Translations under genes and position numbers: made by a program
Notes under the pieces: generated by a model
What the model was told of the DNA's origin: nothing
What the model saw: only the letters and a program-made list of their open reading frames with translations
Databases searched by the model: none
Assembly: GCA_963810095.1 (NCBI GenBank)
Contig: CAWEMM010000012.1
Span: 128,001-192,000 of the forward strand
DNA length: 64,000 nucleotides
DNA from: an uncultured Chloroflexia bacterium
GTDB taxonomy: Bacteria; Chloroflexota; Anaerolineae; CG2-30-64-16
Direction of reading: 5' to 3'
Part shown: in pieces, positions 1-64,000 of the stretch
Numbering within the stretch: position 1 is the stretch's first letter
How the letters are laid out: every line of letters begins with the position of its first letter

Positions 1-115
1 GCGCGCCGGGTGTCCCTGGCGCTCTTCGACCCAGCGACGAATTACCTCATGGTCCGTGGTTGTATCCGAACTGCCTGCCATCTCAAACCTCTCACTCTGC
101 TCTCGTTACAGTTGC

Positions 116-983
116 CTACACGTTGACGACTTCGCCGCCGTTCGGGTGAATGACCTGGCCCGTGATGTACGATGCGTCCTCGGAGGCCAGGAAGAGAAAT
201 GCCGGCGCCACCTCTTCCGGTTGGCCCGGCCGGCCGAGCGGCACGTCGGCCCCGAAAGACTTCACCTTCTCCTCCGGGAAAGTCGAAGGGATCAGGGGTG
301 TCCAGATCGGTCCGGGTGCCACGGCGTTCACACGGATGCCCCGCTCGGCCAGGTTGATCGACAGCGAGCGCGTAAATGAAACGATGGCGCCCTTCGTCGA
401 AGAGTAGTCGAGCAGCTGTGGGCTGCCGCGGTAGGCGGTCACGGATGTCGTGTTGACGATCGCGCCGCCTTTCTTCATGTGCGCCAGCGCCGCCTTGGTC
501 AGGAAGAACATCCCAAAAATGTTGGTCCGGAAGGTGCGCTCGAGTTGCTGCGCGCTGATGTCCTCCAGGCGCTTCTGTGGGTGCTGTTCGGCCGCGTTGT
601 TGATCAGGATGTCGAGCTTTCCGAACTCCTGCACCGTGCGCTGCACCAACTGCTGGCAGAAGTTCTCGTCGCCGATGTCCCCGGCATGGGCGAGGCAGCG
701 GCGCCCCTCCGCCTCGACCAGGCGCTTTGTCTCCTGCGCGTCGCCGTGTTCGTTGAGGTAGGAGATGGCTACGTCCGCGCCTTCGCGGGCAAACAAGGCC
801 GCGACTGCACGGCCGATCCCGCTGTCGCCGCCGGTCACCGAGCGCGACCTTCCCCTTGAGCCGGCCCGAGCCCGGCCGCTCCTCGCGGACTGCATCAGGC
901 TTGGGCGTCATCTCGCTCTCTAAACCGGGGCGCTGGTCCTGCGTTTGCGCCGGCAGCGTCTGCTTCTGTTGTTCCTGGCTCAT
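116..983 (-). CDS. SDR oxidoreductase, YhdF/YghA-like general stress protein (one frameshift near 840)
   Basis: N-terminus MSQEQQKQTLPAQTQDQRPGLESEM..GRLKGKVAL (ORF 42..983) joins VTGGDSGIGRAVA, NNAA, YSSTK, VAPGPIWTPLIPS (ORF 116..895); RBS GAGGTG upstream. Confidence 0.85.
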
Positions 984-992
984 CAGCTCACC

Positions 993-1361
993 TCAGGGCA
1001 GGGGCGACGTCGTCGCGCCGGGCGGAACGATATCGCTGCTGTCCGAGTCCTGCTGGCCCGCGTGTAGCTTCTGGAGCAGGCGGGTCACGATCGTCCGGGA
1101 TTCAGCGTCTTCCGTATCGAAGCGGCCCGCGAGTGCGGTCACCGCGCCCTGCTGCCCGGCAACAGCCGCGTTATCGAAACGCGGGACGACGGGGAAAAGC
1201 CGGTCCTCCCCGCCCAGGTCCTCCAGGTCGGGGATTGAAATCTTGTGATCCCGCTTCAGGCGTTCCTGCACGCCGGTCCACACATCGCCCGGCGTCGCGC
1301 CTTCGATCACTGTGTTGTCGTTCGCGACACCCAGTTCCGCAATGGATACACGGTACGCCAT
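993..1361 (-). CDS. Hypothetical protein (N-terminus faintly DUF1059-like, without Cys)
   Basis: AGGAGG RBS before ATG at 1361; sits between co-oriented neighbours. Confidence 0.65.
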   Translation of the reverse strand: MAYRVSIAELGVANDNTVIEGATPGDVWTGVQERLKRDHKISIPDLEDLGGEDRLFPVVPRFDNAAVAGQQGAVTALAGRFDTEDAESRTIVTRLLQKLHAGQQDSDSSDIVPPGATTSPLP

Positions 1362-1400
1362 GATCAACCTCCTGCCTCGTCTCGAAATCGCCGGTTCCCT

Positions 1401-1988
1401 TTAGCGGTAGCCCGGCCGGCTTCCACTCGATTCGCCGCGGGTGCCGTCCGCATCGCGGCTCCCGCCGTGATCCTCGTAGCCCTCGCGCGCGTTGTCTTCA
1501 TCGTTGCCGTCTGCAGCCTGATTCCCCGGGCGGCCCTCTTTCGTCGACGGCTTGCCCGATCCGCTGCGAATGGGCCCGCTGTGGCCCTCGCCTTCCTTTT
1601 CCAGGCCCCCCGTCATCCCGCGCTGGCCGCTCACACCGGGCTCGCGCCCGCCCTTGGTGCTCCCCGATCCGGCGTCGTCGTCCTCACCCGTGCGGCCCTC
1701 GTCCCTGCTATTCTGGCCCTGTCCGCCGGCGTCGCCGACCAGGAGGCTGCCCGTGCCTTCGTTCTCCATCCCGCCCCCGGCCGTCCCCGAGCCGCCGCTG
1801 GAGCCCTCGCCGGTCTGCCCGACCCCGCGATCCTGCAGACCGCGCCCCTGGGAATCGTCACGGTCTTCGGCGCCGTCGCGGTTCTGCGTTTCGCCGCGGT
1901 CGCCGCGCATCAGTTCGTCTTCCGCCGTCCGCCGGGTTGTCAGGTCCTCTTCGGGGCGGTTGCGGTACTTGTCGCCTTGTGCACTCAC
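1401..1988 (-). CDS. Gly/Asp/Glu/Arg-rich intrinsically disordered, hydrophilin-like protein
   Basis: AGGAGG RBS before GTG; very hydrophilic and Gly-rich with almost no hydrophobic core. Confidence 0.65.
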   Translation of the reverse strand: MSAQGDKYRNRPEEDLTTRRTAEDELMRGDRGETQNRDGAEDRDDSQGRGLQDRGVGQTGEGSSGGSGTAGGGMENEGTGSLLVGDAGGQGQNSRDEGRTGEDDDAGSGSTKGGREPGVSGQRGMTGGLEKEGEGHSGPIRSGSGKPSTKEGRPGNQAADGNDEDNAREGYEDHGGSRDADGTRGESSGSRPGYR

Positions 1989-2022
1989 GATTCTGCCTCC
2001 TGCCTTTCAACCCGGGCCGGGC

Positions 2023-2523
2023 TCACGCCTCGCTGAAGTAGCGCCGGCCGACCGAGAATCCGAGGGCCAGCAGCAGCAGGCTTGCTGCGGCTGCGAAGAC
2101 CCACGGCTTCTGGCGCACCCGCGCCCCGGCCTGAGCCCGCACCGTGCCCACCTGCTCGCCGAGCTTACCGGCTTGCAGCGCGACGCTGTCGCCGGCTTCG
2201 CCGGCCTTTTCCGAAGCTTTTTCGGCAGCTTCTGAGACCGCCGTCGTCAACTCTTCCGCTTTGGCCGCAGCCGCCGCAGTCACCGCGGCGAAGCGCTGCG
2301 CCGCCTTGTCGAGCATGCGCATCTGCTTCTGGTGCATCGCAGCTTCGGCCCGCCGGGCCGTCTCCGCGCCCTCGTCGATCCCGACCATCTTCTTCTCGTG
2401 CATCGACGCTTCGCTGACCTTGGCTTGCTCTGCGCCCTGGTCGATCGCTTTCATCTTCTTTTCGTGAGCCAGCGTCAGTTTTTCCTTCGCTTGCTCGATT
2501 CGCATCTCGGCCTTCTTCGCCAT
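2023..2523 (-). CDS. Tail-anchored ElaB/YqjD(DUF883)-like protein with 22-aa helical repeats
   Basis: AAGGAG RBS; Ala/Glu/Lys-rich helix; C-terminal VRQKPW + TM helix + RR, as in DUF883 proteins. Confidence 0.65.
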   Translation of the reverse strand: MAKKAEMRIEQAKEKLTLAHEKKMKAIDQGAEQAKVSEASMHEKKMVGIDEGAETARRAEAAMHQKQMRMLDKAAQRFAAVTAAAAAKAEELTTAVSEAAEKASEKAGEAGDSVALQAGKLGEQVGTVRAQAGARVRQKPWVFAAAASLLLLALGFSVGRRYFSEA

Positions 2524-2620
2524 CTCAGTCTCCTTTTGCTACAGCAACCTTCCCTGATTTCACTGGCGCCTGCGGCACGGGCGCGCCCGCGCCGTCGAGC
2601 TTGACGATAACATGGCTCGT

Positions 2621-2670
2621 CTTAAGCTGACTTTAAGGTCGGCTACGCACTCGCTTAAGGCTTCCTCAAG
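2621..2670. promoter_or_regulatory. 11-bp-period YTTAAG direct-repeat array (putative OmpR-family operator)
   Basis: CTTAAG 2621, TTTAAG 2632, CTTAAG 2654, CTCAAG 2665; minus-strand TG-T-TATCGT -10 lies 11 nt downstream. Confidence 0.7.
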
Positions 2671-2683
2671 GTCGATCCCCTGG

Positions 2684-3100
2684 TTAGTGCGCTCCGTTCT
2701 CCGGAACAAGCTCATACGCCTCGGGCGAATCAGGACCCCCGGGCACCTCGTCCGCGCCCAACTGCTTGAACTCGTCGGCCAGTGCCTTTAGTTCCTCTTC
2801 CGGTCGTTCTTCGAGGTTGACCATATCGGTGCGCGCCTCCGACACCGCCCGGATCAGTTCGTCGATCTTCAGGTGCAGCGCCTTGGAGTCCCGGTTCTGC
2901 GACGCCTGGATGATAAAGACCATCAGAAATGTCACGACGCTCGTGCCGGTGTTGATCACCAGCTGCCACGTGTCTGAGAAGTGGAACAGCGGGCCGGTGA
3001 TGAGCCACACGACGAGCACGCCAATTGCCGCTATGAACGCCCAGGGCGAACCGACGACGTCTGCGGCCCGGCGTGAGAACTTACGAAAGTACTCGTTCAC
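2684..3100 (-). CDS. Low-affinity iron permease (Fet4-like) family protein
   Basis: GSPWAF..WLITGPLFHFSDTWQLVINTGTSVVTFLMVFIIQASQNRDSKALHLKIDELIRA family signature; GTG start at 3100. Confidence 0.85.
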   Translation of the reverse strand: MNEYFRKFSRRAADVVGSPWAFIAAIGVLVVWLITGPLFHFSDTWQLVINTGTSVVTFLMVFIIQASQNRDSKALHLKIDELIRAVSEARTDMVNLEERPEEELKALADEFKQLGADEVPGGPDSPEAYELVPENGAH

Positions 3101-4388
3101 CCTCGGCCTCTTCCACCTGATCGAACGGCGGCACGGTATCAGCCCGAAGCTGGGGCGCGTACTCGTAGCGCTCCGCGGGCGGCGTTCGTGCCGGGCGTGC
3201 ACGACCTGTGCTCGCGTTATCGGGCTTGGCCTGGAAGACCAGGCCGGCGAGTCCCACGCCCAGCATCGTGATCGCCTTCGGGATGAGCCGCAGCGCCAAC
3301 CCAAGCGGCGTGGCGGGGATGCGCTCGGAGCCGAGTTGATTTGCGTTGGCCTCTGCAGGCTCACGCAGCCTGTCGACGAGGCCGGCCTGGAGCTGCAGGA
3401 TGCCGCGCTCCACCAGCAACTTCTCGCGGAACAGCACGTCCCATTCCTCGTGCTGCACCTCCGCCGAACGGAGGTCGCGCTCGATGGTTTTCAGCCGCTG
3501 AACCAGGTCGGAATTGGCGTTCGCCGGCGTACGCTTCTTGGCATCTTTCCAGAGCGCGCGCAGCCGGTCCTCCAGCTCGTTGGCCTCTTTCGTCCACGTC
3601 AGGTACGCCTTGGAGAAAGACAGCTGCTCGACGACGATCGCGCGGGCGTGCGCTGCATCGTACTTCCGGCCGCTGATCGCCAGGTCCGACGGGTAGAGGA
3701 TCAGTTCGAGCTTGTTCGAGCGCAGCGTCGTGAGCTGGTCGGCAACCAGGTTGGACTGACCCTGGCCCGCCACTACGGTTAGCACCTTGATCGGCAGCCG
3801 CATCAGGATACTCGCCTGCGTCCGCGTGACCGGCAGGTCCGCTTTGTCGAGCGCCCGCTCGATCTCGCTCACCATCGAGAGGTAATCCGGCTCTTCGACT
3901 ACAATGGGCAGATGCTCGGTGGTCCAGCGCTTGGCCAGCGTCCGCACCTTAAGGAGCGGAACAAACACCACCATCATGAGCAGGGCCAGCGAGGTCGCGA
4001 CCGTGTACGGGTAACCGTGCAGGATGCGCTGGAAGATCGCCTTGCCGCCCTTCGGCTGGTCTTCCTTGGCGGTCACCTTTGTCGCCAGGAAACCCATTAT
4101 CGCCGGCAGAACCAATGCGATGGCCAGCATAGCCAGTCGAATCCACCAATCCTGCACGAAGGATGGCAGCTTGACGAAGCTGAGCAGAAACACCCCAACC
4201 TTTGGGACGATAACGCCAAACACCACGACAATCCAGATGACCGACCCAAACGCGATCACCGACAGGAGTGTCTGCCGCTCCTGCGGCACCTTACCGAACA
4301 GGGTCGTCGTGGCCCAGCTAAAGATCGTATTCAACAGCCGCCCGACCTGCCGGCCGAGGGCTGCGAAAAGCGCCTGAAGAATCGCCAT
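3081..4388 (-). CDS. Hypothetical membrane protein (3-4 TM plus soluble domain)
   Basis: GGAGAG RBS before ATG 4388; hydrophobic helices; overlaps next gene start. Confidence 0.7.
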   Translation of the reverse strand: MAILQALFAALGRQVGRLLNTIFSWATTTLFGKVPQERQTLLSVIAFGSVIWIVVVFGVIVPKVGVFLLSFVKLPSFVQDWWIRLAMLAIALVLPAIMGFLATKVTAKEDQPKGGKAIFQRILHGYPYTVATSLALLMMVVFVPLLKVRTLAKRWTTEHLPIVVEEPDYLSMVSEIERALDKADLPVTRTQASILMRLPIKVLTVVAGQGQSNLVADQLTTLRSNKLELILYPSDLAISGRKYDAAHARAIVVEQLSFSKAYLTWTKEANELEDRLRALWKDAKKRTPANANSDLVQRLKTIERDLRSAEVQHEEWDVLFREKLLVERGILQLQAGLVDRLREPAEANANQLGSERIPATPLGLALRLIPKAITMLGVGLAGLVFQAKPDNASTGRARPARTPPAERYEYAPQLRADTVPPFDQVEEAEGERVLS

Positions 4389-4443
4389 AATTGTCTCTCC
4401 CCCGCGCCCCTCCGCCTGTGGCTGCAGGAGGAGGGGCCAGGAA

Positions 4444-5916
4444 TTACGCGCGCACCATGGAGCGCCGGTAGCGCCACCACGAGAACACAAACAACACCAA
4501 GCCCATCACACCCAGCGCCACCAGGAAGATCCACGGCGGCGGCACGCCCTTCAGCATCACGTTCTGCAAGCTGATGATGCCGTAGGTGACCGGTAGCAGG
4601 TACCCGATGTAGCGAACCGGTACCAGAATCTGCATCAGCGGAAACACGAACCCGCTGAAGAACATGGACGCCAACAGGACCAGCATCGAAGCCTGGACGG
4701 CCTGACTGTCGGTGCCCGATGTGGCCGAGATGGCAAAGCCGTATCCCAGCGACGCAAAGATCAGCAGCAGCAGCGAAGCGACGAGCCAGGCCACCGTGCC
4801 CAAAAGCGGCACGCCGAGGATGTAGATCGCCGACGCGGTCAGGATGGCCGCCAGGACGCCGACGAACAGCAGGTACGAGCCATACTTCCCCAGCATGATC
4901 TCGAACGCGGTGATCGGCGCCACCCGGAACAACTCGAGCGCACCGAACACCTTCTCACGCACCAGGGCGAGCGACGCGATGCTGATCGCCACGTGCTGCA
5001 AGATCAAGGCCAGCACGCCCGGCGCATAGAAAATCACGAATGCGGGCGTGAACGGTGCGATGCTCTTCGTCACGGTAGTCAGCGGCGACACCATCACGTC
5101 GGGCGGCACATTCTCAAAGTCCGCCAATTGTTTGTCCATGCGATCCAGGTCGCTGCTCACCGCCTGAGCCCGGGTATCGACCGAAGACTGGTCGTTCGCC
5201 CCCGCGGGCGCAGCGGCCGGGCTTTGAACCGGGCCTGCACCCAAGCCCTGACCCATACCGCCCATGATCAGCGCCGTCGCACCCAGCAGCGCAGTGGCCT
5301 GGTCCAGCGAGCTATTGGCCCGCGCCAGTTCCTCCTGCGCACGGGCATTATCGCCGGCAGCCGCGGCCGAACGAGCGCTGTCGGCCGCCGACCGCGCCTG
5401 GGCCAGGTTACCCTTGGCGTCGCCGCTCTGCTGCTTGGCCTCGGCCGCAAACTGCATCAGGATGCGGCGGTTAATCTCGGCCACGTAGACGCGGCCGAGC
5501 TGGTCCACGTACGCCGCCTGCGTCGGGTCGATCTCGTTGTGATACAGCTCGAGGGTCGCCTGCGAGCCATTCTTGACCGTCTGGTACGCATGTGGCGGAT
5601 AGACCACGACCAGGTCAACCTGGCCGATGCGCAGCCGCTGCAGGGCCTCGTCCTTGCTGACCGTCTGGCCCATGTACTGGAGCTGCGGCCCAAGGTCGGT
5701 CGCGTACTGCTCCACCTGCGGCGCGACTTGCGGCTCGTCCGCGGGAACCACGAAGAGCGCGCGCATCACCCGGGCCTGGTTGTTGAAGCCCAGCCCAACG
5801 AGCAGCAGGATCAGGAACGGGCCGAGAATCAGCCGGACAACCAGCCAGGGTTGGCGCAGGATCTCGCGGATTTCCTTGCCGAGAAATGAAGAGACTCGGA
5901 CGATCGGCTTAAGCAC
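4444..5916 (-). CDS. ABC-2 type exporter permease
   Basis: KEIREILR, REKVFGALE, LGKYG, FFSG..P motifs; extracellular domain with coiled-coil insert; GGAGG before GTG overlapping the ATPase stop. Confidence 0.85.
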   Translation of the reverse strand: MLKPIVRVSSFLGKEIREILRQPWLVVRLILGPFLILLLVGLGFNNQARVMRALFVVPADEPQVAPQVEQYATDLGPQLQYMGQTVSKDEALQRLRIGQVDLVVVYPPHAYQTVKNGSQATLELYHNEIDPTQAAYVDQLGRVYVAEINRRILMQFAAEAKQQSGDAKGNLAQARSAADSARSAAAAGDNARAQEELARANSSLDQATALLGATALIMGGMGQGLGAGPVQSPAAAPAGANDQSSVDTRAQAVSSDLDRMDKQLADFENVPPDVMVSPLTTVTKSIAPFTPAFVIFYAPGVLALILQHVAISIASLALVREKVFGALELFRVAPITAFEIMLGKYGSYLLFVGVLAAILTASAIYILGVPLLGTVAWLVASLLLLIFASLGYGFAISATSGTDSQAVQASMLVLLASMFFSGFVFPLMQILVPVRYIGYLLPVTYGIISLQNVMLKGVPPPWIFLVALGVMGLVLFVFSWWRYRRSMVRA

Positions 5917-6988
5917 GGCGCGCCTCCAACTCCTGGCCCTCGACCTCGGCCTGCGACTTTTCCAGCAAACGCACAAAGACCTCGTCGAAGGTGGGCCGGT
6001 ACTGCTCGATCCCCTCAACCTCCAGGTTCTCCCCCCGCATCAGGTCGAGAATCGCGGGCATGGCCGTCGAGGCGTCCTCGACGACGAGCCGGGCGCGGCC
6101 GGGGATGCTCGTATCGATCGACTGCACGCCGTTCACACGGCCAAACAGCGGACGCGTGGCGTGGCCGATTTGCGCAGAACGCACTTCGACGATTTCGCCG
6201 CCGAACGCGTCGCACCGCAGGTTCTCGGGCGTGTCGATGGCGATGATCCGGCCGTGCCCGATCACAGCCACCTGGTCGCAGTACTCGGCTTCGGTAACGT
6301 ACTGTGTCGTCACGAACAAGGTGCGGCCTTCGCCTTTGAGCCGGTGGAACGCCTCCCAGAACTTGGCGCGCAAGATGGGATCGATGCCCGCGGTGGGCTC
6401 GTCCAGGAAGATCAGGCGCGGGTTATGGATCAGCGACGAGGCCAGCGCCAGCCGCCGCTGCATCCCGCCCGAAATGTCGCGTGCGAGCTTGCCCCGGTGA
6501 TCCCAGAGCTCGACGAAGTCGAGCACCTCCCGGCGACGTTTGCCGCGGTGAAACCAGCTCATACCGTAGAGCGAGGCGGAGAAGTCGATGTTCTCCTTGA
6601 CGGACAGGTTGGGGTACAGGATGAACAGCTGCGGCAGGTAGCCGATACTCTCGCGCACCCGGCTGCTCATGTGGCCGGCGGGCTGGCCAAAGATCTGCAC
6701 GCTCCCGCTGGTCGGCTGATAAGTCCCGTTCATCAGGCGGATGGTCGTCGTCTTCCCGCTGCCCGACGGCCCGATGAAGCCGAAGATCTCGCCCTCGTGA
6801 ACGTTGAAGGTCAAATCCTGGACCGCGACCGAATCGGCAAAGCTCTTTGTTGCGTTCTGCATCTCGATGACTCGGCGCCGAGCTGCCGTGCTAGGCACAC
6901 TCGTGGGCGCGCCCGCAGGCGGTGCGGGCACTGGTTGTGGCGCCCGCGGCGCGGCGGGTTGCCCAGGTGCTTGGTTAGGTCCTTGCAT
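5909..6988 (-). CDS. ABC transporter ATP-binding protein
   Basis: Walker A GPSGSGKTT, signature ISGGMQRR, Walker B IFLDEPT. Confidence 0.95.
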   Translation of the reverse strand: MQGPNQAPGQPAAPRAPQPVPAPPAGAPTSVPSTAARRRVIEMQNATKSFADSVAVQDLTFNVHEGEIFGFIGPSGSGKTTTIRLMNGTYQPTSGSVQIFGQPAGHMSSRVRESIGYLPQLFILYPNLSVKENIDFSASLYGMSWFHRGKRRREVLDFVELWDHRGKLARDISGGMQRRLALASSLIHNPRLIFLDEPTAGIDPILRAKFWEAFHRLKGEGRTLFVTTQYVTEAEYCDQVAVIGHGRIIAIDTPENLRCDAFGGEIVEVRSAQIGHATRPLFGRVNGVQSIDTSIPGRARLVVEDASTAMPAILDLMRGENLEVEGIEQYRPTFDEVFVRLLEKSQAEVEGQELEARRA

Positions 6989-7006
6989 TCGTACTTCCTG
7001 CGCTGC

Positions 7007-7840
7007 TTAGCGCTTGAGCCCGTCGGGCACGCCATTCGGGTATAACTTGTCGATCGCCTGCTGGATGTTTTGGATGCGATTCCCGGGGTCCGGGTGCGTG
7101 CTCATGAACTCGGCGGGCCGCGGTCCCGAGTTGGCCTGCTCCAGAATCGTCATCACGTCGATCATACTGCGCGGGTCGTAGCCGGCCTGCGCCATGTATT
7201 TCACGCCGAAGGTGTCGGCTTGGGTCTCGTCCGTGCGGCTGAACTTCAGGTTCACCATCTGGTTCACCAGCATGGCAAACTGGGCATTGCGGTACGTCCG
7301 TGGGTCGTTTGGATCGACGGCAGCAATGACCGCTGCGCCGGTGAGGCCCTGTGTCAGCTGGCTCTTCGCCAACTGCTCGGCCGAGTGGCGCAGGATAACG
7401 TGCGAGGTCTCGTGTGCCAGGACGCCGGCAAGCTGGCCCTCGGTCTGCAGGTGCGACAACAACCCTTCGGTGATGAAGACCTGGCCGCCCGGGAGGGCGA
7501 ACGCGTTGATCGTCTCGGGGTCGGCCAGCAGGTGATACTCAAACTGATACGGCCCCTTGGCCGCATCGCTGTTCTCCCAAATCTTGTTGCCCACCTGTGC
7601 GACGAGCGCCGTCGCTTTCTGGTTGGAGGATAGACCCCCGTATTGCGCTTCCATCTCTGGCGCAGCCTGCAGCCCCATCGCGGTTTCCTGCTCCGGCGAC
7701 ATATTTACGTGCTGCGTCTGGCCCGTAACGGGGTTAACCTGGCTGGACCCGAAGTAGCCAATCAGCGCGATGACAATCATGATTACCGCGATGATCAGGC
7801 GACCCCCGCCGAACGAGCGCCGTCCAACATTTCCGAACAT
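7007..7840 (-). CDS. M48 family metallopeptidase
   Basis: INAFALPGG, HETSH (HExxH), SRTDETQAD, STHP; N-terminal TM. Confidence 0.93.
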   Translation of the reverse strand: MFGNVGRRSFGGGRLIIAVIMIVIALIGYFGSSQVNPVTGQTQHVNMSPEQETAMGLQAAPEMEAQYGGLSSNQKATALVAQVGNKIWENSDAAKGPYQFEYHLLADPETINAFALPGGQVFITEGLLSHLQTEGQLAGVLAHETSHVILRHSAEQLAKSQLTQGLTGAAVIAAVDPNDPRTYRNAQFAMLVNQMVNLKFSRTDETQADTFGVKYMAQAGYDPRSMIDVMTILEQANSGPRPAEFMSTHPDPGNRIQNIQQAIDKLYPNGVPDGLKR

Positions 7841-7980
7841 GCTTACTTCCTCTCACTCACAACACACAAACTAACTCAATACACGCTCTGACGCGATTAA
7901 ACGCAGCCGGCAAGACGGCTGTTCCGATTCACGGGCCGGCCCCTCTCCCCTTCCACGCACGCGCCCGGAACATCGAGCAC

Positions 7981-8758
7981 TTAGCCCTGCAGCAGCGACT
8001 GCGCACCGTCGATCCAGATCTCGGTGCCCGAGATGTGGCTGGACGCGTCCGAGAACAAGAACTTGACAAGCTCGGCCACCTGCTCGGGCCGCCCGGGCGC
8101 ACCCTTCGTGAGCGGCACGGGTCCCTCCGGGTACTCGGCCAGTTTCGGCTCGCCCTCGAGCTTGCTTTTGTCGGTAGACTCCTCGATGTTGGTCGTAATC
8201 CAGCCGGGGCAGATGACGTTCACGCGGATCTTGTCCTGGCCCAGCTCGAGCGCAAGCATCTTCGCCAGGGCCACCTGGCCGGCCTTTGTCGTCGCGTAGG
8301 CAGATGCGCCCACGTTGCTGAACATGCGGGTGCCGTTGACCGACGACGTGATCACAATGCTGCCGCCCTGCTTGCGCAGGTGGGGTACCGCGTAGTGAAC
8401 CGTCAGGTACGTCCCCTTCAGGTTGACATCCATGACCTGATCCCATTCGTCCACGGTAATCTGGTCGATTGGCGCCCAGGTCCCGTTGATGCCCGCGTTC
8501 GCGAAGACCATGTCCAGCCGCCCCCAGCGCTCCAGCGCCTGGCGAATCGCGGCCTCCACGTCTTGCGGCTCTGAGACGTCGCACACGATCACCAAAGCCT
8601 CGCCGCCGGCACCGCCGGATGCCTTGCTCCACCTCTCGCAACTCCGCTTCGTCGCGGCTGACCAGCGCGACGCGCACGCCTTCGCGTGCCAACAATTCGG
8701 CGGCCGCCCGGCCAAGGCCCGAGCCCGCGCCCGTGATGAATGCTACTTTACCCTTCAT
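7981..8758 (-). CDS. SDR oxidoreductase (one frameshift near 8620)
   Basis: MKGKVAFITGAGSGLG joins ANAGING, YATTK, ICPGWI in the second frame. Confidence 0.85.
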
Positions 8759-8861
8759 TGGCTCCATCCCTTTGCGTTTGAGTAGACCCTCTTTCGGGAC
8801 CTGTCTGGCGCTTGGCCGCACCAGCGATTCTTGCACTCTAAATGTAGCCCGCGCATACGTC

Positions 8862-8900
8862 TTTACGGCCATCTCATACCGACCTTAAGGTGGGCTTAAA
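8862..8900. promoter_or_regulatory. 11-bp-period YTTAAG array
   Basis: TTTACG 8862, CTCATA 8873, CTTAAG 8884, CTTAAA 8895; shares ACCGACCTTAAGG.G.GCTTAA with the 11329-11350 site. Confidence 0.65.
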
Positions 8901-8964
8901 GACCGATGTGGTTCGAGGGGCCGCAAGCTATAATGACAGGGTGCAAGAATGGACGGATACAGGC

Positions 8965-10865
8965 ATGAGGGAAGCGGTCGAAGTGGGAAATAAGACTCGC
9001 AAGCAGTTGCTCGAAGAGCTTGCCGCGGCGCAGAGCCGCCTTAACGAACTCGAGGCGTTCGAGGATACCCCGAATCGCGTCGAGAACCGGGCCCCCGGGG
9101 GAGAGAGCCACTTTGCGCACCTCTTCCGTGACGCCCGGGTGGCCAACCTGCTGTTTGATCCACTCGGCAACCTGGTGTCTGCAAACGCGGGCAACGGTAT
9201 GCTGAGCGCGGGCGAATACCAGCGGGCCGTCCGCGAAAGTCTGTTCGAGAGCGCCGCCTGGACGCCGGAGATACGCAGCCGGCTGGCAAACGGGGAGGTG
9301 CTGCGGTTGCGCATCACCGTCGATCTGGGCGGGGGTCAGAACGGCGATCTGCAGGGTCGAACCGCCCCGAAAGGCGTGGCGCACCTCGAATCCACCGTGT
9401 CTTCGCTGGGCATGCAAGGCTACCTGGTGCAGGTACAAGACATCACGCAGGAGGTCGAGTCGAAGGCTGCGCTGCGCGAGCGCGAGACGTTCTTCCGCTC
9501 GGTCTTCCAGGCCATCCCTTCCCCGACAATCGTGTGGCGCCACGCCGGCAACAACCACTTCGTCCTGCACTTCTACAACACGTCGGCCAACCTTGCGACG
9601 GACGCGCATCTCGGCGAGTACGAAGGCGCGGACTTGGACCGCTTTTACGCACACGAGCCGGAGTTTGCGGCGCGTGTCCGCCGCACGTTCGAGACCGGGC
9701 GAAGCGGTGACCGTCGAGCAGGAGTACGTCTTCCGGACCACCGGCAAGAAACGCTACATCCGCGTTACCAGCGCTAAAGTCGGCCGGGAGTACGTGATCG
9801 ACTCGGTCACGGACCTGACCGAGCTCAAGGAGACCCAGGAGGCTCTCGTCGAGAACGAAGCGCGCTTCCGGCGCTTGCTCGACAACGCACCGGATATCGT
9901 GTATCGCATTGCCCTGCAGCCCGAACCGCACTACGAGTACATCAGTCCGGCCGCCGAGGCCGTGACAGGCTTCACCCCAGATGAGCTGATGTCGGACCTC
10001 ACCCTGGCCGGCGAGCGGGTCTATCCGGAGGACCGCCGGGAACCGCCGCCGAACGTGGAGGCGCTGCCTCCGGTGGGTGCGCCACAGCTGTTTCGCTGGA
10101 TCCGCAAGGACGGGCAGGTCGTCTGGCTCGAGCACCGCTACGTTGTGGTGTATGAGGACGGCGTGCCGGTGGCGCTGGAGGGGATCGGCCGGGAGGTGAG
10201 CGCCGAGGTCGAGGCCCGCCGTGTGCTCGAGCGGTCGCTGACCGAGAAGCAACTCCTGCTCCAGGAAGTCCACCACCGGGTGAAAAACAACTTAAGCATC
10301 CTGAGCAGCCTGATCGAGCTGCAGGCTGCCACACTGACCGAGCCGAAGCTGCGGGAGATCCTGCGCGACACGCAAGGGCGCATCCTGTCGGTGGCGCGTG
10401 TCCACGAGGCGCTGTACAGCTCGGGCGACAGCACGACACACATCGACCTTGCGGAATACGTGAGCCGGCTCGGCGCAGAGCTGCGCGATGCGTACGGCGG
10501 GCAAGGCACGGAGATAGACTACGAGATGGTGCACTACGCGCTGTCGCAGCAGCGGGCCATCCACTTTGGCCTCCTGGTCAACGAGCTGATCTCGAATGCG
10601 CTGAAGCATGCCTTCCCCGCCGAGCGTACCCGCCCGGCCCGCGTCGAGGTCTGCATGCGGGAGGTCGATGACCGGTTGAGCTTGGTCGTGCAGGACAACG
10701 GCGTGGGATTGCCAGACATCCTTCGACCCTCGCGCGACCGGCTCGCTGGGCGTGCAGGTGATCGACATGCTCGTGGACCAGATGGATGGCAAGGTCGAGT
10801 ACGTCTCGCGGCCGGGCGCGGGCACCGAGGTTCGGGTCCTCATTCCAAAGTCGCAGCTGAACTAA
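8965..10865 (+). CDS. Multi-PAS sensor histidine kinase, HisKA_2 type (frameshifts near 9700 and 10715)
   Basis: Three PAS-like segments; H-box EVHHRVKNNL; NELISNALKHAF; DNGVG; the frame-shifted tail gives GSLGVQVIDMLVDQMDG..GTEVRV. Confidence 0.85.
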
Positions 10866-10879
10866 CCGGTGCCAAAAAT

Positions 10880-10921
10880 GCCCTGGGCTCACCTGCGACC
10901 CTTCGCAGGTGAGCCCAGGGC
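10880..10921. terminator. Perfect 19-bp stem hairpin between convergent genes
   Basis: GCCCTGGGCTCACCTGCGA-CCCT-TCGCAGGTGAGCCCAGGGC; second hairpin at about 10940-10970. Confidence 0.6.
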
Positions 10922-10991
10922 GTTCTCCGTACTTTGCTGCGCACCTGTGCGCTGGCACGGCACAGGTGCGTGACTGGATCTGCCTGTTCAA

Positions 10992-11249
10992 TCAGGCATA
11001 GGCTGCGATTAACCGCCATCGCCGGGTCGCGGGGTCCTGCCGGTACTTGGACCGGACGGCAGCCCACGCCGAGCGGCTCACGGCCTCCTCAATGGCGGCC
11101 GGACCGGCCAAGGCAGCGGGAGAGTCGGCATATCGCTCCCAAGCTGCGTTGAATGCTTCGCGATAGATTTCCTGGGCCCGCAGGGGCAGCCATGTTCTCA
11201 AGGAAATCGGCAGCATCTGCAGGCTCTCATAAGGTCCCAAACCGGGCAT
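10992..11249 (-). CDS. chaB: ChaB family protein
   Basis: PY..LP..LP.RAQEIYREAFNAAW..AWAAVRSKY..W signature; GGAGG RBS. Confidence 0.85.
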   Translation of the reverse strand: MPGLGPYESLQMLPISLRTWLPLRAQEIYREAFNAAWERYADSPAALAGPAAIEEAVSRSAWAAVRSKYRQDPATRRWRLIAAYA

Positions 11250-11312
11250 CTTTGCCCTCCTCGAATGATCGGCCTTTTGCACCCATCATAGCCTCTCGTG
11301 TGACAAAAGGTC

Positions 11313-11384
11313 TTTAACCGGCACTAAAACCGACCTTAAGGCGAGCTTAAGGCCGGTCTGATCTGTAAGGTAGACAAGATTAAG
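11313..11384. promoter_or_regulatory. 11-bp-period YTTAAG array between chaB and the OmpR-family gene
   Basis: TTTAAC 11313, CTAAAA 11324, CTTAAG 11335, CTTAAG 11346, ATTAAG 11379; minus-strand TATGAT 22 nt away; plus-strand TGCTATCCT at 11398. Confidence 0.7.
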
Positions 11385-11450
11385 CAAACACGGAAGATGC
11401 TATCCTGGAACTATACGCGCACCAGTCAGTTTGGAGCAGAGACGAAAGAC

Positions 11451-12194
11451 ATGAGCACGCATTTGATTGTGGTCGACGATGAAGCCCTTCTACGGCGCAG
11501 CCTGGTCTATAATCTGGAGCAGGCGGGCTATCGAGTCAGTTCGGCGAGCCGGGCAGAGGACGCCCTTGCGCTCGCGCGGCGCGATCCACCCGACCTGGTC
11601 CTCCTCGACATCGGTCTGCCTGGCATGGACGGGCTGCAGGCCCTGCGGGTTTTCCGCCAGGAAGTGGGCTGCCCCGTGATTTTCGTGACCGCCCGGCGTC
11701 GCGAGTTGGACGAGCAGCTGGGGCTGGAGCTGGGGGCCGACGACTATGTGACGAAGCCCTTTGATTTTGGCGTACTGCTTGCCCGTGTCAAGGCCGTGCT
11801 GCGCCGGGGCCAGCTGAGCCGGCCGGCCGGCCAGAGCGCAGACGCCCCGAGCAACCCGACGCTGCGCGTGGGCGACCTGTCGATTAATCCCTCCGCAGTC
11901 GAAGTGATGCTGAAGGATCGCTCGCTCCAGCTGTCACCCCGTGAGTTTGACCTGCTCCACGTGCTGGCACTCAATGCGGGCAAGGTGCTGTCGGTCGAGG
12001 ACATCCTGGCGCAAGTCTGGGGCGCAGAGTACCTGGGTGAACCGCAGGTCGTCTACGTGCACATCCGGTGGCTGCGCGAAAAAATCGAGGATGAGCCCAG
12101 CCGGCCAACCCGCGTTCTCACCGTACGCGGCAAGGGGTATAAGCTCGTCGATCCCCAGGAAGAGGCGATTGTTACCACTCCTGCGAATCCTTAA
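11451..12194 (+). CDS. OmpR/PhoB family response regulator
   Basis: VVDDE, LLDIGLP, VTAR, GADDYVTKPF; winged helix VYVHIRWLREKIE..TVRGKGY. Confidence 0.95.
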   Translation: MSTHLIVVDDEALLRRSLVYNLEQAGYRVSSASRAEDALALARRDPPDLVLLDIGLPGMDGLQALRVFRQEVGCPVIFVTARRRELDEQLGLELGADDYVTKPFDFGVLLARVKAVLRRGQLSRPAGQSADAPSNPTLRVGDLSINPSAVEVMLKDRSLQLSPREFDLLHVLALNAGKVLSVEDILAQVWGAEYLGEPQVVYVHIRWLREKIEDEPSRPTRVLTVRGKGYKLVDPQEEAIVTTPANP

Positions 12195-12228
12195 GCTAGG
12201 CTTAAAGTCACTGACAACTCGCGTTAAG
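12190..12228. promoter_or_regulatory. 11-bp-period YTTAAG array
   Basis: CTTAAG 12190, CTTAAA 12201, GTTAAG 12223; TATGAT at 12251, 22 nt downstream. Confidence 0.65.
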
Positions 12229-12289
12229 GCCCGGCAGACCCGCCCAGGCGTATGATCGTGCTCGCCAGTCTAGTATCGCGAGAACCAGA

Positions 12290-13180
12290 ATGAATCTGAC
12301 GACGCATAGGTATGCCGGAGTGAGCCAGCCACAACAGAAAGAGATCAGCGAGGAGTTGCTGACCCGCCTCATCCACAGGATGGCGCGAAGCACCGGTGCG
12401 TTCCGATCGACCGCACAAGCGCTTCTTAATGGGGCCGACGAGGACCCCGTGCTTCGCCGCGAACTCCTTCACGATATGGAGTTCGAGCTCGGCGAGCTGC
12501 AGCGAATGCTGGAGAACGTGACGCAGTTCAAGGCGCTAGAAAAAGGTACCTTCGTTCTGAGCCGGCGCGAGGTGCTGACTGCAGCGTGGCTGCGGCAGCT
12601 TGTGGGTCGCTGGCAGCGTGCGGTGCCCGACAAAGCCCTCGCCTGGATCGTCGAAATACCCGACAATTTGCCGGTCTTCCGCGTCGACGTCGACAAGCTC
12701 GAGCAGGCCTTGGGCAACCTGCTGGGCAATGCCGTAAAGCACACGCTGCCGGGTGCACCGGTCGCATTCAGGGCATGGTCGAGCGGCGGCAACCTCAGGC
12801 TTCGTATTGCGAGCGGCCGGCCGCGACTGGTGGACGAGGAATATGATCGCCTGTCCGAGTTGTTCTACACCGGTGGAGTGCAGGGCCGCTTCCCCACGGG
12901 CGTCGGCCTAGGTCTGTATGTCACCCGGCAGCTGATCGAAAAGCACGGCGGCCTGCTCGTCGTGACTCGCCCGACGGTCGAAGACGATGCCATCGGATTT
13001 GAGGTAAGCGTCCCGGCTGCGTTCGACGGCAACGGGTACAACGGGCTGGGTAGGCCGGAAGACGGCGCGCAAAGCACCCGCACCCCGAGCAACGGCTCGC
13101 AAAGCGACGACGAACAAAACACGATCATCGAGCGCGATTTCGGCGGCCAGAGCGAACGGCAGCATACCAAAACGTCATAA
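12290..13180 (+). CDS. Sensor-less, degenerate histidine kinase-like protein
   Basis: DHp-like helices with IHRMARST; N-box NLLGNAVKH; G2 GVGLGL; G1 DxGxG replaced by ASGRP; no TM or sensor domain. Confidence 0.75.
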   Translation: MNLTTHRYAGVSQPQQKEISEELLTRLIHRMARSTGAFRSTAQALLNGADEDPVLRRELLHDMEFELGELQRMLENVTQFKALEKGTFVLSRREVLTAAWLRQLVGRWQRAVPDKALAWIVEIPDNLPVFRVDVDKLEQALGNLLGNAVKHTLPGAPVAFRAWSSGGNLRLRIASGRPRLVDEEYDRLSELFYTGGVQGRFPTGVGLGLYVTRQLIEKHGGLLVVTRPTVEDDAIGFEVSVPAAFDGNGYNGLGRPEDGAQSTRTPSNGSQSDDEQNTIIERDFGGQSERQHTKTS

Positions 13181-13231
13181 GCGCAGGGGCCCAGCCGCCG
13201 GCGGCGGCAAGCGGGCTCGTAGCGAAGAAAT

Positions 13232-13284
13232 CAGGACCTCCGGCGGCAGGACAGGCGAAAATGCCCTGTGGCCCGGAGGTCCTG
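13232..13284. terminator. Hairpin between convergent genes (CAGGACCTCCGG..CCGGAGGTCCTG)
   Basis: 12-bp inverted repeat with an inner stem, followed by TTTGTT; same GACCTCCGG arm as 36303-36344. Confidence 0.55.
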
Positions 13285-13308
13285 TTTGTTGTCGGTCGGC
13301 CTCTGGGC

Positions 13309-13593
13309 CTAAATCCTGCGGTAGCGGGGCCGGGCAACCAGTCCCACGAGCAGCGCGATAATCAACGCGCCGACGATGGACCAGACCACGGGAAATGGTT
13401 CGCCCGCCACGTTAAGCGTCAGCAGTTCCGGCAGGCCCAGTTGGCGTGCCAGCCAACTGCCGAACAGCGCGCCGAGGAACCCCAGCACGAGCGAAGCAAG
13501 AAAGCCTCCTAGCGAATAGCCCGCCAGCGCCTGCCCAATCGCGCCGGCGACCGCCGCAATGATCGCCAGTAAAATGATTTGAATGAGCGTCAT
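13309..13593 (-). CDS. GlsB/YeaQ/YmgE (transglycosylase-associated) stress membrane protein
   Basis: Small Gly-rich 3-TM protein: GFLASLVLGFLGALFGSWL..SIVGALII. Confidence 0.85.
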   Translation of the reverse strand: MTLIQIILLAIIAAVAGAIGQALAGYSLGGFLASLVLGFLGALFGSWLARQLGLPELLTLNVAGEPFPVVWSIVGALIIALLVGLVARPRYRRI

Positions 13594-13686
13594 GCTGCGC
13601 ACCCCTTTCCACGGACCGGCAGCCTGCTGCGCCTGCCCGTCGGTTCTTCTGACGCTCACTCATATCACCCCACGTCCCCACCGGTC

Positions 13687-13725
13687 CTTAAGCGGACTTC
13701 AAGCGCCGTTCAAGGCCGCGTTAAG
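13687..13725. promoter_or_regulatory. 11-bp-period YTTAAG array upstream of the GlsB/YmgE gene
   Basis: CTTAAG 13687, TTCAAG 13698, TTCAAG 13709, GTTAAG 13720. Confidence 0.7.
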
Positions 13726-14374
13726 GCGTTTCCATCAGACCGTGCGCCTGGGCGTAGCGGACGAGCTCGACCCGGCTGCGCACGTTCAGCTTGTTCATCA
13801 GGTTGGCCCGGTGGCTTTCGACGGTGCGGACGCTGATACTCAGCTCGTCTGCCATCTGGTGATTGGTGTACCCCTGCACGATGAGCTTCAGGATCTCCAT
13901 CTCCCGGGGCGACACGCCCTCGACTTCCGGCTTGTGGGGCGCAGCCGAACCCGCGCCGTCTGCAATCAGCGCGCGCACCAGGCTGGGGTGGATATACAAC
14001 TCTCCGTGCGCCACGGTGTCGAGCGCGCTCTTCAGCTCGGCTTCGGCCGCCCGCTTTAGGATGTAGCCGGATGCGCCCGCCCGAATGGCCTCGCGGAGGA
14101 GCCCTTTGTCCTCGTGCATGCTGAGGATCAGCACGCGGGCCTCGGGCACGGCCGCACGCAGGCGCCTCGTCGCTTCGATGCCGTTCCCAACCGATCCCGG
14201 CATGCTGATATCCATGAGCACGACGTCGGGAGTGAGATGGGCCGCGTAGCGCAGCGCGTCGTCCGTGGTCGAGGCCTCACCGACGACCTCCAAATCCGGC
14301 TCCGCGTTTAGCAGGGCGCGCAGCCCTGCCCGCATCACGCCGTGGTCATCGGCGATCAGTATTCGCAACGTCAT
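13721..14374 (-). CDS. NarL/LuxR family response regulator
   Basis: IADDH, LMDISMP, LSMH, GYILK; HTH SPREMEIL..ISVRTVESHRANLM. Confidence 0.95.
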   Translation of the reverse strand: MTLRILIADDHGVMRAGLRALLNAEPDLEVVGEASTTDDALRYAAHLTPDVVLMDISMPGSVGNGIEATRRLRAAVPEARVLILSMHEDKGLLREAIRAGASGYILKRAAEAELKSALDTVAHGELYIHPSLVRALIADGAGSAAPHKPEVEGVSPREMEILKLIVQGYTNHQMADELSISVRTVESHRANLMNKLNVRSRVELVRYAQAHGLMETP

Positions 14375-16760
14375 TGGGCGCCTCCACAAAGATAGTCGTG
14401 CCCCGCCCGGGTTCGCTCTCAATCACCAGCGATCCGCCCAACATCTCGGCCCGTTCTCGGATGCCAACCAGCCCCAACCTGCCGGTGTCGCTGAATCGCT
14501 GCTCCTCAGGCTCGAAGCCCTTACCATCGTCCTCGATCATCAGGATGATCTTGTCGCGGCGCTGCTCGAGCAGCACGTCGATGTGCATTGGCCGAGCGTG
14601 ATTGACCGCATTCGCCACCGCCTCCTGCACGATCCGGTAGAGCGCGTTCTCCGTGTTCGGCGCTAGCCGTTCGTTCAAGCCGACCGCTTCAAACTCGACC
14701 GCGATACCGTGCTTGTCGGTAATGGTTTCGGCGTATTGCTGGACGGCCTGGCTGAGCCCGAGATGCTCGAGGCTGGCCGGCCGCAGGTCCATGGCCAGCG
14801 CGTGGAGCGTCGTGAGCACACCGTTCGCCATGTCCCGCAGCGCCTGGACCTGTGCGACCACGAAGTCGGGGTCGCCGGCGTGGCGCTCGAGCTGACCCAA
14901 CCCGAGCTTGAGCCCCATCAACACCTGGCCGGCCTCGTCGTGCAGCTCACGCGAGATATGGCGGCGCTCGGCCTCCTGGATCTCCACCAGCCGCCGCGAG
15001 AGGTGCTGGAGCCGTCCGCGGGCGGCGGCGACCTCTTCAAACAGCACCGCATTCTGGATCGCCGCGCCGACCTCGCGGCCCAGCGCTTCGTAGAAACTCA
15101 AATCGGGCGGGGGCTCGCCCATCCCGAAGGGATGCAGGAGGACCAGCACGCCATGCAGCCGGCCCTGCGCCAACAGCGGCACGCAGAGCCGCTCTCCGCA
15201 CACGGCCACCTCGTGTGAGGCTAGCACCCCGGCGAGGCACTCGCAGGTGTCCTGCACGGCCGCGGGGAGGCCGTCCAGGCAAATCCCCGTCTTCTCGGGC
15301 GCCTCTTTCGCGGCCTCGCCCCATGACGTCTCAAGTCGCAGCGAGCCCTCCTCGGCCTCGTAGAGATAGACGGCTCCCCCCGCATCTTCCAGCTTGGCGG
15401 CCAGCAGCCCCCGGCATGTGGCAAGCACGTCGGCCAGGGCCAGCGAACGGTTGAGCGCCGAGCCGAGGAGGTTCAACGTAGCCAGTTCCTGATGCCGCCG
15501 TCGCAGCGCTTCCTCCGCGGCCTTGCGCGCAGTAATATCGTCCTTAATTGCAATGAAGTGGGCCAGGTTGTCGTCGGATCCATACACCGGTGTGATCGTC
15601 TGCTCTTCCACGTAGAGCGTCCCGTCCTTCCGGCGGTTGACGATCTCGCCGCGCCACACATTCCCCGCCAGGATGGTCTCCCACAACCCTTGATAGACTT
15701 CGGTCCCGTGCACGCCCGACTTCAAGAAGCGCGGCCGCTGACCGAGCACTTCCGCAGTCGTAAAGCCTGTCATCGTCGTGAATGCCGGATTGGCCCATTC
15801 GATCCGTCCCGCCTGGTCGGTAATGATGATGCCGTTTGCCGCGGCCAGCAGCGCCTGCGTCTGCAGTTCAACCCGCGCCTGCGCGCGCTGCCGCTCCGCG
15901 ATCTCGCTCTGCAGCGAGTCGATCACCGCACGCAGCTCGCTCGTGCGCTCGTCCACCTGCCTGCTGAGCGCGTCGCGCGACGCCTGCAAGAGTCGCTCGG
16001 CGGCCACCGCGTCTGACACGTCCGCGGCCATCCCGTAGAGCTTCACCAGCGTCCCTGCCTCGTCGAACTCGCCCCGGGCCGACTCTTCCAGCACCACCGG
16101 GTCGCCGCGGCCCCGCACGACCCGGTAGCGGATGCGGTAGGTGTCGTTCTCGGGGGTCAGGCCGAGCACCGTCTGCACGAAGCGGGCCCGGTCTTCCGGG
16201 TGAACCCGCTCGAAGTAACTGGCGCCGGATTCCTGGAGGGCTTTCTCGCTGCCTTCGAGGCCGAGGATCGCCGCGCATTCGTGCGAGCGCCGGACCTGGT
16301 CGGTGCCGGGCAGCCACTGGAAGGCAAAGCTGCGGCCCACCAGCATGGCCTGGCGCAGCATGTCGTACTCCTGCGCCAGCAGCCGCTCTGCGCTCACCTC
16401 GCGGTTGACACTGATATACCCCAGGGTTTCGCCGGCCGCGTCGCGCAGCACGAACGTGTCGGCGACGACGTGTAGGGGGTGGCCCTGCCGGTGGTGGTGC
16501 ACGTACTCGGCGCAGATCTCGCCCTCGTGACGGACCTCCGACAGCGCGCGGGCGCGCTGGCTTCTCGTCAGCTCAGAACGCAGCACCGCCGATACAGGCT
16601 TACCGGCCACCTCTTCTGCAGTCCAGCCGTACAGACGCTCGGCCCCCGCGTTCCAGCCGGTGATGCGCAGCGCCGCGTCGGTAACCACAAGCGCGTCGTC
16701 GGAGGCGGCCCGCCGCGCAAATAGCCCTGCAAACGTATCTGTGTCCGCTGGGAGGTTCAT
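14346..16760 (-). CDS. PAS-PAS-PAS-GAF sensor histidine kinase (HisKA_3)
   Basis: ISRELHDE, EAVANAVNH, DDGKGF, GLVGIRER; third PAS is NifL/Aer-like (ANPAFTTMTG..WRGEIVNRRKDG), possibly FAD-binding. Confidence 0.9.
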   Translation of the reverse strand: MNLPADTDTFAGLFARRAASDDALVVTDAALRITGWNAGAERLYGWTAEEVAGKPVSAVLRSELTRSQRARALSEVRHEGEICAEYVHHHRQGHPLHVVADTFVLRDAAGETLGYISVNREVSAERLLAQEYDMLRQAMLVGRSFAFQWLPGTDQVRRSHECAAILGLEGSEKALQESGASYFERVHPEDRARFVQTVLGLTPENDTYRIRYRVVRGRGDPVVLEESARGEFDEAGTLVKLYGMAADVSDAVAAERLLQASRDALSRQVDERTSELRAVIDSLQSEIAERQRAQARVELQTQALLAAANGIIITDQAGRIEWANPAFTTMTGFTTAEVLGQRPRFLKSGVHGTEVYQGLWETILAGNVWRGEIVNRRKDGTLYVEEQTITPVYGSDDNLAHFIAIKDDITARKAAEEALRRRHQELATLNLLGSALNRSLALADVLATCRGLLAAKLEDAGGAVYLYEAEEGSLRLETSWGEAAKEAPEKTGICLDGLPAAVQDTCECLAGVLASHEVAVCGERLCVPLLAQGRLHGVLVLLHPFGMGEPPPDLSFYEALGREVGAAIQNAVLFEEVAAARGRLQHLSRRLVEIQEAERRHISRELHDEAGQVLMGLKLGLGQLERHAGDPDFVVAQVQALRDMANGVLTTLHALAMDLRPASLEHLGLSQAVQQYAETITDKHGIAVEFEAVGLNERLAPNTENALYRIVQEAVANAVNHARPMHIDVLLEQRRDKIILMIEDDGKGFEPEEQRFSDTGRLGLVGIRERAEMLGGSLVIESEPGRGTTIFVEAPNDVANTDRR

Positions 16761-16897
16761 GGTTCTGCTTTCACGAACTGGCGGAAAGGTTAGCGCTACA
16801 AGACCCCGGTCACATGAGTCACGCGTTGCCACGCGGCCCGGACAAACGGAAGACAGGATCGATCACACCGCCAAATAGCGGGAGTCGCGCGGGTCGC

Positions 16898-17287
16898 TCA
16901 GGCAGCCGCCAGGCGCGCCGCCGCGGGCCAGAGAAGTTGCTCGACTTGTGCGAAGAGCCGCGCCGGGGGCTCGCCCTTCAGGGGCGCACTGTCCGTGCCC
17001 GCGCGCAACGCAGCCGCCTGCTGCACGACCGTGTCGACGAGGATCAAGCAGCGAGGCCGTGGCCTCAGGTTCTGGATGGTTACCACAAGTTCCATCGAGT
17101 GGTTGCCGGGAATGGCGCTGTCGATAATCACCAGGCTGGACGGGTGCTCGCGCAGCATGGCGTCTGCCTCGGCCGTGTCGTTTGCCTCCAGAATCATCAC
17201 GTCCGGCATCGAGACAAGCATTGCCCGCAGAGCGTCGCGCAGACAACTCTCCCCCGCTGCGATCAGAACCGTCAAGCACTGCGCCAT
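16898..17287 (-). CDS. Stand-alone atypical receiver domain protein
   Basis: REC fold pattern (VLIAAGE..LVIIDS..PLKG) lacking the acidic pair; GGAG RBS. Confidence 0.6.
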   Translation of the reverse strand: MAQCLTVLIAAGESCLRDALRAMLVSMPDVMILEANDTAEADAMLREHPSSLVIIDSAIPGNHSMELVVTIQNLRPRPRCLILVDTVVQQAAALRAGTDSAPLKGEPPARLFAQVEQLLWPAAARLAAA

Positions 17288-17556
17288 CTCTGTCTCCACC
17301 CAACACAATAATCTCGGCTGCCTGCTCCCGTACCCCCCGGCTAACCATCTCGAAGCATGTTAACACAACAACGACGCCCCGTCATCGGCCCGGCGACTGT
17401 ACATCAACAAGACTTGCGTCCCGCTTCCTTAACGGATTTGTAGTCCTTATGACGTATTGACGAATGAGCCGGCATAAGATACCAATATGCGTATGTTTCC
17501 TATCATAGGCGTTTTGTCTCCCCTTCATTATATGCACGATATGCACGAGGATTCAG

Positions 17557-20500
17557 ATGCGTACTAACAATAGCGAGTCGGCCTTACGCGTTACGCTGCT
17601 GTTCGCCGTAATGCTCATCGGCGCCGACCTTTTGATGGATATCGTCATTTCGAACCTGCGGCTCGATCAGAATGCTGCGCTGTGGTTGATGGTCTTTGTC
17701 GACTTTCTCCTTGGCATCGCCTATCTCGCGTACCTTTACTTTGTCGTGCGGCGCCAGCTGGAGGTGCGGGCGGCCGCAGAAAGCGAGCGAAGTATCGCAG
17801 CGGACCGGCTCGGAGTTCTCCTGGATGTCGCGCCGGTGGCACTGGTCGGCGCCGACGCGGAGTTGCGGGTGACGTTGTGGAACCCAGCCGCAGAAAAGCT
17901 TTACGGCTGGTCTGCGGTCGAGGCGGTGGGCCGCCCGGTGTCAGACGTGCTGGGCTCAGAAGTGACTGCGGAGGAGCGTGAGCGTGCCCTGGCCACCGTG
18001 CATGCCGAGGGTGAATACGTCAAGGAGTTCGTCCACCACGACCGCAACGGCTCCGCGCTGACGGTACTGGGCGACACGATCGTGATCCGCGACCAGGCGG
18101 GTGCAATCACCGGCTACCTGAGCGCAAACCGCGATGTGACGGCCGAACGCCGAGTCGAGCGACGGCTGCAGGAGAGCGAGGCGCGCCTGCGGCTCATCAT
18201 GGACAACCTGCCGGCCGCCATTTCGCGCCTCGACCGCGAGCAGTGCTACACGTTCGTCAATGCCGGGTATGAGCGGCTGCTCGGCATCGACCCCGGACGA
18301 ATTATCGGCAAGAACTGGCGCGACGTCCTGCCGGGCGAGGCATACGAGGTCGGCCGCCCGCACCTGGAGGCAGCGCTGGCGGGCCAGACGCAAGTCTTCG
18401 AGAACCTGCTCCCGCGCCGCGGCGGCGGCACCCTCACCGCACAGGTCCAGTTTGTTCCCGAACGACAGGGCGACGAAGTGTGCGGCGTCCACGTGCTGCT
18501 CACCGATATCAGCGAATTGCGCGAGGCCCAGGCGGCCCTGGGGCGTGAGCACCGGGAAGCCGTCGCCCGTGCAGAAGAGATGGAAGCCGTGCTCGAAGCC
18601 GTGCCGGTCCCAATCTATATTGCACACGACCGCGAGTGCACGGTGATCACAGGCAACCGGCTTGCCGCGGAGACACTTGGCGCAGAGCCGGGCTCCAACC
18701 TGTCACGCAGCGCGCCAGACGGCGTTGGGCCGCGGCACACGGTTGAGGCCGCAGGCGTGGAGATTGAGAACGACGAGCTGCCGGTCCAGCGCGTGGGCCG
18801 GACCGGCGAGGCGGTCCGCAACTACGAGTTCGTCCTGACGCTGCCCGACGGGACGCGCCGCGACATGTTCGGCCATGCGGTTCCCTTGCTCGACACGGAC
18901 GGCCAGCCGCGGGGCGTGGTAGCCGCGTTCAGCGACGTGACCGCGCTGAAGCTGGCGGGTGAAGAGCTGCGGCAGAGCCGCGAACAGTTCAGGCGTATGG
19001 CCGAGCTGGCAGAAATGCGCCGCCTCGAGTGGCAGCTCCTGTTTGACAATATCAGCATTGGTGTCGCGCTCTACGACGCGCAGGGCAAGGCCCTGGCCGC
19101 AAACAGCCGGTTGCTCGAACAGCACGGGTTTGCCGACCTGGCCCAAATGGACACCCCCAGCGAAATGGCCGCTCGATTTGAGGTTCGCAGGCCCGACGGC
19201 TCCCCGGTCGCGCCCGATCGCTGGCCCTTGGCGCGTGCGATTGCGGGCGAGAAAGCCAGCGAGGAATACATCGTCCGGGTGCTGGATAGCGAAACCGTGA
19301 TGCACGCCCGGTACACCTGCGCCCCCATCCGTGACGCATCCGGACAGGTCATCCGCATCTTTCAGACGGTTGAAGATGTGACGGATCAGCGGGTAGCAGA
19401 GGCCGCGGCTAGCGCACATGCGTACGAACTGCAGACCTTGCTGGACGCGGTGCCCACGGCCATCTTCATCGCCCGCGACCCCGCCTGCGAGGTTATGGTT
19501 GGGAGCGACCTGACGTATCAGCTGCTGAGGCGGCCGAAGGGCAGTAACCTGTCAGAATCCGCGCCGCAGGATCAAAGGCCGGTGAGTTTCCGCGCACTGC
19601 ACGATGGCCGTGAGATCGACCCCGCCGAATTACCCGTACAAGTGGCTGCAGCCACCGGCAAAGCTGTTCGTAACTACGAGTTCGACTTTGCGTTTGAAGA
19701 CGGCGAGGTCGTCAGCATGATCGGCAACGCCGCCCCGCTCCTTGACGAGCAGGGCCGGTCCCGGGGTGCGATCGGCGCGTTCGCGGATGTGACTGCGCTC
19801 AAGCGGATCGAATCGGCGCTGCGCTCGAGCGAGTCCGTGGTGCGCCAGCAGCTGTCCGAAATCGAGGCCATGTACAACACGCTGCCGGTGGGGCTTGCCG
19901 TCCTGGACCCGGGGCTGCGCTACCGGCGCGTCAACGAACAGATGGCCGACATCAACGGCATTCCCGCGTCACAGCACCTGGGCAAGACGGTCCGGGAACT
20001 GCTGCCTCAACTTGCCGATTTCGGAGAGGCAACCGCTGCGCGGGTGCTCGAAAGCGGCGAACCCGTCATGGGCCTCGAAGTCAAGGGTGTCACCCCGGCG
20101 GACCCGTCGAGGGAGCATACCTGGGTCGAACACTGGGTGCCCTTCCTCGATCCGGGCGGCAAGATCGCCGGCATCAACATCGTCGTCGAGGATGTCACCG
20201 AGCAGCGCCGGGTGCAAGCCGATCTCCTGGAAAGCCAGGAATTGATGCACCGGGCGCTCGACGTCGGACGGGGCTTCGCCTTCCAGTACCGCATGCGCTC
20301 TGACCAGGTCATGCGCTCGCCCGAGTCGGCGGCAATCCTTGGGCTATCCGAAGGGCCCGCTGCGACCAGCGACACAGGCCCGGCTTACTTCCAGCGCGTC
20401 CATCCACAGGATCGCCAGCAGTACGTCGCGCGCATGCTGGGCCTGACGCCCGCGGCCGACACCTACCGCACGACCTACCGGATCGTTCGCCCGGACGGCC

Positions 20501-23085
20501 GGATCGTCGCAGTCGAGGAGTCGGCCCGCGGCGTCTTTGACGACGAGGGCACCCTGATCCAGATCTTCGGCATCACCCAGGACGTGACCGAACGGGTGCA
20601 AGTCGACCAGGAGCGTGAGCGGCTGCTCGAACAGGTGCAGGCGCAGCAGGCCCGACTGGCAGGGCTGGCGCGCGACCTGCAGTCTGAACGCGACGTGCTG
20701 GCGACGATCATGGAGAACACCCATACGCAGCTGGCCTACCTCGATGCCGACTTCCGCTTCATCAAGGTCAACAGCGCTTATGCGGCGGGCGCAGGCCACG
20801 CACCGCAGTCGCTGCTCGGGAAAGATCATTTTGCGCTCTTTCCCAGCGACGAGAACCACGCGATCTTCGAGAGCGTGCGCGATAACGGCCTGCCCGTCGA
20901 GTACCGGGCCAAGCCGTTTCAGTTTGCCGACCAACCGGAGCGCGGCACCACCTACTGGGACTGGACGCTCGTGCCCGTCAAGAGCTCCAACGGCGCGGTC
21001 CGGGGCATGGTGTTCTCCCTCTTCGACGTGACCGAACAGAAGCGTGCGGAGGAAGTGCTGCGGACGGCCCGCGACGAACTTCAGTCGCGAGTTTCCGAGG
21101 CAACCGCCGAGCTGCGCGCCGTGGTGCTCTCGCTCGAGGCGGAAATTGGCGAACGCGAGCGGGCCGAGGCGCTGCTGCGCGAAAGTGAGGCCCGGCTGCG
21201 CATTCTCGTCGGGCAAGTGCCCGCCGTCCTATGGACGACCGATAGGGATTTAAGGTATACTTCCCTGGAAGGTGCCGGGCTCGCCAGCATCGGCGTTCGG
21301 CCGGGCCAACTGGTGGGCAATCGGGTGGCGAGCACGGGCGATGGAGAGAGTGCGGGGAGCCGGTCGGTAATAGACGCACATGAGCGGGCGTTGGCCGGTG
21401 AAGGCGTCACATACCGGTCGGAATGGTCCGGCGCATACTTCGAGGGGTATGTCGAACCGTTGCGCGACGACGACGGTTCCATCGCCGGGTGCATTGGCGT
21501 TGCACTCGACATCACCGAACGCATCCGGTCTGAAGAGGCCCAGCGCGAGCGGGAACAGCAGTACCGCAACATCTTCGAGTCGACCAGTGACGGGATGGTG
21601 ATCATCGACACGCATGGCGCGATCGTCGACGCCAATCCCGCGGCCTGCGAGATGAGCGGGTATCCGTACGAAGAGCTTATCCGTCTCAGTCCCATCGACT
21701 TCATTCGCTCTGAGCAGCGCGAGTCGCTCGAACGCTTCTACCAGGACGTGCTCACTGGGCGGCGCAGCGAACGGCAAGCCGTCGGAGCACGCAAAGACGG
21801 CTCGGAGTTCGACCTGGAGATCCGTGCCAGCCGGTTCCAGCATGCGGGCGAGCCCCACGTGCTCACCGTGTTACGCGACGTCACCGAGCGGGTTCATTCG
21901 TTCCAACTGCTCGAACAACGAGTGCGCGAGCGCACGCGCGAGCTCTCGGCACTGCTTGCATTCTCCAGGCAGGCGTCTGCAACGCTTGAAGTGCGACCCC
22001 TGATGGAGCTGGTTGTTGACGAGGTGTCGCGCCTCGTGGAGAGCACCGGGGTGAGCCTGCTGATGCTTGAGGGCGAAACGCTCAAGATGGCCGCCCACCG
22101 GGGGCCACTGCCCGCCAGCACGGCGGAACAGGTGCGCCTGGCCGTTAACGATCCCGGCATGCGCAAGATGCTGTTGGCGAACCCGAAACCGATCGTTCTG
22201 GCAGATGTCCAGCTCGAAGGGCAGCAGGCGGAAGCGGTCCGGCGGGCCGGCGGGGACCTCTTCGGACGGGACAATCCACTCCGCAGCATCATGTGGATCC
22301 CGCTGGTCGTCAAGGGCAAGCTCATCGGCGGCCTGGGCATCGGCCACCACGAGACCGGCAGGTACACGGAGCGGGACGCGGGCCTGGTCCAGGCGATTGC
22401 CAGCCAGGCCGCCGTGGCGCTGGAAAATGCGCAGCTGTACGAGCAGGCACACGAGCTGGCGGTCATGCACGAGCGGCAGCGCCTGGCGCGTGAGCTGCAC
22501 GACTCGGTGACGCAGTCGCTTTACAGCCTTTCCCTGATGGCCGAGGCCGCCCGGCGGCTGGTCGCGGTGGGCAACCTGGAACGCGGGATGGGCTACCTCG
22601 GGCGGATCGGCGAATCCGCGCAGCAGGTGCTCAAGGAAATGCGGCTGCTGGTGTACGAACTGCGGCCGTTGATGCTCGAGCGCGACGGGCTGGCCAGCGC
22701 ACTCAAGCAGCGGCTGGAGACGGTCGAGGGCCGGGCCGGCGTCGAGACCAAGCTGGTGGTCGAGGGCTCGGGGCTGCTGCCCGAGCACATCGAGACCGAA
22801 CTGTACCGCATCGCGCAGGAGGCGCTGAACAACTCGCTGAAGCACTCAAGCGCGTCCTCGGTAGCCATCTCGCTGCAGACGGGGCACGACCCGATCACAA
22901 TGACGGTGATCGACAACGGCCGGGGGTTTGCAGCGGAGGAAATTGCCGATCGAGGCGGGCTTGGCCTCGTCAGTATGCAGGAACGCGCACAGCGCTTGGG
23001 CGGCCGTGTCGAAGTGCAGTCCGCCCCGGGCGAGGGCGTAACGATTAAGGTAACGATCCCACTCAGCGGTGACCCGCGGAAATGA
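17557..23085 (+). CDS. Giant membrane-anchored multi-PAS + GAF sensor histidine kinase (HisKA_3), 1842 aa
   Basis: 2 N-terminal TMs, about 10 PAS/PAC units ending in DVT/DIT, GAF, LARELHDSVTQ, NNSLKH, DNGRGF. Confidence 0.93.
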   Translation: MRTNNSESALRVTLLFAVMLIGADLLMDIVISNLRLDQNAALWLMVFVDFLLGIAYLAYLYFVVRRQLEVRAAAESERSIAADRLGVLLDVAPVALVGADAELRVTLWNPAAEKLYGWSAVEAVGRPVSDVLGSEVTAEERERALATVHAEGEYVKEFVHHDRNGSALTVLGDTIVIRDQAGAITGYLSANRDVTAERRVERRLQESEARLRLIMDNLPAAISRLDREQCYTFVNAGYERLLGIDPGRIIGKNWRDVLPGEAYEVGRPHLEAALAGQTQVFENLLPRRGGGTLTAQVQFVPERQGDEVCGVHVLLTDISELREAQAALGREHREAVARAEEMEAVLEAVPVPIYIAHDRECTVITGNRLAAETLGAEPGSNLSRSAPDGVGPRHTVEAAGVEIENDELPVQRVGRTGEAVRNYEFVLTLPDGTRRDMFGHAVPLLDTDGQPRGVVAAFSDVTALKLAGEELRQSREQFRRMAELAEMRRLEWQLLFDNISIGVALYDAQGKALAANSRLLEQHGFADLAQMDTPSEMAARFEVRRPDGSPVAPDRWPLARAIAGEKASEEYIVRVLDSETVMHARYTCAPIRDASGQVIRIFQTVEDVTDQRVAEAAASAHAYELQTLLDAVPTAIFIARDPACEVMVGSDLTYQLLRRPKGSNLSESAPQDQRPVSFRALHDGREIDPAELPVQVAAATGKAVRNYEFDFAFEDGEVVSMIGNAAPLLDEQGRSRGAIGAFADVTALKRIESALRSSESVVRQQLSEIEAMYNTLPVGLAVLDPGLRYRRVNEQMADINGIPASQHLGKTVRELLPQLADFGEATAARVLESGEPVMGLEVKGVTPADPSREHTWVEHWVPFLDPGGKIAGINIVVEDVTEQRRVQADLLESQELMHRALDVGRGFAFQYRMRSDQVMRSPESAAILGLSEGPAATSDTGPAYFQRVHPQDRQQYVARMLGLTPAADTYRTTYRIVRPDGRIVAVEESARGVFDDEGTLIQIFGITQDVTERVQVDQERERLLEQVQAQQARLAGLARDLQSERDVLATIMENTHTQLAYLDADFRFIKVNSAYAAGAGHAPQSLLGKDHFALFPSDENHAIFESVRDNGLPVEYRAKPFQFADQPERGTTYWDWTLVPVKSSNGAVRGMVFSLFDVTEQKRAEEVLRTARDELQSRVSEATAELRAVVLSLEAEIGERERAEALLRESEARLRILVGQVPAVLWTTDRDLRYTSLEGAGLASIGVRPGQLVGNRVASTGDGESAGSRSVIDAHERALAGEGVTYRSEWSGAYFEGYVEPLRDDDGSIAGCIGVALDITERIRSEEAQREREQQYRNIFESTSDGMVIIDTHGAIVDANPAACEMSGYPYEELIRLSPIDFIRSEQRESLERFYQDVLTGRRSERQAVGARKDGSEFDLEIRASRFQHAGEPHVLTVLRDVTERVHSFQLLEQRVRERTRELSALLAFSRQASATLEVRPLMELVVDEVSRLVESTGVSLLMLEGETLKMAAHRGPLPASTAEQVRLAVNDPGMRKMLLANPKPIVLADVQLEGQQAEAVRRAGGDLFGRDNPLRSIMWIPLVVKGKLIGGLGIGHHETGRYTERDAGLVQAIASQAAVALENAQLYEQAHELAVMHERQRLARELHDSVTQSLYSLSLMAEAARRLVAVGNLERGMGYLGRIGESAQQVLKEMRLLVYELRPLMLERDGLASALKQRLETVEGRAGVETKLVVEGSGLLPEHIETELYRIAQEALNNSLKHSSASSVAISLQTGHDPITMTVIDNGRGFAAEEIADRGGLGLVSMQERAQRLGGRVEVQSAPGEGVTIKVTIPLSGDPRK

Positions 23086-23091
23086 GGCAGT

Positions 23092-23754
23092 ATGTCGGAA
23101 GGTGAAACCATTCGAATCCTGATCGCGGATGACCATGCGATCGTGCGCGAGGGGCTGCGTGCGCTTATCGAGACCGAGCCCGGCATGGAACTTGTCGGCG
23201 AGGCCCAGGACGGCATCGAAGCCGTTCGCAAGCATCAGGCCCTCCACCCGGATGTCACCCTCCTTGACCTGGTGATGCCGCGCCAGGACGGGCTTGCCGC
23301 ACTGACCGAGATCCGGCAGAAGGAGCCCCAGGCCCGCATCCTCGTCCTTACCAGCTTTGCCGAGGACGAGCGGGTCTTCCCCGCGATTATGGCCGGCGCG
23401 CTGGGCTACCTCCTCAAAGACGCGACGCCCCAGGAACTGCTGAAGGCGATCCGGGACGTAGCCCGCGGCGAGGCGTCCTTGCACCCGGCCATTGCCCGCC
23501 GCGTCATCAAAGAACTGCACCGGCCGCAAGAATCCGGGCCGACGGTCGAGCCGCTGACTGAACGCGAGACGCAGGTGCTGAGCCTGGTGGCGCAGGGCCT
23601 GTCCAACCAGGAAATCGCGACGAAGCTGGTCATCAGCGAACGCACGGTGCGCACCCACGTCAGCAACATTCTGGGCAAGCTGCACCTGGCGAACCGCACG
23701 CAGGCCGCCCGGTACGCGCTCCGCGAGGGCCTGGCCAAACTCGACGGCGACTGA
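23092..23754 (+). CDS. NarL/LuxR family response regulator
   Basis: IADDH, LDLVMP, LTSF, YLLK; LTERETQVL..ISERTVRTHVSNIL. Confidence 0.95.
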   Translation: MSEGETIRILIADDHAIVREGLRALIETEPGMELVGEAQDGIEAVRKHQALHPDVTLLDLVMPRQDGLAALTEIRQKEPQARILVLTSFAEDERVFPAIMAGALGYLLKDATPQELLKAIRDVARGEASLHPAIARRVIKELHRPQESGPTVEPLTERETQVLSLVAQGLSNQEIATKLVISERTVRTHVSNILGKLHLANRTQAARYALREGLAKLDGD

Positions 23755-23804
23755 CCGGTTGCCCAGTTGTCTGGTAGCCGCATCCTTCGTCTTTATGTCA
23801 TGTT

Positions 23805-23834
23805 AAGGGGCCGTCTCGAACGCGGCCCTTTTTT
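23805..23834 (+). terminator. Intrinsic terminator
   Basis: GGGCCG..CGGCCC stem followed by TTTTTT. Confidence 0.7.
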
Positions 23835-23869
23835 GTTCGCACCCAGCCAGCCATGCTACAATCCCGGCC

Positions 23870-24658
23870 ATGCGCATCGAGAACACCCGGATCGTCCTGA
23901 CAGGCGCCGCATCCGGCATCGGCGCGGCCACGCTGGCGCTGCTCGGCCAGCGGCCTTGTGCGGTGCTGGCCGTCGACTGCAATGAGGCCGCGCTGGTGCA
24001 GACCGTCAAGCGGCTGCACTCGCCCGCCGCGTCGATTACGCCCTATGTCGCCGACCTGGGCCAGCACGAAGCGGTCGAGGCGATGTTCGAGCACGCGCTC
24101 GCGCACCTCGGGTGCATCGACCTGTTCATCGCAAACGCGGGCTTCGCCTATTACGAGCGGCTGTCACATGCCGATTGGCGCCGCATGGCCGCGCTGCTCC
24201 ACGTGAACGTCCTCTCGCCGTTGTTTGCCGCCGTTAAAATGGGCGAAATCAACGCGGGCCGTCCCCACCGGACCGTCGTGGTGGCATCGGCCATGGGACG
24301 GCTCGGCATCCCCGGTTACGCGGTTTACAGCGGGTCGAAGGCTGCGCTGCATCGCTTCGCCGAAGCGTACCGCTTCGAACTGGCCGACCCGACAAGCCTC
24401 ACGCTCGTCTATCCCATCGGCACCCGTACGCGCTTCTTCCACCGGGATAAGGAGCGGCCGGCGCCGCACCCCTGGCCCACGCAGTCGGCCGAACAGGTGG
24501 CGAGGGCCATCGTCCGCGGGATCGAGCGGGACCAGAAAGACATCTACCCCTCGGCGCTGTTCCGCCTGGTCCTCGTCGCCGATCGCTTCCTGCCGTTCGT
24601 CCGCCGCGTCGAGCAGACCATCGAAGGGCGGCGCTTTCGCCGCTGGCTGGAGGGATAA
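23870..24658 (+). CDS. SDR oxidoreductase, probably leaderless
   Basis: TGAASGIG, ANAG, YSGSK; TGCTACAAT 7 nt before ATG and no SD. Confidence 0.88.
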   Translation: MRIENTRIVLTGAASGIGAATLALLGQRPCAVLAVDCNEAALVQTVKRLHSPAASITPYVADLGQHEAVEAMFEHALAHLGCIDLFIANAGFAYYERLSHADWRRMAALLHVNVLSPLFAAVKMGEINAGRPHRTVVVASAMGRLGIPGYAVYSGSKAALHRFAEAYRFELADPTSLTLVYPIGTRTRFFHRDKERPAPHPWPTQSAEQVARAIVRGIERDQKDIYPSALFRLVLVADRFLPFVRRVEQTIEGRRFRRWLEG

Positions 24659-24726
24659 CCGCTGCTCCCCGCAGCGCACCAGGTTTCCCGGCACTCTGGG
24701 TATGAGCACACTCATTCTGTCGGGTC

Positions 24727-24840
24727 GCATCCTTCGACTGCGGCACGCCAGCTGCGCTGGCGCCTCCGCTCAGGATGCTTCAAGCGCAGGCAGCCTGAGC
24801 GGATGAGCGTCCCGAAGGGACGCACGCAGTCGAAGGGTGC
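24727..24840. repeat. REP/MITE-like cruciform palindromic element
   Basis: GCATCCTTCGACTGCG pairs with CGCAGTCGAAGGGTGC; TCCGCTCAGGATGC pairs with GCAGCCTGAGCGGA; two inner hairpins. Confidence 0.7.
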
Positions 24841-24877
24841 CGAGCGTCACGGTTCAACAGATTCCGTGTGCTTGAAC

Positions 24878-25306
24878 TCAACTCTCCCGGCACTCTCCGC
24901 ATAGCCCGACCAACTCCACCTGCGACTGTGTGAGCTCAAAGTCGTACTGCCGCGCCACGCCTGCCTTGAACTGGTCGATCAACTCGCCGCCGATCTCGAC
25001 GACCCGCCCGCAGTTGGCGCAGACCAGGTGGAAGTGCTCGCTCGGCGGCCGCAGCTCGTAGTGATGGTGCTCTTCGCCCAGGTGGACTTCGTTGACGAGC
25101 CCCAAGTCGCGCAGCAGGTTCATCGTGCGGTAGACGGTCGAAAGGCTCAGCCTGGGATTCTGCTCGCTGGCCAGCCGGAACAGTTCGTGTGCGTCGAGAT
25201 GCCCCCCGTGCTCCTCGATAAGCTGGAGCAGGAGTTTGCGCTGCCCTGTCACCCGGCGTCCCGTGGTGCGCAGCCGGCTCTTGAGTGGATCAGGCGCGGT
25301 CGCCAT
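24878..25306 (-). CDS. Fur family transcriptional regulator (Fur/Zur/PerR)
   Basis: RVTGQR, HLDA, SLSTVYRT, HFHLVCANCG, GLCGEC. Confidence 0.92.
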   Translation of the reverse strand: MATAPDPLKSRLRTTGRRVTGQRKLLLQLIEEHGGHLDAHELFRLASEQNPRLSLSTVYRTMNLLRDLGLVNEVHLGEEHHHYELRPPSEHFHLVCANCGRVVEIGGELIDQFKAGVARQYDFELTQSQVELVGLCGECRES

Positions 25307-26576
25307 TATTCCCGTCCTGCGCCCGCCGTAGCTGGCGGGCCACGTGTTCCCGGAGCGCGGCCGGCTGCATCTCGCCCACGTCCACCCGTTCCGCGCCCAG
25401 CATGGCCGCAAAACGGGCCAACCCGCGGCCCAACGCATCCGCGAACTGCGCCTCGCCCACGGGCGCGTCTGGCTCCGTCCAGAAGCCCAGCAGCCGCAAG
25501 GTCTTGGTCTGCCGCTCGAAGCGCGGATCGACGCGGGCCACAAGCCGGTCGCCGTACAGGATGGGGAGGGTGTAGTAGCCCCACCGTCGCTGCTCGGCCG
25601 GCTTGTACACCTCCCAGACGTAGTCGAAATCGAACAGGAACTTCGCCCGCCCCCGGGCGCTGACGATGTCGAGCGGTGCGAGGAGGACGGCTTCTTCTTC
25701 CGTCGTCGTTTCGAGCGGCTGCCACGCAGCGGGCGCCGTCCCTGCGTCGACCGCTTCAAGCAAGTGCAGGTCTTCGCCAAGCACAAGCCAATCGTCCTTC
25801 GAGCCTTCGATCCGCAGCGCCTGCACCGTTCCGCTTTCCTTCATCTCGGCCAGCAGCCGTGCCGCCTCCTCCGCGCTGGGCTTGCGGCGGATGTCGCCGG
25901 CCCACACGTTGCGCCAGAGACGCTCCGTGATCAGCCCGTACAAGGCGATCTCCTTGCGCGCGAAATACTGCTCGGCCGCCTGCGCAGGCGCCTCCCACCG
26001 GTGTTCCTCGGGCGCAATCCGCTCCGTCAGGTCGTACATCCGTTGAAAATTAACCCGGTGGTGGAGCAGCACTTCGCCGGTCAGCCAGAGGTAGTACAGC
26101 GCGAGCGCGGTGTCCTTCCGCCCCCGGTAGTTGCCCACGATACGAGCCGTGCCCTCGAAGTCGCGGTTGCCCAGGGGGCCGCGCGCCGCCAGAGTCGATC
26201 GCACGTCGTCGACCAGCGCTGGATGCTCGGCCGCAAACGTGGCGAACCTGCCCTCGACGCGCCGCCGGGCCATGGGCAGGCGCCAGTAAGGCAGTTCGCT
26301 CATGGGGTACGCGAAGAGTGCGCCCCCGTACTCAAATGCCTGTCGCTTGCCGTAGATCAATTCGTCCAGCTGACTCGGCGCATATCCAAGCACCCGGCTG
26401 GCCAGCACGATGTCGTGGCTGCGCGCCACGACGTTCAGCGGGTCTTCCTGCAGCGCCTCCATGGCGGTGAGGGCGGCAAGCAAGTCTTCCTTGCCGCGCC
26501 AGCGCCGGCCGGGCCACAGCCCCTGCCTGCCAAGCACAAAACGCCGAGCGGTGGTCTTCGAAATCGTTCCGATCAT
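25290..26576 (-). CDS. ycaQ: YcaQ/AlkZ family DNA glycosylase (interstrand crosslink repair)
   Basis: QEDPLNVVARSH (QxD), LLAPLD, EVYKPAEQRRWGYYTLPILYGDRLVARVD. Confidence 0.85.
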   Translation of the reverse strand: MIGTISKTTARRFVLGRQGLWPGRRWRGKEDLLAALTAMEALQEDPLNVVARSHDIVLASRVLGYAPSQLDELIYGKRQAFEYGGALFAYPMSELPYWRLPMARRRVEGRFATFAAEHPALVDDVRSTLAARGPLGNRDFEGTARIVGNYRGRKDTALALYYLWLTGEVLLHHRVNFQRMYDLTERIAPEEHRWEAPAQAAEQYFARKEIALYGLITERLWRNVWAGDIRRKPSAEEAARLLAEMKESGTVQALRIEGSKDDWLVLGEDLHLLEAVDAGTAPAAWQPLETTTEEEAVLLAPLDIVSARGRAKFLFDFDYVWEVYKPAEQRRWGYYTLPILYGDRLVARVDPRFERQTKTLRLLGFWTEPDAPVGEAQFADALGRGLARFAAMLGAERVDVGEMQPAALREHVARQLRRAQDGNNGDRA

Positions 26577-26754
26577 GCGGGCAAGTATAGTTCACACCCG
26601 CAACCGCACCAAAGCAGCCTGCGTAACTACAGGTAGCCGCGCGCGTTCTCGACGACTGAAGGGGGCGCGCGGCTTGCAATCAGCGTGGATCATAAAGCCT
26701 GCCTACTGCGTCCCAGAAGCATCCAAATCACCCTTGTGCTCGGAGGATCCCGCC

Positions 26755-28374
26755 ATGCATCGCCGGATCATTTTAGCGTCGCTCCTGATCGTGCTCGCGT
26801 TGGCCCTGTCGGCCTGCGTCCCCGCCACGCTCACCCCTGGCGGGGTGCCCACGACTAGCCCAGTCCTCACGCCTGGCGCAGTCAGCACTTCCAGCGCGGT
26901 GAGCACCACTCAACCCGCGGCTACGTCCGCTATCGTGTCGCGCACCCCCGCGCCGGCGGGCGGCCCGGGAAGGCTCTTCGCCGGAACGGTCAAGCACGCG
27001 GGGCAACCCGTGCCGGGCGCCCGGGTCGAGCTGCGCGAGGTGGGGTGGGCGACCAACCGCACGGCGCCGGTCGCGACGGCCGTGGCAGGCGCAGACGGCG
27101 CCTTCAGCATCGCAAGCCCGCCCGCGGGCGACTTCAGCGTGCTGGGCCTCTTCCCTGACGGCGAGATGGACGCGGGCGGCTGGCCGCCGGTGAGCATTGC
27201 ACCCGGCCAGGAGATAACCGGGTTTGTTGTGCCGCTCGAACGCCGCCTAACCTTGCTCTCGCCCATCGCCGACGCGCCGGTCGCTCCGTCGCCGGCGCTG
27301 ACCTGGAAGGCTTCGCCCGAGGCGACGCACTATCGTGTCTGGGTGATCGACGCGGGCACGACGGCGATGATGCTCGACCAGGAGACGACGGGCACGAGCA
27401 TCGCCCTGTCCAAGAGCCTCAAGCCAGGCATGTATCAGTGGGTGGTCAACGGTTTGAACCCGAAGGGCGACATGGTCGCGACGGCCAGCGAGACGTTCGT
27501 CGTGCGGGCCCCGTCGACCTCGGCGACCGGCGTCCCGACGGCCCCGGCGACGCCCGCTGCGACGAGCGAAGCGGATGGGCTGCCGCCGCCATGTCAACCG
27601 CGCACCGAGCAGACCGCCGTCTACGCAGACAGAGCGCTCGGCTTCTGCTTCCTGTATCCGTCGGGGTTCGAAAAGAACCCGTATGATGCGGGCCAGATCA
27701 ACGTGGTGGGTCTTGTCGCAGGCCCGGCCCTGGACAGCTCTGCTGACCCCCTGCGGGCCACGGTATTGCTCGAAGTCATCCCGTCCGCCAGCCCAGACTT
27801 AGCCGCGGCGGTCACAGAGATCACACGGGAGTTTCAGGGCCAGCCGGGTGTGACCATTAAGCAGCAGCCCATCGACCTGGGCGGCGTGCCCGCAGTGCTG
27901 CTGACCGGCGTTCCCGGCCGCGGCGGCTCACGGGATGTTGTGGCCGTGCAGAACGGACTGCGTTACCGGCTGCTGTTTATGCCCGAGCCGCAGATGTTCC
28001 CGAAGGCCGCGCCCGACTTCCAGGCGCTGTACGATGCGGTGACGCAGTCGTTCACGTTCTTCCAGCCCGCAGTGACCGAGAGTGAAGGCCCGAACAGCGG
28101 TCCCGGCGGTATGCCGCGCTTGCCCGACGACGAGCGGGCGTTCGACGGTGCGCGCGAAGCGCTGGCACAGCGCTTGGGCGTCGACCCGCTCTCGATCCGG
28201 CGAGTGGAGCAGACGCCCACCGAATGGCAGGACGGGTGCCTCGGCCTCACCTCGCCGGGCGAGGCCTGTCCGCAGGCGATTACCTCGGGTTGGGTGATCG
28301 TGCTCGATGCGGCCGGCCAGCGCTACGAGGCGCACACCGACCAGGAGGGCCGCGCTGTGCGGTTCGTACAGTAA
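26755..28374 (+). CDS. Multi-domain secreted lipoprotein
   Basis: GGAGG RBS; lipobox LSAC; P/T/A linkers; beta-sandwich-like domains; C-terminal EWQDGCLG..C.QAITSGW module. Confidence 0.8.
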   Translation: MHRRIILASLLIVLALALSACVPATLTPGGVPTTSPVLTPGAVSTSSAVSTTQPAATSAIVSRTPAPAGGPGRLFAGTVKHAGQPVPGARVELREVGWATNRTAPVATAVAGADGAFSIASPPAGDFSVLGLFPDGEMDAGGWPPVSIAPGQEITGFVVPLERRLTLLSPIADAPVAPSPALTWKASPEATHYRVWVIDAGTTAMMLDQETTGTSIALSKSLKPGMYQWVVNGLNPKGDMVATASETFVVRAPSTSATGVPTAPATPAATSEADGLPPPCQPRTEQTAVYADRALGFCFLYPSGFEKNPYDAGQINVVGLVAGPALDSSADPLRATVLLEVIPSASPDLAAAVTEITREFQGQPGVTIKQQPIDLGGVPAVLLTGVPGRGGSRDVVAVQNGLRYRLLFMPEPQMFPKAAPDFQALYDAVTQSFTFFQPAVTESEGPNSGPGGMPRLPDDERAFDGAREALAQRLGVDPLSIRRVEQTPTEWQDGCLGLTSPGEACPQAITSGWVIVLDAAGQRYEAHTDQEGRAVRFVQ

Positions 28375-28424
28375 GGCCCGGGATTTCGCACACACCCCGG
28401 CTGTGCCAAGGGGCACAGGATGGA

Positions 28425-28463
28425 CTTAAGCACGAGTTAAGCTTCTCTACAGGAGGGGTTAAG
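28425..28463. promoter_or_regulatory. 11-bp-period YTTAAG array upstream of the HEAT gene
   Basis: CTTAAG 28425, GTTAAG 28436, CTACAG 28447, GTTAAG 28458; TGA-TAAGCT -10 21 nt downstream. Confidence 0.7.
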
Positions 28464-28667
28464 GACCCTCTCAGAATAGCGTGATAAGCTGTTGCCATCA
28501 GTTACAGAAACACAGACGACGGCGACACGGTGCGGCAGGCGGTAAGCGGAAGATGTAGGGCGGCGGAACTGCTGCATCATCACGAATGACGGCGACCGGG
28601 TCGCCGATGTGAGCGGACAGCCCGGATAGCAAGGGTCCGCTCACTATGAGTTTAACGGAGGTTTTCC

Positions 28668-29213
28668 GTGGATTACCAAACGCATGCGAGCTCCCAGCCC
28701 GACGATTCTCAGGCCGATCAGCAGCACATTCAGGATTTAGTGAAGGTCTTCATGAAGGGCAGCGGCCGTGAGCGGCAGGCTGCGCGCGAGCAGTTGTGTG
28801 AGATCGGCCACCCGGCGGTTCCGGCGCTTGTCGATGCACTTAACAATCCCGAAGACCAGGTCCGCTGGGAGGCCGCCAAGTCTCTCACGCAGATTCCCGA
28901 TCCCCGCGCCGCGCCGGCGCTGGTCGAGGCGATGAAGGACTCATTCAGCATCCGCTGGCTCGCCAGCGAGGCCCTGATCAATATCGGAGAGCCGGCGCTG
29001 GTGCCGCTCATTCGCGGGCTCCTTGCGAATCCGGATGCGCCCCGGCTGCGCGAGGGCGCGCATCACGTGCTCACCGGCCTTCGCCGCACCCACCCGAACA
29101 ATCCGTATATTACCGAAATGCTGAGCGCGCTGACGGGCCAGGCGCAGACCGAAACGGTGCCGTGGGTCGCGCGCGACATCCTGCAGAAGATGGGCCTTGT
29201 CGCTCCCATCTAA
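28668..29213 (+). CDS. HEAT-repeat (PBS lyase-like) protein
   Basis: AVPALVDALNNPEDQVRWEAAKSL / AAPALVEAMKDSFSIRWLASEAL repeats; GGAGG RBS. Confidence 0.85.
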   Translation: MDYQTHASSQPDDSQADQQHIQDLVKVFMKGSGRERQAAREQLCEIGHPAVPALVDALNNPEDQVRWEAAKSLTQIPDPRAAPALVEAMKDSFSIRWLASEALINIGEPALVPLIRGLLANPDAPRLREGAHHVLTGLRRTHPNNPYITEMLSALTGQAQTETVPWVARDILQKMGLVAPI

Positions 29214-29258
29214 GCGGCACTTAATGAAGGCTTAATGTCCTCTTGATCCCCTTGTAAG
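29209..29258. promoter_or_regulatory. 11-bp-period YTTAAG array upstream of the DoxX gene
   Basis: TCTAAG 29209, CTTAAT 29220, CTTAAT 29231, CTTGAT 29242, TGTAAG 29253; TATCAT -10 21 nt downstream. Confidence 0.7.
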
Positions 29259-29371
29259 GCAAGCCGGGCCGCGCTAGTGTATCATAAGTCACAAAACACC
29301 TGCGCGGCAACGGGCTGGCCCGAGACACCAGCACGAGTCAGGTCGTTGCCCCGCGGTATGAGGAGGTCGGT

Positions 29372-30001
29372 ATGACCACTAATAGCACTCGGCAGACCAC
29401 GCGGCGAGAAGTGATCCGTCTGGAAGACCCGCCGGTGGCGAAGCTGCTGTTCGAGGATGTACGGCTTTCGCCCTTGTGGCTGATCCTGCGGCTCTGGCTG
29501 GCCTGGAAATGGATTGAGGCCGGATGGGCCAAGGTACAGAACCCGGCCTGGACCGGCGCCAACTCCGGCGCACCGATCCAGGGCTTCGTAAAGGGCGCGG
29601 TGGCAAAGGCGACCGGCGAGCACCCGGATGTGCCGGGATGGTACGCCTCTTTCCTGCAGAACGTCGTTGCGCCCAACGCAGGGCTCTGGTCGAAGCTGGT
29701 AGCCTACGGCGAGCTGCTCGTCGGCATCGCGCTCGTTCTCGGCATCTTCACAGGTATCGCCGCTTTCTTTGGCGGATTCATGAACTTCAACTACTTACTG
29801 TCGGGCACGGTCAGCACGAACCCGATGATGTTCCTGGTGGCCGGCCTCCTGGTGCTGGCCTGGAAGACGGCCGGCTGGCTCGGCGTCGACCGGGTCCTGC
29901 TGCCCTTGTTGGGCACCCCGTGGGCACCCGGCCGAGTATTCCGGGGTGACACACCCCTGGCTCCGCCGGTAACCCAAGAAGCGGACCGGTCCGAAGTCTA
30001 G
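29372..30001 (+). CDS. DoxX family membrane protein (DoxD/TQO small subunit-like)
   Basis: LRLWLAWKWIEAGWAK, WYASFL, GELLVGIALVLG, GWLGVDR; AGGAGG RBS. Confidence 0.88.
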   Translation: MTTNSTRQTTRREVIRLEDPPVAKLLFEDVRLSPLWLILRLWLAWKWIEAGWAKVQNPAWTGANSGAPIQGFVKGAVAKATGEHPDVPGWYASFLQNVVAPNAGLWSKLVAYGELLVGIALVLGIFTGIAAFFGGFMNFNYLLSGTVSTNPMMFLVAGLLVLAWKTAGWLGVDRVLLPLLGTPWAPGRVFRGDTPLAPPVTQEADRSEV

Positions 30002-30168
30002 CCCGCAAAGTGGGCCCATCCGCTGCAGGGGCGGGCAGTACCCGTCCCTGCAGCACGCCGATCCAGTTCCATCCCTTTCGAGCCCCTAAGCCGGGTCCTT
30101 TGCGCAAGTGGTATAATGGCGACGCGTTTGATCCGGCGCCGTGCAAATCTCCCCATCGAGGCCCATTG

Positions 30169-31869
30169 ATGTCTCCCAGCCACCGCTTTACCGTCCGAGC
30201 GGCATCCCTTGTCATTGCCCTGGCGATCCTGGCCGGCTGTTCGGCTCTTCCTTCGGCGCCAGTCGCACCCGTGCAAAGTCCTGCTACCGCGATCCCAACG
30301 GTGGAAGCCGTTCCCTCGGATACGCCGCGCCCTGCGCCAACGCGAGTTGGCGCGCCGACCAGCGTTGGCGCGCCAACCGACGCGCCGTCGCCTATGGCAC
30401 CCAAGGTGGAAGCGACGGCCCCCGCCGGCAACCCTGACACGCCTACCCCCACGCAAGCCAGCGGCCCGCTTTTCGGGCCCGCTTGGGGCGACCGCACAGT
30501 CTATCAGCCCGGCCTGATCACGTCCGAGCGAAAAATCCTGGAAGGGCTGCCGGGTGCGAGCGAGTATCGCATCGATCTCACCATTGACGACTCCCTCGCC
30601 AAGGTGTCAGGCGAGCAGCAGGTCCGCTATACCAACCGCGAGCAGGCGCCGCTGAACGAGATCTACCTCAGGCTCTTCCCGAACGCGCTGGGGGGGAAGA
30701 TGCGGGTGTCCGATACGACGGTCGATGGCGTCAGTGTCACCCCGGGGTACGAGTACCAGGACACCGCCGTACGGGTGCCGCTGCCCCAACCCCTGCCGGT
30801 TGGCGCGAGCACCGTGTTGGGGCTAAAGTACGACATCGACGTCCCGCAGTCGCTCGACACCGGCTACGGCTTGATCAGCTACACGAACGGCATTCTGGCG
30901 CTTGACACACCCTATGCACCCATTCCGGTGTACAACGAGCAGGGGTGGAACGTGGAGACGCCACCCGAAAACGCCGACACGAGCTTCAACGATGCGAGCT
31001 TCTATCTCACCCGCGTTACCGCGCCCGGCGGGCTCGAGCTGGTAACGACGGGCGTCGAGGTGGCCCGCGAGTCGGCGGATGGCCGGCAGGTGGTCACCTA
31101 CGAGCAAGGGCCGGCACGCGACTTCTTTGTCGCAGCCAGTCCCGAGTACGTGGTGAAGACGCAGCGGGCCGGTGAGACGCGCATCAATGCCTTTGCCATG
31201 CCCGGCGAGGAGGATGCCCAGGCCCTTGCACTCTCTGCGGCAGCCAAGGCGCTGTCGGCCTACAGCAAGCGGTTCGGCCCTTATCCGTATACCGAGCTCG
31301 ACGTCGCAGCAACCCCCATGCTCGCCCTGGGCATCGAGTACCCCGGTACGGTCGGCATTGCGGAGCGCATTTACGAGCCCGATTTCAAGCCGAGCTCAGG
31401 CTCGCAAGACGCGATCGTCGAGAGCACCGTGGCGCACGAGCTGGCGCACCAGTGGTTCTACAACCTCGTGGGCAGCGACCAGATCGACGAGCCTTGGCTG
31501 GACGAAGCCCTAACCCAATACAGCACCTACCTCTATTTCCTGGACAACTATGGACAGGCTGCGGGCGATAGCTGGGTTTCGACCTGGGGCTCGCGGTGGG
31601 ACCGCACGGACCGGAAGGAGAAGCCCGTGGGGCTGCCGGCGCGCGACTACGACACGCGCGAGTACAGCTCGATTGTGTACGGTCGGGGACCGATGTTCCT
31701 GGCCGCGCTGGCCGAGCGCATGGGCCAGGCGAAGTTCGATCAGTTACTGGCGGACTACACCGCCCGCTTCCGCTGGGGCATCGCCACCGCGGCAGACTTC
31801 ACTGCAATGGCCAACGAGGCGTGCGGGTGCGATCTCGGCGATCTCTACCGGGAGTGGCTCAACCCGTAA
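30169..31869 (+). CDS. M1 family aminopeptidase lipoprotein
   Basis: Lipobox LAGC; GIEYP; AHELAHQWF..WLDEAL; IVYGRG. Confidence 0.9.
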   Translation: MSPSHRFTVRAASLVIALAILAGCSALPSAPVAPVQSPATAIPTVEAVPSDTPRPAPTRVGAPTSVGAPTDAPSPMAPKVEATAPAGNPDTPTPTQASGPLFGPAWGDRTVYQPGLITSERKILEGLPGASEYRIDLTIDDSLAKVSGEQQVRYTNREQAPLNEIYLRLFPNALGGKMRVSDTTVDGVSVTPGYEYQDTAVRVPLPQPLPVGASTVLGLKYDIDVPQSLDTGYGLISYTNGILALDTPYAPIPVYNEQGWNVETPPENADTSFNDASFYLTRVTAPGGLELVTTGVEVARESADGRQVVTYEQGPARDFFVAASPEYVVKTQRAGETRINAFAMPGEEDAQALALSAAAKALSAYSKRFGPYPYTELDVAATPMLALGIEYPGTVGIAERIYEPDFKPSSGSQDAIVESTVAHELAHQWFYNLVGSDQIDEPWLDEALTQYSTYLYFLDNYGQAAGDSWVSTWGSRWDRTDRKEKPVGLPARDYDTREYSSIVYGRGPMFLAALAERMGQAKFDQLLADYTARFRWGIATAADFTAMANEACGCDLGDLYREWLNP

Positions 31870-32011
31870 CCTCGCCCACCACCCGGCAACGGGATCGAAC
31901 CGGGGAAGGATGGGCACAGACCCAGGCAGGTGGGACGAAGTATAAAGACGTAACGCAAGCCGGTGCGCGGATGGCTCTGAGCGCGGCTTGCCAATTGGTT
32001 CGAGGAGGAGA

Positions 32012-32821
32012 ATGATGCGTCTTCTATTGCCCCGCGTTTTGCTCGTCGTGTTGGTCGTCACGATCCTGGCCGCCTGCGGCCAGCCAGGCGTGGCCCCCAC
32101 CCAGGCCACTGCGGCGCCCCAGTCGACTGCTGCCGAGAGTGCTGTGGCGCCCACACAGGGGGCAACCGTGACCTCCGCACCGACGGCCGCGCCCAGCAGC
32201 ACGCCCGCGCCGACCGCCACCCCCGCACCCACCGCCACCACCGATCCCGCCGCTAACGCGCCGCAGGGCCAGGCCGCGCTCGACCTGCTGAAGGCCTCGG
32301 CCAAGGCTCAGTTAGCCCAGAAGGCTTTCCGGGCTACGATCACGGGCAAAGACACGAACGGCAAGGATCAAGCCACCGTGCTCGAATTCGTCAGCCCCGA
32401 CAGCTATCACCTGGTGACGCCGGGCGCCGAGATCATTATTGTCAAGGATGGCACTTTCATGAGACAGGGCGCCGGCAAGTGGGAGAAATCGCCGGTGAAC
32501 ATGCAGGAGATGGTCACGCAGATTCTCAGCGGCCAGGGCATGGAGGAACTGATCAATAATCTGAAGTTCGAGGACCTCAAGCTGGTGGGGGCCGAGTTCA
32601 TAGCTGGCAAGCCCATGTGGGTGTATCAATACTCGTCCGCGCTCGACGTGGGTGGAACGCAGGTCGCAACCGACAGCAAAAACTGGATCGGCGCGCTCGA
32701 CAAGCTGCCCTACCGGGTGGAATCCACGTCGGACACGGGCGCAGGCGCTAAATCCACGACCACGGTCGTCTATGAGTATGACGACTCGATCAAGATCGAG
32801 GCGCCCGCCGTCGGCGGATGA
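32012..32821 (+). CDS. Lipoprotein, LppX/LprAFG (LolA-like fold) candidate
   Basis: AGGAG RBS; lipobox LAAC; P/T/A linker; beta-rich domain ending YDDSIKIEAP. Confidence 0.7.
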   Translation: MMRLLLPRVLLVVLVVTILAACGQPGVAPTQATAAPQSTAAESAVAPTQGATVTSAPTAAPSSTPAPTATPAPTATTDPAANAPQGQAALDLLKASAKAQLAQKAFRATITGKDTNGKDQATVLEFVSPDSYHLVTPGAEIIIVKDGTFMRQGAGKWEKSPVNMQEMVTQILSGQGMEELINNLKFEDLKLVGAEFIAGKPMWVYQYSSALDVGGTQVATDSKNWIGALDKLPYRVESTSDTGAGAKSTTTVVYEYDDSIKIEAPAVGG

Positions 32822-32909
32822 GCCCCGCGCCAGGGCGGCAACCAGCCGGTGCGTACGGCGACATGCCGCCCTGGCCCGGCCCGCACTTGTGGGAGAGCCC
32901 GGGCGTTCG

Positions 32910-35360
32910 CTAGAGTATCACGCGGACCCGGGTGCCCTCCCCGGGGTGCGTCTCGAAATCCAACCGGGCGCCCAGCCGCTGAGCGCGCTCGCGCATCGTG
33001 TGCAATCCCATGCCACCCGCCTCCATGCCCGCGACCGAGTCGAACCCGGCCCCGTCATCCTGCACCTCGAGCACCGTCTGGTCGGGCGAGTACGTCAAGT
33101 GCACCAGGATGTTGCTGGCCTGGGCATGCTTTAGCGAGTTGTTGAGCGCCTCTCGGGCGATGTGGTAAAGCTCCTGCTGCGCAGAAACCGGGAGGTTCTC
33201 GTCGCCCTCCTGCACTAGCTGCGCGTGCACCCCGCCCCGGGTCTCCACCGCCTGGAGCCGACCGCGCAGGGCCGCGGCCAGCCCAATCCGCTCGATCTCC
33301 GGCGGCCTGAGCTCGTAGATCAGAAGTCGCATCTCGCGCAGCGCATCCCGCGACGTGTCGCGCAGGGCGCGCAGGTGGTCGATCACCGCATCCTCGTTCC
33401 CCGCCTCCACCTGCCGCGCCGCGGCCTCGGCATACAGCGTGACGCTGTAGAGCGACTGGGTGACCGAGTCGTGCAGTTCACGGGCAAGCCGGTTGCGCTC
33501 GTCCAGCGCGGCCGCCTGCCCCACCTGCTCGCGCAGCCGGGCGCTTTCGATGGCCAGGGCCGCCTGGTCGGCCAGGCTCTGGGCCTCGCGCATATCTTCT
33601 GGGCTGAAACTGCGCGAGTCGTGATAGTACGCGGTCAGGATCCCATACGATTGCCCGGCGACCGTCAACGGCGTCAACAGCATCGCCTCGAATGACGCCA
33701 TCAGTTCTTTCATCTCCGGCCGCTGCAGGTAAGGGGAAGGCGCCAGGTCGTCGGAGAGCGCTGCCAGTTGGTCCCGGATGTTCGGGACCGCGATGGGTCG
33801 GTTCTCGCGCAGCGCGCGGCCGGCGATGCTCTCGCGGTAGGGCAGCGACGCGTGCTCGATGAAGTCGGGCCTGAGCCCCGAGCCCGCCTGCACGATCAGC
33901 GCGGATTCGCCGCCGGGCACCTGCTCGAGCCGGAAGACGGCCGCGCCCTCGCTGTTCAGCATGCGGCACGCGTGCTTGACGATGAAATCCAGGGTTTCGG
34001 CGAGCGACTGCTGCGAGTTTAGCGCGGCGACAATCTGGCGCATGCCGTCCGCGATACGGTTGCTGCGCTCAGCTTCGGCACGCCGCTCGCGTTCCGCCAT
34101 GTGGAGCATGGCCAGCTCGGCCGTCCGTTCCTCCACCCGCCGCTCCAGGTCCTGGTAGGCCGCCTCGAGCGCCGCCTGCGCCTCGACCCGGGCCGCGAGC
34201 TCTTGTTCGAGCGCGCTGTGCAGCCGGGCATTGGTTAACAGGATGCCTGCGAGCTCGGCGAGACGGCCCATCGCATCCAGTTCGTCCTCGGTAAACGGCT
34301 TCGAGTACACCAGGCGGGTCAACCCGATGACGCCCGCCACCTTCCGGTCGACGAACAGCGGCACGCCCATGGCCGGGCCAATGGCCTCACCCTCGAAGGC
34401 GCCCGCCCGGCCCTCCCACAACCGGTAGTTGTCGACGGCAACGGGGCGCGCTTCAGCCCAGATGCGACCAGACAACCCCTCCCCCCGCCTCAGCCGCACT
34501 CCGACGTGCTCGCGGAACGTGCCGGTTCCCACGTGCGCCACAAGCTCGTTCCGCTCCACATCCACCAGGTACAGCCAACCGTACGCCGCGCCCACCAGGC
34601 TGACCGAGCGCTCGACCAGGGCGGTCAGCAAGCCCTGAACGTCACGCGCGCCCGCGACGCCGACGGCTGTGTCGTGCAGCGCGGCGAGCGTGTTCTTCTG
34701 GCGCACGAGGACGGCCTCCCGCTCGCTCAAGGCGCGGGCGGTCGACGCAAGCTCGCGCGACGTCCGCTGCTGTGAAGCGAGCGCGCGCACCAGAAGGTCG
34801 GCGAAGCGCTCGACCAGAACCGCCAGCACCAGGAGAAAAACAGTGAACGCGAGCCCTGCCTCCAGCCAGTCGGCCAGCGAGGTTGGGTTCACCCGGACGG
34901 TCAGCATGGAATCGAGTTGACCGGTGCCGGCAAGATAGGTGAAGACGCCGTAGATGAGGAGGCTGACGCCTGCCGACAGGTAGCCGGCCCGCGAGCCGAG
35001 GAGCAGCGCGGCAACCACCGGCATCACGAGGAGATACAGCCGTCCGCTGCCTGCCAAGCCCAGGCGGGCCAGGCTGGCAACCCCGTTTGCGTAGGCCAGG
35101 CCCATCAGGCCGAAGGCACGAGTGCTCTCGGGCAGCGAAGGGGCCAGCGCAAGCGCGACGAATGCGATGTAGATGCCAAGGTAGGCCCACAGGAGCGGCG
35201 TGATCCCGCCGTTGGCTTGCGCGTTAATCAGCGGCGCGACGTACGCGGGCAGCCCGGCGATCGCGATCACGGTCAGCAATGTATACAACGCGCGCCGCCG
35301 CCAGACGCGGAGCGTCGGGGCGAGCTCCTCGCGGGCGGGCTCTGAGATAGGCTCGGGCAT
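32910..35360 (-). CDS. Membrane-bound GAF-GAF sensor histidine kinase (HisKA_3), orphan
   Basis: About 6 TM helices, two GAF domains, LARELHDSVTQ, NNSLKH, DDGAGF; TGCTACACT 6 nt before ATG. Confidence 0.9.
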   Translation of the reverse strand: MPEPISEPAREELAPTLRVWRRRALYTLLTVIAIAGLPAYVAPLINAQANGGITPLLWAYLGIYIAFVALALAPSLPESTRAFGLMGLAYANGVASLARLGLAGSGRLYLLVMPVVAALLLGSRAGYLSAGVSLLIYGVFTYLAGTGQLDSMLTVRVNPTSLADWLEAGLAFTVFLLVLAVLVERFADLLVRALASQQRTSRELASTARALSEREAVLVRQKNTLAALHDTAVGVAGARDVQGLLTALVERSVSLVGAAYGWLYLVDVERNELVAHVGTGTFREHVGVRLRRGEGLSGRIWAEARPVAVDNYRLWEGRAGAFEGEAIGPAMGVPLFVDRKVAGVIGLTRLVYSKPFTEDELDAMGRLAELAGILLTNARLHSALEQELAARVEAQAALEAAYQDLERRVEERTAELAMLHMAERERRAEAERSNRIADGMRQIVAALNSQQSLAETLDFIVKHACRMLNSEGAAVFRLEQVPGGESALIVQAGSGLRPDFIEHASLPYRESIAGRALRENRPIAVPNIRDQLAALSDDLAPSPYLQRPEMKELMASFEAMLLTPLTVAGQSYGILTAYYHDSRSFSPEDMREAQSLADQAALAIESARLREQVGQAAALDERNRLARELHDSVTQSLYSVTLYAEAAARQVEAGNEDAVIDHLRALRDTSRDALREMRLLIYELRPPEIERIGLAAALRGRLQAVETRGGVHAQLVQEGDENLPVSAQQELYHIAREALNNSLKHAQASNILVHLTYSPDQTVLEVQDDGAGFDSVAGMEAGGMGLHTMRERAQRLGARLDFETHPGEGTRVRVIL

Positions 35361-35487
35361 GGGTGCAGTGTAGCACAATGCGGCAAGGTGCGCGCAATCA
35401 CGCCTCGGGGTCCGCCCCGCCCGTGTGGCAGAGCCGCAGGGAGCGGGTGAGTACGGGTCCGCGACGAGGATGTTAACGAACCTTAAC

Positions 35488-35518
35488 TTGACCCTTACGT
35501 TACGGCATACCTTATCAT
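35488..35518 (+). promoter_or_regulatory. MerR-type promoter with 19-bp spacer
   Basis: TTGACC-19 nt-TATCAT; spacer CTTACGTTACGG resembles Mta/TipA operators; ATG 6 nt after the -10. Confidence 0.8.
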
Positions 35519-35524
35519 GCCGGC

Positions 35525-36295
35525 ATGACAGACGTGCGAACATACACGGTGCACCGGGTCGCAGAATTGGCTTCAATCACGGTGCGCACCCTGCATCACT
35601 ACGACCAGGTGGGCTTGCTCACCCCGTCGGCCAGAACGACGGCGGGCTACCGGCTGTACGGCGAAGCGGACCTGCTGCGGCTCCAGCAAATCCTGTTCTT
35701 TCGGGAGCTGGGCTTCCCGCTCGAACAGATCCGGACCATCATCGACGATCCCCAGTTCGATCGGGTCCGGGCACTGGAGCGACACCGCGAGATGCTTCAG
35801 CTCGAACGCGAGCGGCTTGCACGGCTGCTAAATACGATCGATAAAACGATCGCGAGGCTAACGGAGGAAAACATGGGTATTTCGGACGAAGAGCTCTGGG
35901 AGGGCTTCTCGCAGGATCAGGTCGAGCGCTACAAGCGCGAGTCACGCGAAGCGTACGGCACCGAAGTCGTGGAGGAATCCGAGCGCCGGGCCAAGGGCAT
36001 GTCGAAGGGCCAATGGCAGGCGGTGAAGGACGAGGGCGACGCGGTGACGCGGGGGCTGGCGGCCTTAACGGATCGCCCGGTGGACGATCCCGAGGTGCAG
36101 GCGCTGGTCTCCCGGCACTACAAGTGGGTCTGCACCTTCTGGACGCCCAATGCGGAGGCGTACCAGGGGTTGGGACAGTTGTACACCGACAACCCCGAGT
36201 TCCGGGCGAATTATGACAAGTACCGCGTCGGGCTGGCGGATTTCATGCGGGAGGCCATGAAATACTACGCGGAACACGAGTTGACCCAAACATAA
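35525..36295 (+). CDS. MerR family regulator, TipA/Mta type (TipAS ligand domain)
   Basis: ITVRTLHHYDQVGLL..GYRLY..LQQILFFRELGF; C-terminal EAYGT..GLGQLYTDNPEFRANYD. Confidence 0.92.
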   Translation: MTDVRTYTVHRVAELASITVRTLHHYDQVGLLTPSARTTAGYRLYGEADLLRLQQILFFRELGFPLEQIRTIIDDPQFDRVRALERHREMLQLERERLARLLNTIDKTIARLTEENMGISDEELWEGFSQDQVERYKRESREAYGTEVVEESERRAKGMSKGQWQAVKDEGDAVTRGLAALTDRPVDDPEVQALVSRHYKWVCTFWTPNAEAYQGLGQLYTDNPEFRANYDKYRVGLADFMREAMKYYAEHELTQT

Positions 36296-36409
36296 CGGAC
36301 GCGCGACCTCCGGGAGGATTTCATAGCCGCCGCCCGGAGGTCGCTTCGCGCCGTGCTCAGTACGGCCGCGCGCGGCACGGGTGGTATAATGCGGCCACGG
36401 AAGGCGGCT

Positions 36410-39400
36410 ATGGCTTCTACCCCCCTGACTCAAGCGCCGGCAAAATACCATGGGTCACGACCACGCGTCGGGCTTCTATCCCATGGCGCGGGCGATCCCA
36501 ATAGCCAGGCGATCTGGGAGGGTGTGCAGAGTGCGGCCCGGGCGCATGATGCCCACGTCGTGTGTTTCCCCGGCAAACCGCTCGCGTCCCCGCACGGTTT
36601 CGAGGCCCGCGCCAACATCATCTATGACCTGGTCAGCGCAGAGAATGTGGACGGCTTGGTCATCTGGTCCGGCGCACTGTGTCATTGGGTCGGGCTGCCG
36701 GTCATCACGGCGTTCTGCCGCCGGTACTTGCCGCTCCCCATCGTCACCATCGGCCACCCCACGATCGAGGGCATTCCGGGCGTGGTCCTGGACAATTATC
36801 AGGGGCTGCACGACGTCGTCACGCACCTGGTCGAGTACCACAACCTCGCCCGGATCGCGTTCGTCCGCGGCCCCCAGCCCCAGCCGGAAGCCGAGCAGCG
36901 GTACCAGGCATACCTGGACGTGCTGGCCGAGCACGGCATTCCCTTCGATCCCCGGCTCGTCGCGCAGGGCGACTTCAGGGAAAGCGGCGGTGCGGCCGCG
37001 ATTGACGAACTGCTGGACAGGCGAGGGGTGCAGTTTGAGGCGCTGGTCGCTGCGAGCGACAACATGGCGCTCGGCGCAATGAAGGCTCTACAGCGCCGGG
37101 GTTTGCGTGTCCCGGCCGACGTCGCCGTAGCGGGCCTCAACGACGAAACGCAAGGGCGCTTTATCACCCCGCCCTTGACTACTGCGCCCTTTCGCAGCTT
37201 CGAGATGGCGCACCGGGCCGCCGAGATGCTCCTTGCGCGACTCGAGGCAAAGCCCGTACCCGACCGCGTTGTGCTGCCTTCCCGGCTCATCGTCCGGCAG
37301 TCCTGCGGCTGCGCCGATCCACTCGTCAGCGAAGCTGCCGATGTGCCGGTCCGACTGCACGGACGCTCGCCCGCTGCCGCGCTCGAGGCGCGCCGCCAGC
37401 TCATCCTTGCCGCGCATGGCCGACAGCTGGGAGCTGGCCCTCGAAACCGCGCCGGCCGGCCGCCTGGAGCAGGTGCTCGACGCGTTCATCGACGAGATGG
37501 CCGGCCGCACCCTCGGCTCGTTCCTTGCGGCCCTGGCCGAAGCGTTACACGAGGCGCTGCAGCGGGACCGCAGCGTCTCGCACTGGCAGAGCGCGTTATC
37601 GGTGCTGCGCCGCGAGTCGCTGCCCTACCTGCGTGACCCCTCTGCCTCGCTGCGCGCGGAAAGCCTGTGGCAGCAGGCCCGAGTGCTGCTCGGGGAAACC
37701 GGTCAGCGCTCCCAGGCCTACCAGGCGCTCGAGGCGCAGCAGGAAATCCGCGTTCTGGGCAGTATCGGGCAGGCGCTCGGCAACGCAGTCAGTATGCAGG
37801 ACCTGGAGCAGGCCATTGCCCAGGCGCTTCCCAGTCTGGGCATTCGACGGGCATTCCTCGCGCTCTACGGCGACCCTGCTGCCCCGGCTCAAAGCGCCCG
37901 CCTCGTCATGAGTTGCTGCGGCGAAGACAGCACGGAGCGCGCGGAGCCGGCCGCTACGACGGCGCCGGCCGCCTCCCTGGTTGCCGCCGCCCTGCCCCTC
38001 GACCGCCGTGCGGACCTTGGTCGTGGAACCACTCTTCTACCGCGACGAGCAGCTGGGTTTCATCGTGTTCGAAGCCGATCCACGCCTGGAGGTCGAGTAT
38101 GAAATTCTGCGTGAGCAGATTGCCGGTGCGCTAAAGCGTTCGGCCTTGTACCGCCAGGCAGAACAGGCGCGGTTGGTGGCCGAGGAGGGGCGCCGCTTGG
38201 CCGAGGAAGCTAACCTGCTCAAGAGCCGTTTTCTGTCCACGGTCAGCCACGAGCTGCGCACCCCGCTCAGCCTGATTGTCGGCACGATCGAAATGCTCAT
38301 GCGCAACGGCCGGCGCACCGATCTGCCCACGGCCTATCATCGCGACCTACAGAACATCCGCACCTCCGCGCAGCACCTGGCCCGCCTCATCAGCGACGTT
38401 CTCGACCTCGCCAGCAGCCAGGCAGGCGAGCTGCACCTGGTCGGCGAGCCGCTCCACCTGTGTGAGGTGCTCGCACGGGCGGCCATGCTGGGCGAGGTGA
38501 TGGCGCGCGAAAAAGGGCTTTCATGGGAGGCAGAAGTCCCATCCGATCTGCCCTGCGTGTGGGGCGACCGGACGCGGCTGCAGCAGATCGTTCTGAACCT
38601 CGTTAGCAACGCGGTCAAGTTCACCGAGCGCGGGTACGTTCGCTTGTGGGCCGAGGCGGGCAAGGAGCAGGTCGTGGTCGCGGTTACGGACAGCGGCATG
38701 GGCATTCTCGCGTCCGAGCAGGAGTTCATTTTCGACGAGTTTCGCCAGTCGGAGCGCACCGCTCGCCGGGGTTACGGCGGCATGGGCTTGGGACTAGCGA
38801 TCAGCCGCCGCCTGGTGGAGCTTCACGGCGGCACGATTGGCGTGCTTTCGACCGGCTCGGACGGCGCGGGTTCGACCTTCTATTTCACCTTACCCGTGCT
38901 TGCGTTGGACGGCCAAGTAGCTACGGACAACGTGGAGCGGGCCGGCGATGTGCTTGTGCTGACCGAGCGGCCGGCCATGGCTCAACGCCTGGGCCGCCAC
39001 CTGGTGCAGAGCGGTTTCAATGTCGAAGCCCTCGCCCCGTCCGACAACCCCCGTTGGTTGGCCGAGATCATTGCGGCGCCGCCCGGCGCCATCCTGCTTG
39101 ACTCCGAGCCGGGCGTCGAATCGGGTTGGGAGCTGATGCGTGTTCTGCGCCATAACCCCGGGACGCAGGACATCCCCGTCATCTTCTATAACCTGACAGA
39201 GGCGGAGGAACGCGGCGGGGCCCTCGCGTTGGACTTCGCTGCCAAACCGCTGAGCCCGGGTCCGCTTGCCGCCGCGCTGGCCCGCAAAGGCCTCAATGCA
39301 GACGGGCACGGCCGGCCCACCGTCCTGATCGTCGACGACGATCCTGGCATCCTCGCCCTGCACGCACGCCTGCTCGAAGAGGTCACGCCCCCGTGTCGTG

Positions 39401-40034
39401 TCATTACGGCGTGTAACGGTGAGGAAGCGCTTGCGCGGATGGCCGGCCAGCGGCCCGACCTGGTGCTGCTTGACTTGATGATGCCCGTCTTGGACGGTTT
39501 CGGCGTCCTGGAAGCGATGCACGAACGCGAAGGGCTGCGAGACATTCCCGTTATCGTGCTGACCGCCCAGATTTTGACGCGCGAGGACATGACCCGCTTG
39601 CAGCAGGGCGTGGCCGCCGTATTGAACAAGGCCCTGTTTACCGGCGCGGAGGTGTTGGACCGGATCAGCGAGGCTCTGCGCCGAAACCGGCGGCTGGGCA
39701 GCGAAGCGCAGCGCGTCGTGCGGCAGGCGATGGCCTACATGCACGAGCATTACGCCGAAGACATCTCGCGCGAGACCCTGGCCGAGGCCGTGGGCTTCAG
39801 CGATCGCTATCTGACGCGCTGCTTCCACACCGAGACAGGCATCACCCCCGTCGCCTATCTCACCCGGTATCGCATCCGGCAGGCGCGCAGCCTGTTGGAT
39901 CTGGGCGAGCTAAGCGTGACCGAGGTGGCGCTCGCCACAGGCTTCACCGATGCGAGCTACTTCGCGCGGGTCTTCCGCTCGGAAGTCGGCGTCAGCCCCG
40001 CGCCTACCAACAAGGGAAACGCGCTCCGGCATAG
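36410..40034 (+). CDS. Cytoplasmic hybrid regulator: LacI-type sugar sensor + HisKA + HATPase + 2 REC + AraC HTH (frameshifts near 37415, 38015, 40000)
   Basis: LacI PBP motifs (DNYQG, RIAFVRGP, ASDNMALG, PPLTT, RQSCGC); SHELRTPL; NAVKFT; DSGMG; VDDD..LDLMMP; AraC GFTDASYFARVF. Confidence 0.85.
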
Positions 40035-40124
40035 TTCCTCTCTTCCATTTATCCGCCTTTCGGCTCCATTTCTCCAAGACGCGGCAGCGTGCCAGCGCGT
40101 TAATACGCGTGCTGGAGCCTCCCC

Positions 40125-40544
40125 ATGCCCGTTGTCTGCCTAATCGCTGAAGCCGACCCATATCTCGCCAGCCTGCTCCTTCGCTTTGCCGAGGAGAGCG
40201 GCCTTGACGGCGTGCGAGCGCGCACGGGCGAAGAGCTTCTGGCCCTCGCACCGCAGGTCAGACCCGACGTCCTGATCCTCGAACCGGAACTGCCGGGGGA
40301 ACGTCGCGGTTGGGAGGCAGTGGCCGCGCTCCGTGCTGCAGAAGCCTTCGACGCGCTGCCGATTATCTGTTGCTCCTGGCTAAAGCAGGCCGAAGCCCGG
40401 GAACTCATGGGCGATTGCGCGTGGCACTTGCAGAAGCCGGACTTGCAGTACACCGATTTCCTGATCGCATTGGAAGCGGCCGGGGTCACCGCCGGTGACG
40501 GCCCGGGATCGAACGAGTCGGCGCCCGTGGTGATCCGCCGGTAG
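40125..40544 (+). CDS. Stand-alone receiver-like protein (phospho-Asp replaced by Glu)
   Basis: LIAEAD..PDVLILEPELPG..LQKP; GGAG RBS. Confidence 0.7.
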   Translation: MPVVCLIAEADPYLASLLLRFAEESGLDGVRARTGEELLALAPQVRPDVLILEPELPGERRGWEAVAALRAAEAFDALPIICCSWLKQAEARELMGDCAWHLQKPDLQYTDFLIALEAAGVTAGDGPGSNESAPVVIRR

Positions 40545-40629
40545 AAGGAGGCAGAATCCTCAATTCAAACCAAAGAGCTCAGCCACACGACCCTATCCTT
40601 GTGCATCTATCACCCAAGAGGAGGAGTTC

Positions 40630-42669
40630 ATGAAACGTCACCTGCACCTGGCGGCGGCGCTGCTGCTGCTGGCATCGATCGTTCTCACCGCGTCCGCGGC
40701 GCCCGCGCCGGTAACGGCGCCCGCAACTCAGCCGCCCGCCGCGACCCAGCCGGCCGCTGCACCTCAAGCCACGACGGCCCCGGCAGAGCCGAAGCCGGCC
40801 GCGGGCAAGCCGCTGTTTGTGGCGATCAACAAGAGTGCGGACCAGCAGTACTTCATCGACCTGCAGACGTCGTTCGTCGACACGGCGGGCACGCTGGGGG
40901 GCGAAGCGAAGAAGTTCGACGCCAAGCTGGACCCGAACCTGGGGGTGAGCCTGGTGAATGATGCGATCTCGGCCGGCGCCAAGGGCATTGCGATCACCGT
41001 CCCGGATCAGACGATCGGGCCCGCAATTGCCAAGGCGGCCAAGGATGCCGGGGTCGTGCTGATTGCGACCGACGACAGCATCAAGGACGAGGCCGGACAG
41101 CCCGTGCCGTTCGTGGGCTTCAACGGCAAGGACATGGGCAAGAAGGTCGGCGAGGCCGCCGCCAAGCTGCTGACCGACAGCGGCTGGCTCAAGGACACCA
41201 CCAAGAAGGTCGGCGTGTTGTCGACCGAGGTGCAGACCCTGTCCGTGTGCAACGACCGCACCGACAACGCCAAGGCCGCCATCCTCGCGGCCGGCGTGTC
41301 CGAAGCTCAGGTCTACCCGGTGCCCTACACCGGCGAGACGTTGTCGGCCCAGGATGCGGCCGGCCCCATCATCACCGCGCATCCCGAGGTCACGAACTGG
41401 ATCGTGTTCGCCTGCAACGATGAGGGCGTGCTGGGCACGACCAACGCGTTGGCGACCGCCGGCGCCAAGCCCGAGAACATCATCGCGGTCGGCCTGGGCG
41501 CTTACGAAGCCTGCAAGCCGTGGGCCGCCGGACAGCCGTCAGCCTTCAAGGCCGCACTGTTCATCTCTGGCCTCGACGTGGGCAAGACCGCCGCAACCGT
41601 GTTGTATGATGCGGTTGTCAACGGCAAACAGCCGCCCGAGGCCACCTTTGCTCCCACTTCGATCGTCGAGCCGTCCAACTTCAAGGACGTGATGGACAAG
41701 ATTTCGCTGGCCAACTGCTCGGTCGGCCAGGCAAAGCCGGCCGCGGGCAAGCCGCTGTTTGTGGCGATCAACAAGACCGCGGACCAGCAGTACTTCATCG
41801 ACCTGCAGACGTCGTTCGTCGACACGGCGGGCACGCTGGGGGGCGAAGCGAAGAAGTTTGACGCCAAGCTGGACCCGAACCTGGGGGTGAGCCTGGTGAA
41901 TGATGCGATCTCGGCCGGCGCCAAGGGCATTGCGATCACCGTCCCGGATCAGACGATCGGGCCCGCAATTGCCAAGGCGGCCAAGGACGCCGGGGTCGTG
42001 CTGATTGCGACCGACGACAGCATCAAGGACGAGGCCGGACAGCCCGTGCCGTTCGTCGGCTTCAACGGCAAGGACATGGGCAAGAAGGTCGGCGAGGCCG
42101 CCGCCAAGCTGCTGACCGACAGCGGCTGGCTCAAGGACACCACCAAGAAGGTCGGCGTGTTGTCGACCGAGGTGCAGACGCTGTCGGTGTGCAACGACCG
42201 CACCGACAACGCCAAGGCCGCCATCCTCGCGGCCGGCGTGTCCGAGGCTCAGGTCTACCCGGTGCCCTACACCGGCGAGACGTTGTCGGCCCAGGATGCG
42301 GCCGGCCCCATCATCACCGCGCATCCCGAGGTCACGAACTGGATCGTGTTCGCCTGCAACGATGAGGGCGTGCTGGGCACGACCAACGCGTTGGCGACCG
42401 CCGGCGCCAAGCCCGAGAACATCATCGCCGTCGGCCTGGGCGCTTACGAAGCCTGCAAGCCGTGGGCCGCCGGACAGCCGTCAGCCTTCAAGGCCGCACT
42501 GTTCATCTCCGGCCTCGACGTGGGCAAGACCGCCGCAACCGTGTTGTATGATGCGGTTGTCAACGGCAAAAAACCGGCCGAGGCCACCTTTGCTCCCACC
42601 TCGATCGTCGATCCGTCCAACTTCAAGGACGTGATGGACAAGATTTCGCTGGCCAACTGCTCGAAGTAG
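40630..42669 (+). CDS. Sugar ABC substrate-binding protein (AraF-like) with two near-identical binding domains
   Basis: Signal peptide, P/A/T linker, two 310-aa copies of a PBP type I domain (WIVFACNDEGVLG). Confidence 0.9.
   Translation: MKRHLHLAAALLLLASIVLTASAAPAPVTAPATQPPAATQPAAAPQATTAPAEPKPAAGKPLFVAINKSADQQYFIDLQTSFVDTAGTLGGEAKKFDAKLDPNLGVSLVNDAISAGAKGIAITVPDQTIGPAIAKAAKDAGVVLIATDDSIKDEAGQPVPFVGFNGKDMGKKVGEAAAKLLTDSGWLKDTTKKVGVLSTEVQTLSVCNDRTDNAKAAILAAGVSEAQVYPVPYTGETLSAQDAAGPIITAHPEVTNWIVFACNDEGVLGTTNALATAGAKPENIIAVGLGAYEACKPWAAGQPSAFKAALFISGLDVGKTAATVLYDAVVNGKQPPEATFAPTSIVEPSNFKDVMDKISLANCSVGQAKPAAGKPLFVAINKTADQQYFIDLQTSFVDTAGTLGGEAKKFDAKLDPNLGVSLVNDAISAGAKGIAITVPDQTIGPAIAKAAKDAGVVLIATDDSIKDEAGQPVPFVGFNGKDMGKKVGEAAAKLLTDSGWLKDTTKKVGVLSTEVQTLSVCNDRTDNAKAAILAAGVSEAQVYPVPYTGETLSAQDAAGPIITAHPEVTNWIVFACNDEGVLGTTNALATAGAKPENIIAVGLGAYEACKPWAAGQPSAFKAALFISGLDVGKTAATVLYDAVVNGKKPAEATFAPTSIVDPSNFKDVMDKISLANCSK
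40792..42663 (+). repeat. Intragenic tandem duplication, 930-bp units with 942-bp period
   Basis: Copies 40792-41721 and 41734-42663; about 15 nt differences by eye, mostly synonymous. Confidence 0.95.
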
Positions 42670-42823
42670 GCCTGGGGCCGTGCGCCACCGGGACACGATG
42701 AATCGAACCTGGACAATACTGCTCCGTCCAGCCCGATTGCTGCGTGTCCTGGTGGTTGCCTGACCATCACACCGGCGGCCCGGTTCGCACATTCCCACCC
42801 GGCCTCGCAGAGGGCATTCGACT

Positions 42824-44413
42824 ATGACCACGACAACAGACGCCGTTACCGAGCCCGGCGCTGCCGCCAACCCGCCCGGCACGCTGGAGATTCGCAACGT
42901 CAGCAAGGCGTTCCCTAATGTCCAGGCGCTCGGCGATGTCTCGCTCGACATTCGCCCCGGCGAAATCCTGGCCTTCATGGGCGAAAACGGCGCCGGCAAG
43001 TCTACCTTGCTCAAGATCATCAACGGCGACTACCGGCCGGACAGCGGGACGCTCACGATCGACGGCCAGCGCCTCGCCTTCTCCAGCCCGCGCGAGGCGC
43101 ACAAAGCGGGCGTCCGCGTCATTTACCAGGAGCCAGAAATCATTCCCGGCGTGGGCGTGGCCGAGAATATCTGGGCCGGCGAATTGCCCCGCCGTATGGG
43201 ACTCATCGACCGCAGGCGGCTCAACGAGCAGGTGAGCCGGAGCCTGGCGCAATACGGGTTCCAGGATATTCTGCCCACACACCTGCACGGCGACGAGCTT
43301 TCGTCAGCCCAACGTCAGCTCGTCGAGATCATGCGCGCCCTGAAATCCGGCCTGCGGGTCCTGGCGCTCGACGAACCCACGTCTTCCCTGACCGACGAAG
43401 AGGTGGAGCGCCTGTTCACGCTTGTCCGGCGGCTGCGCGATGAGGGCGTCGCCATCATTTACGTGTCTCACCGGATTAAAGAGATTCTGCGCCTTTGCGA
43501 CCGCGTCGCCATTCTTCGCGACGGGCAGCTCGTGGCTGTTCGTCCTGCCGCCGGCCTCACCGATGCAGAGATTGTGCGCCTGATGGTGGGGCGCGAGCTG
43601 TCCGATGTCTTCCAGCGGCACCGGGCCGGCTCGGATGACGAAGTGCTGCGGGTCAGCGAGCTCAGCAGCAACTGGCATCAGAACGTCAGCTTCCGCATCA
43701 ACGCGGGAGAGGTGGTCGGCTTTGCCGGCCTGGTCGGCGCAGGCCGCACGGAGCTGGCAAAAGTGATCTTCGGCGAGCTGCCAAAGTCGAAAGGGCGCAT
43801 CACGCTCGACGGCAAGGACGTGGCTATCCACCGGCCCGACGATGCCATTGCGAAGGGAATTGGTTTCGCGCCCGAAGACCGGAAGCGCGAAGGACTCGTG
43901 TTGATCCGCAGCGTGCTTGAAAACGCCTCCCTGGCGATCCTGCCCCAGCTCACCCGCTTTCACTTCGTCCGCCAACGCCTCGAGCGCTCCATTGCGTCCT
44001 CGTTTATCGAGCGCTTACGCGTCCGCACTCCCTCGCTCGAACAGGAGGTTGGCAAGCTGTCGGGCGGCAACCAGCAGAAAGTGGTCCTGGCGCGATGGCT
44101 GGCAGCCAAGCCGAAGCTCCTGATCCTCGACGAGCCGACGCGCGGCATCGACGTCGGCGCGAAGGCCGAAATCTACCGCCTGATCGACGATCTCGCCAAC
44201 CAGGGATTGGGGATCATGCTGATTAGCTCCGAGCTGCCGGAGATCCTCGGCCTCTCGGACCGTATCTACGTCATGCAGCAGGGTCGGATTACCGGCGAGC
44301 TTGCCGGACCGGACGCGACCGAGGAAAAAGTCCTGGCGCTGGCGATGGCCGACCAACTCAGTGCGGCTCCGGGCGGAGCCGCCACCACCTCGCTCGAGAG
44401 GAGCGCAGCATGA
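42824..44413 (+). CDS. Monosaccharide ABC transporter ATP-binding protein (AraG/RbsA-like)
   Basis: GENGAGKST, LDEPT, GLVGAGRTE, LSGGNQQK, RGIDVGAK. Confidence 0.95.
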   Translation: MTTTTDAVTEPGAAANPPGTLEIRNVSKAFPNVQALGDVSLDIRPGEILAFMGENGAGKSTLLKIINGDYRPDSGTLTIDGQRLAFSSPREAHKAGVRVIYQEPEIIPGVGVAENIWAGELPRRMGLIDRRRLNEQVSRSLAQYGFQDILPTHLHGDELSSAQRQLVEIMRALKSGLRVLALDEPTSSLTDEEVERLFTLVRRLRDEGVAIIYVSHRIKEILRLCDRVAILRDGQLVAVRPAAGLTDAEIVRLMVGRELSDVFQRHRAGSDDEVLRVSELSSNWHQNVSFRINAGEVVGFAGLVGAGRTELAKVIFGELPKSKGRITLDGKDVAIHRPDDAIAKGIGFAPEDRKREGLVLIRSVLENASLAILPQLTRFHFVRQRLERSIASSFIERLRVRTPSLEQEVGKLSGGNQQKVVLARWLAAKPKLLILDEPTRGIDVGAKAEIYRLIDDLANQGLGIMLISSELPEILGLSDRIYVMQQGRITGELAGPDATEEKVLALAMADQLSAAPGGAATTSLERSAA

Positions 44414-45546
44414 GCAGCACAAGTACCACCAACCCCATTGCCCCCGCGCGCCCCGGCGGCGCGCTCCGGCGTCTGATTGCCTGGATCGGGGCCGACAATC
44501 TCTCGCTCATATTCGCCCTGGTTGTCCTCGTGCTGTTGGTCACGGTCGTCAGCCGTTGGTTCGGGTTGGAGGGAGGCACGAAGTTCTTCTCCTGGCAGAA
44601 CCTCATGAACAGCCTCGCACAGGCCATCGTGATCGTGGGGTTGCTGGCCATCGGCGAGACCGTGGTCATCGTGGCGGGAGCGCTCGACATTTCGGTCGGC
44701 TCCATCGCCTCGGTTGGCTCGGTGACGGCCGCGTCGGTGCTGGTCGGGGTCGGTATAGGCTCCACCCTGGGCTTCCTGCCAACCGGCAGCGTCGTCATCG
44801 CGGTCCTTGCGGGCATCCTCGCCGGCGCACTGTGCGGGGTAGTCAACGGCCTCATCGTCACCCAGCTGCGTGTGAACCCCATCATCGCCACCCTGGGCAC
44901 CCTGGCCGCGTTCGCCGGCTTCGCCTTCCTGCTCGCGCCGGACGGCAAACCGGTCGGCGTGCTGACGCAGCCCGAGTTCACCTGGCTGGCCCAGGGCCGC
45001 TTCCTGACTTCGGTGTCGGTGCCCCCGCTTGGCGGCGCTAAGTGGACGGGCATCCCTGTCCTGACGGTGATCCTGGTCATCGTCGCCGCGCTCGTTCACG
45101 TCATCATGACCTACACCGACTTCGGCCGTGCCATCTATGCCATCGGCGGCAATGCCACCGCGGCACGTCTTGCAGGCATTAACCTGTCGCGCGTGCGCAT
45201 CCTTATGTACGTCCTGTCAGGCAGCATCGCGGGCCTCGCCGGCGTCCTGCTGACCGCTCGCACCACTTCCGGCAACCCGGTCAACGGCACGGGCCTCGAG
45301 TTGCAGGCCATTACGGCGGTCTTTCTGGGCGGCGCCGCGACCGCGGGCGGCAGGGGCACGATCTTTGGCACCTTCCTGGCCGTCATCTTGGTCGGCGTCC
45401 TCAACAACGGCATGAATCTGCTGGGTTTCAACACGTTTGTCCAGCGCATCGCCCTCGGCTTCCTCCTGGTTGCGGCTGTGGCGATCTCTCAATGGCGCCA
45501 GGCGCACGCCGAGCGCGTCCGCACCAGCATCGCCGCACGCGGCTAG
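44410..45546 (+). CDS. Monosaccharide ABC transporter permease (AraH/RbsC-like)
   Basis: DISVGS, PIIATLG, GRAIYAIGGN..AARLAGI, ELQAITAVFLGG. Confidence 0.95.
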   Translation: MSSTSTTNPIAPARPGGALRRLIAWIGADNLSLIFALVVLVLLVTVVSRWFGLEGGTKFFSWQNLMNSLAQAIVIVGLLAIGETVVIVAGALDISVGSIASVGSVTAASVLVGVGIGSTLGFLPTGSVVIAVLAGILAGALCGVVNGLIVTQLRVNPIIATLGTLAAFAGFAFLLAPDGKPVGVLTQPEFTWLAQGRFLTSVSVPPLGGAKWTGIPVLTVILVIVAALVHVIMTYTDFGRAIYAIGGNATAARLAGINLSRVRILMYVLSGSIAGLAGVLLTARTTSGNPVNGTGLELQAITAVFLGGAATAGGRGTIFGTFLAVILVGVLNNGMNLLGFNTFVQRIALGFLLVAAVAISQWRQAHAERVRTSIAARG

Positions 45547-45555
45547 GCCAGGAGG

Positions 45556-46827
45556 ATGAACATGAATTCACGGGAGCGTGTCGACGCGGCCCTGTCGCAC
45601 CGGGAGGGCGACCGCATTCCGCTGGACCTCGGCGGCTGCGGCCAGACCGGGATGCACGTCACGACCGTCTACAAGCTGCGGCAGGCGCTGGGACTGGACG
45701 TGCCGGGCACGCCCGTCAAGGTCATCGAGCCGTACCAGATGTTGGGCGAGATTGCGCCGGACTTGCAGGATCGCCTGGGCGTCGACGTCGTCGGCGCGAG
45801 CGCTCCCGGCACCCTGTTCGGGTTTCGCAACGAAGACTGGAAGCCGTGGACCTTCTGGGACGGCACGCCGGTGCTGGTTCCCGGCAAGTTCAATACGGAG
45901 CCCGACGAAAACGGGAACCTGCTCATGTACGTGGACGGCGACCGCAGTGCCCCGCCATCCGCCACGATGCCCCGCGGCGGCTTCTACTTTGACTCGCTCA
46001 TCCGGCAGGAGCCGATTGACGAGGCGCAGCTCGACCCGGAAGACAACGCGTCTGACTATGAACCCATCTCGGCGGAGGACCTGGCGCATCTGCGCGGCGA
46101 GGCGGAGCGGCTGCACCGTGAGACCGGCCGAGCGCTGATGATGGTCTTCCCGGGCGCCGGCTTCGGCGATATCGCGTTGGTGCCGGGACCGTGGGTGAAG
46201 CGCCCCCGCGGCATCCGCGACATCGCCGAGTGGTACGTGAGCACCGCCACCCGCAAGGACTACGTGACGAAGGTTTTCGAGCGCCAGTGCGAGGTTGCTC
46301 TAGGCAACCTGCCGCGGGTGTACGAGGCCGTAGGGGACCGGGTGACGGTGGCCTGGATCAGCGGGACGGACTTCGGCGCCCAGAACGGCTGCCTGATTTC
46401 GCCGCGCGCGTTCCGCACGCTCTACAAGCCGTTCTACAAGGCCATCAACGACTGGGTTCACGAGCACACGCCGTGGAAGACATTCATCCACACCTGCGGC
46501 TCGATCCAGCCGCTCATCCCAGATATCGTCGAAGCGGGCTTCGACATCCTCAATCCCGTGCAAACCTCAGCCGCAAACATGGGCCCGGCCGACCTGAAGG
46601 CGCGCTACGGTGACCAGGTCACGTTCTGGGGCGGCGGCGTCGACACGCAGCGCACCCTGCCGTTCGGAACGCCCGAGGAGGTGGCCGCAGAAGTGCGCGA
46701 GCGGCTCGGAATCTTCGGCAAAGGCGGCGGATTCGTCTTCAGCACCGTCCACAACGTCCAGGCGAACGTGCCGGTCGAAAACCTGCTGGCAATGTACGAC
46801 ACCGTGCGCGAGTACGGGGGCTACTGA
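45556..46827 (+). CDS. Uroporphyrinogen decarboxylase / MtaA-like methyltransferase family protein
   Basis: MNSRERV..DRIPLD, TDFGAQ, HTCG, LNPVQ, FWGGGVDTQ..GTPEEV, HNVQANVP. Confidence 0.85.
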   Translation: MNMNSRERVDAALSHREGDRIPLDLGGCGQTGMHVTTVYKLRQALGLDVPGTPVKVIEPYQMLGEIAPDLQDRLGVDVVGASAPGTLFGFRNEDWKPWTFWDGTPVLVPGKFNTEPDENGNLLMYVDGDRSAPPSATMPRGGFYFDSLIRQEPIDEAQLDPEDNASDYEPISAEDLAHLRGEAERLHRETGRALMMVFPGAGFGDIALVPGPWVKRPRGIRDIAEWYVSTATRKDYVTKVFERQCEVALGNLPRVYEAVGDRVTVAWISGTDFGAQNGCLISPRAFRTLYKPFYKAINDWVHEHTPWKTFIHTCGSIQPLIPDIVEAGFDILNPVQTSAANMGPADLKARYGDQVTFWGGGVDTQRTLPFGTPEEVAAEVRERLGIFGKGGGFVFSTVHNVQANVPVENLLAMYDTVREYGGY

Positions 46828-47057
46828 GCCGGACCCCTGCCGGTTGCACCGGCGCCTCGATTGAGCCGCGCTGAGCCTTGGCCGCGCGGCTCCTGTCGAC
46901 ATCCACGCCCGCTGCCGTTAGGGGCAGCGGGCGTGCTAGTTAAGCCAGTCGACGGCCAGTCGGACGCCGGTCGGGTGCGACCTTTCTCGCTGCCCTCGTG
47001 CCGCCCCCGTGCTATCCTGTGTTTCAATAGGTCAATCTGCAACCGGTGAGAAGTGTC

Positions 47058-48317
47058 ATGAGCGAAATCATCAACAACCGGCGCCAGCGCGTCGAAATCA
47101 TGAAGAGCCTGATCCGCCAGCTCCATTCGGGCGAGGCGGAAGAACGTGTGAAATCGCAACTGGAAACCATGCTGGACGAGGCGGACTACAGCGACGTCTT
47201 CCTCATGGAAGTGCAGCTCGTCCAAGAGGGCATCCCCGCCGAGAGCATTCAGAAGCTCTGCGACACGCACACCCGCGTCCTCAAGCGCCACCTCGACTTG
47301 CAGGAAACGCCGGAAACCATCCCCGGCCACCCGGTGCATACCTTTGTCCAGGAGAACCGCGAGCTGGTCCGCACGGGGGCGCGGGTTCGCCTGCTGATGC
47401 GCCAGATGGAGGCGCTGCCCGACGAGGCGGACGCGACCGACGCCATGCGCGATATCCAGGGTCTGCTCAACAATCTCATGGATGCGGACAAGCACTACCG
47501 GCGCAAGGAATACCTGTTGTTCCCCTACTTCGAGAAAAACGACCTGCCCGGCCCGCCCATGGTGATGTGGGGCAAGCACGACGAGATTCGGACGACGCTG
47601 CGCGAAACGATTGCCGGCCTGCAGGAGATCGAAACCATCACCGCGGCCGAAGCCAGGGCCTACTACCTGTTTACCATCGCGCCGGCGCTCGAAGCCGTAG
47701 ACGACATGGTCTACAAGGAAGAGAAGATCCTCTACCCCACTGCGCTGGACCTGCTGACCGAGCAAGACTGGTACGAGATTTATATCCAGAGCGACGAGTA
47801 CGGCTATTGCCTGTATGCTCCACAGTTCGAGTGGGCGCCCGAAGGGGGTGTGCACACGGAAATCCGGAAGCCGGCAGCCGCGGGCGGTCGGGTGCAAATG
47901 CCCACCGGGAGCTTTTCGCTCGACGAGCTGATCGCCACGTTCAGCGCCCTCCCCTTTGACCTGACCTTCGTCGATGCGGAGGACACGGTACGCTACTTCA
48001 GCCCCGGCAAGGATCGCATCTTCGACCGGTCACGCGCCATCCTGGGGCGGAAGGTCCAGTATTGCCACCCGCCCAAGAGCGTTCACATCGTCAACCAGAT
48101 CGTCAAGGACTTCAAGGCGGGCAAGGAGGACCGGGCGCGCTTCTGGATCAACATGGGCGGCCGGCTGATCTACATCTGCTATTACGCGGTGCGCGATGCA
48201 AAGGGGGCCTACCTGGGCACGCTGGAGGTCACGCAGGACCTGAGCGAGGTGCGCCAGCTCGAAGGAGAGCGCCGGCTCCTGACGTACGACGCAGCGCTGC
48301 AGGCCGAAGGGGCATAG
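47058..48317 (+). CDS. DUF438 + hemerythrin + PAS domain protein
   Basis: LCDTH, GHPVHTF..EN, HYRRKE, MWGKHDE, KEEKILYP, PAS with CHPPKS. Confidence 0.88.
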   Translation: MSEIINNRRQRVEIMKSLIRQLHSGEAEERVKSQLETMLDEADYSDVFLMEVQLVQEGIPAESIQKLCDTHTRVLKRHLDLQETPETIPGHPVHTFVQENRELVRTGARVRLLMRQMEALPDEADATDAMRDIQGLLNNLMDADKHYRRKEYLLFPYFEKNDLPGPPMVMWGKHDEIRTTLRETIAGLQEIETITAAEARAYYLFTIAPALEAVDDMVYKEEKILYPTALDLLTEQDWYEIYIQSDEYGYCLYAPQFEWAPEGGVHTEIRKPAAAGGRVQMPTGSFSLDELIATFSALPFDLTFVDAEDTVRYFSPGKDRIFDRSRAILGRKVQYCHPPKSVHIVNQIVKDFKAGKEDRARFWINMGGRLIYICYYAVRDAKGAYLGTLEVTQDLSEVRQLEGERRLLTYDAALQAEGA

Positions 48318-48319
48318 CC

Positions 48320-48847
48320 ATGGAGATCACCAGACGCAGCAGGCTCCTCGACGTGCTGAAGGCGTACCCCTTCCTGGAAGAACAGATCGTCGAGATCGCG
48401 CCGCCCTTCAAGAACCTGCGAAACCCGATTCTGCGCCGCACGGTCGGCCAGCTTGCTACGATCGAGCAGGTAGCCCAAATTGGGGGGATCGACGTGGTTG
48501 GCCTGGTGAACCGCCTGCGCCGCGCCGCCGGTCAAGCCGAGGTCGTCGAGACGCCTCGCTCGCTCCCCCAGCCAGACCACTTGGAGGGTGACCCCGACTG
48601 GATCGCCGGCGCGCCCGCCCACACAGTCGACGGCGACCGCCTGCTGGCCGATGGCGAAGTGCCGCTGGAGCACGTCAACCAACTGCTGGCCGGCGTCCCA
48701 GCGGACGGCCACATCCTCCTCGTGACCGAGTTCGAGCCCACGCCCATCATCGACGCCATGCGCAAGCAGCGCCGGCCTGTGCACCACAGCCAGGCGCCCG
48801 ACGGTGCGGGCCGGCACTACACCTACATTGGTGGCGCCGGTAAGTGA
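48320..48847 (+). CDS. DUF1858 domain protein
   Basis: DVLKAYPFL..FKNLRNPILRRTVG..AT; C-terminal FEPTPIID module; usual partner of DUF438. Confidence 0.75.
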   Translation: MEITRRSRLLDVLKAYPFLEEQIVEIAPPFKNLRNPILRRTVGQLATIEQVAQIGGIDVVGLVNRLRRAAGQAEVVETPRSLPQPDHLEGDPDWIAGAPAHTVDGDRLLADGEVPLEHVNQLLAGVPADGHILLVTEFEPTPIIDAMRKQRRPVHHSQAPDGAGRHYTYIGGAGK

Positions 48848-48957
48848 TACACTCGCGGGGGGCCGGTCTCTGACCGTGCCCCCCGCTAATTCCCGGATAG
48901 AACCCAAAGCCTACCCTCCCGGGTCACACGCCTCCCGGATCCTCCCAACGATAACAA

Positions 48958-48974
48958 TTCACAACATCTTCACA
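48958..48974 (+). promoter_or_regulatory. TTCACA-N5-TTCACA direct repeat (OmpR/PhoP-type site)
   Basis: TTCACA at 48958 and 48969 upstream of the polyferredoxin gene. Confidence 0.45.
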
Positions 48975-49088
48975 GCCCGCACACCGGACCTTCGCTACAC
49001 CCCTGTAGCATAGGATCAGTGACACCTGCGGCGGCCTCCCACCTTCGCACCGCTGCGCCGGCAATCCAGTCACTGCTGTGGAGAGAGA

Positions 49089-50000
49089 ATGACCACGATC
49101 GTTCGCACACCTACATTCGGCAAAGTGAAGCCCCGCCGTAAGGGCCTGGCCGGGCTATTGACCCACCACACGTTCCGAAGGCTCACGCAGCTGGGCGTGT
49201 TCCTGTTCATCTTCGTCATGGCCGTTCGCCACGCAGTCGTGGGCGAGAACGGCGCCATCACGACCGCCTCCTGGGAGGCCTACTGCCCGTTCGGCGGCTT
49301 GGAAGGCCTGTATACCTTCGTCGCGTCGGGCGGCAAGACGGTCCCCCACGTCCACCTCTCGAACTTCGTCGTCCTGTTCGCCACGCTGGCCGTCGCGCTA
49401 ATCGCCCGCAATAGCTTCTGCGGCTGGCTGTGCCCGTTCGGGTTCATTCAAGACATGGTCAGCCGGTTCTCTGCGTTCGTGCAAAAGAAGGTGCGCCCGG
49501 TCCGCATGGCGGTTAAGACCCTGAAGACCCGCGGCAAGAAGCTCGCGGTGCTCGATCGCTACCTCCGGTTCCTCAAGTACGGCGTGCTCGCCTGGACGGT
49601 CATCGCGACTGCGGTTTATGGCTTCATGGTGTTTCGCGACGTGGACCCCTGGGCCGGGCTCTGGGGGCTGCTCGAGCTCAGTTTCGGACTCGGGACGCTC
49701 GTGTTGATCATCGTGCTCATCGCATCGCTCTTTGTCGAGCGGCCCTGGTGCCGCTATGCCTGCCCGCTCGGCGCGGCCACCGGGCTGGTGGGCAAGCTGA
49801 GCCCGTTCTATCTCAAGCGCGAGGCGGACGCCTGCAAGAACTGTGCGATCTGCACCAAGGCGTGTCCGATGGGGCTGCCCGTTCATGCGGCGACCACGAT
49901 CAAGAGCGTCGACTGCATCGGCTGCCTGGAGTGCGTAGACGAGTGTCCGCACAAGGGCGCGCTGGAACTGAAGCTGGGCCTGCCCATCTTCGGTAAGTAA
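49089..50000 (+). CDS. Membrane polyferredoxin (NapH/NosR/FixG-like 4Fe-4S binding protein)
   Basis: YCPFG, CGWLCPFG, CRYACPLG, CKNCAICTKACP, CIGCLECVDECP. Confidence 0.9.
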   Translation: MTTIVRTPTFGKVKPRRKGLAGLLTHHTFRRLTQLGVFLFIFVMAVRHAVVGENGAITTASWEAYCPFGGLEGLYTFVASGGKTVPHVHLSNFVVLFATLAVALIARNSFCGWLCPFGFIQDMVSRFSAFVQKKVRPVRMAVKTLKTRGKKLAVLDRYLRFLKYGVLAWTVIATAVYGFMVFRDVDPWAGLWGLLELSFGLGTLVLIIVLIASLFVERPWCRYACPLGAATGLVGKLSPFYLKREADACKNCAICTKACPMGLPVHAATTIKSVDCIGCLECVDECPHKGALELKLGLPIFGK

Positions 50001-50020
50001 CTTGGGGCTGGAGGCACACA

Positions 50021-50353
50021 ATGAAAGTCAACCCGTTTGTGTTCGGAATCATCATCCTGGCCGTGTTCTTCGGGGTGCTCGGCGGCGCCAAAGCCGCGGG
50101 CGTGTGGTCCGTGTCGGCGAAGGTGACGTCGACAGGGGAAAGAGTCGCGCCCACCGGCCAAAGCGTCGACGAGATCAAGGGGTGGATGACCCTTGCGGAC
50201 ATCACCAAGGCCTATAACGTGACTCTGGCCGACATCGTCGCGGCGTTCGAGTTGCCTGCCGATACGTCTGAGACGGCGCAGCTTAAGAACCTGGAGAGCG
50301 AGAAGTTCTCCGTGTCCAACTTGCGAGCGTGGCTCGCCGCTCGCCAACAGTAG
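50021..50353 (+). CDS. Small membrane-anchored hypothetical protein
   Basis: GGAGG RBS; N-terminal TM; EIKGWMTLADI motif. Confidence 0.75.
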   Translation: MKVNPFVFGIIILAVFFGVLGGAKAAGVWSVSAKVTSTGERVAPTGQSVDEIKGWMTLADITKAYNVTLADIVAAFELPADTSETAQLKNLESEKFSVSNLRAWLAARQQ

Positions 50354-50459
50354 AGCGCGGCGGCACGGGGCGGGCGTGACCCGTCCGTCCCATGCCGCGC
50401 CAAGCGCACATCTCCCCAACAGCCCGCACCATCTCCCCCAACAATGGACTGCCGCCCAC

Positions 50460-50488
50460 TTGCCATTCTATAGACCAGTCGTTATAAT
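50460..50488 (+). promoter_or_regulatory. Sigma70 promoter overlapping a TetR (LmrA/YxaF-like) operator
   Basis: TTGCCA-17 nt-TATAAT; spacer contains TATAGACCAGTCGTTATA imperfect palindrome. Confidence 0.65.
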
Positions 50489-50506
50489 AGCCTCGAGGAT
50501 ACGCAG

Positions 50507-51071
50507 ATGAGTGTACGCGAGCAAATTATCGAAACGACGTCACGCCTGCTGGAGCAGCAGGGTTACCACGCAAGCGGGTTGAACCAGATCGTCCAGGAAA
50601 GCGGCGCGCCGAAGGGGTCGCTTTACTACTATTTCCCCCTTGGCAAAGAGGAACTGACGGCCGAGGCCATTGAGCGCTCTGCCCGGGGGCTCACGACGAT
50701 CATCGAGACGGAGCTGGCGCGCTACGAGGACCCGGCTGAGGCGATCGAACAGTTCATGCACGGGCTTGCCGGGCACGTGGAAGCCTCGGAGTGCCGGGGT
50801 GGGGCGCCGATTGCGACGGTGGCTCTCGAGACGGCCGGGCGCAGCGACCGCCTGACCGCGGCGTGTCAGGCGGCCTACCAGAGCTACCAATCCGCGTTTT
50901 CCGCACGGCCTCGCGGCCGGCGGCATCGCGCCCGAGCGGGCGGCCCGGCTCGCCACGCTCCTCGTCGCCGCCATCGAAGGCGGAATCATCCTCAGCCGGA
51001 CGCAGCGCAGCGCGGACCCGCTCCGTCAGATCGCAGGAGACCTGCGCACCCTGGTCGCCCTAGCACGCTGA
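50507..51071 (+). CDS. TetR family regulator, LmrA/YxaF-like (frameshift near 50905)
   Basis: QQGYHASGLNQI..APKGSLYYYFPLGKEEL; second frame gives AIEGGIILSR. Confidence 0.85.
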
Positions 51072-51163
51072 CGTCACGCTGACGCGCTCCGGGCAGGCCG
51101 GCAGCAAGGTTCAGGACATCAGGCATAGGCCCCACAGCAAGCCACCCCGAAAGAGGAAGCATC

Positions 51164-52166
51164 ATGTCGTCGATTCTGGTCACCGGCGCCACGGGAAACG
51201 TGGGCCTGGAGGTCGTCAAGGAACTGGCAGCGGCGCGGCGCTTCCGTGGTCGCCGCGGTGATGGACGAGCGCGACACGCGCAAGCTCCCCGCGGCCGTTC
51301 GCACCGTCCCCTTCAATTTCGACCGGCCCGAGACCTTTGCGCCGGCCCTCGAGGGTATGGAGAAGCTGTTTCTGATGCGGCCGCCACAGATCGCCGACGT
51401 GGAGCGCTTCCTCCACCCGGTCATCGATGCGGCACAAGCCGCGGGCGTGCGCCAGGTCGTCTTTCTTTCGCTCATGGGCGTCAACCCGCGGGTGCCGCAC
51501 TACAAGGTCGAGCAGAAGATCCTGGCGTCAGGCCTGCCCTACACCTTCATCCGGCCCAGCTTCTACATGCAGAACCTGGACACGTTCTACCGGGACGATA
51601 TCCGGCTGCGCGACGAGATCTTCGTGCCCGCCGGCAAGGCAAAAACCAGCTTCGTCGACGTGCGAGACATCGGCGCGGTGGCCGCCATGGCGCTGACCGA
51701 GGACGGCCATGCTAACCGGGCATACACGCTAAGCGGCTCGGAAGCGCTCGACTACTACACTGTCGCCGACATCTTTTCTCACGTCCAGGGACGCCGCATC
51801 ACCTATGTCCGCCCGACCCCCGGCGAATATGCTGCCCGGCAGGTGGCGCTGGGTGTGCCCGACGAGTTCGTCAAGGTGATGCGCAGTCTGTACTGGACGG
51901 TACGGCTTGGCATCGGCGCCAAGGTAACGCCTGAGCTGGGCGAGCTGCTGGGCCGGCCGCCCGTCACCATGCAGCAATACGCCGCGAGACTTCGCGGCCC
52001 GGTTTGCGGCCGCACCCCCGGAGGAACGCGCTGTCGGCGCGCCCGCTGCCCGGCGCGGCAAAGCGGAACCTTGCTCGGCCGGTCGTCGAACTTCTGCAAT
52101 AGCGCGGCGCAGGCGCGGCGCCACGCGTCGGCCAACCTGTATGTCCCAAGCGTTCTTTCCGGCTAG
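51164..52166 (+). CDS. NmrA-like/SDR NAD(P)-binding protein (frameshifts near 51235 and probably 51985; end uncertain)
   Basis: ILVTGATGNVG; RPSFYMQN; SFVDVRDIG. Confidence 0.8.
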
Positions 52167-53612
52167 GCCAGCGGGAACACCACCGAGATCAGCCAGCCGA
52201 AGAAGAACGCGCTGCCGATCGCATAGGACCACGGGCGGTCGAACGCCGTGCTGCCCACCGTAAAGACCAGCAGGATCAGCGGCAGCAGCGGCATGAGCAG
52301 CACCAGGAACCCCATCGACGGCGCAAGGATCAAGGTCGCACCCAGCCCGACGACCAGCGCCACGCTCTGCCCCAGCCACCACAGCAGCCGCCCCCCCGCC
52401 CGCGCCCCCCACTGGCTGTATCCCGCGGCAAGGAACCACGGCAGGCAGGCGAGCCCAAGGATTGGCCAGCGCCACACGCGCTGGGGGATGGGCCACCACT
52501 GCACCCACACCACCTGCGCCATCACGCCGAACGCCAACACCAGCAGAACAAGGAAGACCAGTCCGCGGCCGGCCTCGCGACCCGTGGGCCGGTGAATGGG
52601 ACGGCTGAACAGCAGCCAGACGACGCCGGCAACCAGGAACCACAGCGCAACCGCCGCGCCCACCTGGATGCCGAGCAGCGTGGCCACCGGCAGAACCCGG
52701 CCGGCGAGGCCGACCACCAACGTCGCTGCCAGCGGCCCCACGAGCAGGCCCAGCCAGCGGCCGGTGCGCCGTCCGGCGTCCGGTCCTGGGCCGGCCACCC
52801 GCAGCACGGGCGCAAACGCGACCAGCACCAACAGCCAACCCACCAGGTGCAGCCCGTACCAGATAATCCGGCGGTCCACGTAGCCCGACGATCGCGCCGT
52901 TCCAAAAGTGCGCCCCAGCCAGTCCACGCGCCGCGGCGTGGCTCTCGTGGCGGAAGAGGATGCTGATGTGTTCAGCGAGGGGCACGACGATCATGTCGCG
53001 GGCGAGGCCACCCGCGAAGTCGTCGGACCGGCCGCCGGCCTGGGCCAGCAGACCCTCCGCATTGGCGACGAACCGTCCTTCGAGGCTGCCGGCCTGGAGA
53101 AGCAGGTTGCGCGGCGCATCCGGCCGCACGTCCGCGCCCGTTGGGGAAATCGCCACCACTGCAGAGTAGCGGTCGAGACCGGTGATGCCTGCTGTCATCA
53201 CCGCGCCGCTGCCCATCGAGTGCCCCAGCAGCGCCAGGCGGCTCCCGTCCACCTCGGGCTGAGCGACGAGCACGGCTGCCGCGGCCGCGATGTTGGCTTG
53301 CAGCGCATCGCGCACCAGCGGCGAAGGATTCGCGCCGTGGCCGTTGAAGTCGAAGAGGATGGCCGCGTAGCCTGCATGGGCCAGGCTGTAGCCATAGCCC
53401 AGCATGAGTTGCTTCGAACCTGCGAAGCCGTGTGCAACGACGACTCCCGGCACGGGGGCGCCAGCGCCGGCCGGTGCGACAAACAGCATGGGAATGCCGC
53501 CGGTAGACACGTCGCGCACCACGAGCCCCCGCCGGGGCGCGCTCACCATGACCCAGGATGCGACGATGAGGACGATGGCGAAAGCCAGCAGCAACCAGCG
53601 ACGTACGGTCAT
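52163..53612 (-). CDS. Alpha/beta hydrolase fused to a multi-TM domain (frameshift near 52925)
   Basis: VAHGFAGS, DFNGHG, GHSMG nucleophile elbow, EHISI; C-terminal TM helices in the second frame. Confidence 0.8.
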
Positions 53613-53765
53613 TGATCCCCTCCTACCCTTTGGTGCGCGCTTGTGGTGCGCGCTTGCCCGCGGTCGTGCGCAATCCCATGGAGACCTTTTTCAGGCATTC
53701 CGAGCGCTTTAAACCCGCGGCCTGATGTTCGGCGCCCGGCGCCCCCTGTGCTACAATCGCATTGT

Positions 53766-54581
53766 ATGCGATTCGACGATCCGACCAACCCCGCTGCGTG
53801 GCTTCTCGCCAGCTTCCTCGCCCTGGTCCTTGCGACAAACATCGCCTGGCTGGTCGTGCGGAAGCAGGCCACGGACCCCGCTTACCGGCGCGGTCCGCTG
53901 GCCGCGCTGGCGTGGGCGTTACGCAGCATGTTCTACCTGCTCGTGCCGTTTCTGGCGCTCAAGCAGGGTGTCGTGTCGCAGTACGCGCTCGGCCTGACGG
54001 AGATCAACTGGCCCGCGACGCTGTCGAACGGCATGGTCCTGGCCGGCCTGATCGTGGGCGGCCTCCTGTTTGGCTGGCTGGTCTATCGCCGCGCCTCGTT
54101 CGAAGCGCTTCACGACGGCCTGGCCGCGTCTGGGTCCCCCACTGCCGGCGGAGAACCTGCCCTGGCACGCCTGCTCGCCGGCCTGCGCGCGCCCGTCGAC
54201 GCGGCGCTGCAGCAGTGGCACTGGGCGTTCTACCGGGCCGCAGCCATCGGGTGGCTGATGCTCCCGCTGGCCCTGCCCGGGGCAGGGGTCGCCGACCGGG
54301 TACTGCTGGGTTGGCAGCACGACCCACTCTATTGGGGCGCATGGCTGGGGCTCGCCGTCGCGGGGCTGGAATGGGCGCTCGACCCATTTGTGCTCGTTCA
54401 ACTGAAGCGTCCGGGCGAACGGGAGGTTGCGCTGCGCCGTGCAGCGCTTGCCGTCGCTACCACGGGTCTCTTCGTGCTCACCCGCAACTTCTGGTTGTGC
54501 CTGGCGGTGCACGTCGTGGTCGAGACGCTCGCCGTCGGATGGTTCTCCCTCAGCACGCCGGCCCTGCCCGAAGGCGATTAA
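53766..54581 (+). CDS. CPBP/CAAX protease-like membrane protein (degenerate), probably leaderless
   Basis: Multi-TM; QQWHWAFYR in place of EExxxR; TRNFWLCLAVH; TGCTACAAT 8 nt before ATG. Confidence 0.6.
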   Translation: MRFDDPTNPAAWLLASFLALVLATNIAWLVVRKQATDPAYRRGPLAALAWALRSMFYLLVPFLALKQGVVSQYALGLTEINWPATLSNGMVLAGLIVGGLLFGWLVYRRASFEALHDGLAASGSPTAGGEPALARLLAGLRAPVDAALQQWHWAFYRAAAIGWLMLPLALPGAGVADRVLLGWQHDPLYWGAWLGLAVAGLEWALDPFVLVQLKRPGEREVALRRAALAVATTGLFVLTRNFWLCLAVHVVVETLAVGWFSLSTPALPEGD

Positions 54582-54680
54582 ACCACAAAGGGCCCCGCTC
54601 ACCAATGAGCCAGGGCCCCTTGCACTCTGCTGCGCTGCGGAACGGTGACCGTCCCGCTTCCCATTGCCCGGATGGTCCCT

Positions 54681-54989
54681 CTAGCGGACGATGAACCCCA
54701 GGACGATAAGCCCGGCCAGGATCCCGACCGCCGTAATGCCCAACCGCCGCAGGTCACCCATGACGTACGTGTAGTCGCTGATCCGGTCGACCCGGGTGTA
54801 CGAGCCGGACGCGCCCGCGCCGCGGGGGGTCTGGCCCGCCGAGCGCGAAGTCGCGCTGCGGGTCGACGTCGTCGGGGTGGCTGCCGGCGCCTGCGTGGTT
54901 GCAGTCTGTGAGGGCTGGCCGTCACCGTACATGCGGGGCTCAGATGCTTTGGGCGTGCGAGCCTGGCTCTTCTTTTGTTGCTTCGCCAT
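54681..54989 (-). CDS. Small tail-anchored hypothetical protein
   Basis: GAGG RBS; disordered N-terminus; DYTYVMGDLRRLG + C-terminal TM. Confidence 0.7.
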   Translation of the reverse strand: MAKQQKKSQARTPKASEPRMYGDGQPSQTATTQAPAATPTTSTRSATSRSAGQTPRGAGASGSYTRVDRISDYTYVMGDLRRLGITAVGILAGLIVLGFIVR

Positions 54990-55055
54990 CAGGAAAACCT
55001 CGTCAGGGATAAATGAGTCCAAACCTCGCTATTATAGGCCCAGTGGCTGTTATGG

Positions 55056-56681
55056 TCAATTCGGATGGCTCCCGTTGTCGTGCGGCCTGCGTCTCAGGCC
55101 GAGCCGTATGCGGGCCACGTCGCCGATTTGCGCAATCTCTTCGACCTTGAACAACCGCAAGACGATCAGATAGAACGCGCCGGCAATTCCGCCCGCCACC
55201 GCAACGATAATCAGGTACCCGAGCTTTCCCGCGGGCACCCGCGGGGTCAGGAACGCGGCCGCGGCTGCCGCGACCACTGCCATCATCACAGCCGCCAGCG
55301 AGCCGAATCCCAGGGTTCTCAGGACGTGCTGCCCGTGTAGCCGCGCCACGCTCCGGTAGAGCAGGACGGTCATGATCGTCGCGTGGGCCGCCTGCTTGGC
55401 CGAATCCGCGAGAACCAACCCGAGGAAACCGATGCGCTCCTTGAGCAGGAGTGCGGTCACGAAGTAGAAGCCGACCGAGATCACGCCGACAATCGCCGGC
55501 GTGCGCGTGTTCTGCCGGGCGTAGAAGCTGTAGTTCAGCAGGAAATCGACGCCGGCAAACGGGAGGCCGATCAGGTAGCAGCGAAGCGCCAGCGACGTCA
55601 TCGCCGCGTCCTGAGGGGTGAAGTAGCCGTGCTGGAAAATCAACTGGACGATGGGCAGGGACAGTGCGAACAGCCCTGCCGTCGCGGGCAGCAGCAGCAC
55701 GAGCACCAGCCGCAGCCCGCGGCCAAAAATGTTCCGGAACCCGTCCCAGTCGGCATCAATCGCGAAGCGGGACAGGCTGGGCAGCGCGGCCAGGGACACG
55801 GCTACCGGGATGAGGCCCAGCGGAAGCTGGATCAGCGTCGTCGCAAAACCCATCCATGCGACGCTCTGCTCGCCCGCGGCCGACGCCCAGCGCCCGTCGA
55901 CAATGATCTGGAACTGTGTCACGATCAGGCCGAGCATCAGAGGGACGTAGAGCCGCCCAATCTGGCGGACGGCGGGGTGCCGCCAGGCCGTCGTCAGTCG
56001 CACCCGGACGTCTCGAATGCCATAGCCCACGACGACGAGCTGCAGCAGGCTGCCGGCGACGATGCCAAGCGGCAGCACGTAGATGTTCAGCTTCCCGGCG
56101 AGGAGCGGCGTCAGGATGACGATGCCGAGGTTGAAGACCGCGGCGCTGAGTGCGGTATAGGAGAAACGGCGCAAGGCGTAAAGCAGCGCGGTGACTCCGC
56201 CGGTCAGCCCGAAGAACAGGACCGCGGGCGCGATGACGCGCAGCGAGTTCTGGAGCACGACCTGGAGATGCGGGTCTTCAAAGTTGCCGAGAAGGTTGGC
56301 GAGCGGACCCGAGAAGGCTTCGACCACCAGCACGAGGAGGCCCATCACGATGGCGATGAGGCTGAGGACCGCGCTGGCGACACGGGCGAGCTCGGCTCGC
56401 TGCTCGCGGCGCGAGTATTCGCTGAGAACGGGCACGAGCGCGGCGCTCAACATGCCGCCGACCAGCAGGTCGTAGATCATGGTCGGCACGCGGGCGGCCA
56501 GCCGGAACGCTGCGAGCTCGCCGCTGGCGCCGAAGTAGCCCGAAATCACCGCCTCGCGCAGCAGCCCGATGACCCGGCTTGCGACATTCCCCAGCCCGAG
56601 GATGCCCGCCGAGCGCGCGAGACCGGTGCCGGCGCGCTCAGCGCCCCGGCTTTCGGCACCTTCCCCTGCGGCAGGACTCAT
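55056..56681 (-). CDS. murJ: Lipid II flippase MurJ (MviN)
   Basis: SRVIGLLRE, VGGMLSAALVP, QLPLG, FQHG.F, FYARQNTRTP. Confidence 0.93.
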   Translation of the reverse strand: MSPAAGEGAESRGAERAGTGLARSAGILGLGNVASRVIGLLREAVISGYFGASGELAAFRLAARVPTMIYDLLVGGMLSAALVPVLSEYSRREQRAELARVASAVLSLIAIVMGLLVLVVEAFSGPLANLLGNFEDPHLQVVLQNSLRVIAPAVLFFGLTGGVTALLYALRRFSYTALSAAVFNLGIVILTPLLAGKLNIYVLPLGIVAGSLLQLVVVGYGIRDVRVRLTTAWRHPAVRQIGRLYVPLMLGLIVTQFQIIVDGRWASAAGEQSVAWMGFATTLIQLPLGLIPVAVSLAALPSLSRFAIDADWDGFRNIFGRGLRLVLVLLLPATAGLFALSLPIVQLIFQHGYFTPQDAAMTSLALRCYLIGLPFAGVDFLLNYSFYARQNTRTPAIVGVISVGFYFVTALLLKERIGFLGLVLADSAKQAAHATIMTVLLYRSVARLHGQHVLRTLGFGSLAAVMMAVVAAAAAAFLTPRVPAGKLGYLIIVAVAGGIAGAFYLIVLRLFKVEEIAQIGDVARIRLGLRRRPHDNGSHPN

Positions 56682-56772
56682 GCTCGGTTCGGCTGCTCTC
56701 GATCGGCTCGCGTAAAGTTAGGTCGTACGAGGTGAGGGCGCCCGCCCGCGCCCTGCGCCACTACAAGAGATG

Positions 56773-57252
56773 TCATCCCGCATCGGGCAGAGAACGGATG
56801 CGCTCGATAATCAAAGTGGTCGAGCGGTCGGGCACATAGGGCAGGAAGGCTACCCGCCCGCCGTAACCTTCGACGATCTCCGCCTCTGGGGGTCGTGGTC
56901 CACCCGGCCGTCCCCAGTCCCCGCCCTTGACATAGACCGCTGGCCGCAGCGCCTCGACCAGCCCCGACGCGGTCAGGTCGTCGAAGATCACGACCACGTC
57001 GACGCAGCCCAGCGCCGCCAACAATTCCGCGCGATCCGCCTGGGGCACCAACGGCCGGCCCGGCTTTCGAGCCGCACACGACGCGTCGCTGTTCAAGCCG
57101 ATCACCAACGCATCGCCCAGCGCGGCCGCGGCCTGCAGATAGCGCACATGTCCGACATGCAGCAGGTCGAAGTGGCCGTTGGTAAAGACGACGCGGCCCG
57201 GCTGTTCGCTCCGCCACGCCGTTGCCTCGTCAAGAGTCAGAACGCTGCCCAA
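56773..57252 (-). CDS. RfaE domain II / TagD-like nucleotidyltransferase
   Basis: FTNGHFDLLHVGH, GLNSD, KPGRP, YVKGGD, STT. Confidence 0.9.
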   Translation of the reverse strand: MGSVLTLDEATAWRSEQPGRVVFTNGHFDLLHVGHVRYLQAAAALGDALVIGLNSDASCAARKPGRPLVPQADRAELLAALGCVDVVVIFDDLTASGLVEALRPAVYVKGGDWGRPGGPRPPEAEIVEGYGGRVAFLPYVPDRSTTLIIERIRSLPDAG

Positions 57253-57272
57253 CAGGAATCTCCCCTGCTCCG

Positions 57273-57387
57273 GAAACCGGGTTTCTTCGGGAAACCGCCA
57301 GCGGCACGTTCGGAGACCGGCCCCAGCCCCCGTTCCGATGCTGCGATTCGTCTAGAAACCAGGTTTCTTCGAGAAACCTGGTTTCTC
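57273..57387. repeat. Two AGAAACCnGGTTTCT nested-palindrome repeats
   Basis: GAAACCGGGTTTCTTCGGGAAACCG (57273) and AGAAACCAGGTTTCTTCGAGAAACCTGGTTTCTC (57354). Confidence 0.8.
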
Positions 57388-58104
57388 CCTGAGGACTGCC
57401 CACACGAACTTGGGCAGGGCCAACTGCCGGCGCCAGCGTGACGGCTGCTTGATCAGCCGGTAGAGCCACTCCAGGTTGACCCGGCGCACCCACTCGGGTG
57501 CGCGCTGCTGCACACCCACGATGAAGTCCAGTGAGCCGCCCACTCCCATCATGGCCGGCACTCCGGCCTGCAACCCGTGCTGCGCGATCCAGAAGTCCTG
57601 CTTCGGGGCGCCATACGCCACAAACAAGACGTCGGGACGGGCCGACCGCACCCGCTCGACGATCTCGGCTGCGTCCTTGTCGGCCGGCGACCCTGCATAC
57701 GTGCCCACGACCTGCAGCCCGGGATATCGCTGGACGAGGATCTGTGCCGCCCGCTCGGCCACCCCCGGCCCCGCGCCCAGCAGGAACAGCCGCCAACCCT
57801 TCTCGGCCGCCCGGGCCGCAATCAGCGGCACACCGTCCGACCCGGTGACCCGCTCGGGGAGCGGCTGCCCCCTGCGCCGCGCCGCCCACAGCAGGCCCAC
57901 GCCGTCGGCAATGCACAGGTCGGCCGCGCTCAGGACGGCCGCAAAGGCCGGATCGCGCCGGGCCTCCATTACGAACTCGGGATTCACCGTGCAAATCTGG
58001 TGTGGACCCCGCTCGTGCACCCAGTGCTCGATGCAGTCCAGCATCCCTTCGAACGTGACGCCGTCGACGCGAATACCGAGGATGCGAACAGAATCGTAGG
58101 CCAT
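57352..58104 (-). CDS. WecB/TagA/CpsF family glycosyltransferase
   Basis: TVNPE, ADGVG, ERVTGSD, AYGAPKQD, GVGGSLD, LEWLYRL. Confidence 0.93.
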   Translation of the reverse strand: MAYDSVRILGIRVDGVTFEGMLDCIEHWVHERGPHQICTVNPEFVMEARRDPAFAAVLSAADLCIADGVGLLWAARRRGQPLPERVTGSDGVPLIAARAAEKGWRLFLLGAGPGVAERAAQILVQRYPGLQVVGTYAGSPADKDAAEIVERVRSARPDVLFVAYGAPKQDFWIAQHGLQAGVPAMMGVGGSLDFIVGVQQRAPEWVRRVNLEWLYRLIKQPSRWRRQLALPKFVWAVLREKPGFSKKPGF

Positions 58105-58113
58105 GCAGGCGCC

Positions 58114-59274
58114 CTAGCTCTTCGGTGCCCCGGCAGACCCCGCAGGACTCCGTTTGCCCCGTGCCACGCTCTCCAAAACGGCGAGCGTCTCCCGCGCACA
58201 CTTCTCCCACGAGAAGCGCTTGACATTCTCGTGCCCTCGGCGTCGCAGCTCGGCCGCCAGGTCCGGTTCTGTCACCAGCCGGTACATCGCGTCCGCGATC
58301 GCGTCCACATCGTGTGGATCGACCAGCAGCGCCGCATTGCCTGCCACCTCGGGCAGCGAAGACGTATTTGAGGTGATGACGGGCACGCCGCAACCTCCTG
58401 CTTCGAGAATCGGGATGCCAAACCCTTCGTACAGCGATGGGAAGACGAACGCAGTGGCCGCGCTCAGCAGCGCAGCCATGTCTTCGTCAGGGACGTAGCC
58501 CGGGAAGACAACCCGCTCGTCCAACCCGGCGCGCGCGACCCGCTCGAAGAGCGAGTCGTACAGCCAGCCCTGCTTGCCCGCCAATACCAGCTGCACGTCG
58601 GCCATCTGGGGCCGGTCGCACAGCCGCTCAAATGCTTGAACGACGCGCTCCAGGTTTTTGCGGGGCTGCAAGGTGCCCACATACAACAGGTAGCGCTGGG
58701 CCAGGTCGTACTTGGCCCGCACCGCGGCCAGCTTCAGCGGATTGGTCACCTGCTTCAGCGACTCATCCCGACCCAGGTACACCACGTGCACTTTATCCGC
58801 CCGCGCGCCGTAGGCCCGGATCAAGTCCGCCTTCGTCGCCCTCGAGTCGGCCAGCACGGCAGCGGCCTGGTGCGCGTTCCAGCGGGTCGACCAGTCCAGG
58901 TAGCGCCGGTCCGCAGGCTTGTGCGCCTCGGGATAAGACAGGTAGCCCAGGTCGTGGATCGTGACGACGCTGGCACGGGGATGAAACAGCGGCAGGACGT
59001 GCGCAGGCACGAAAAGCACGTCGGGTGGGTCAGCCACCATCTCCGCGCTGAGCCGGGCGTGCGTCCACAACCGGCGAAACGGGATATCGCGCACTTCGGC
59101 CGAGCCGCGCTCGGCTTGGCCGAACAACCCCTCAGGGGGCGGACTGTTCGTGTACAGCCGAAAGTGGTGGCCTTGCCCCAGGCGCAGCATCTCCTGGATG
59201 ACGTGAACCGAGTAGACCTCGGTTCCCGTTCGCCGCTTGACGGTTGCACGGCTGGCATCGACGCCGATCAGCAT
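58114..59274 (-). CDS. Glycosyltransferase family 4
   Basis: VTIHDL, VGTLQPRKN, FPSLYEGFGIPILE. Confidence 0.93.
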   Translation of the reverse strand: MLIGVDASRATVKRRTGTEVYSVHVIQEMLRLGQGHHFRLYTNSPPPEGLFGQAERGSAEVRDIPFRRLWTHARLSAEMVADPPDVLFVPAHVLPLFHPRASVVTIHDLGYLSYPEAHKPADRRYLDWSTRWNAHQAAAVLADSRATKADLIRAYGARADKVHVVYLGRDESLKQVTNPLKLAAVRAKYDLAQRYLLYVGTLQPRKNLERVVQAFERLCDRPQMADVQLVLAGKQGWLYDSLFERVARAGLDERVVFPGYVPDEDMAALLSAATAFVFPSLYEGFGIPILEAGGCGVPVITSNTSSLPEVAGNAALLVDPHDVDAIADAMYRLVTEPDLAAELRRRGHENVKRFSWEKCARETLAVLESVARGKRSPAGSAGAPKS

Positions 59275-59352
59275 GGATCCTGTCTTTATGCGGCCCGCCC
59301 GGTCAGGTTCGGCCGGCAGTGTGCGCCACGAGAAGAGACTGCTATTCGTCTA

Positions 59353-59995
59353 TTATAGCACAGCGAGCAGGTCGGTTTCAGTCAGGGGCCCGGCCCGCAG
59401 AATCGCGCGGCACGGGACCCGTGACGTCGACCACGGTCGACGCCGCGCCGCCGGGGCACGGCCCGCCGTCGAGGATCAGGGCCACCCGCCCTTCGAGCTG
59501 CGCCCGCACTTCCTCTACGGTCACGGGCGAGGGCCCGCCCGAGAGGTTGGCGCTGGTCGTGGCGAGGGGTGCACCAGCAGCCCGAATCAGGGCGCGAGTC
59601 AGCTCGTGGTCGGGTATCCGCACGGCGACCGTGTCGCCGCCCGCCGTAACCTCGGCCGGAACGACCGCCGCTTTCGGCACGACAAGGGTCAGCGGGCCGG
59701 GCCAGAACGCCTCGGCCAGCTTCATGCCCACCGGCGGCAGGTGATCGGCGACGAGGGTGAGATCCGCGGGGTCTGCCAGCAGGATGGGGATCGCCTTGTC
59801 CAGGCTGCGGAGCTTGGCGGTATAGAGCCGGGCGACGGCGGCTTCGTTCCAGCAAACCGCACCCACGCCGTAGACGGTGTCCGTGGGAAACGCGACGAGT
59901 TCACCCGCCCTCAGAAGAGCGACAGCTGCGGCGAGGTCCGGATGTTGAGCGGGTTCAGGCCCCCCTGCCGCCAAGGAGGTACTTTTCGATGACAT
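59353..59995 (-). CDS. tsaC: Threonylcarbamoyl-AMP synthase TsaC/Sua5 (frameshift near 59405)
   Basis: FPTDTVYG, K.R, FWPGPLT, AVRIP, TSANLSG, STVVD; corrected tail ILRAGPLTETDLLAVL*. Confidence 0.9.
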
Positions 59996-60783
59996 AGGCC
60001 AATCCATCCTCCGTCACTGCCGGCGCCACCACGTCTGCCGCCTCAAACACCTCGGGCAGCGCGTTGCCCATCGCCACCCCTAACCCGGCCCACTCGATCA
60101 TGGAATTGTCATTGCCCGAATCGCCGACCGCAACCGTTTCGGCCCGATCGACGCCGAAGTGCTCGGCGAGATACTTCAGGCCGTGGCCTTTCGAGGCTTC
60201 GAGGGAGTGGACTTCGACAAACAGGTCGTGCGAGCGCACCACGCCGAGCCGGCCGGCGAACCGCTCCCGTAACTCGTCGCGCAACGCGTCGTTGGTCTCG
60301 GGTGCGCCGATAAACAGGCCCTTGAGGGGCGACCGCCCCAACGCGGCAAAGCGCTCGCAAATCTCGGCGTAGCTCGCCACGAATTGAATGGGCATGCCAA
60401 ACCAGCGTTCGTAGAACTCGGCGGGCCTACCGCGGTCGACGACGTACATCAGCTCTTCGTCGTAGACGTTGAGGTCGAGGTCCCGCTCTGCCGCCATGGC
60501 CAGCACCTCGCACATGGCGCCCGACGGCGCGGGCTCGGCAAACAGCACTCGCTTCTCGCCGGTGAGCTCGCGCACCATTGCGCCCTGGTAACAAATCACG
60601 GGCGCGTCGAGCCCGATGGCCAGCGCGTAGCGGGCGGCCGAGTCATAAGGCCGGCCGGTCGCGAGCACCGTGATTACGCCCGCGGCGCGGCGCCGCGTCG
60701 ATCGCCCGGCAGACGCGCTCGGAAGGCAGCTGCCCGTCGATAGCCGCCGTGCCGTCGTAATCAAATGCAAGTAGTCGGTACAA
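59955..60783 (-). CDS. Cof-type HAD-IIB hydrolase (frameshift near 60690)
   Basis: TTG start gives MYRLLAFDYDGT (motif I); second frame has LATGR, SKG, GDSGND, MGNA. Confidence 0.85.
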
Positions 60784-60797
60784 CAGAAGCTCTCTAA

Positions 60798-60868
60798 ACC
60801 ACAAAGACACAAAGACACGAAGCTCCGCAAAGGCTTAGTGCGCCTTCGTGTCTCCGTGTCTTTGTGGT
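60798..60868. repeat. (CACAAAGA)n octamer inverted-repeat hairpin element
   Basis: ACCACAAAGACACAAAGACACGAAG pairs with CTTCGTGTCTCCGTGTCTTTGTGGT. Confidence 0.8.
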
Positions 60869-60872
60869 GACG

Positions 60873-61772
60873 TCACGTCGAAATCACGACCACCCGGTCC
60901 AGGCCGGTGTAGTCCACCAGCACGCTGCACCCGCACTCGGGAAGCGCCGCGTTGACACATGAGCGCATGAGGGCGCCTTCATCCGACCCAATTTCCAGGA
61001 AGACGGTCGCGCCGGGCTTCAGCTTCGCCTTGCCCTGGCTCGATGCCGTGCTCTGCACCAGGCTCCGCAGCACGTCGCAGCCGTCCGGTCCGCCGTCCAG
61101 CGCCAACACAGGCTCGTACTCGCGCACCTGGCGCGGCAGTGTCGCCAGGTCCGGCGTTGCCACGTACGGCAAATTCGCTACGACGATGTCGACTGGCTCG
61201 GGCAGGCAGTCGAGGAGTGAGCCGGGCACCAGGTGCACCTGCTCGCCCACGCCGTAGCGCCAGACGTTCTTCTCGGCCACTTCCATGCAAGCAGCCGATA
61301 CGTCGGTGGCGTAGACGGTCGCCTCAGGAAAATTCACGGCCAGCGCCACCGCAATGGCGCCGCTGCCCGTGCCGATGTCTGCAATGACCGGCCGCTGGCC
61401 CTCGCGCAGCAGCCGCTGCGCCTGGCCCAACGCGCGCTCGACCAGCATTTCCGTCTCTGGCCGTGGGATCAATACCCGATTGTCTACGGTTATGTCAAGC
61501 CCATAGAACGGCTTGTAGCCGACGAGGTAAGCCACCGGCTCGTGACACATGCGCCGCCGAACCAGTGCCTCGAAACGAGCGATCTCACCTTCGGCCAATT
61601 GCCGGGTGGGATGCGCATAGAGCCACGCCTTGTTGACGCCCAACACGAAAGACAGCAATACCGAGGCGTCCAATTGGGCGGTCTCGATGCCCACTTCATT
61701 CAAGCGCCGGGTCGCCGCCAGCAAAGCACGGCCCACGTCACTCGAACGATCCAGCGACCAAACGATTTGCAA
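60873..61772 (-). CDS. prmC: Release factor glutamine methyltransferase PrmC/HemK
   Basis: EPVAYL, LIPRPETE, DIGTGSGAI, NLPY, ALDGG.DG; downstream of prfA; start uncertain (TTG 61772 with GAGG). Confidence 0.92.
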   Translation of the reverse strand: MQIVWSLDRSSDVGRALLAATRRLNEVGIETAQLDASVLLSFVLGVNKAWLYAHPTRQLAEGEIARFEALVRRRMCHEPVAYLVGYKPFYGLDITVDNRVLIPRPETEMLVERALGQAQRLLREGQRPVIADIGTGSGAIAVALAVNFPEATVYATDVSAACMEVAEKNVWRYGVGEQVHLVPGSLLDCLPEPVDIVVANLPYVATPDLATLPRQVREYEPVLALDGGPDGCDVLRSLVQSTASSQGKAKLKPGATVFLEIGSDEGALMRSCVNAALPECGCSVLVDYTGLDRVVVIST

Positions 61773-61902
61773 ACTTCTATCCTCGAAACACGGGCTTCCG
61801 CGCACTCCAACCACACTGGTCACAGACTCGGAGGCCCCGTTGCCGTTGGCGTCCCGTCCCAGGGACGCTGCCGAGAAAATCTTCATTTGTGAAGTGTTCA
61901 AG

Positions 61903-62982
61903 TCAATCCTCGCCGATGGCTTCCAGCCGCTCCGTTTGATCCGTCGTTGCCAACTCTTCGATGAATTCGTCCAGATCCCCGTTCATAAAGCCGATTAGGT
62001 TGTATGTTGTCCTGCCGATGCGGTGATCGGTGACCCGATTCTGGGGGTAGTTGTACGTGCGGATCTTCTCGCTCCGCTCCCCGGTGCCGACCTGGCTCCG
62101 TCGCGCCTCGCTGCGCTCGTTGGCCAGCCGTTCCTGCTCTGCCTGGTACAGGCGCGCGCGCAGGATCGCCATCGCCTTGATCTTGTTCTGTAGCTGTGAC
62201 TTCTCGTCCTGGCAGCTCACGACGAGTCCCGTGGGGAGATGGGTCACCCGAATGGCCGAGTCCGTGGTGTTGACGCTCTGCCCGCCCGGCCCGGTGGCGC
62301 GAAACACGTCGATGCGGACATCGCCCGGCGCGATCTGCACGTCGACCTCGTCCGCCTCGGGCAGCACCGCGACCGTCGCCGTCGAGGTGTGGATGCGCCC
62401 CTGCGCCTCGGTAACGGGCACGCGCTGCACCCGGTGGACGCCGCTTTCGAACTTGAGCCTCGAATACGCGCCGCGTCCCTTCACCTGGAAGACGATTTCC
62501 TTAAAGCCACCGATGCCGGTCTCCGCCTGGCTCATGATGTCGGTCTTGTAGCCGTGCTCCTCAGCCCACCGCGCGTACATGCGAAACAGGTCACCCGCGA
62601 AAAGAGCGGCTTCATCGCCGCCCGTACCGGCGCGAATTTCCACAATGACGTTTTTCTCGTCGAGCGGATCTTTCGGCACCAGTAATAAGCGTAAACGCTC
62701 TTCGCGCTGCGCCTGTTCCGCGGTCAGCCGCTCGACTTCGGCGCGCGCCATTTCGCTCATTTCGTCGTCGGCGCCCGCCTCCGCCAGGAGCATCTGCGCG
62801 CCCTCCATCTCGTCCTGGGCTGCGATCCAGGCCCGGTACTCGTTGACGATGGGCTCGATCTCCGACTGCTCGCGCGCCAAGTCGGCCAGGCGCCCGTGGT
62901 CCTTTGCCGCGGCCGGATCGGCCATCATCTCGTTCAGTTCTTCGTACCTGCGGTCTATCGCCGCAACCTTCTCAATTACCAT
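61903..62982 (-). CDS. prfA: Peptide chain release factor 1
   Basis: [12 protein letters not shown] (PxT), [14 protein letters not shown]. Confidence 0.97.
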
Positions 62983-63005
62983 GCGCGTCCTGTCGGGATA
63001 ATCTC

Positions 63006-63067
63006 AACACAAAGGCACAAAGACACGAAGGTCACAGAGAACCATGTGCGTTGGTGTCTTTGTGGTT
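63006..63067. repeat. (CACAAAGA)n octamer inverted-repeat hairpin element, second copy
   Basis: AACACAAAGGCACAAAGACACGAAG ... GGTGTCTTTGTGGTT. Confidence 0.75.
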
Positions 63068-63081
63068 CGAGCTGACTCTCG

Positions 63082-63630
63082 TCAGCCGATAAACACGGGG
63101 AGGTTGGCACAGGCAATAATGTGCTTCCACTTTTCCGGGTCGTTGCCTTCGGTAAACGCCGCAGCCTCAGCGATCACCTTGCCGCCGGCTTCCTCGACCA
63201 GGCGCGTCATGCCTGCCAGCGTGCTCCCCGTGGAGATCACGTCGTCGACCAGGACGATGCGCTTGCCCTTGACCAGGTGTACGTCCTTGCCGTCCAGCCA
63301 CAGCGTCTGCGGCGCGCCCGTCGTGATGGAGACTACATCGACGCTGAGCGAGCCAAGCATGTAGGGCTTGCGGGTCTTTCGGGCGACAATATACGGCTTT
63401 TGCAGCCGGACGGCCAGCGCATGCGCCAACGGGATGCTCTTGACTTCTGCCGTCATGATGGCATCGCATTCGTCGGGGATGCGCGCCACCAGCCAACCGG
63501 CCAGCGCCTCGACCACCTCGTAGTCGCCCAGCATGTTGAACAGCGCAATGCGCACGCTCGGCGCAACCTCGAAAAGGGGCAGGTCACGCTTCACGCCGCA
63601 GATGTCGACAGGGTAGGAATCCTGGGTCAT
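63082..63630 (-). CDS. Purine phosphoribosyltransferase (APRT-like)
   Basis: GGAGG RBS; EVKSIPLAH, ARK, VLVDDVISTGST PRPP loop. Confidence 0.9.
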   Translation of the reverse strand: MTQDSYPVDICGVKRDLPLFEVAPSVRIALFNMLGDYEVVEALAGWLVARIPDECDAIMTAEVKSIPLAHALAVRLQKPYIVARKTRKPYMLGSLSVDVVSITTGAPQTLWLDGKDVHLVKGKRIVLVDDVISTGSTLAGMTRLVEEAGGKVIAEAAAFTEGNDPEKWKHIIACANLPVFIG

Positions 63631-63745
63631 GGGTGTTACCTCCGCAGCCCTACGGGGTGCGACCACTCGTCGCGCAACGAACGGTCGCCCGCGCAAAACA
63701 GGCTCCAGCGCCAAAGCCAGAGCCTTTACAGCTTCAATTATAGCC

Positions 63746-63780
63746 GAGAAACCGGGTTTCTCCAAGAAACCCGGTTTCTC
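63746..63780. repeat. AGAAACCnGGTTTCT nested-palindrome repeat
   Basis: GAGAAACCGGGTTTCT-CCA-AGAAACCCGGTTTCTC, perfect 16-bp arms; partial copy at 63841. Confidence 0.85.
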
Positions 63781-64000
63781 CTGCTGAAGCAGGATCGTGA
63801 GCCGTAACGCGCCCGACGAGAGCAATGGCTTCTGCGAGCCACCCGGTTTCTGCTGCGGCTCGGTAACGAAAGTTGCATAACACGGACCCGCTTGGTTTAC
63901 AAACCGCTCCTATCATGGTATCCTAATGCTCCGCAGGCAATGCTACCCGCATAACTTATGACAAGGAGGTCCCCTGTGTCGCCGAAGCGCAGCGTTTACG

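Follow-up and report, generated by a model that had tools for sequence, protein, structure and literature searches.

Phased CTTAAG arrays around an OmpR/PhoB-family regulator gene of a Chloroflexota genome as candidate operators of a local regulon

Genes and phased arrays of the island

The window, which is the whole stretch of 64,000 nucleotides that was analysed, carries the gene for an OmpR/PhoB-family response regulator together with genes for two histidine-kinase-like proteins and seven arrays of CTTAAG-like hexamers with an exact 11-bp period (Table 1). All seven arrays were found where an earlier note on this DNA had placed them, each intergenic or overlapping a stop codon, and the longer core CCGACCTTAAR-N4-GCTTAA that it had listed for three sites was recovered at 2621 (minus strand), 8880 and 11331. 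Pfam searches supported the ChaB, YmgE (Transgly_assoc), HEAT, DoxX and SDR assignments of the downstream genes, whereas the label 'ElaB/YqjD-like' found no Pfam or NCBIfam support; language-model comparisons gave weak leads for this protein to LEA, DUF883 and CsbD clusters (0.85-0.88). The list of neighbours had also omitted the PAS-PAS-HisKA_2 histidine kinase on the plus side of the array at 8862-8900. The S1 operon extends past the window edge, where its next gene is of the CBM48/alpha-amylase type (TreZ/GlgB-like), and the ChaB orthologues of G004 and G007 are 83 aa long. Frameshifts interrupt several of the island genes as assembled; they may reflect damage to the system in this genome or indel errors of the assembly. 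No RNA run was found to contain this DNA.

Table 1. Genes of the island and the promoters predicted for them (window positions; target assignments are predictions)
Feature	Position	Strand	Details
S1 target operon	116..2523	-	four genes in window
SDR	116-895	-	S1 operon
124-aa protein	993-1367	-	S1 operon
G/D/E/R-rich hydrophilin	1401-1988	-	S1 operon
166-aa coiled-coil protein	2023-2523	-	S1 operon; C-terminal membrane helix
S1 promoter	2604..2670	-	BOX1 CTTGAG 2665-2670; BOX2 CTTAAG 2654-2659; weak box3; box4 CTTAAA 2632-2637; extra fifth box CTTAAG 2621-2626; -10 TATCGT 2604-2609 with TGt before it, 22 nt after box4, 11 nt after extra box
S2 target operon	2684..8872	-	SDR-M48-ABC operon
Low-affinity iron permease	about 2684-3100	-	S2 operon
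469-aa protein	3081-4490	-	S2 operon
ABC-2 permease	4444-6018	-	S2 operon
DrrA-like ABC ATPase	5909-6988	-	S2 operon
M48 peptidase	7007-7840	-	S2 operon
SDR	7871-8872 / 7981-8715	-	S2 operon; frameshifted in this assembly
S2 promoter	8835..8900	-	BOX1 TTTAAG 8895-8900; BOX2 CTTAAG 8884-8889; box3 8873-8878; box4 CGTAAA 8862-8867, then GAC; -10 TAGAGT 8835-8840, 21 nt
PAS-PAS-HisKA_2 (HWE-type) histidine kinase	8965..10912	+	two frames here: 8965-9777, 9593-10912
ChaB-domain protein	10992..11282	-	likely start ATG at 11249, giving 85 aa
S3 promoter, towards ChaB	11285..11351	-	BOX1 CTTAAG 11346-11351; BOX2 CTTAAG 11335-11340; box3 TTTTAG 11324-11329; box4 GTTAAA 11313-11318, then GAC; -10 TATGAT 11285-11290, 22 nt
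OmpR/PhoB-family response regulator	11451..12194	+	receiver + Trans_reg_C; recognition helix GEPQVVYVHIRWLRE
S4 promoter	12190..12256	+	CTTAAG 12190; CTTAAA 12201; gap; GTTAAG 12223-12228; -10 TATGAT 12251-12256, 22 nt
Short soluble histidine-kinase-like protein	12290..13180	+	DHp helix with invariant His29, N box, GLGL
YmgE/GlsB-type (Transgly_assoc) small membrane protein	13309..13593	-	
S5 promoter	13659..13725	-	CTTAAC 13720-13725; CTTGAA; CTTGAA; CTTAAG 13687-13692, then GAC; -10 TATGAG 13659-13664, 22 nt
S6 promoter	28425..28490	+	CTTAAG 28425; GTTAAG 28436; weak box; GTTAAG 28458-28463, then GAC; -10 TAAGCT 28485-28490, 21 nt
Conserved structured 5' leader	about 28497-28667	+	precedes HEAT-repeat gene
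HEAT-repeat protein gene	28668-29213	+	behind 5' leader
S7 promoter	29209..29285	+	TCTAAG 29209; CTTAAT 29220; CTTAAT 29231; CTTGAT 29242; TGTAAG 29253-29258; -10 TATCAT 29280-29285, 21 nt
DoxX/DoxD membrane protein	29372-30001	+	
M1 peptidase	30010-31869	+	

Array statistics and the shared promoter plan

Arrays with an 11-bp period are far above chance expectation. Within the window, YTTAAG has 29 strand matches, compared with a mean of 13.5 and a maximum of 28 in 100 shuffles, none of which reached 29. The strict pair TTAAR-N6-TTAAR (period 11) has 16 strand matches in the 6.13-Mb genome, while the periods 5-10 and 12-20 yield 0-3 each. These 16 matches represent 10 distinct loci, seven of which are clustered within 32 kb around the regulator gene (C12:125401-157235, window -2599 to 29235). 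Of the 378 CTTAAG copies of the genome, 12 are in the 33-kb island vs 2.0 expected from the genome rate. A matrix derived solely from the 23 sites in other genomes gave, across this genome, 11 strand matches of at least 20 bits (0.5 in shuffles), and the best six, as well as seven of the best nine, fall in the island. In essence, the predicted regulon is confined to the island, with very few sites elsewhere, and is not genome-wide.

The repeats have directional flanks, with an A at -2 in 23 of 31 sites, and the last base of the box is most commonly G (25/31). Among 30 oriented sites (seven from this genome and 23 from relatives), additional strong boxes are present at offset -22 in 12 and at offset -11 in six, and in-phase offsets hold 2.0 further strong boxes per offset vs 0.13 per out-of-phase offset. 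Asymmetric flanks and the one-sided position of the further boxes fit direct repeats, which agrees with the previous description of the arrays as OmpR/PhoB-type operators.

Read towards the target gene, the sites have the layout BOX1-N5-BOX2-N5-weak box-N5-box4, often followed by GAC and then by a TAnnnT -10 hexamer. This hexamer is located 21-22 nt past box4 in 26 of 32 sites, which make up about 12 promoter families whose orthologous promoters are not independent observations, and which include the S1, S5 and HtrA arrays, oriented after seeing which strand gave a -10. The 21-22 nt distance noted before at six loci holds once the arrays are oriented towards their target strands, in S1 when counted from box4. 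Genome-wide, seven of 20 arrays have TAnnnT at 21-22 nt vs 0-2 at seven other offset pairs. Box4 scores at least 4/6 in 26/32 sites. The -35 elements are poor, GAC directly after box4 being their only common part (21/32 sites). The combination of TAnnnT with nnGACn 17-18 nt upstream is of the sigma-70 type and not that of a dedicated alternative sigma factor such as a SigB/RpoS-type regulon would use.

The predicted targets are ChaB, the SDR-M48-ABC operon, the coiled-coil/hydrophilin/SDR operon, YmgE, HEAT, DoxX and the short kinase. Two further predicted targets are an ECF sigma factor, whose gene is close to but beyond the window, and HtrA, encoded in another part of the genome. The S2 and S6 promoters are conserved in G004 and G007, the S4 plan recurs in G002, G003, G004, G007 and G010, and G004 has an array and a -10 related to S7. 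The array at 11313, previously assigned to the regulator gene, is built towards ChaB instead, and the divergent regulator gene lies on its BOX1 side. The HisKA_2 kinase gene is likewise on the BOX1 side of its divergent region and has its own TATAAT at 8929-8934, 28 nt past the S2 array. Autoregulation of the OmpR-type regulator, claimed in the earlier note, is consequently uncertain: the short kinase-like gene has a canonical array, but the array adjacent to the regulator gene points to ChaB. The ECF sigma gene also carries a canonical array. Ahead of this sigma operon, arrays are predicted in G000, G002, G003 and G007; none was seen on the one G004 contig covered (20.6 kb). The description of the response as sigma-independent is only half right, because the ECF sigma factor is a conserved target, with canonical arrays at its orthologues in three relatives.

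The regulator, its kinases and their occurrence in relatives

Both regulator domains were recognized by Pfam (Response_reg, 3e-27; Trans_reg_C, 2.6e-25), and the phospho-acceptor pocket D9, D10, D53, T80 and K102 is nearly invariant among 12 aligned regulators. The recognition helix PQVVYVHIRWLRE is common to all regulators found next to such arrays. It differs from that of the PhoB-like regulator of the genome (RTVDVHVRWLRE) and has V-Y-V in common with streptococcal CiaR (VVEVYVSKVRKKL). The PhoB NCBIfam model gave 178.9 bits for the island regulator and 232.9 for the PhoB-like regulator on contig C9 (cutoff 296.2), and CseB was the second-best NCBIfam match of the island regulator, under its cutoff. 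The best NCBIfam match of the HisKA_2 kinase was PhyK, with 118 bits vs a cutoff of 750. In G024, G002 and G003 its gene runs in the same direction as the regulator gene and directly adjoins it; the two overlap by 4 bases in G024 (3495-3498) and are 12 nt apart in G002. The short kinase-like protein, whose G1 box is degenerate in this genus, has orthologues in nine of 40 relatives.

The arrays are conserved in relatives. The motif was found beside all nine orthologous or paralogue-type regulator-kinase loci vs one of 10 non-orthologous kinase loci, which points to the OmpR-type regulator as the best candidate binder, as proposed before. Within the genus, motif enrichment is observed only where the regulator-kinase pair is present (matches to pattern/reversed pattern: G000 16/3, G002 11/6, G003 9/8, G004 11/9 and G007 10/6 with the pair; G001 2/5, G005 0/6 and G006 3/11 without it), a co-occurrence that is confounded because sites and regulator are in one island and are gained or lost together. 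The matches cluster next to the pair within each of G002, G003, G004 and G024. Among the best 80 relatives of the regulator from named genomes, four have the same helix, all of them from Chloroflexota MAGs. L107 alone of these four has a flanking site of at least 12 bits; no such site was detected for L080, L081 and L082 (67%, 58% and 58% identity) in the flanks searched, which extended up to 6 kb on each side for L080 and less for L081 and L082, where the contigs end.

Candidate mechanism, alternatives and known systems

The sequence features make it probable that the arrays are operators of the island regulator on activator-dependent promoters of the sigma-70 type. The sequences show the arrays, their phase and conservation, their co-occurrence with the two-component pair, the constant spacing to the -10 and the gene content, whereas binding by the regulator, activation and not repression, the kinase that feeds it and the stress signal are inferred. 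The regulator would receive its phosphate, in all likelihood from the neighbouring cytoplasmic PAS-HisKA_2 kinase, and would bind the 11-bp units head-to-tail, with a high-affinity dimer site at BOX1-BOX2 (CTTAAG-N5-CTTAAG, about -73 to -57) and a second dimer recruited cooperatively to the weak box3 and box4 (about -51 to -35). Box4 would abut the poor -35 (nnGACn), 17-18 nt from the TAnnnT -10, and such promoters are proposed to need the activator and to be read by the housekeeping sigma factor. The regulon would comprise about nine local transcription units, conserved as a set, for protective, envelope and redox proteins; the ECF sigma factor would form a second tier, and HtrA would also belong to it. 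The short kinase-like protein, with its degenerate ATP-lid G1 box, may serve as a feedback phosphatase. At ompF and ompC, OmpR has several tandem dimer sites in helical phase, strong distal ones and a weaker proximal one that abuts the -35; the hierarchical layout is the same here, but the motif, the organism and the targets are different.

Among known operators, those of CiaR (NTTAAG-N5-TTTAAG) and the cyanobacterial Pho boxes come closest. The E. coli Pho box consists of a pair of 8-bp units lying 10 bp away from the -10. The cyanobacterial Pho box is described as three CTTAACCT units with 3-bp linkers that replace or overlap the -35, SphR binding at least three such units (PMC1906773). The island arrays resemble it in their tandem 8+3-bp units, the CTTAA core, arrays of at least three units and the replaced or overlapped -35. 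Furthermore, the pstS promoter of this genome has such an array, in phase (CTTAAT..CTTAAC-N5-GATAAC-N5-CTTAAG), and G011 has GTTAAG-N5-CTTAAG between surE and phoU as well as CTTAAG-N5-GTTAAG before a pstS-like gene, so that a PhoB-type regulator could recognise the boxes. It nevertheless appears unlikely that the arrays are Pho boxes, or shared with them, and form a phosphate-starvation regulon bound by the PhoB-like regulator at C9:422598-423266, which adjoins a PhoR-like kinase, PhoU and pstSCAB. A paralogue at C6:659 kb (52.8% identity), which could likewise cross-regulate, has a recognition helix identical to that of the island regulator, and the closest solved structure to the latter is RegX3. 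Membership in a Pho regulon is not supported: the island targets include neither pst nor pho genes, the array at pstS stands at a locus of its own, and the geometry is different, as the last box is 21-22 nt from the -10 in the island arrays, one helical turn farther than the 11 nt at pstS. Positions 6-7 are GG here, not CC, and the matrix of island-type sites has no match of at least 12 bits at the C9 Pho locus. The helices of the two regulators differ at their N-terminal base-contacting end (PQVVY vs SRTVD), and the 0-3 strict pairs of G001, G005 and G006, in which the short-kinase orthologue was not found, may point the same way.

If the island regulator binds the arrays, it might also mainly repress, or act in a dual manner, with bound protein occluding constitutive TAnnnT/nnGACn promoters. 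This would suit the overlap of box4 with the -35 position, the extra S1 box within the spacer (about -29 to -24) and the conserved TAAGGT/TAAGGA before the regulator gene, 14 nt downstream of BOX1. We consider it improbable, given the poor -35 elements and the distal position of the strongest boxes, which is the usual activator-site plan of the OmpR/PhoB family, as exemplified by OmpR and PhoB. For CiaR and PhoB, too, activation is described from sites that lie upstream of the -10 (PMC3091779, PMC1906773). Very unlikely is binding by another island regulator, for example of the NarL/GerE type (13721-14422 or 23092-23754), or an origin of the arrays as duplicated promoter-cassette copies without a dedicated regulator: CTTAAG is palindromic, so that a pair is also readable as an inverted repeat, and NarL-type pairs adjoin the island in G002, G004 and G007, but the flanks are asymmetric with further boxes on one side only, spacers and inter-box sequences vary between sites and are not copies of one cassette, and the arrays of G024, G010, G012, G016 and G037 adjoin an OmpR-type pair with no NarL-type gene among the annotated genes within 2.6 kb of the sites.

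With the arrays taken as activator sites of the island regulator, the likeness to CiaRH extends over several levels. Streptococcal CiaR is described as binding NTTAAG-N5-TTTAAG, with a critical box G (PMC3091779), and this pattern is found here with a nearly identical hexamer, the same 11-bp direct-repeat spacing and G as the commonest last base. Both systems have an OmpR-family activator sited upstream of the -10 (activation here being predicted) and V-Y-V at the start of the recognition helix, and HtrA, a CiaR target (PMC10197876), is a predicted target here. In contrast, CiaR operates from a pair of boxes 10 nt before the -10, not from four units of which the last is 21-22 nt away, the kinases here are a PAS-HisKA_2 protein and a short kinase-like protein, and phylum and targets are different. 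Orthology of the island regulator with CiaR was rejected; among streptococcal relatives, the best one found shows 43% identity and a helix of the WalR type.

A general stress response is a plausible role of the regulon, with ElaB/DUF883 unconfirmed and stress-type genes represented by ChaB, Transgly_assoc and SDR here and by YflT and BON in relatives. HWE/HisKA2 kinases are described as coordinating the alphaproteobacterial general stress response (PMC11580852). In common with PhyR-NepR-EcfG, the island has a cytoplasmic PAS-HisKA_2 kinase, an ECF sigma factor and a predicted output of small protective proteins, but its regulator has a DNA-binding winged helix (Trans_reg_C) and no sigma-like anti-anti-sigma domain, no NepR was noticed, and the sigma factor is apparently controlled via transcription, not by partner switching. 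It is a tentative thought that Anaerolineae-type Chloroflexota have a general or desiccation-type stress response with previously undescribed wiring. If true, a cytoplasmic PAS-HisKA_2 (HWE-type) kinase would signal to a DNA-binding OmpR-type regulator that directly activates about nine -35-less sigma-70 promoters via four-unit CTTAAG arrays. The regulator would also turn on an ECF sigma factor, forming a second tier, and induce a kinase-dead HK-like protein that serves it as feedback phosphatase. Such a system would be a functional analogue of alphaproteobacterial PhyR-EcfG made of other parts.

In Streptomyces, the OmpR-type regulators of CseBC-SigE (ECF39) and AfsQ1/Q2-SigQ are described as two-component regulators that control ECF sigma transcription (PMC8999054), and the predicted regulator site in the ECF sigma promoter is comparable. 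Here, however, the sigma gene and the two-component genes do not share an operon, and the regulator is predicted to drive many sigma-70-type promoters directly as well. The genes downstream of the ECF sigma gene vary, with a Zn-ADH in G002 and G003, an acetate-kinase fragment in G000 and, in G007, the DUF2243 membrane protein.

Phased arrays and their promoter plan

All seven arrays of YTTAAG-like hexamers that the earlier note had described (S1 to S7) were seen in the window sequence. The window, C12:128001-192000 of its genome, contains 29 strand matches to YTTAAG, compared with a mean of 13.5 and a maximum of 28 in 100 shuffles. Across the genome under study (G000; 6.13 Mb, 16 contigs, 65% G+C; assembly 88.5% complete with 4.8% contamination), the stricter pair TTAAR-N6-TTAAR, which has a period of 11 bp, yielded 16 strand matches, whereas each other period from 5 to 20 yielded between 0 and 3. 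These 16 matches represent 10 loci, seven of which are located within C12:125401-157235. The array S5 consists of one exact box and three in-phase boxes that score 4.5-5 of 6. CTTAAG itself is rare (378 copies genome-wide), and the 33-kb island that carries the arrays, a HisKA_2 kinase, the OmpR-type regulator and a short kinase-like protein contains 12 copies versus 2.0 expected at the genome rate. A weight matrix was trained on 23 sites, all from genomes other than G000, and scanned over G000. The scan returned 11 strand matches of at least 20 bits (0.5 in shuffles) and 15 of at least 18 bits (1.5 in shuffles), and the island holds the top six matches and seven of the top nine. Matches outside the island include one at C6:1848312, which adjoins DUF1360 very near the called start codon.

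An orientation search over the flanks of 31 hand-picked sites, using one register per array, revealed an asymmetric unit with A at position -2 in 23 of the 31 sites. Once the arrays were oriented (30 sites), further strong boxes were confined to one side and to in-phase offsets, with 2.0 per offset in phase versus 0.13 out of phase; they were found two units away in 12 sites and one unit away in 6. Read in the opposite direction, towards the target gene, the plan is BOX1-N5-BOX2-N5-weak box3-N5-box4, followed by a -10-like TAnnnT 21-22 nt past box4. In a curated list, box4 scores at least 4 of 6 in 26 of 32 sites, GAC follows box4 in 21 and TAnnnT stands at 21-22 nt in 26; these sites represent approximately 12 promoter families and are therefore not independent, and the strands of S1, S5 and the HtrA site were chosen after inspection. 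Together with a spacer of 17-18 nt, nnGACn corresponds to a weak -35 element overlapped by box4. A site at C6:368677 was rejected as a full-plan array as it is without box4.

A blind structured scan of the genome returned 20 arrays, and TAnnnT was located at 21-22 nt in seven of them, while seven other offset pairs gave 0, 2, 1, 0, 1, 0 and 0. The seven arrays are S2, S3, S4, S6, S7, the HtrA promoter at C14:140757 and a site at C12:18764 that adjoins a third paralogous regulator. S1 fits the plan once an extra box is allowed in the spacer; this box accounts for the 11-nt distance reported for S1 in the earlier note. S5 fits on the minus strand with the -10 sequence TATGAG. The assignment of plus-strand genes to the arrays had to be corrected for S2 and S3, whose canonical -10 elements are on the minus strand and face the SDR operon and ChaB, respectively.

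Positions of arrays, genes and other elements (window positions unless a contig, C, or an extracted locus, L, is named)
Feature	Position	Remark
Array S1	2621	strict pair at 2621
Array S2	8862	strict pair at 8884
Array S3	11313	strict pair at 11335
Array S4	12190	strict pair at 12190
Array S5	13687	
Array S6	28425	strict pair at 28426
Array S7	29209	strict pair at 29220
Further strict pair	2.6 kb upstream of window	
SDR gene	7871-8872	split in two frames
PAS-PAS-HisKA_2/HWE kinase	8965-10912	plus strand, rightwards of S2; split in two frames
OmpR-type regulator	11451-12194	
Short soluble kinase-like protein	12290-13180	
HisKA_3 kinases and NarL-type regulators	14346-23754	
HEAT-gene 5' leader	28497-28667	
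CBM48/alpha-amylase gene	L001:12444-14565	just outside window; split in two frames
ECF sigma inverted repeat	C12:125320-125365 (L001:12320-12365)	~2.6 kb upstream of window
Same repeat in relatives	L053:3830-3880; L054:9790-9840; L060:5100-5150	
Likely Pho box array	C9:427440-427545 (L078:7440-7545)	before pstSCAB
Paralogous OmpR-type regulators	C6:657864-659721; C12:17908-18764	
TTAAGGTTACATTAAG	C6:1322456-1322471	
Other matrix matches outside island	C10:230267; C9:83162; C12:431126	

Conservation with the short kinase and predicted targets

Orthologues of the short kinase-like protein were found in 9 of 40 relatives, with identities of 64% (G007, G004), 49-50% (G002, G003), 40-43% (G010, G024) and 37-39% (G016, G012, G037); the last three look closer to a paralogous pair of G000 at C6:658-660 kb. 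TTAAN-N6-TTAAN is present beside the kinase at all nine orthologue loci versus one of ten non-orthologous kinase loci, and this single exception is of the GTTAAC type. Forward and reverse pattern matches were also counted per genome against matches to the reversed pattern. Genomes with an orthologue gave 16/3 (G000), 11/6 (G002), 9/8 (G003), 11/9 (G004) and 10/6 (G007), and three genus members of 75-89% completeness, where the search recovered no orthologue, gave 2/5 (G001), 0/6 (G005) and 3/11 (G006). In G002, G003, G004 and G024 the pattern matches are grouped around the regulator-kinase pair, no more than a few kb from it.

The short-kinase orthologues retain His29, the N box and GLGL. The G1 (DxGxG) ATP-lid box is degenerate in this genus (IASGRPRL in G000) and is kept as NTGPGL in G024 and G010. 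The protein may be a phosphatase or a pseudokinase and, because its gene has a canonical array, we suggest by inference an induced feedback phosphatase.

Predicted targets of the arrays in G000 and its relatives
Target	Genomes with array
Short kinase	G000, G002, G003, G004, G007, G010
ECF sigma factor operon	G000, G002, G003, G007
SDR-M48-ABC or ABC operon	G000, G002, G003, G004, G007
Coiled-coil protein and amylase	G000, G002, G003
ChaB	G000, G004, G007
HEAT	G000, G004, G007
DoxX	G000; related array in G004
YmgE	G000 only
HtrA	G000
YflT-domain protein; BNR/sortilin-like protein	G024
BON protein	G012, beside paralogue-type pair

The regulator gene, alone or in an operon with the HisKA_2 kinase gene, is always divergent and located on the BOX1 side of an array. 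Two conserved elements are candidates for the promoter of the regulator gene itself: TAAGGT/TAAGGA, 14 nt past BOX1, and TAnnnT at 11401-11406. The ECF sigma operon of G000 lies just upstream of the window in the order array, 52-codon ORF, DHH gene and sigma gene. Its -10 element is bracketed by an inverted repeat, GACGCCAC(A/G)AGC ... GCTTGTGGCGTC, that is conserved in four genomes; a second, dimeric regulator may bind there to control the sigma gene.

The candidate binder and a Pho-type reading of the arrays

The island regulator, the candidate binder, has the standard features of a phosphorylatable OmpR/PhoB-family protein and reaches no NCBIfam equivalog cutoff. Among solved structures RegX3 is closest to it, and the nearest relatives of the regulator in named genomes are found in Anaerolineales, Anaerolineae and Chloroflexota MAGs. 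The recognition helix GEPQVVYVHIRWLRE is common to all regulators found beside such arrays, and among the 80 best regulator relatives in named genomes it occurs in four Chloroflexota MAGs only. One of these (L107) has a 23.8-bit site nearby; no site of at least 12 bits was found at the other three (L080, L081 and L082), where flanks of up to 6 kb per side were scanned for L080 and less, up to the contig ends, for L081 and L082. The operator closest in sequence is that of streptococcal CiaR, which binds NTTAAG-N5-TTTAAG with the helix VVEVYVSKVRKKL (PMC3091779); this helix and that of the island regulator have V-Y-V in common.

The main alternative is that the arrays are Pho boxes, which are closest to them in unit format; cyanobacterial Pho boxes are described as CTTAACCT units with 3-bp linkers (PMC1906773). 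The pstS promoter of G000 carries an in-phase array (CTTAAT, a weak unit, CTTAAC, GATAAC and CTTAAG, with an 11-bp period) with TATACT 11 nt past the last box, adjoining PhoU and a PhoB/PhoR-like pair, and in G011 strict pairs are present at phoU and a pstS-like gene. However, this geometry differs from that of the island arrays, the Pho locus has no weight-matrix match of at least 12 bits, no phosphate genes are among the island targets and strict pairs are scarce in members of the genus without the island. The PhoB-like protein of the genome has the recognition helix GDSRTVDVHVRWLRE. Related in-phase repeats also stand near two more paralogous OmpR-type regulators (CTTGGG/CTTAAC/CTCAAC on C6; CTTAAC/CTTTAC/GATAAG and TATCCT at C12:18764), which, from sequence, suggests that G000 has a small family of regulators whose operators share a TTAA core.

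The array observation of the earlier note is confirmed and sharpened, and its interpretation as an OmpR-controlled general stress regulon is supported in part. The system has the same format as other OmpR/PhoB-type activator regulons and is no new principle. To our knowledge, regulation in uncultured Anaerolineae-type Chloroflexota is almost unstudied, and the literature search found no paper on Pho boxes or a general-stress regulon in Chloroflexi, nor on such a HisKA_2/OmpR/ECF circuit. The step from a two-component system to an ECF sigma factor recalls CseBC-SigE (PMC8999054), and in type the kinase resembles those of the general stress response in Alphaproteobacteria (PMC11580852), although the island regulator is not PhyR-like. 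The locus represents a compact, testable regulon: operators and promoters follow precise rules, one regulator and two kinases are the candidate signalling proteins, and a sigma factor would form the second tier. All these parts could be rebuilt in vitro using synthetic DNA. That a V-Y-V helix start goes with NTTAAG boxes in two distant phyla provides a lead on OmpR-family specificity. If confirmed, the system would give the phylum a useful reference regulon and a promoter model.

Genes of the island and other elements

The S1 target operon runs leftwards on the minus strand and encodes a coiled-coil protein of 166 aa with a membrane helix at its C-terminus, a hydrophilin rich in G, D, E and R, a protein of 124 aa and an SDR whose best NCBIfam match is PRK06701 (403 bits, cutoff 413). 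The name 'ElaB/YqjD-like' given in this operon is without Pfam or NCBIfam support, and the LEA, DUF883 and CsbD cluster leads are all sub-0.9. The products of 2023-2523, 1401-1988 and 993-1367 gave no Pfam match at E up to 1 and no NCBIfam match; the protein atlas returned sub-0.9 leads alone for 2023-2523 and none for 993-1367. Beyond the SDR lies the CBM48/alpha-amylase gene; for its orthologue in G003 the highest-scoring models are TreZ and GlgB, neither of which reaches its cutoff. The S2 target operon, also leftwards on the minus strand, comprises an SDR, an M48 peptidase, a DrrA-like ABC ATPase, an ABC-2 permease, a 469-aa protein and a low-affinity iron permease. ChaB and YmgE/Transgly_assoc are on the minus strand, and the HEAT, DoxX and M1 peptidase genes follow S6 and S7. 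The HisKA_2 kinase had not been listed in the earlier note.

The three genes split in two frames in the G000 assembly may reflect assembly indel errors or be real pseudogenes. Contigs of four DNA runs over 7800-13300 are short and shallow and leave the SDR and HisKA_2 kinase frameshifts standing. A base is missing at 10718 in one public contig (depth 2.5), which hints weakly at an indel error within the C-terminal part of the HisKA_2 kinase. For window 8000-14000, no RNA run was listed as containing this DNA.

The island also contains two large PAS/GAF HisKA_3 kinases, one of 828 aa and one of 1842 aa that has at least 8 PAS domains, accompanied by two NarL-type regulators, and no CTTAAG arrays precede these genes. 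The HEAT-gene 5' leader is highly conserved and contains a long stem, GGTGCAGCAGG / CTGCTGCATC, around a variable-length insertion, followed by two hairpins. This leader RNA was found in G000, G004 and G007 only among the 37 genomes of the family searched, and it has 0 compensatory pairs in the sequences of these three genomes, which are too few for a covariation test. No Rfam family reached the gathering score in window 1-32000.

Outside the island, TTAAGGTTACATTAAG on C6 was rejected as a site of the island regulon as it is a different element that recurs in G001, in which no short-kinase orthologue was found. G004 and G007 also carry it, G002 and G003 carry near-copies, and it is located between a MerR/B12-binding gene and a CRP-family-like gene, upstream of TTGACG-N17-TATAGT. 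By reading of its translation, the MerR/B12-binding gene appears CarH/LitR-like, and TTAAGGTTACATTAAG probably serves as operator for a light- or B12-dependent repressor and is probably unconnected with the island regulon.
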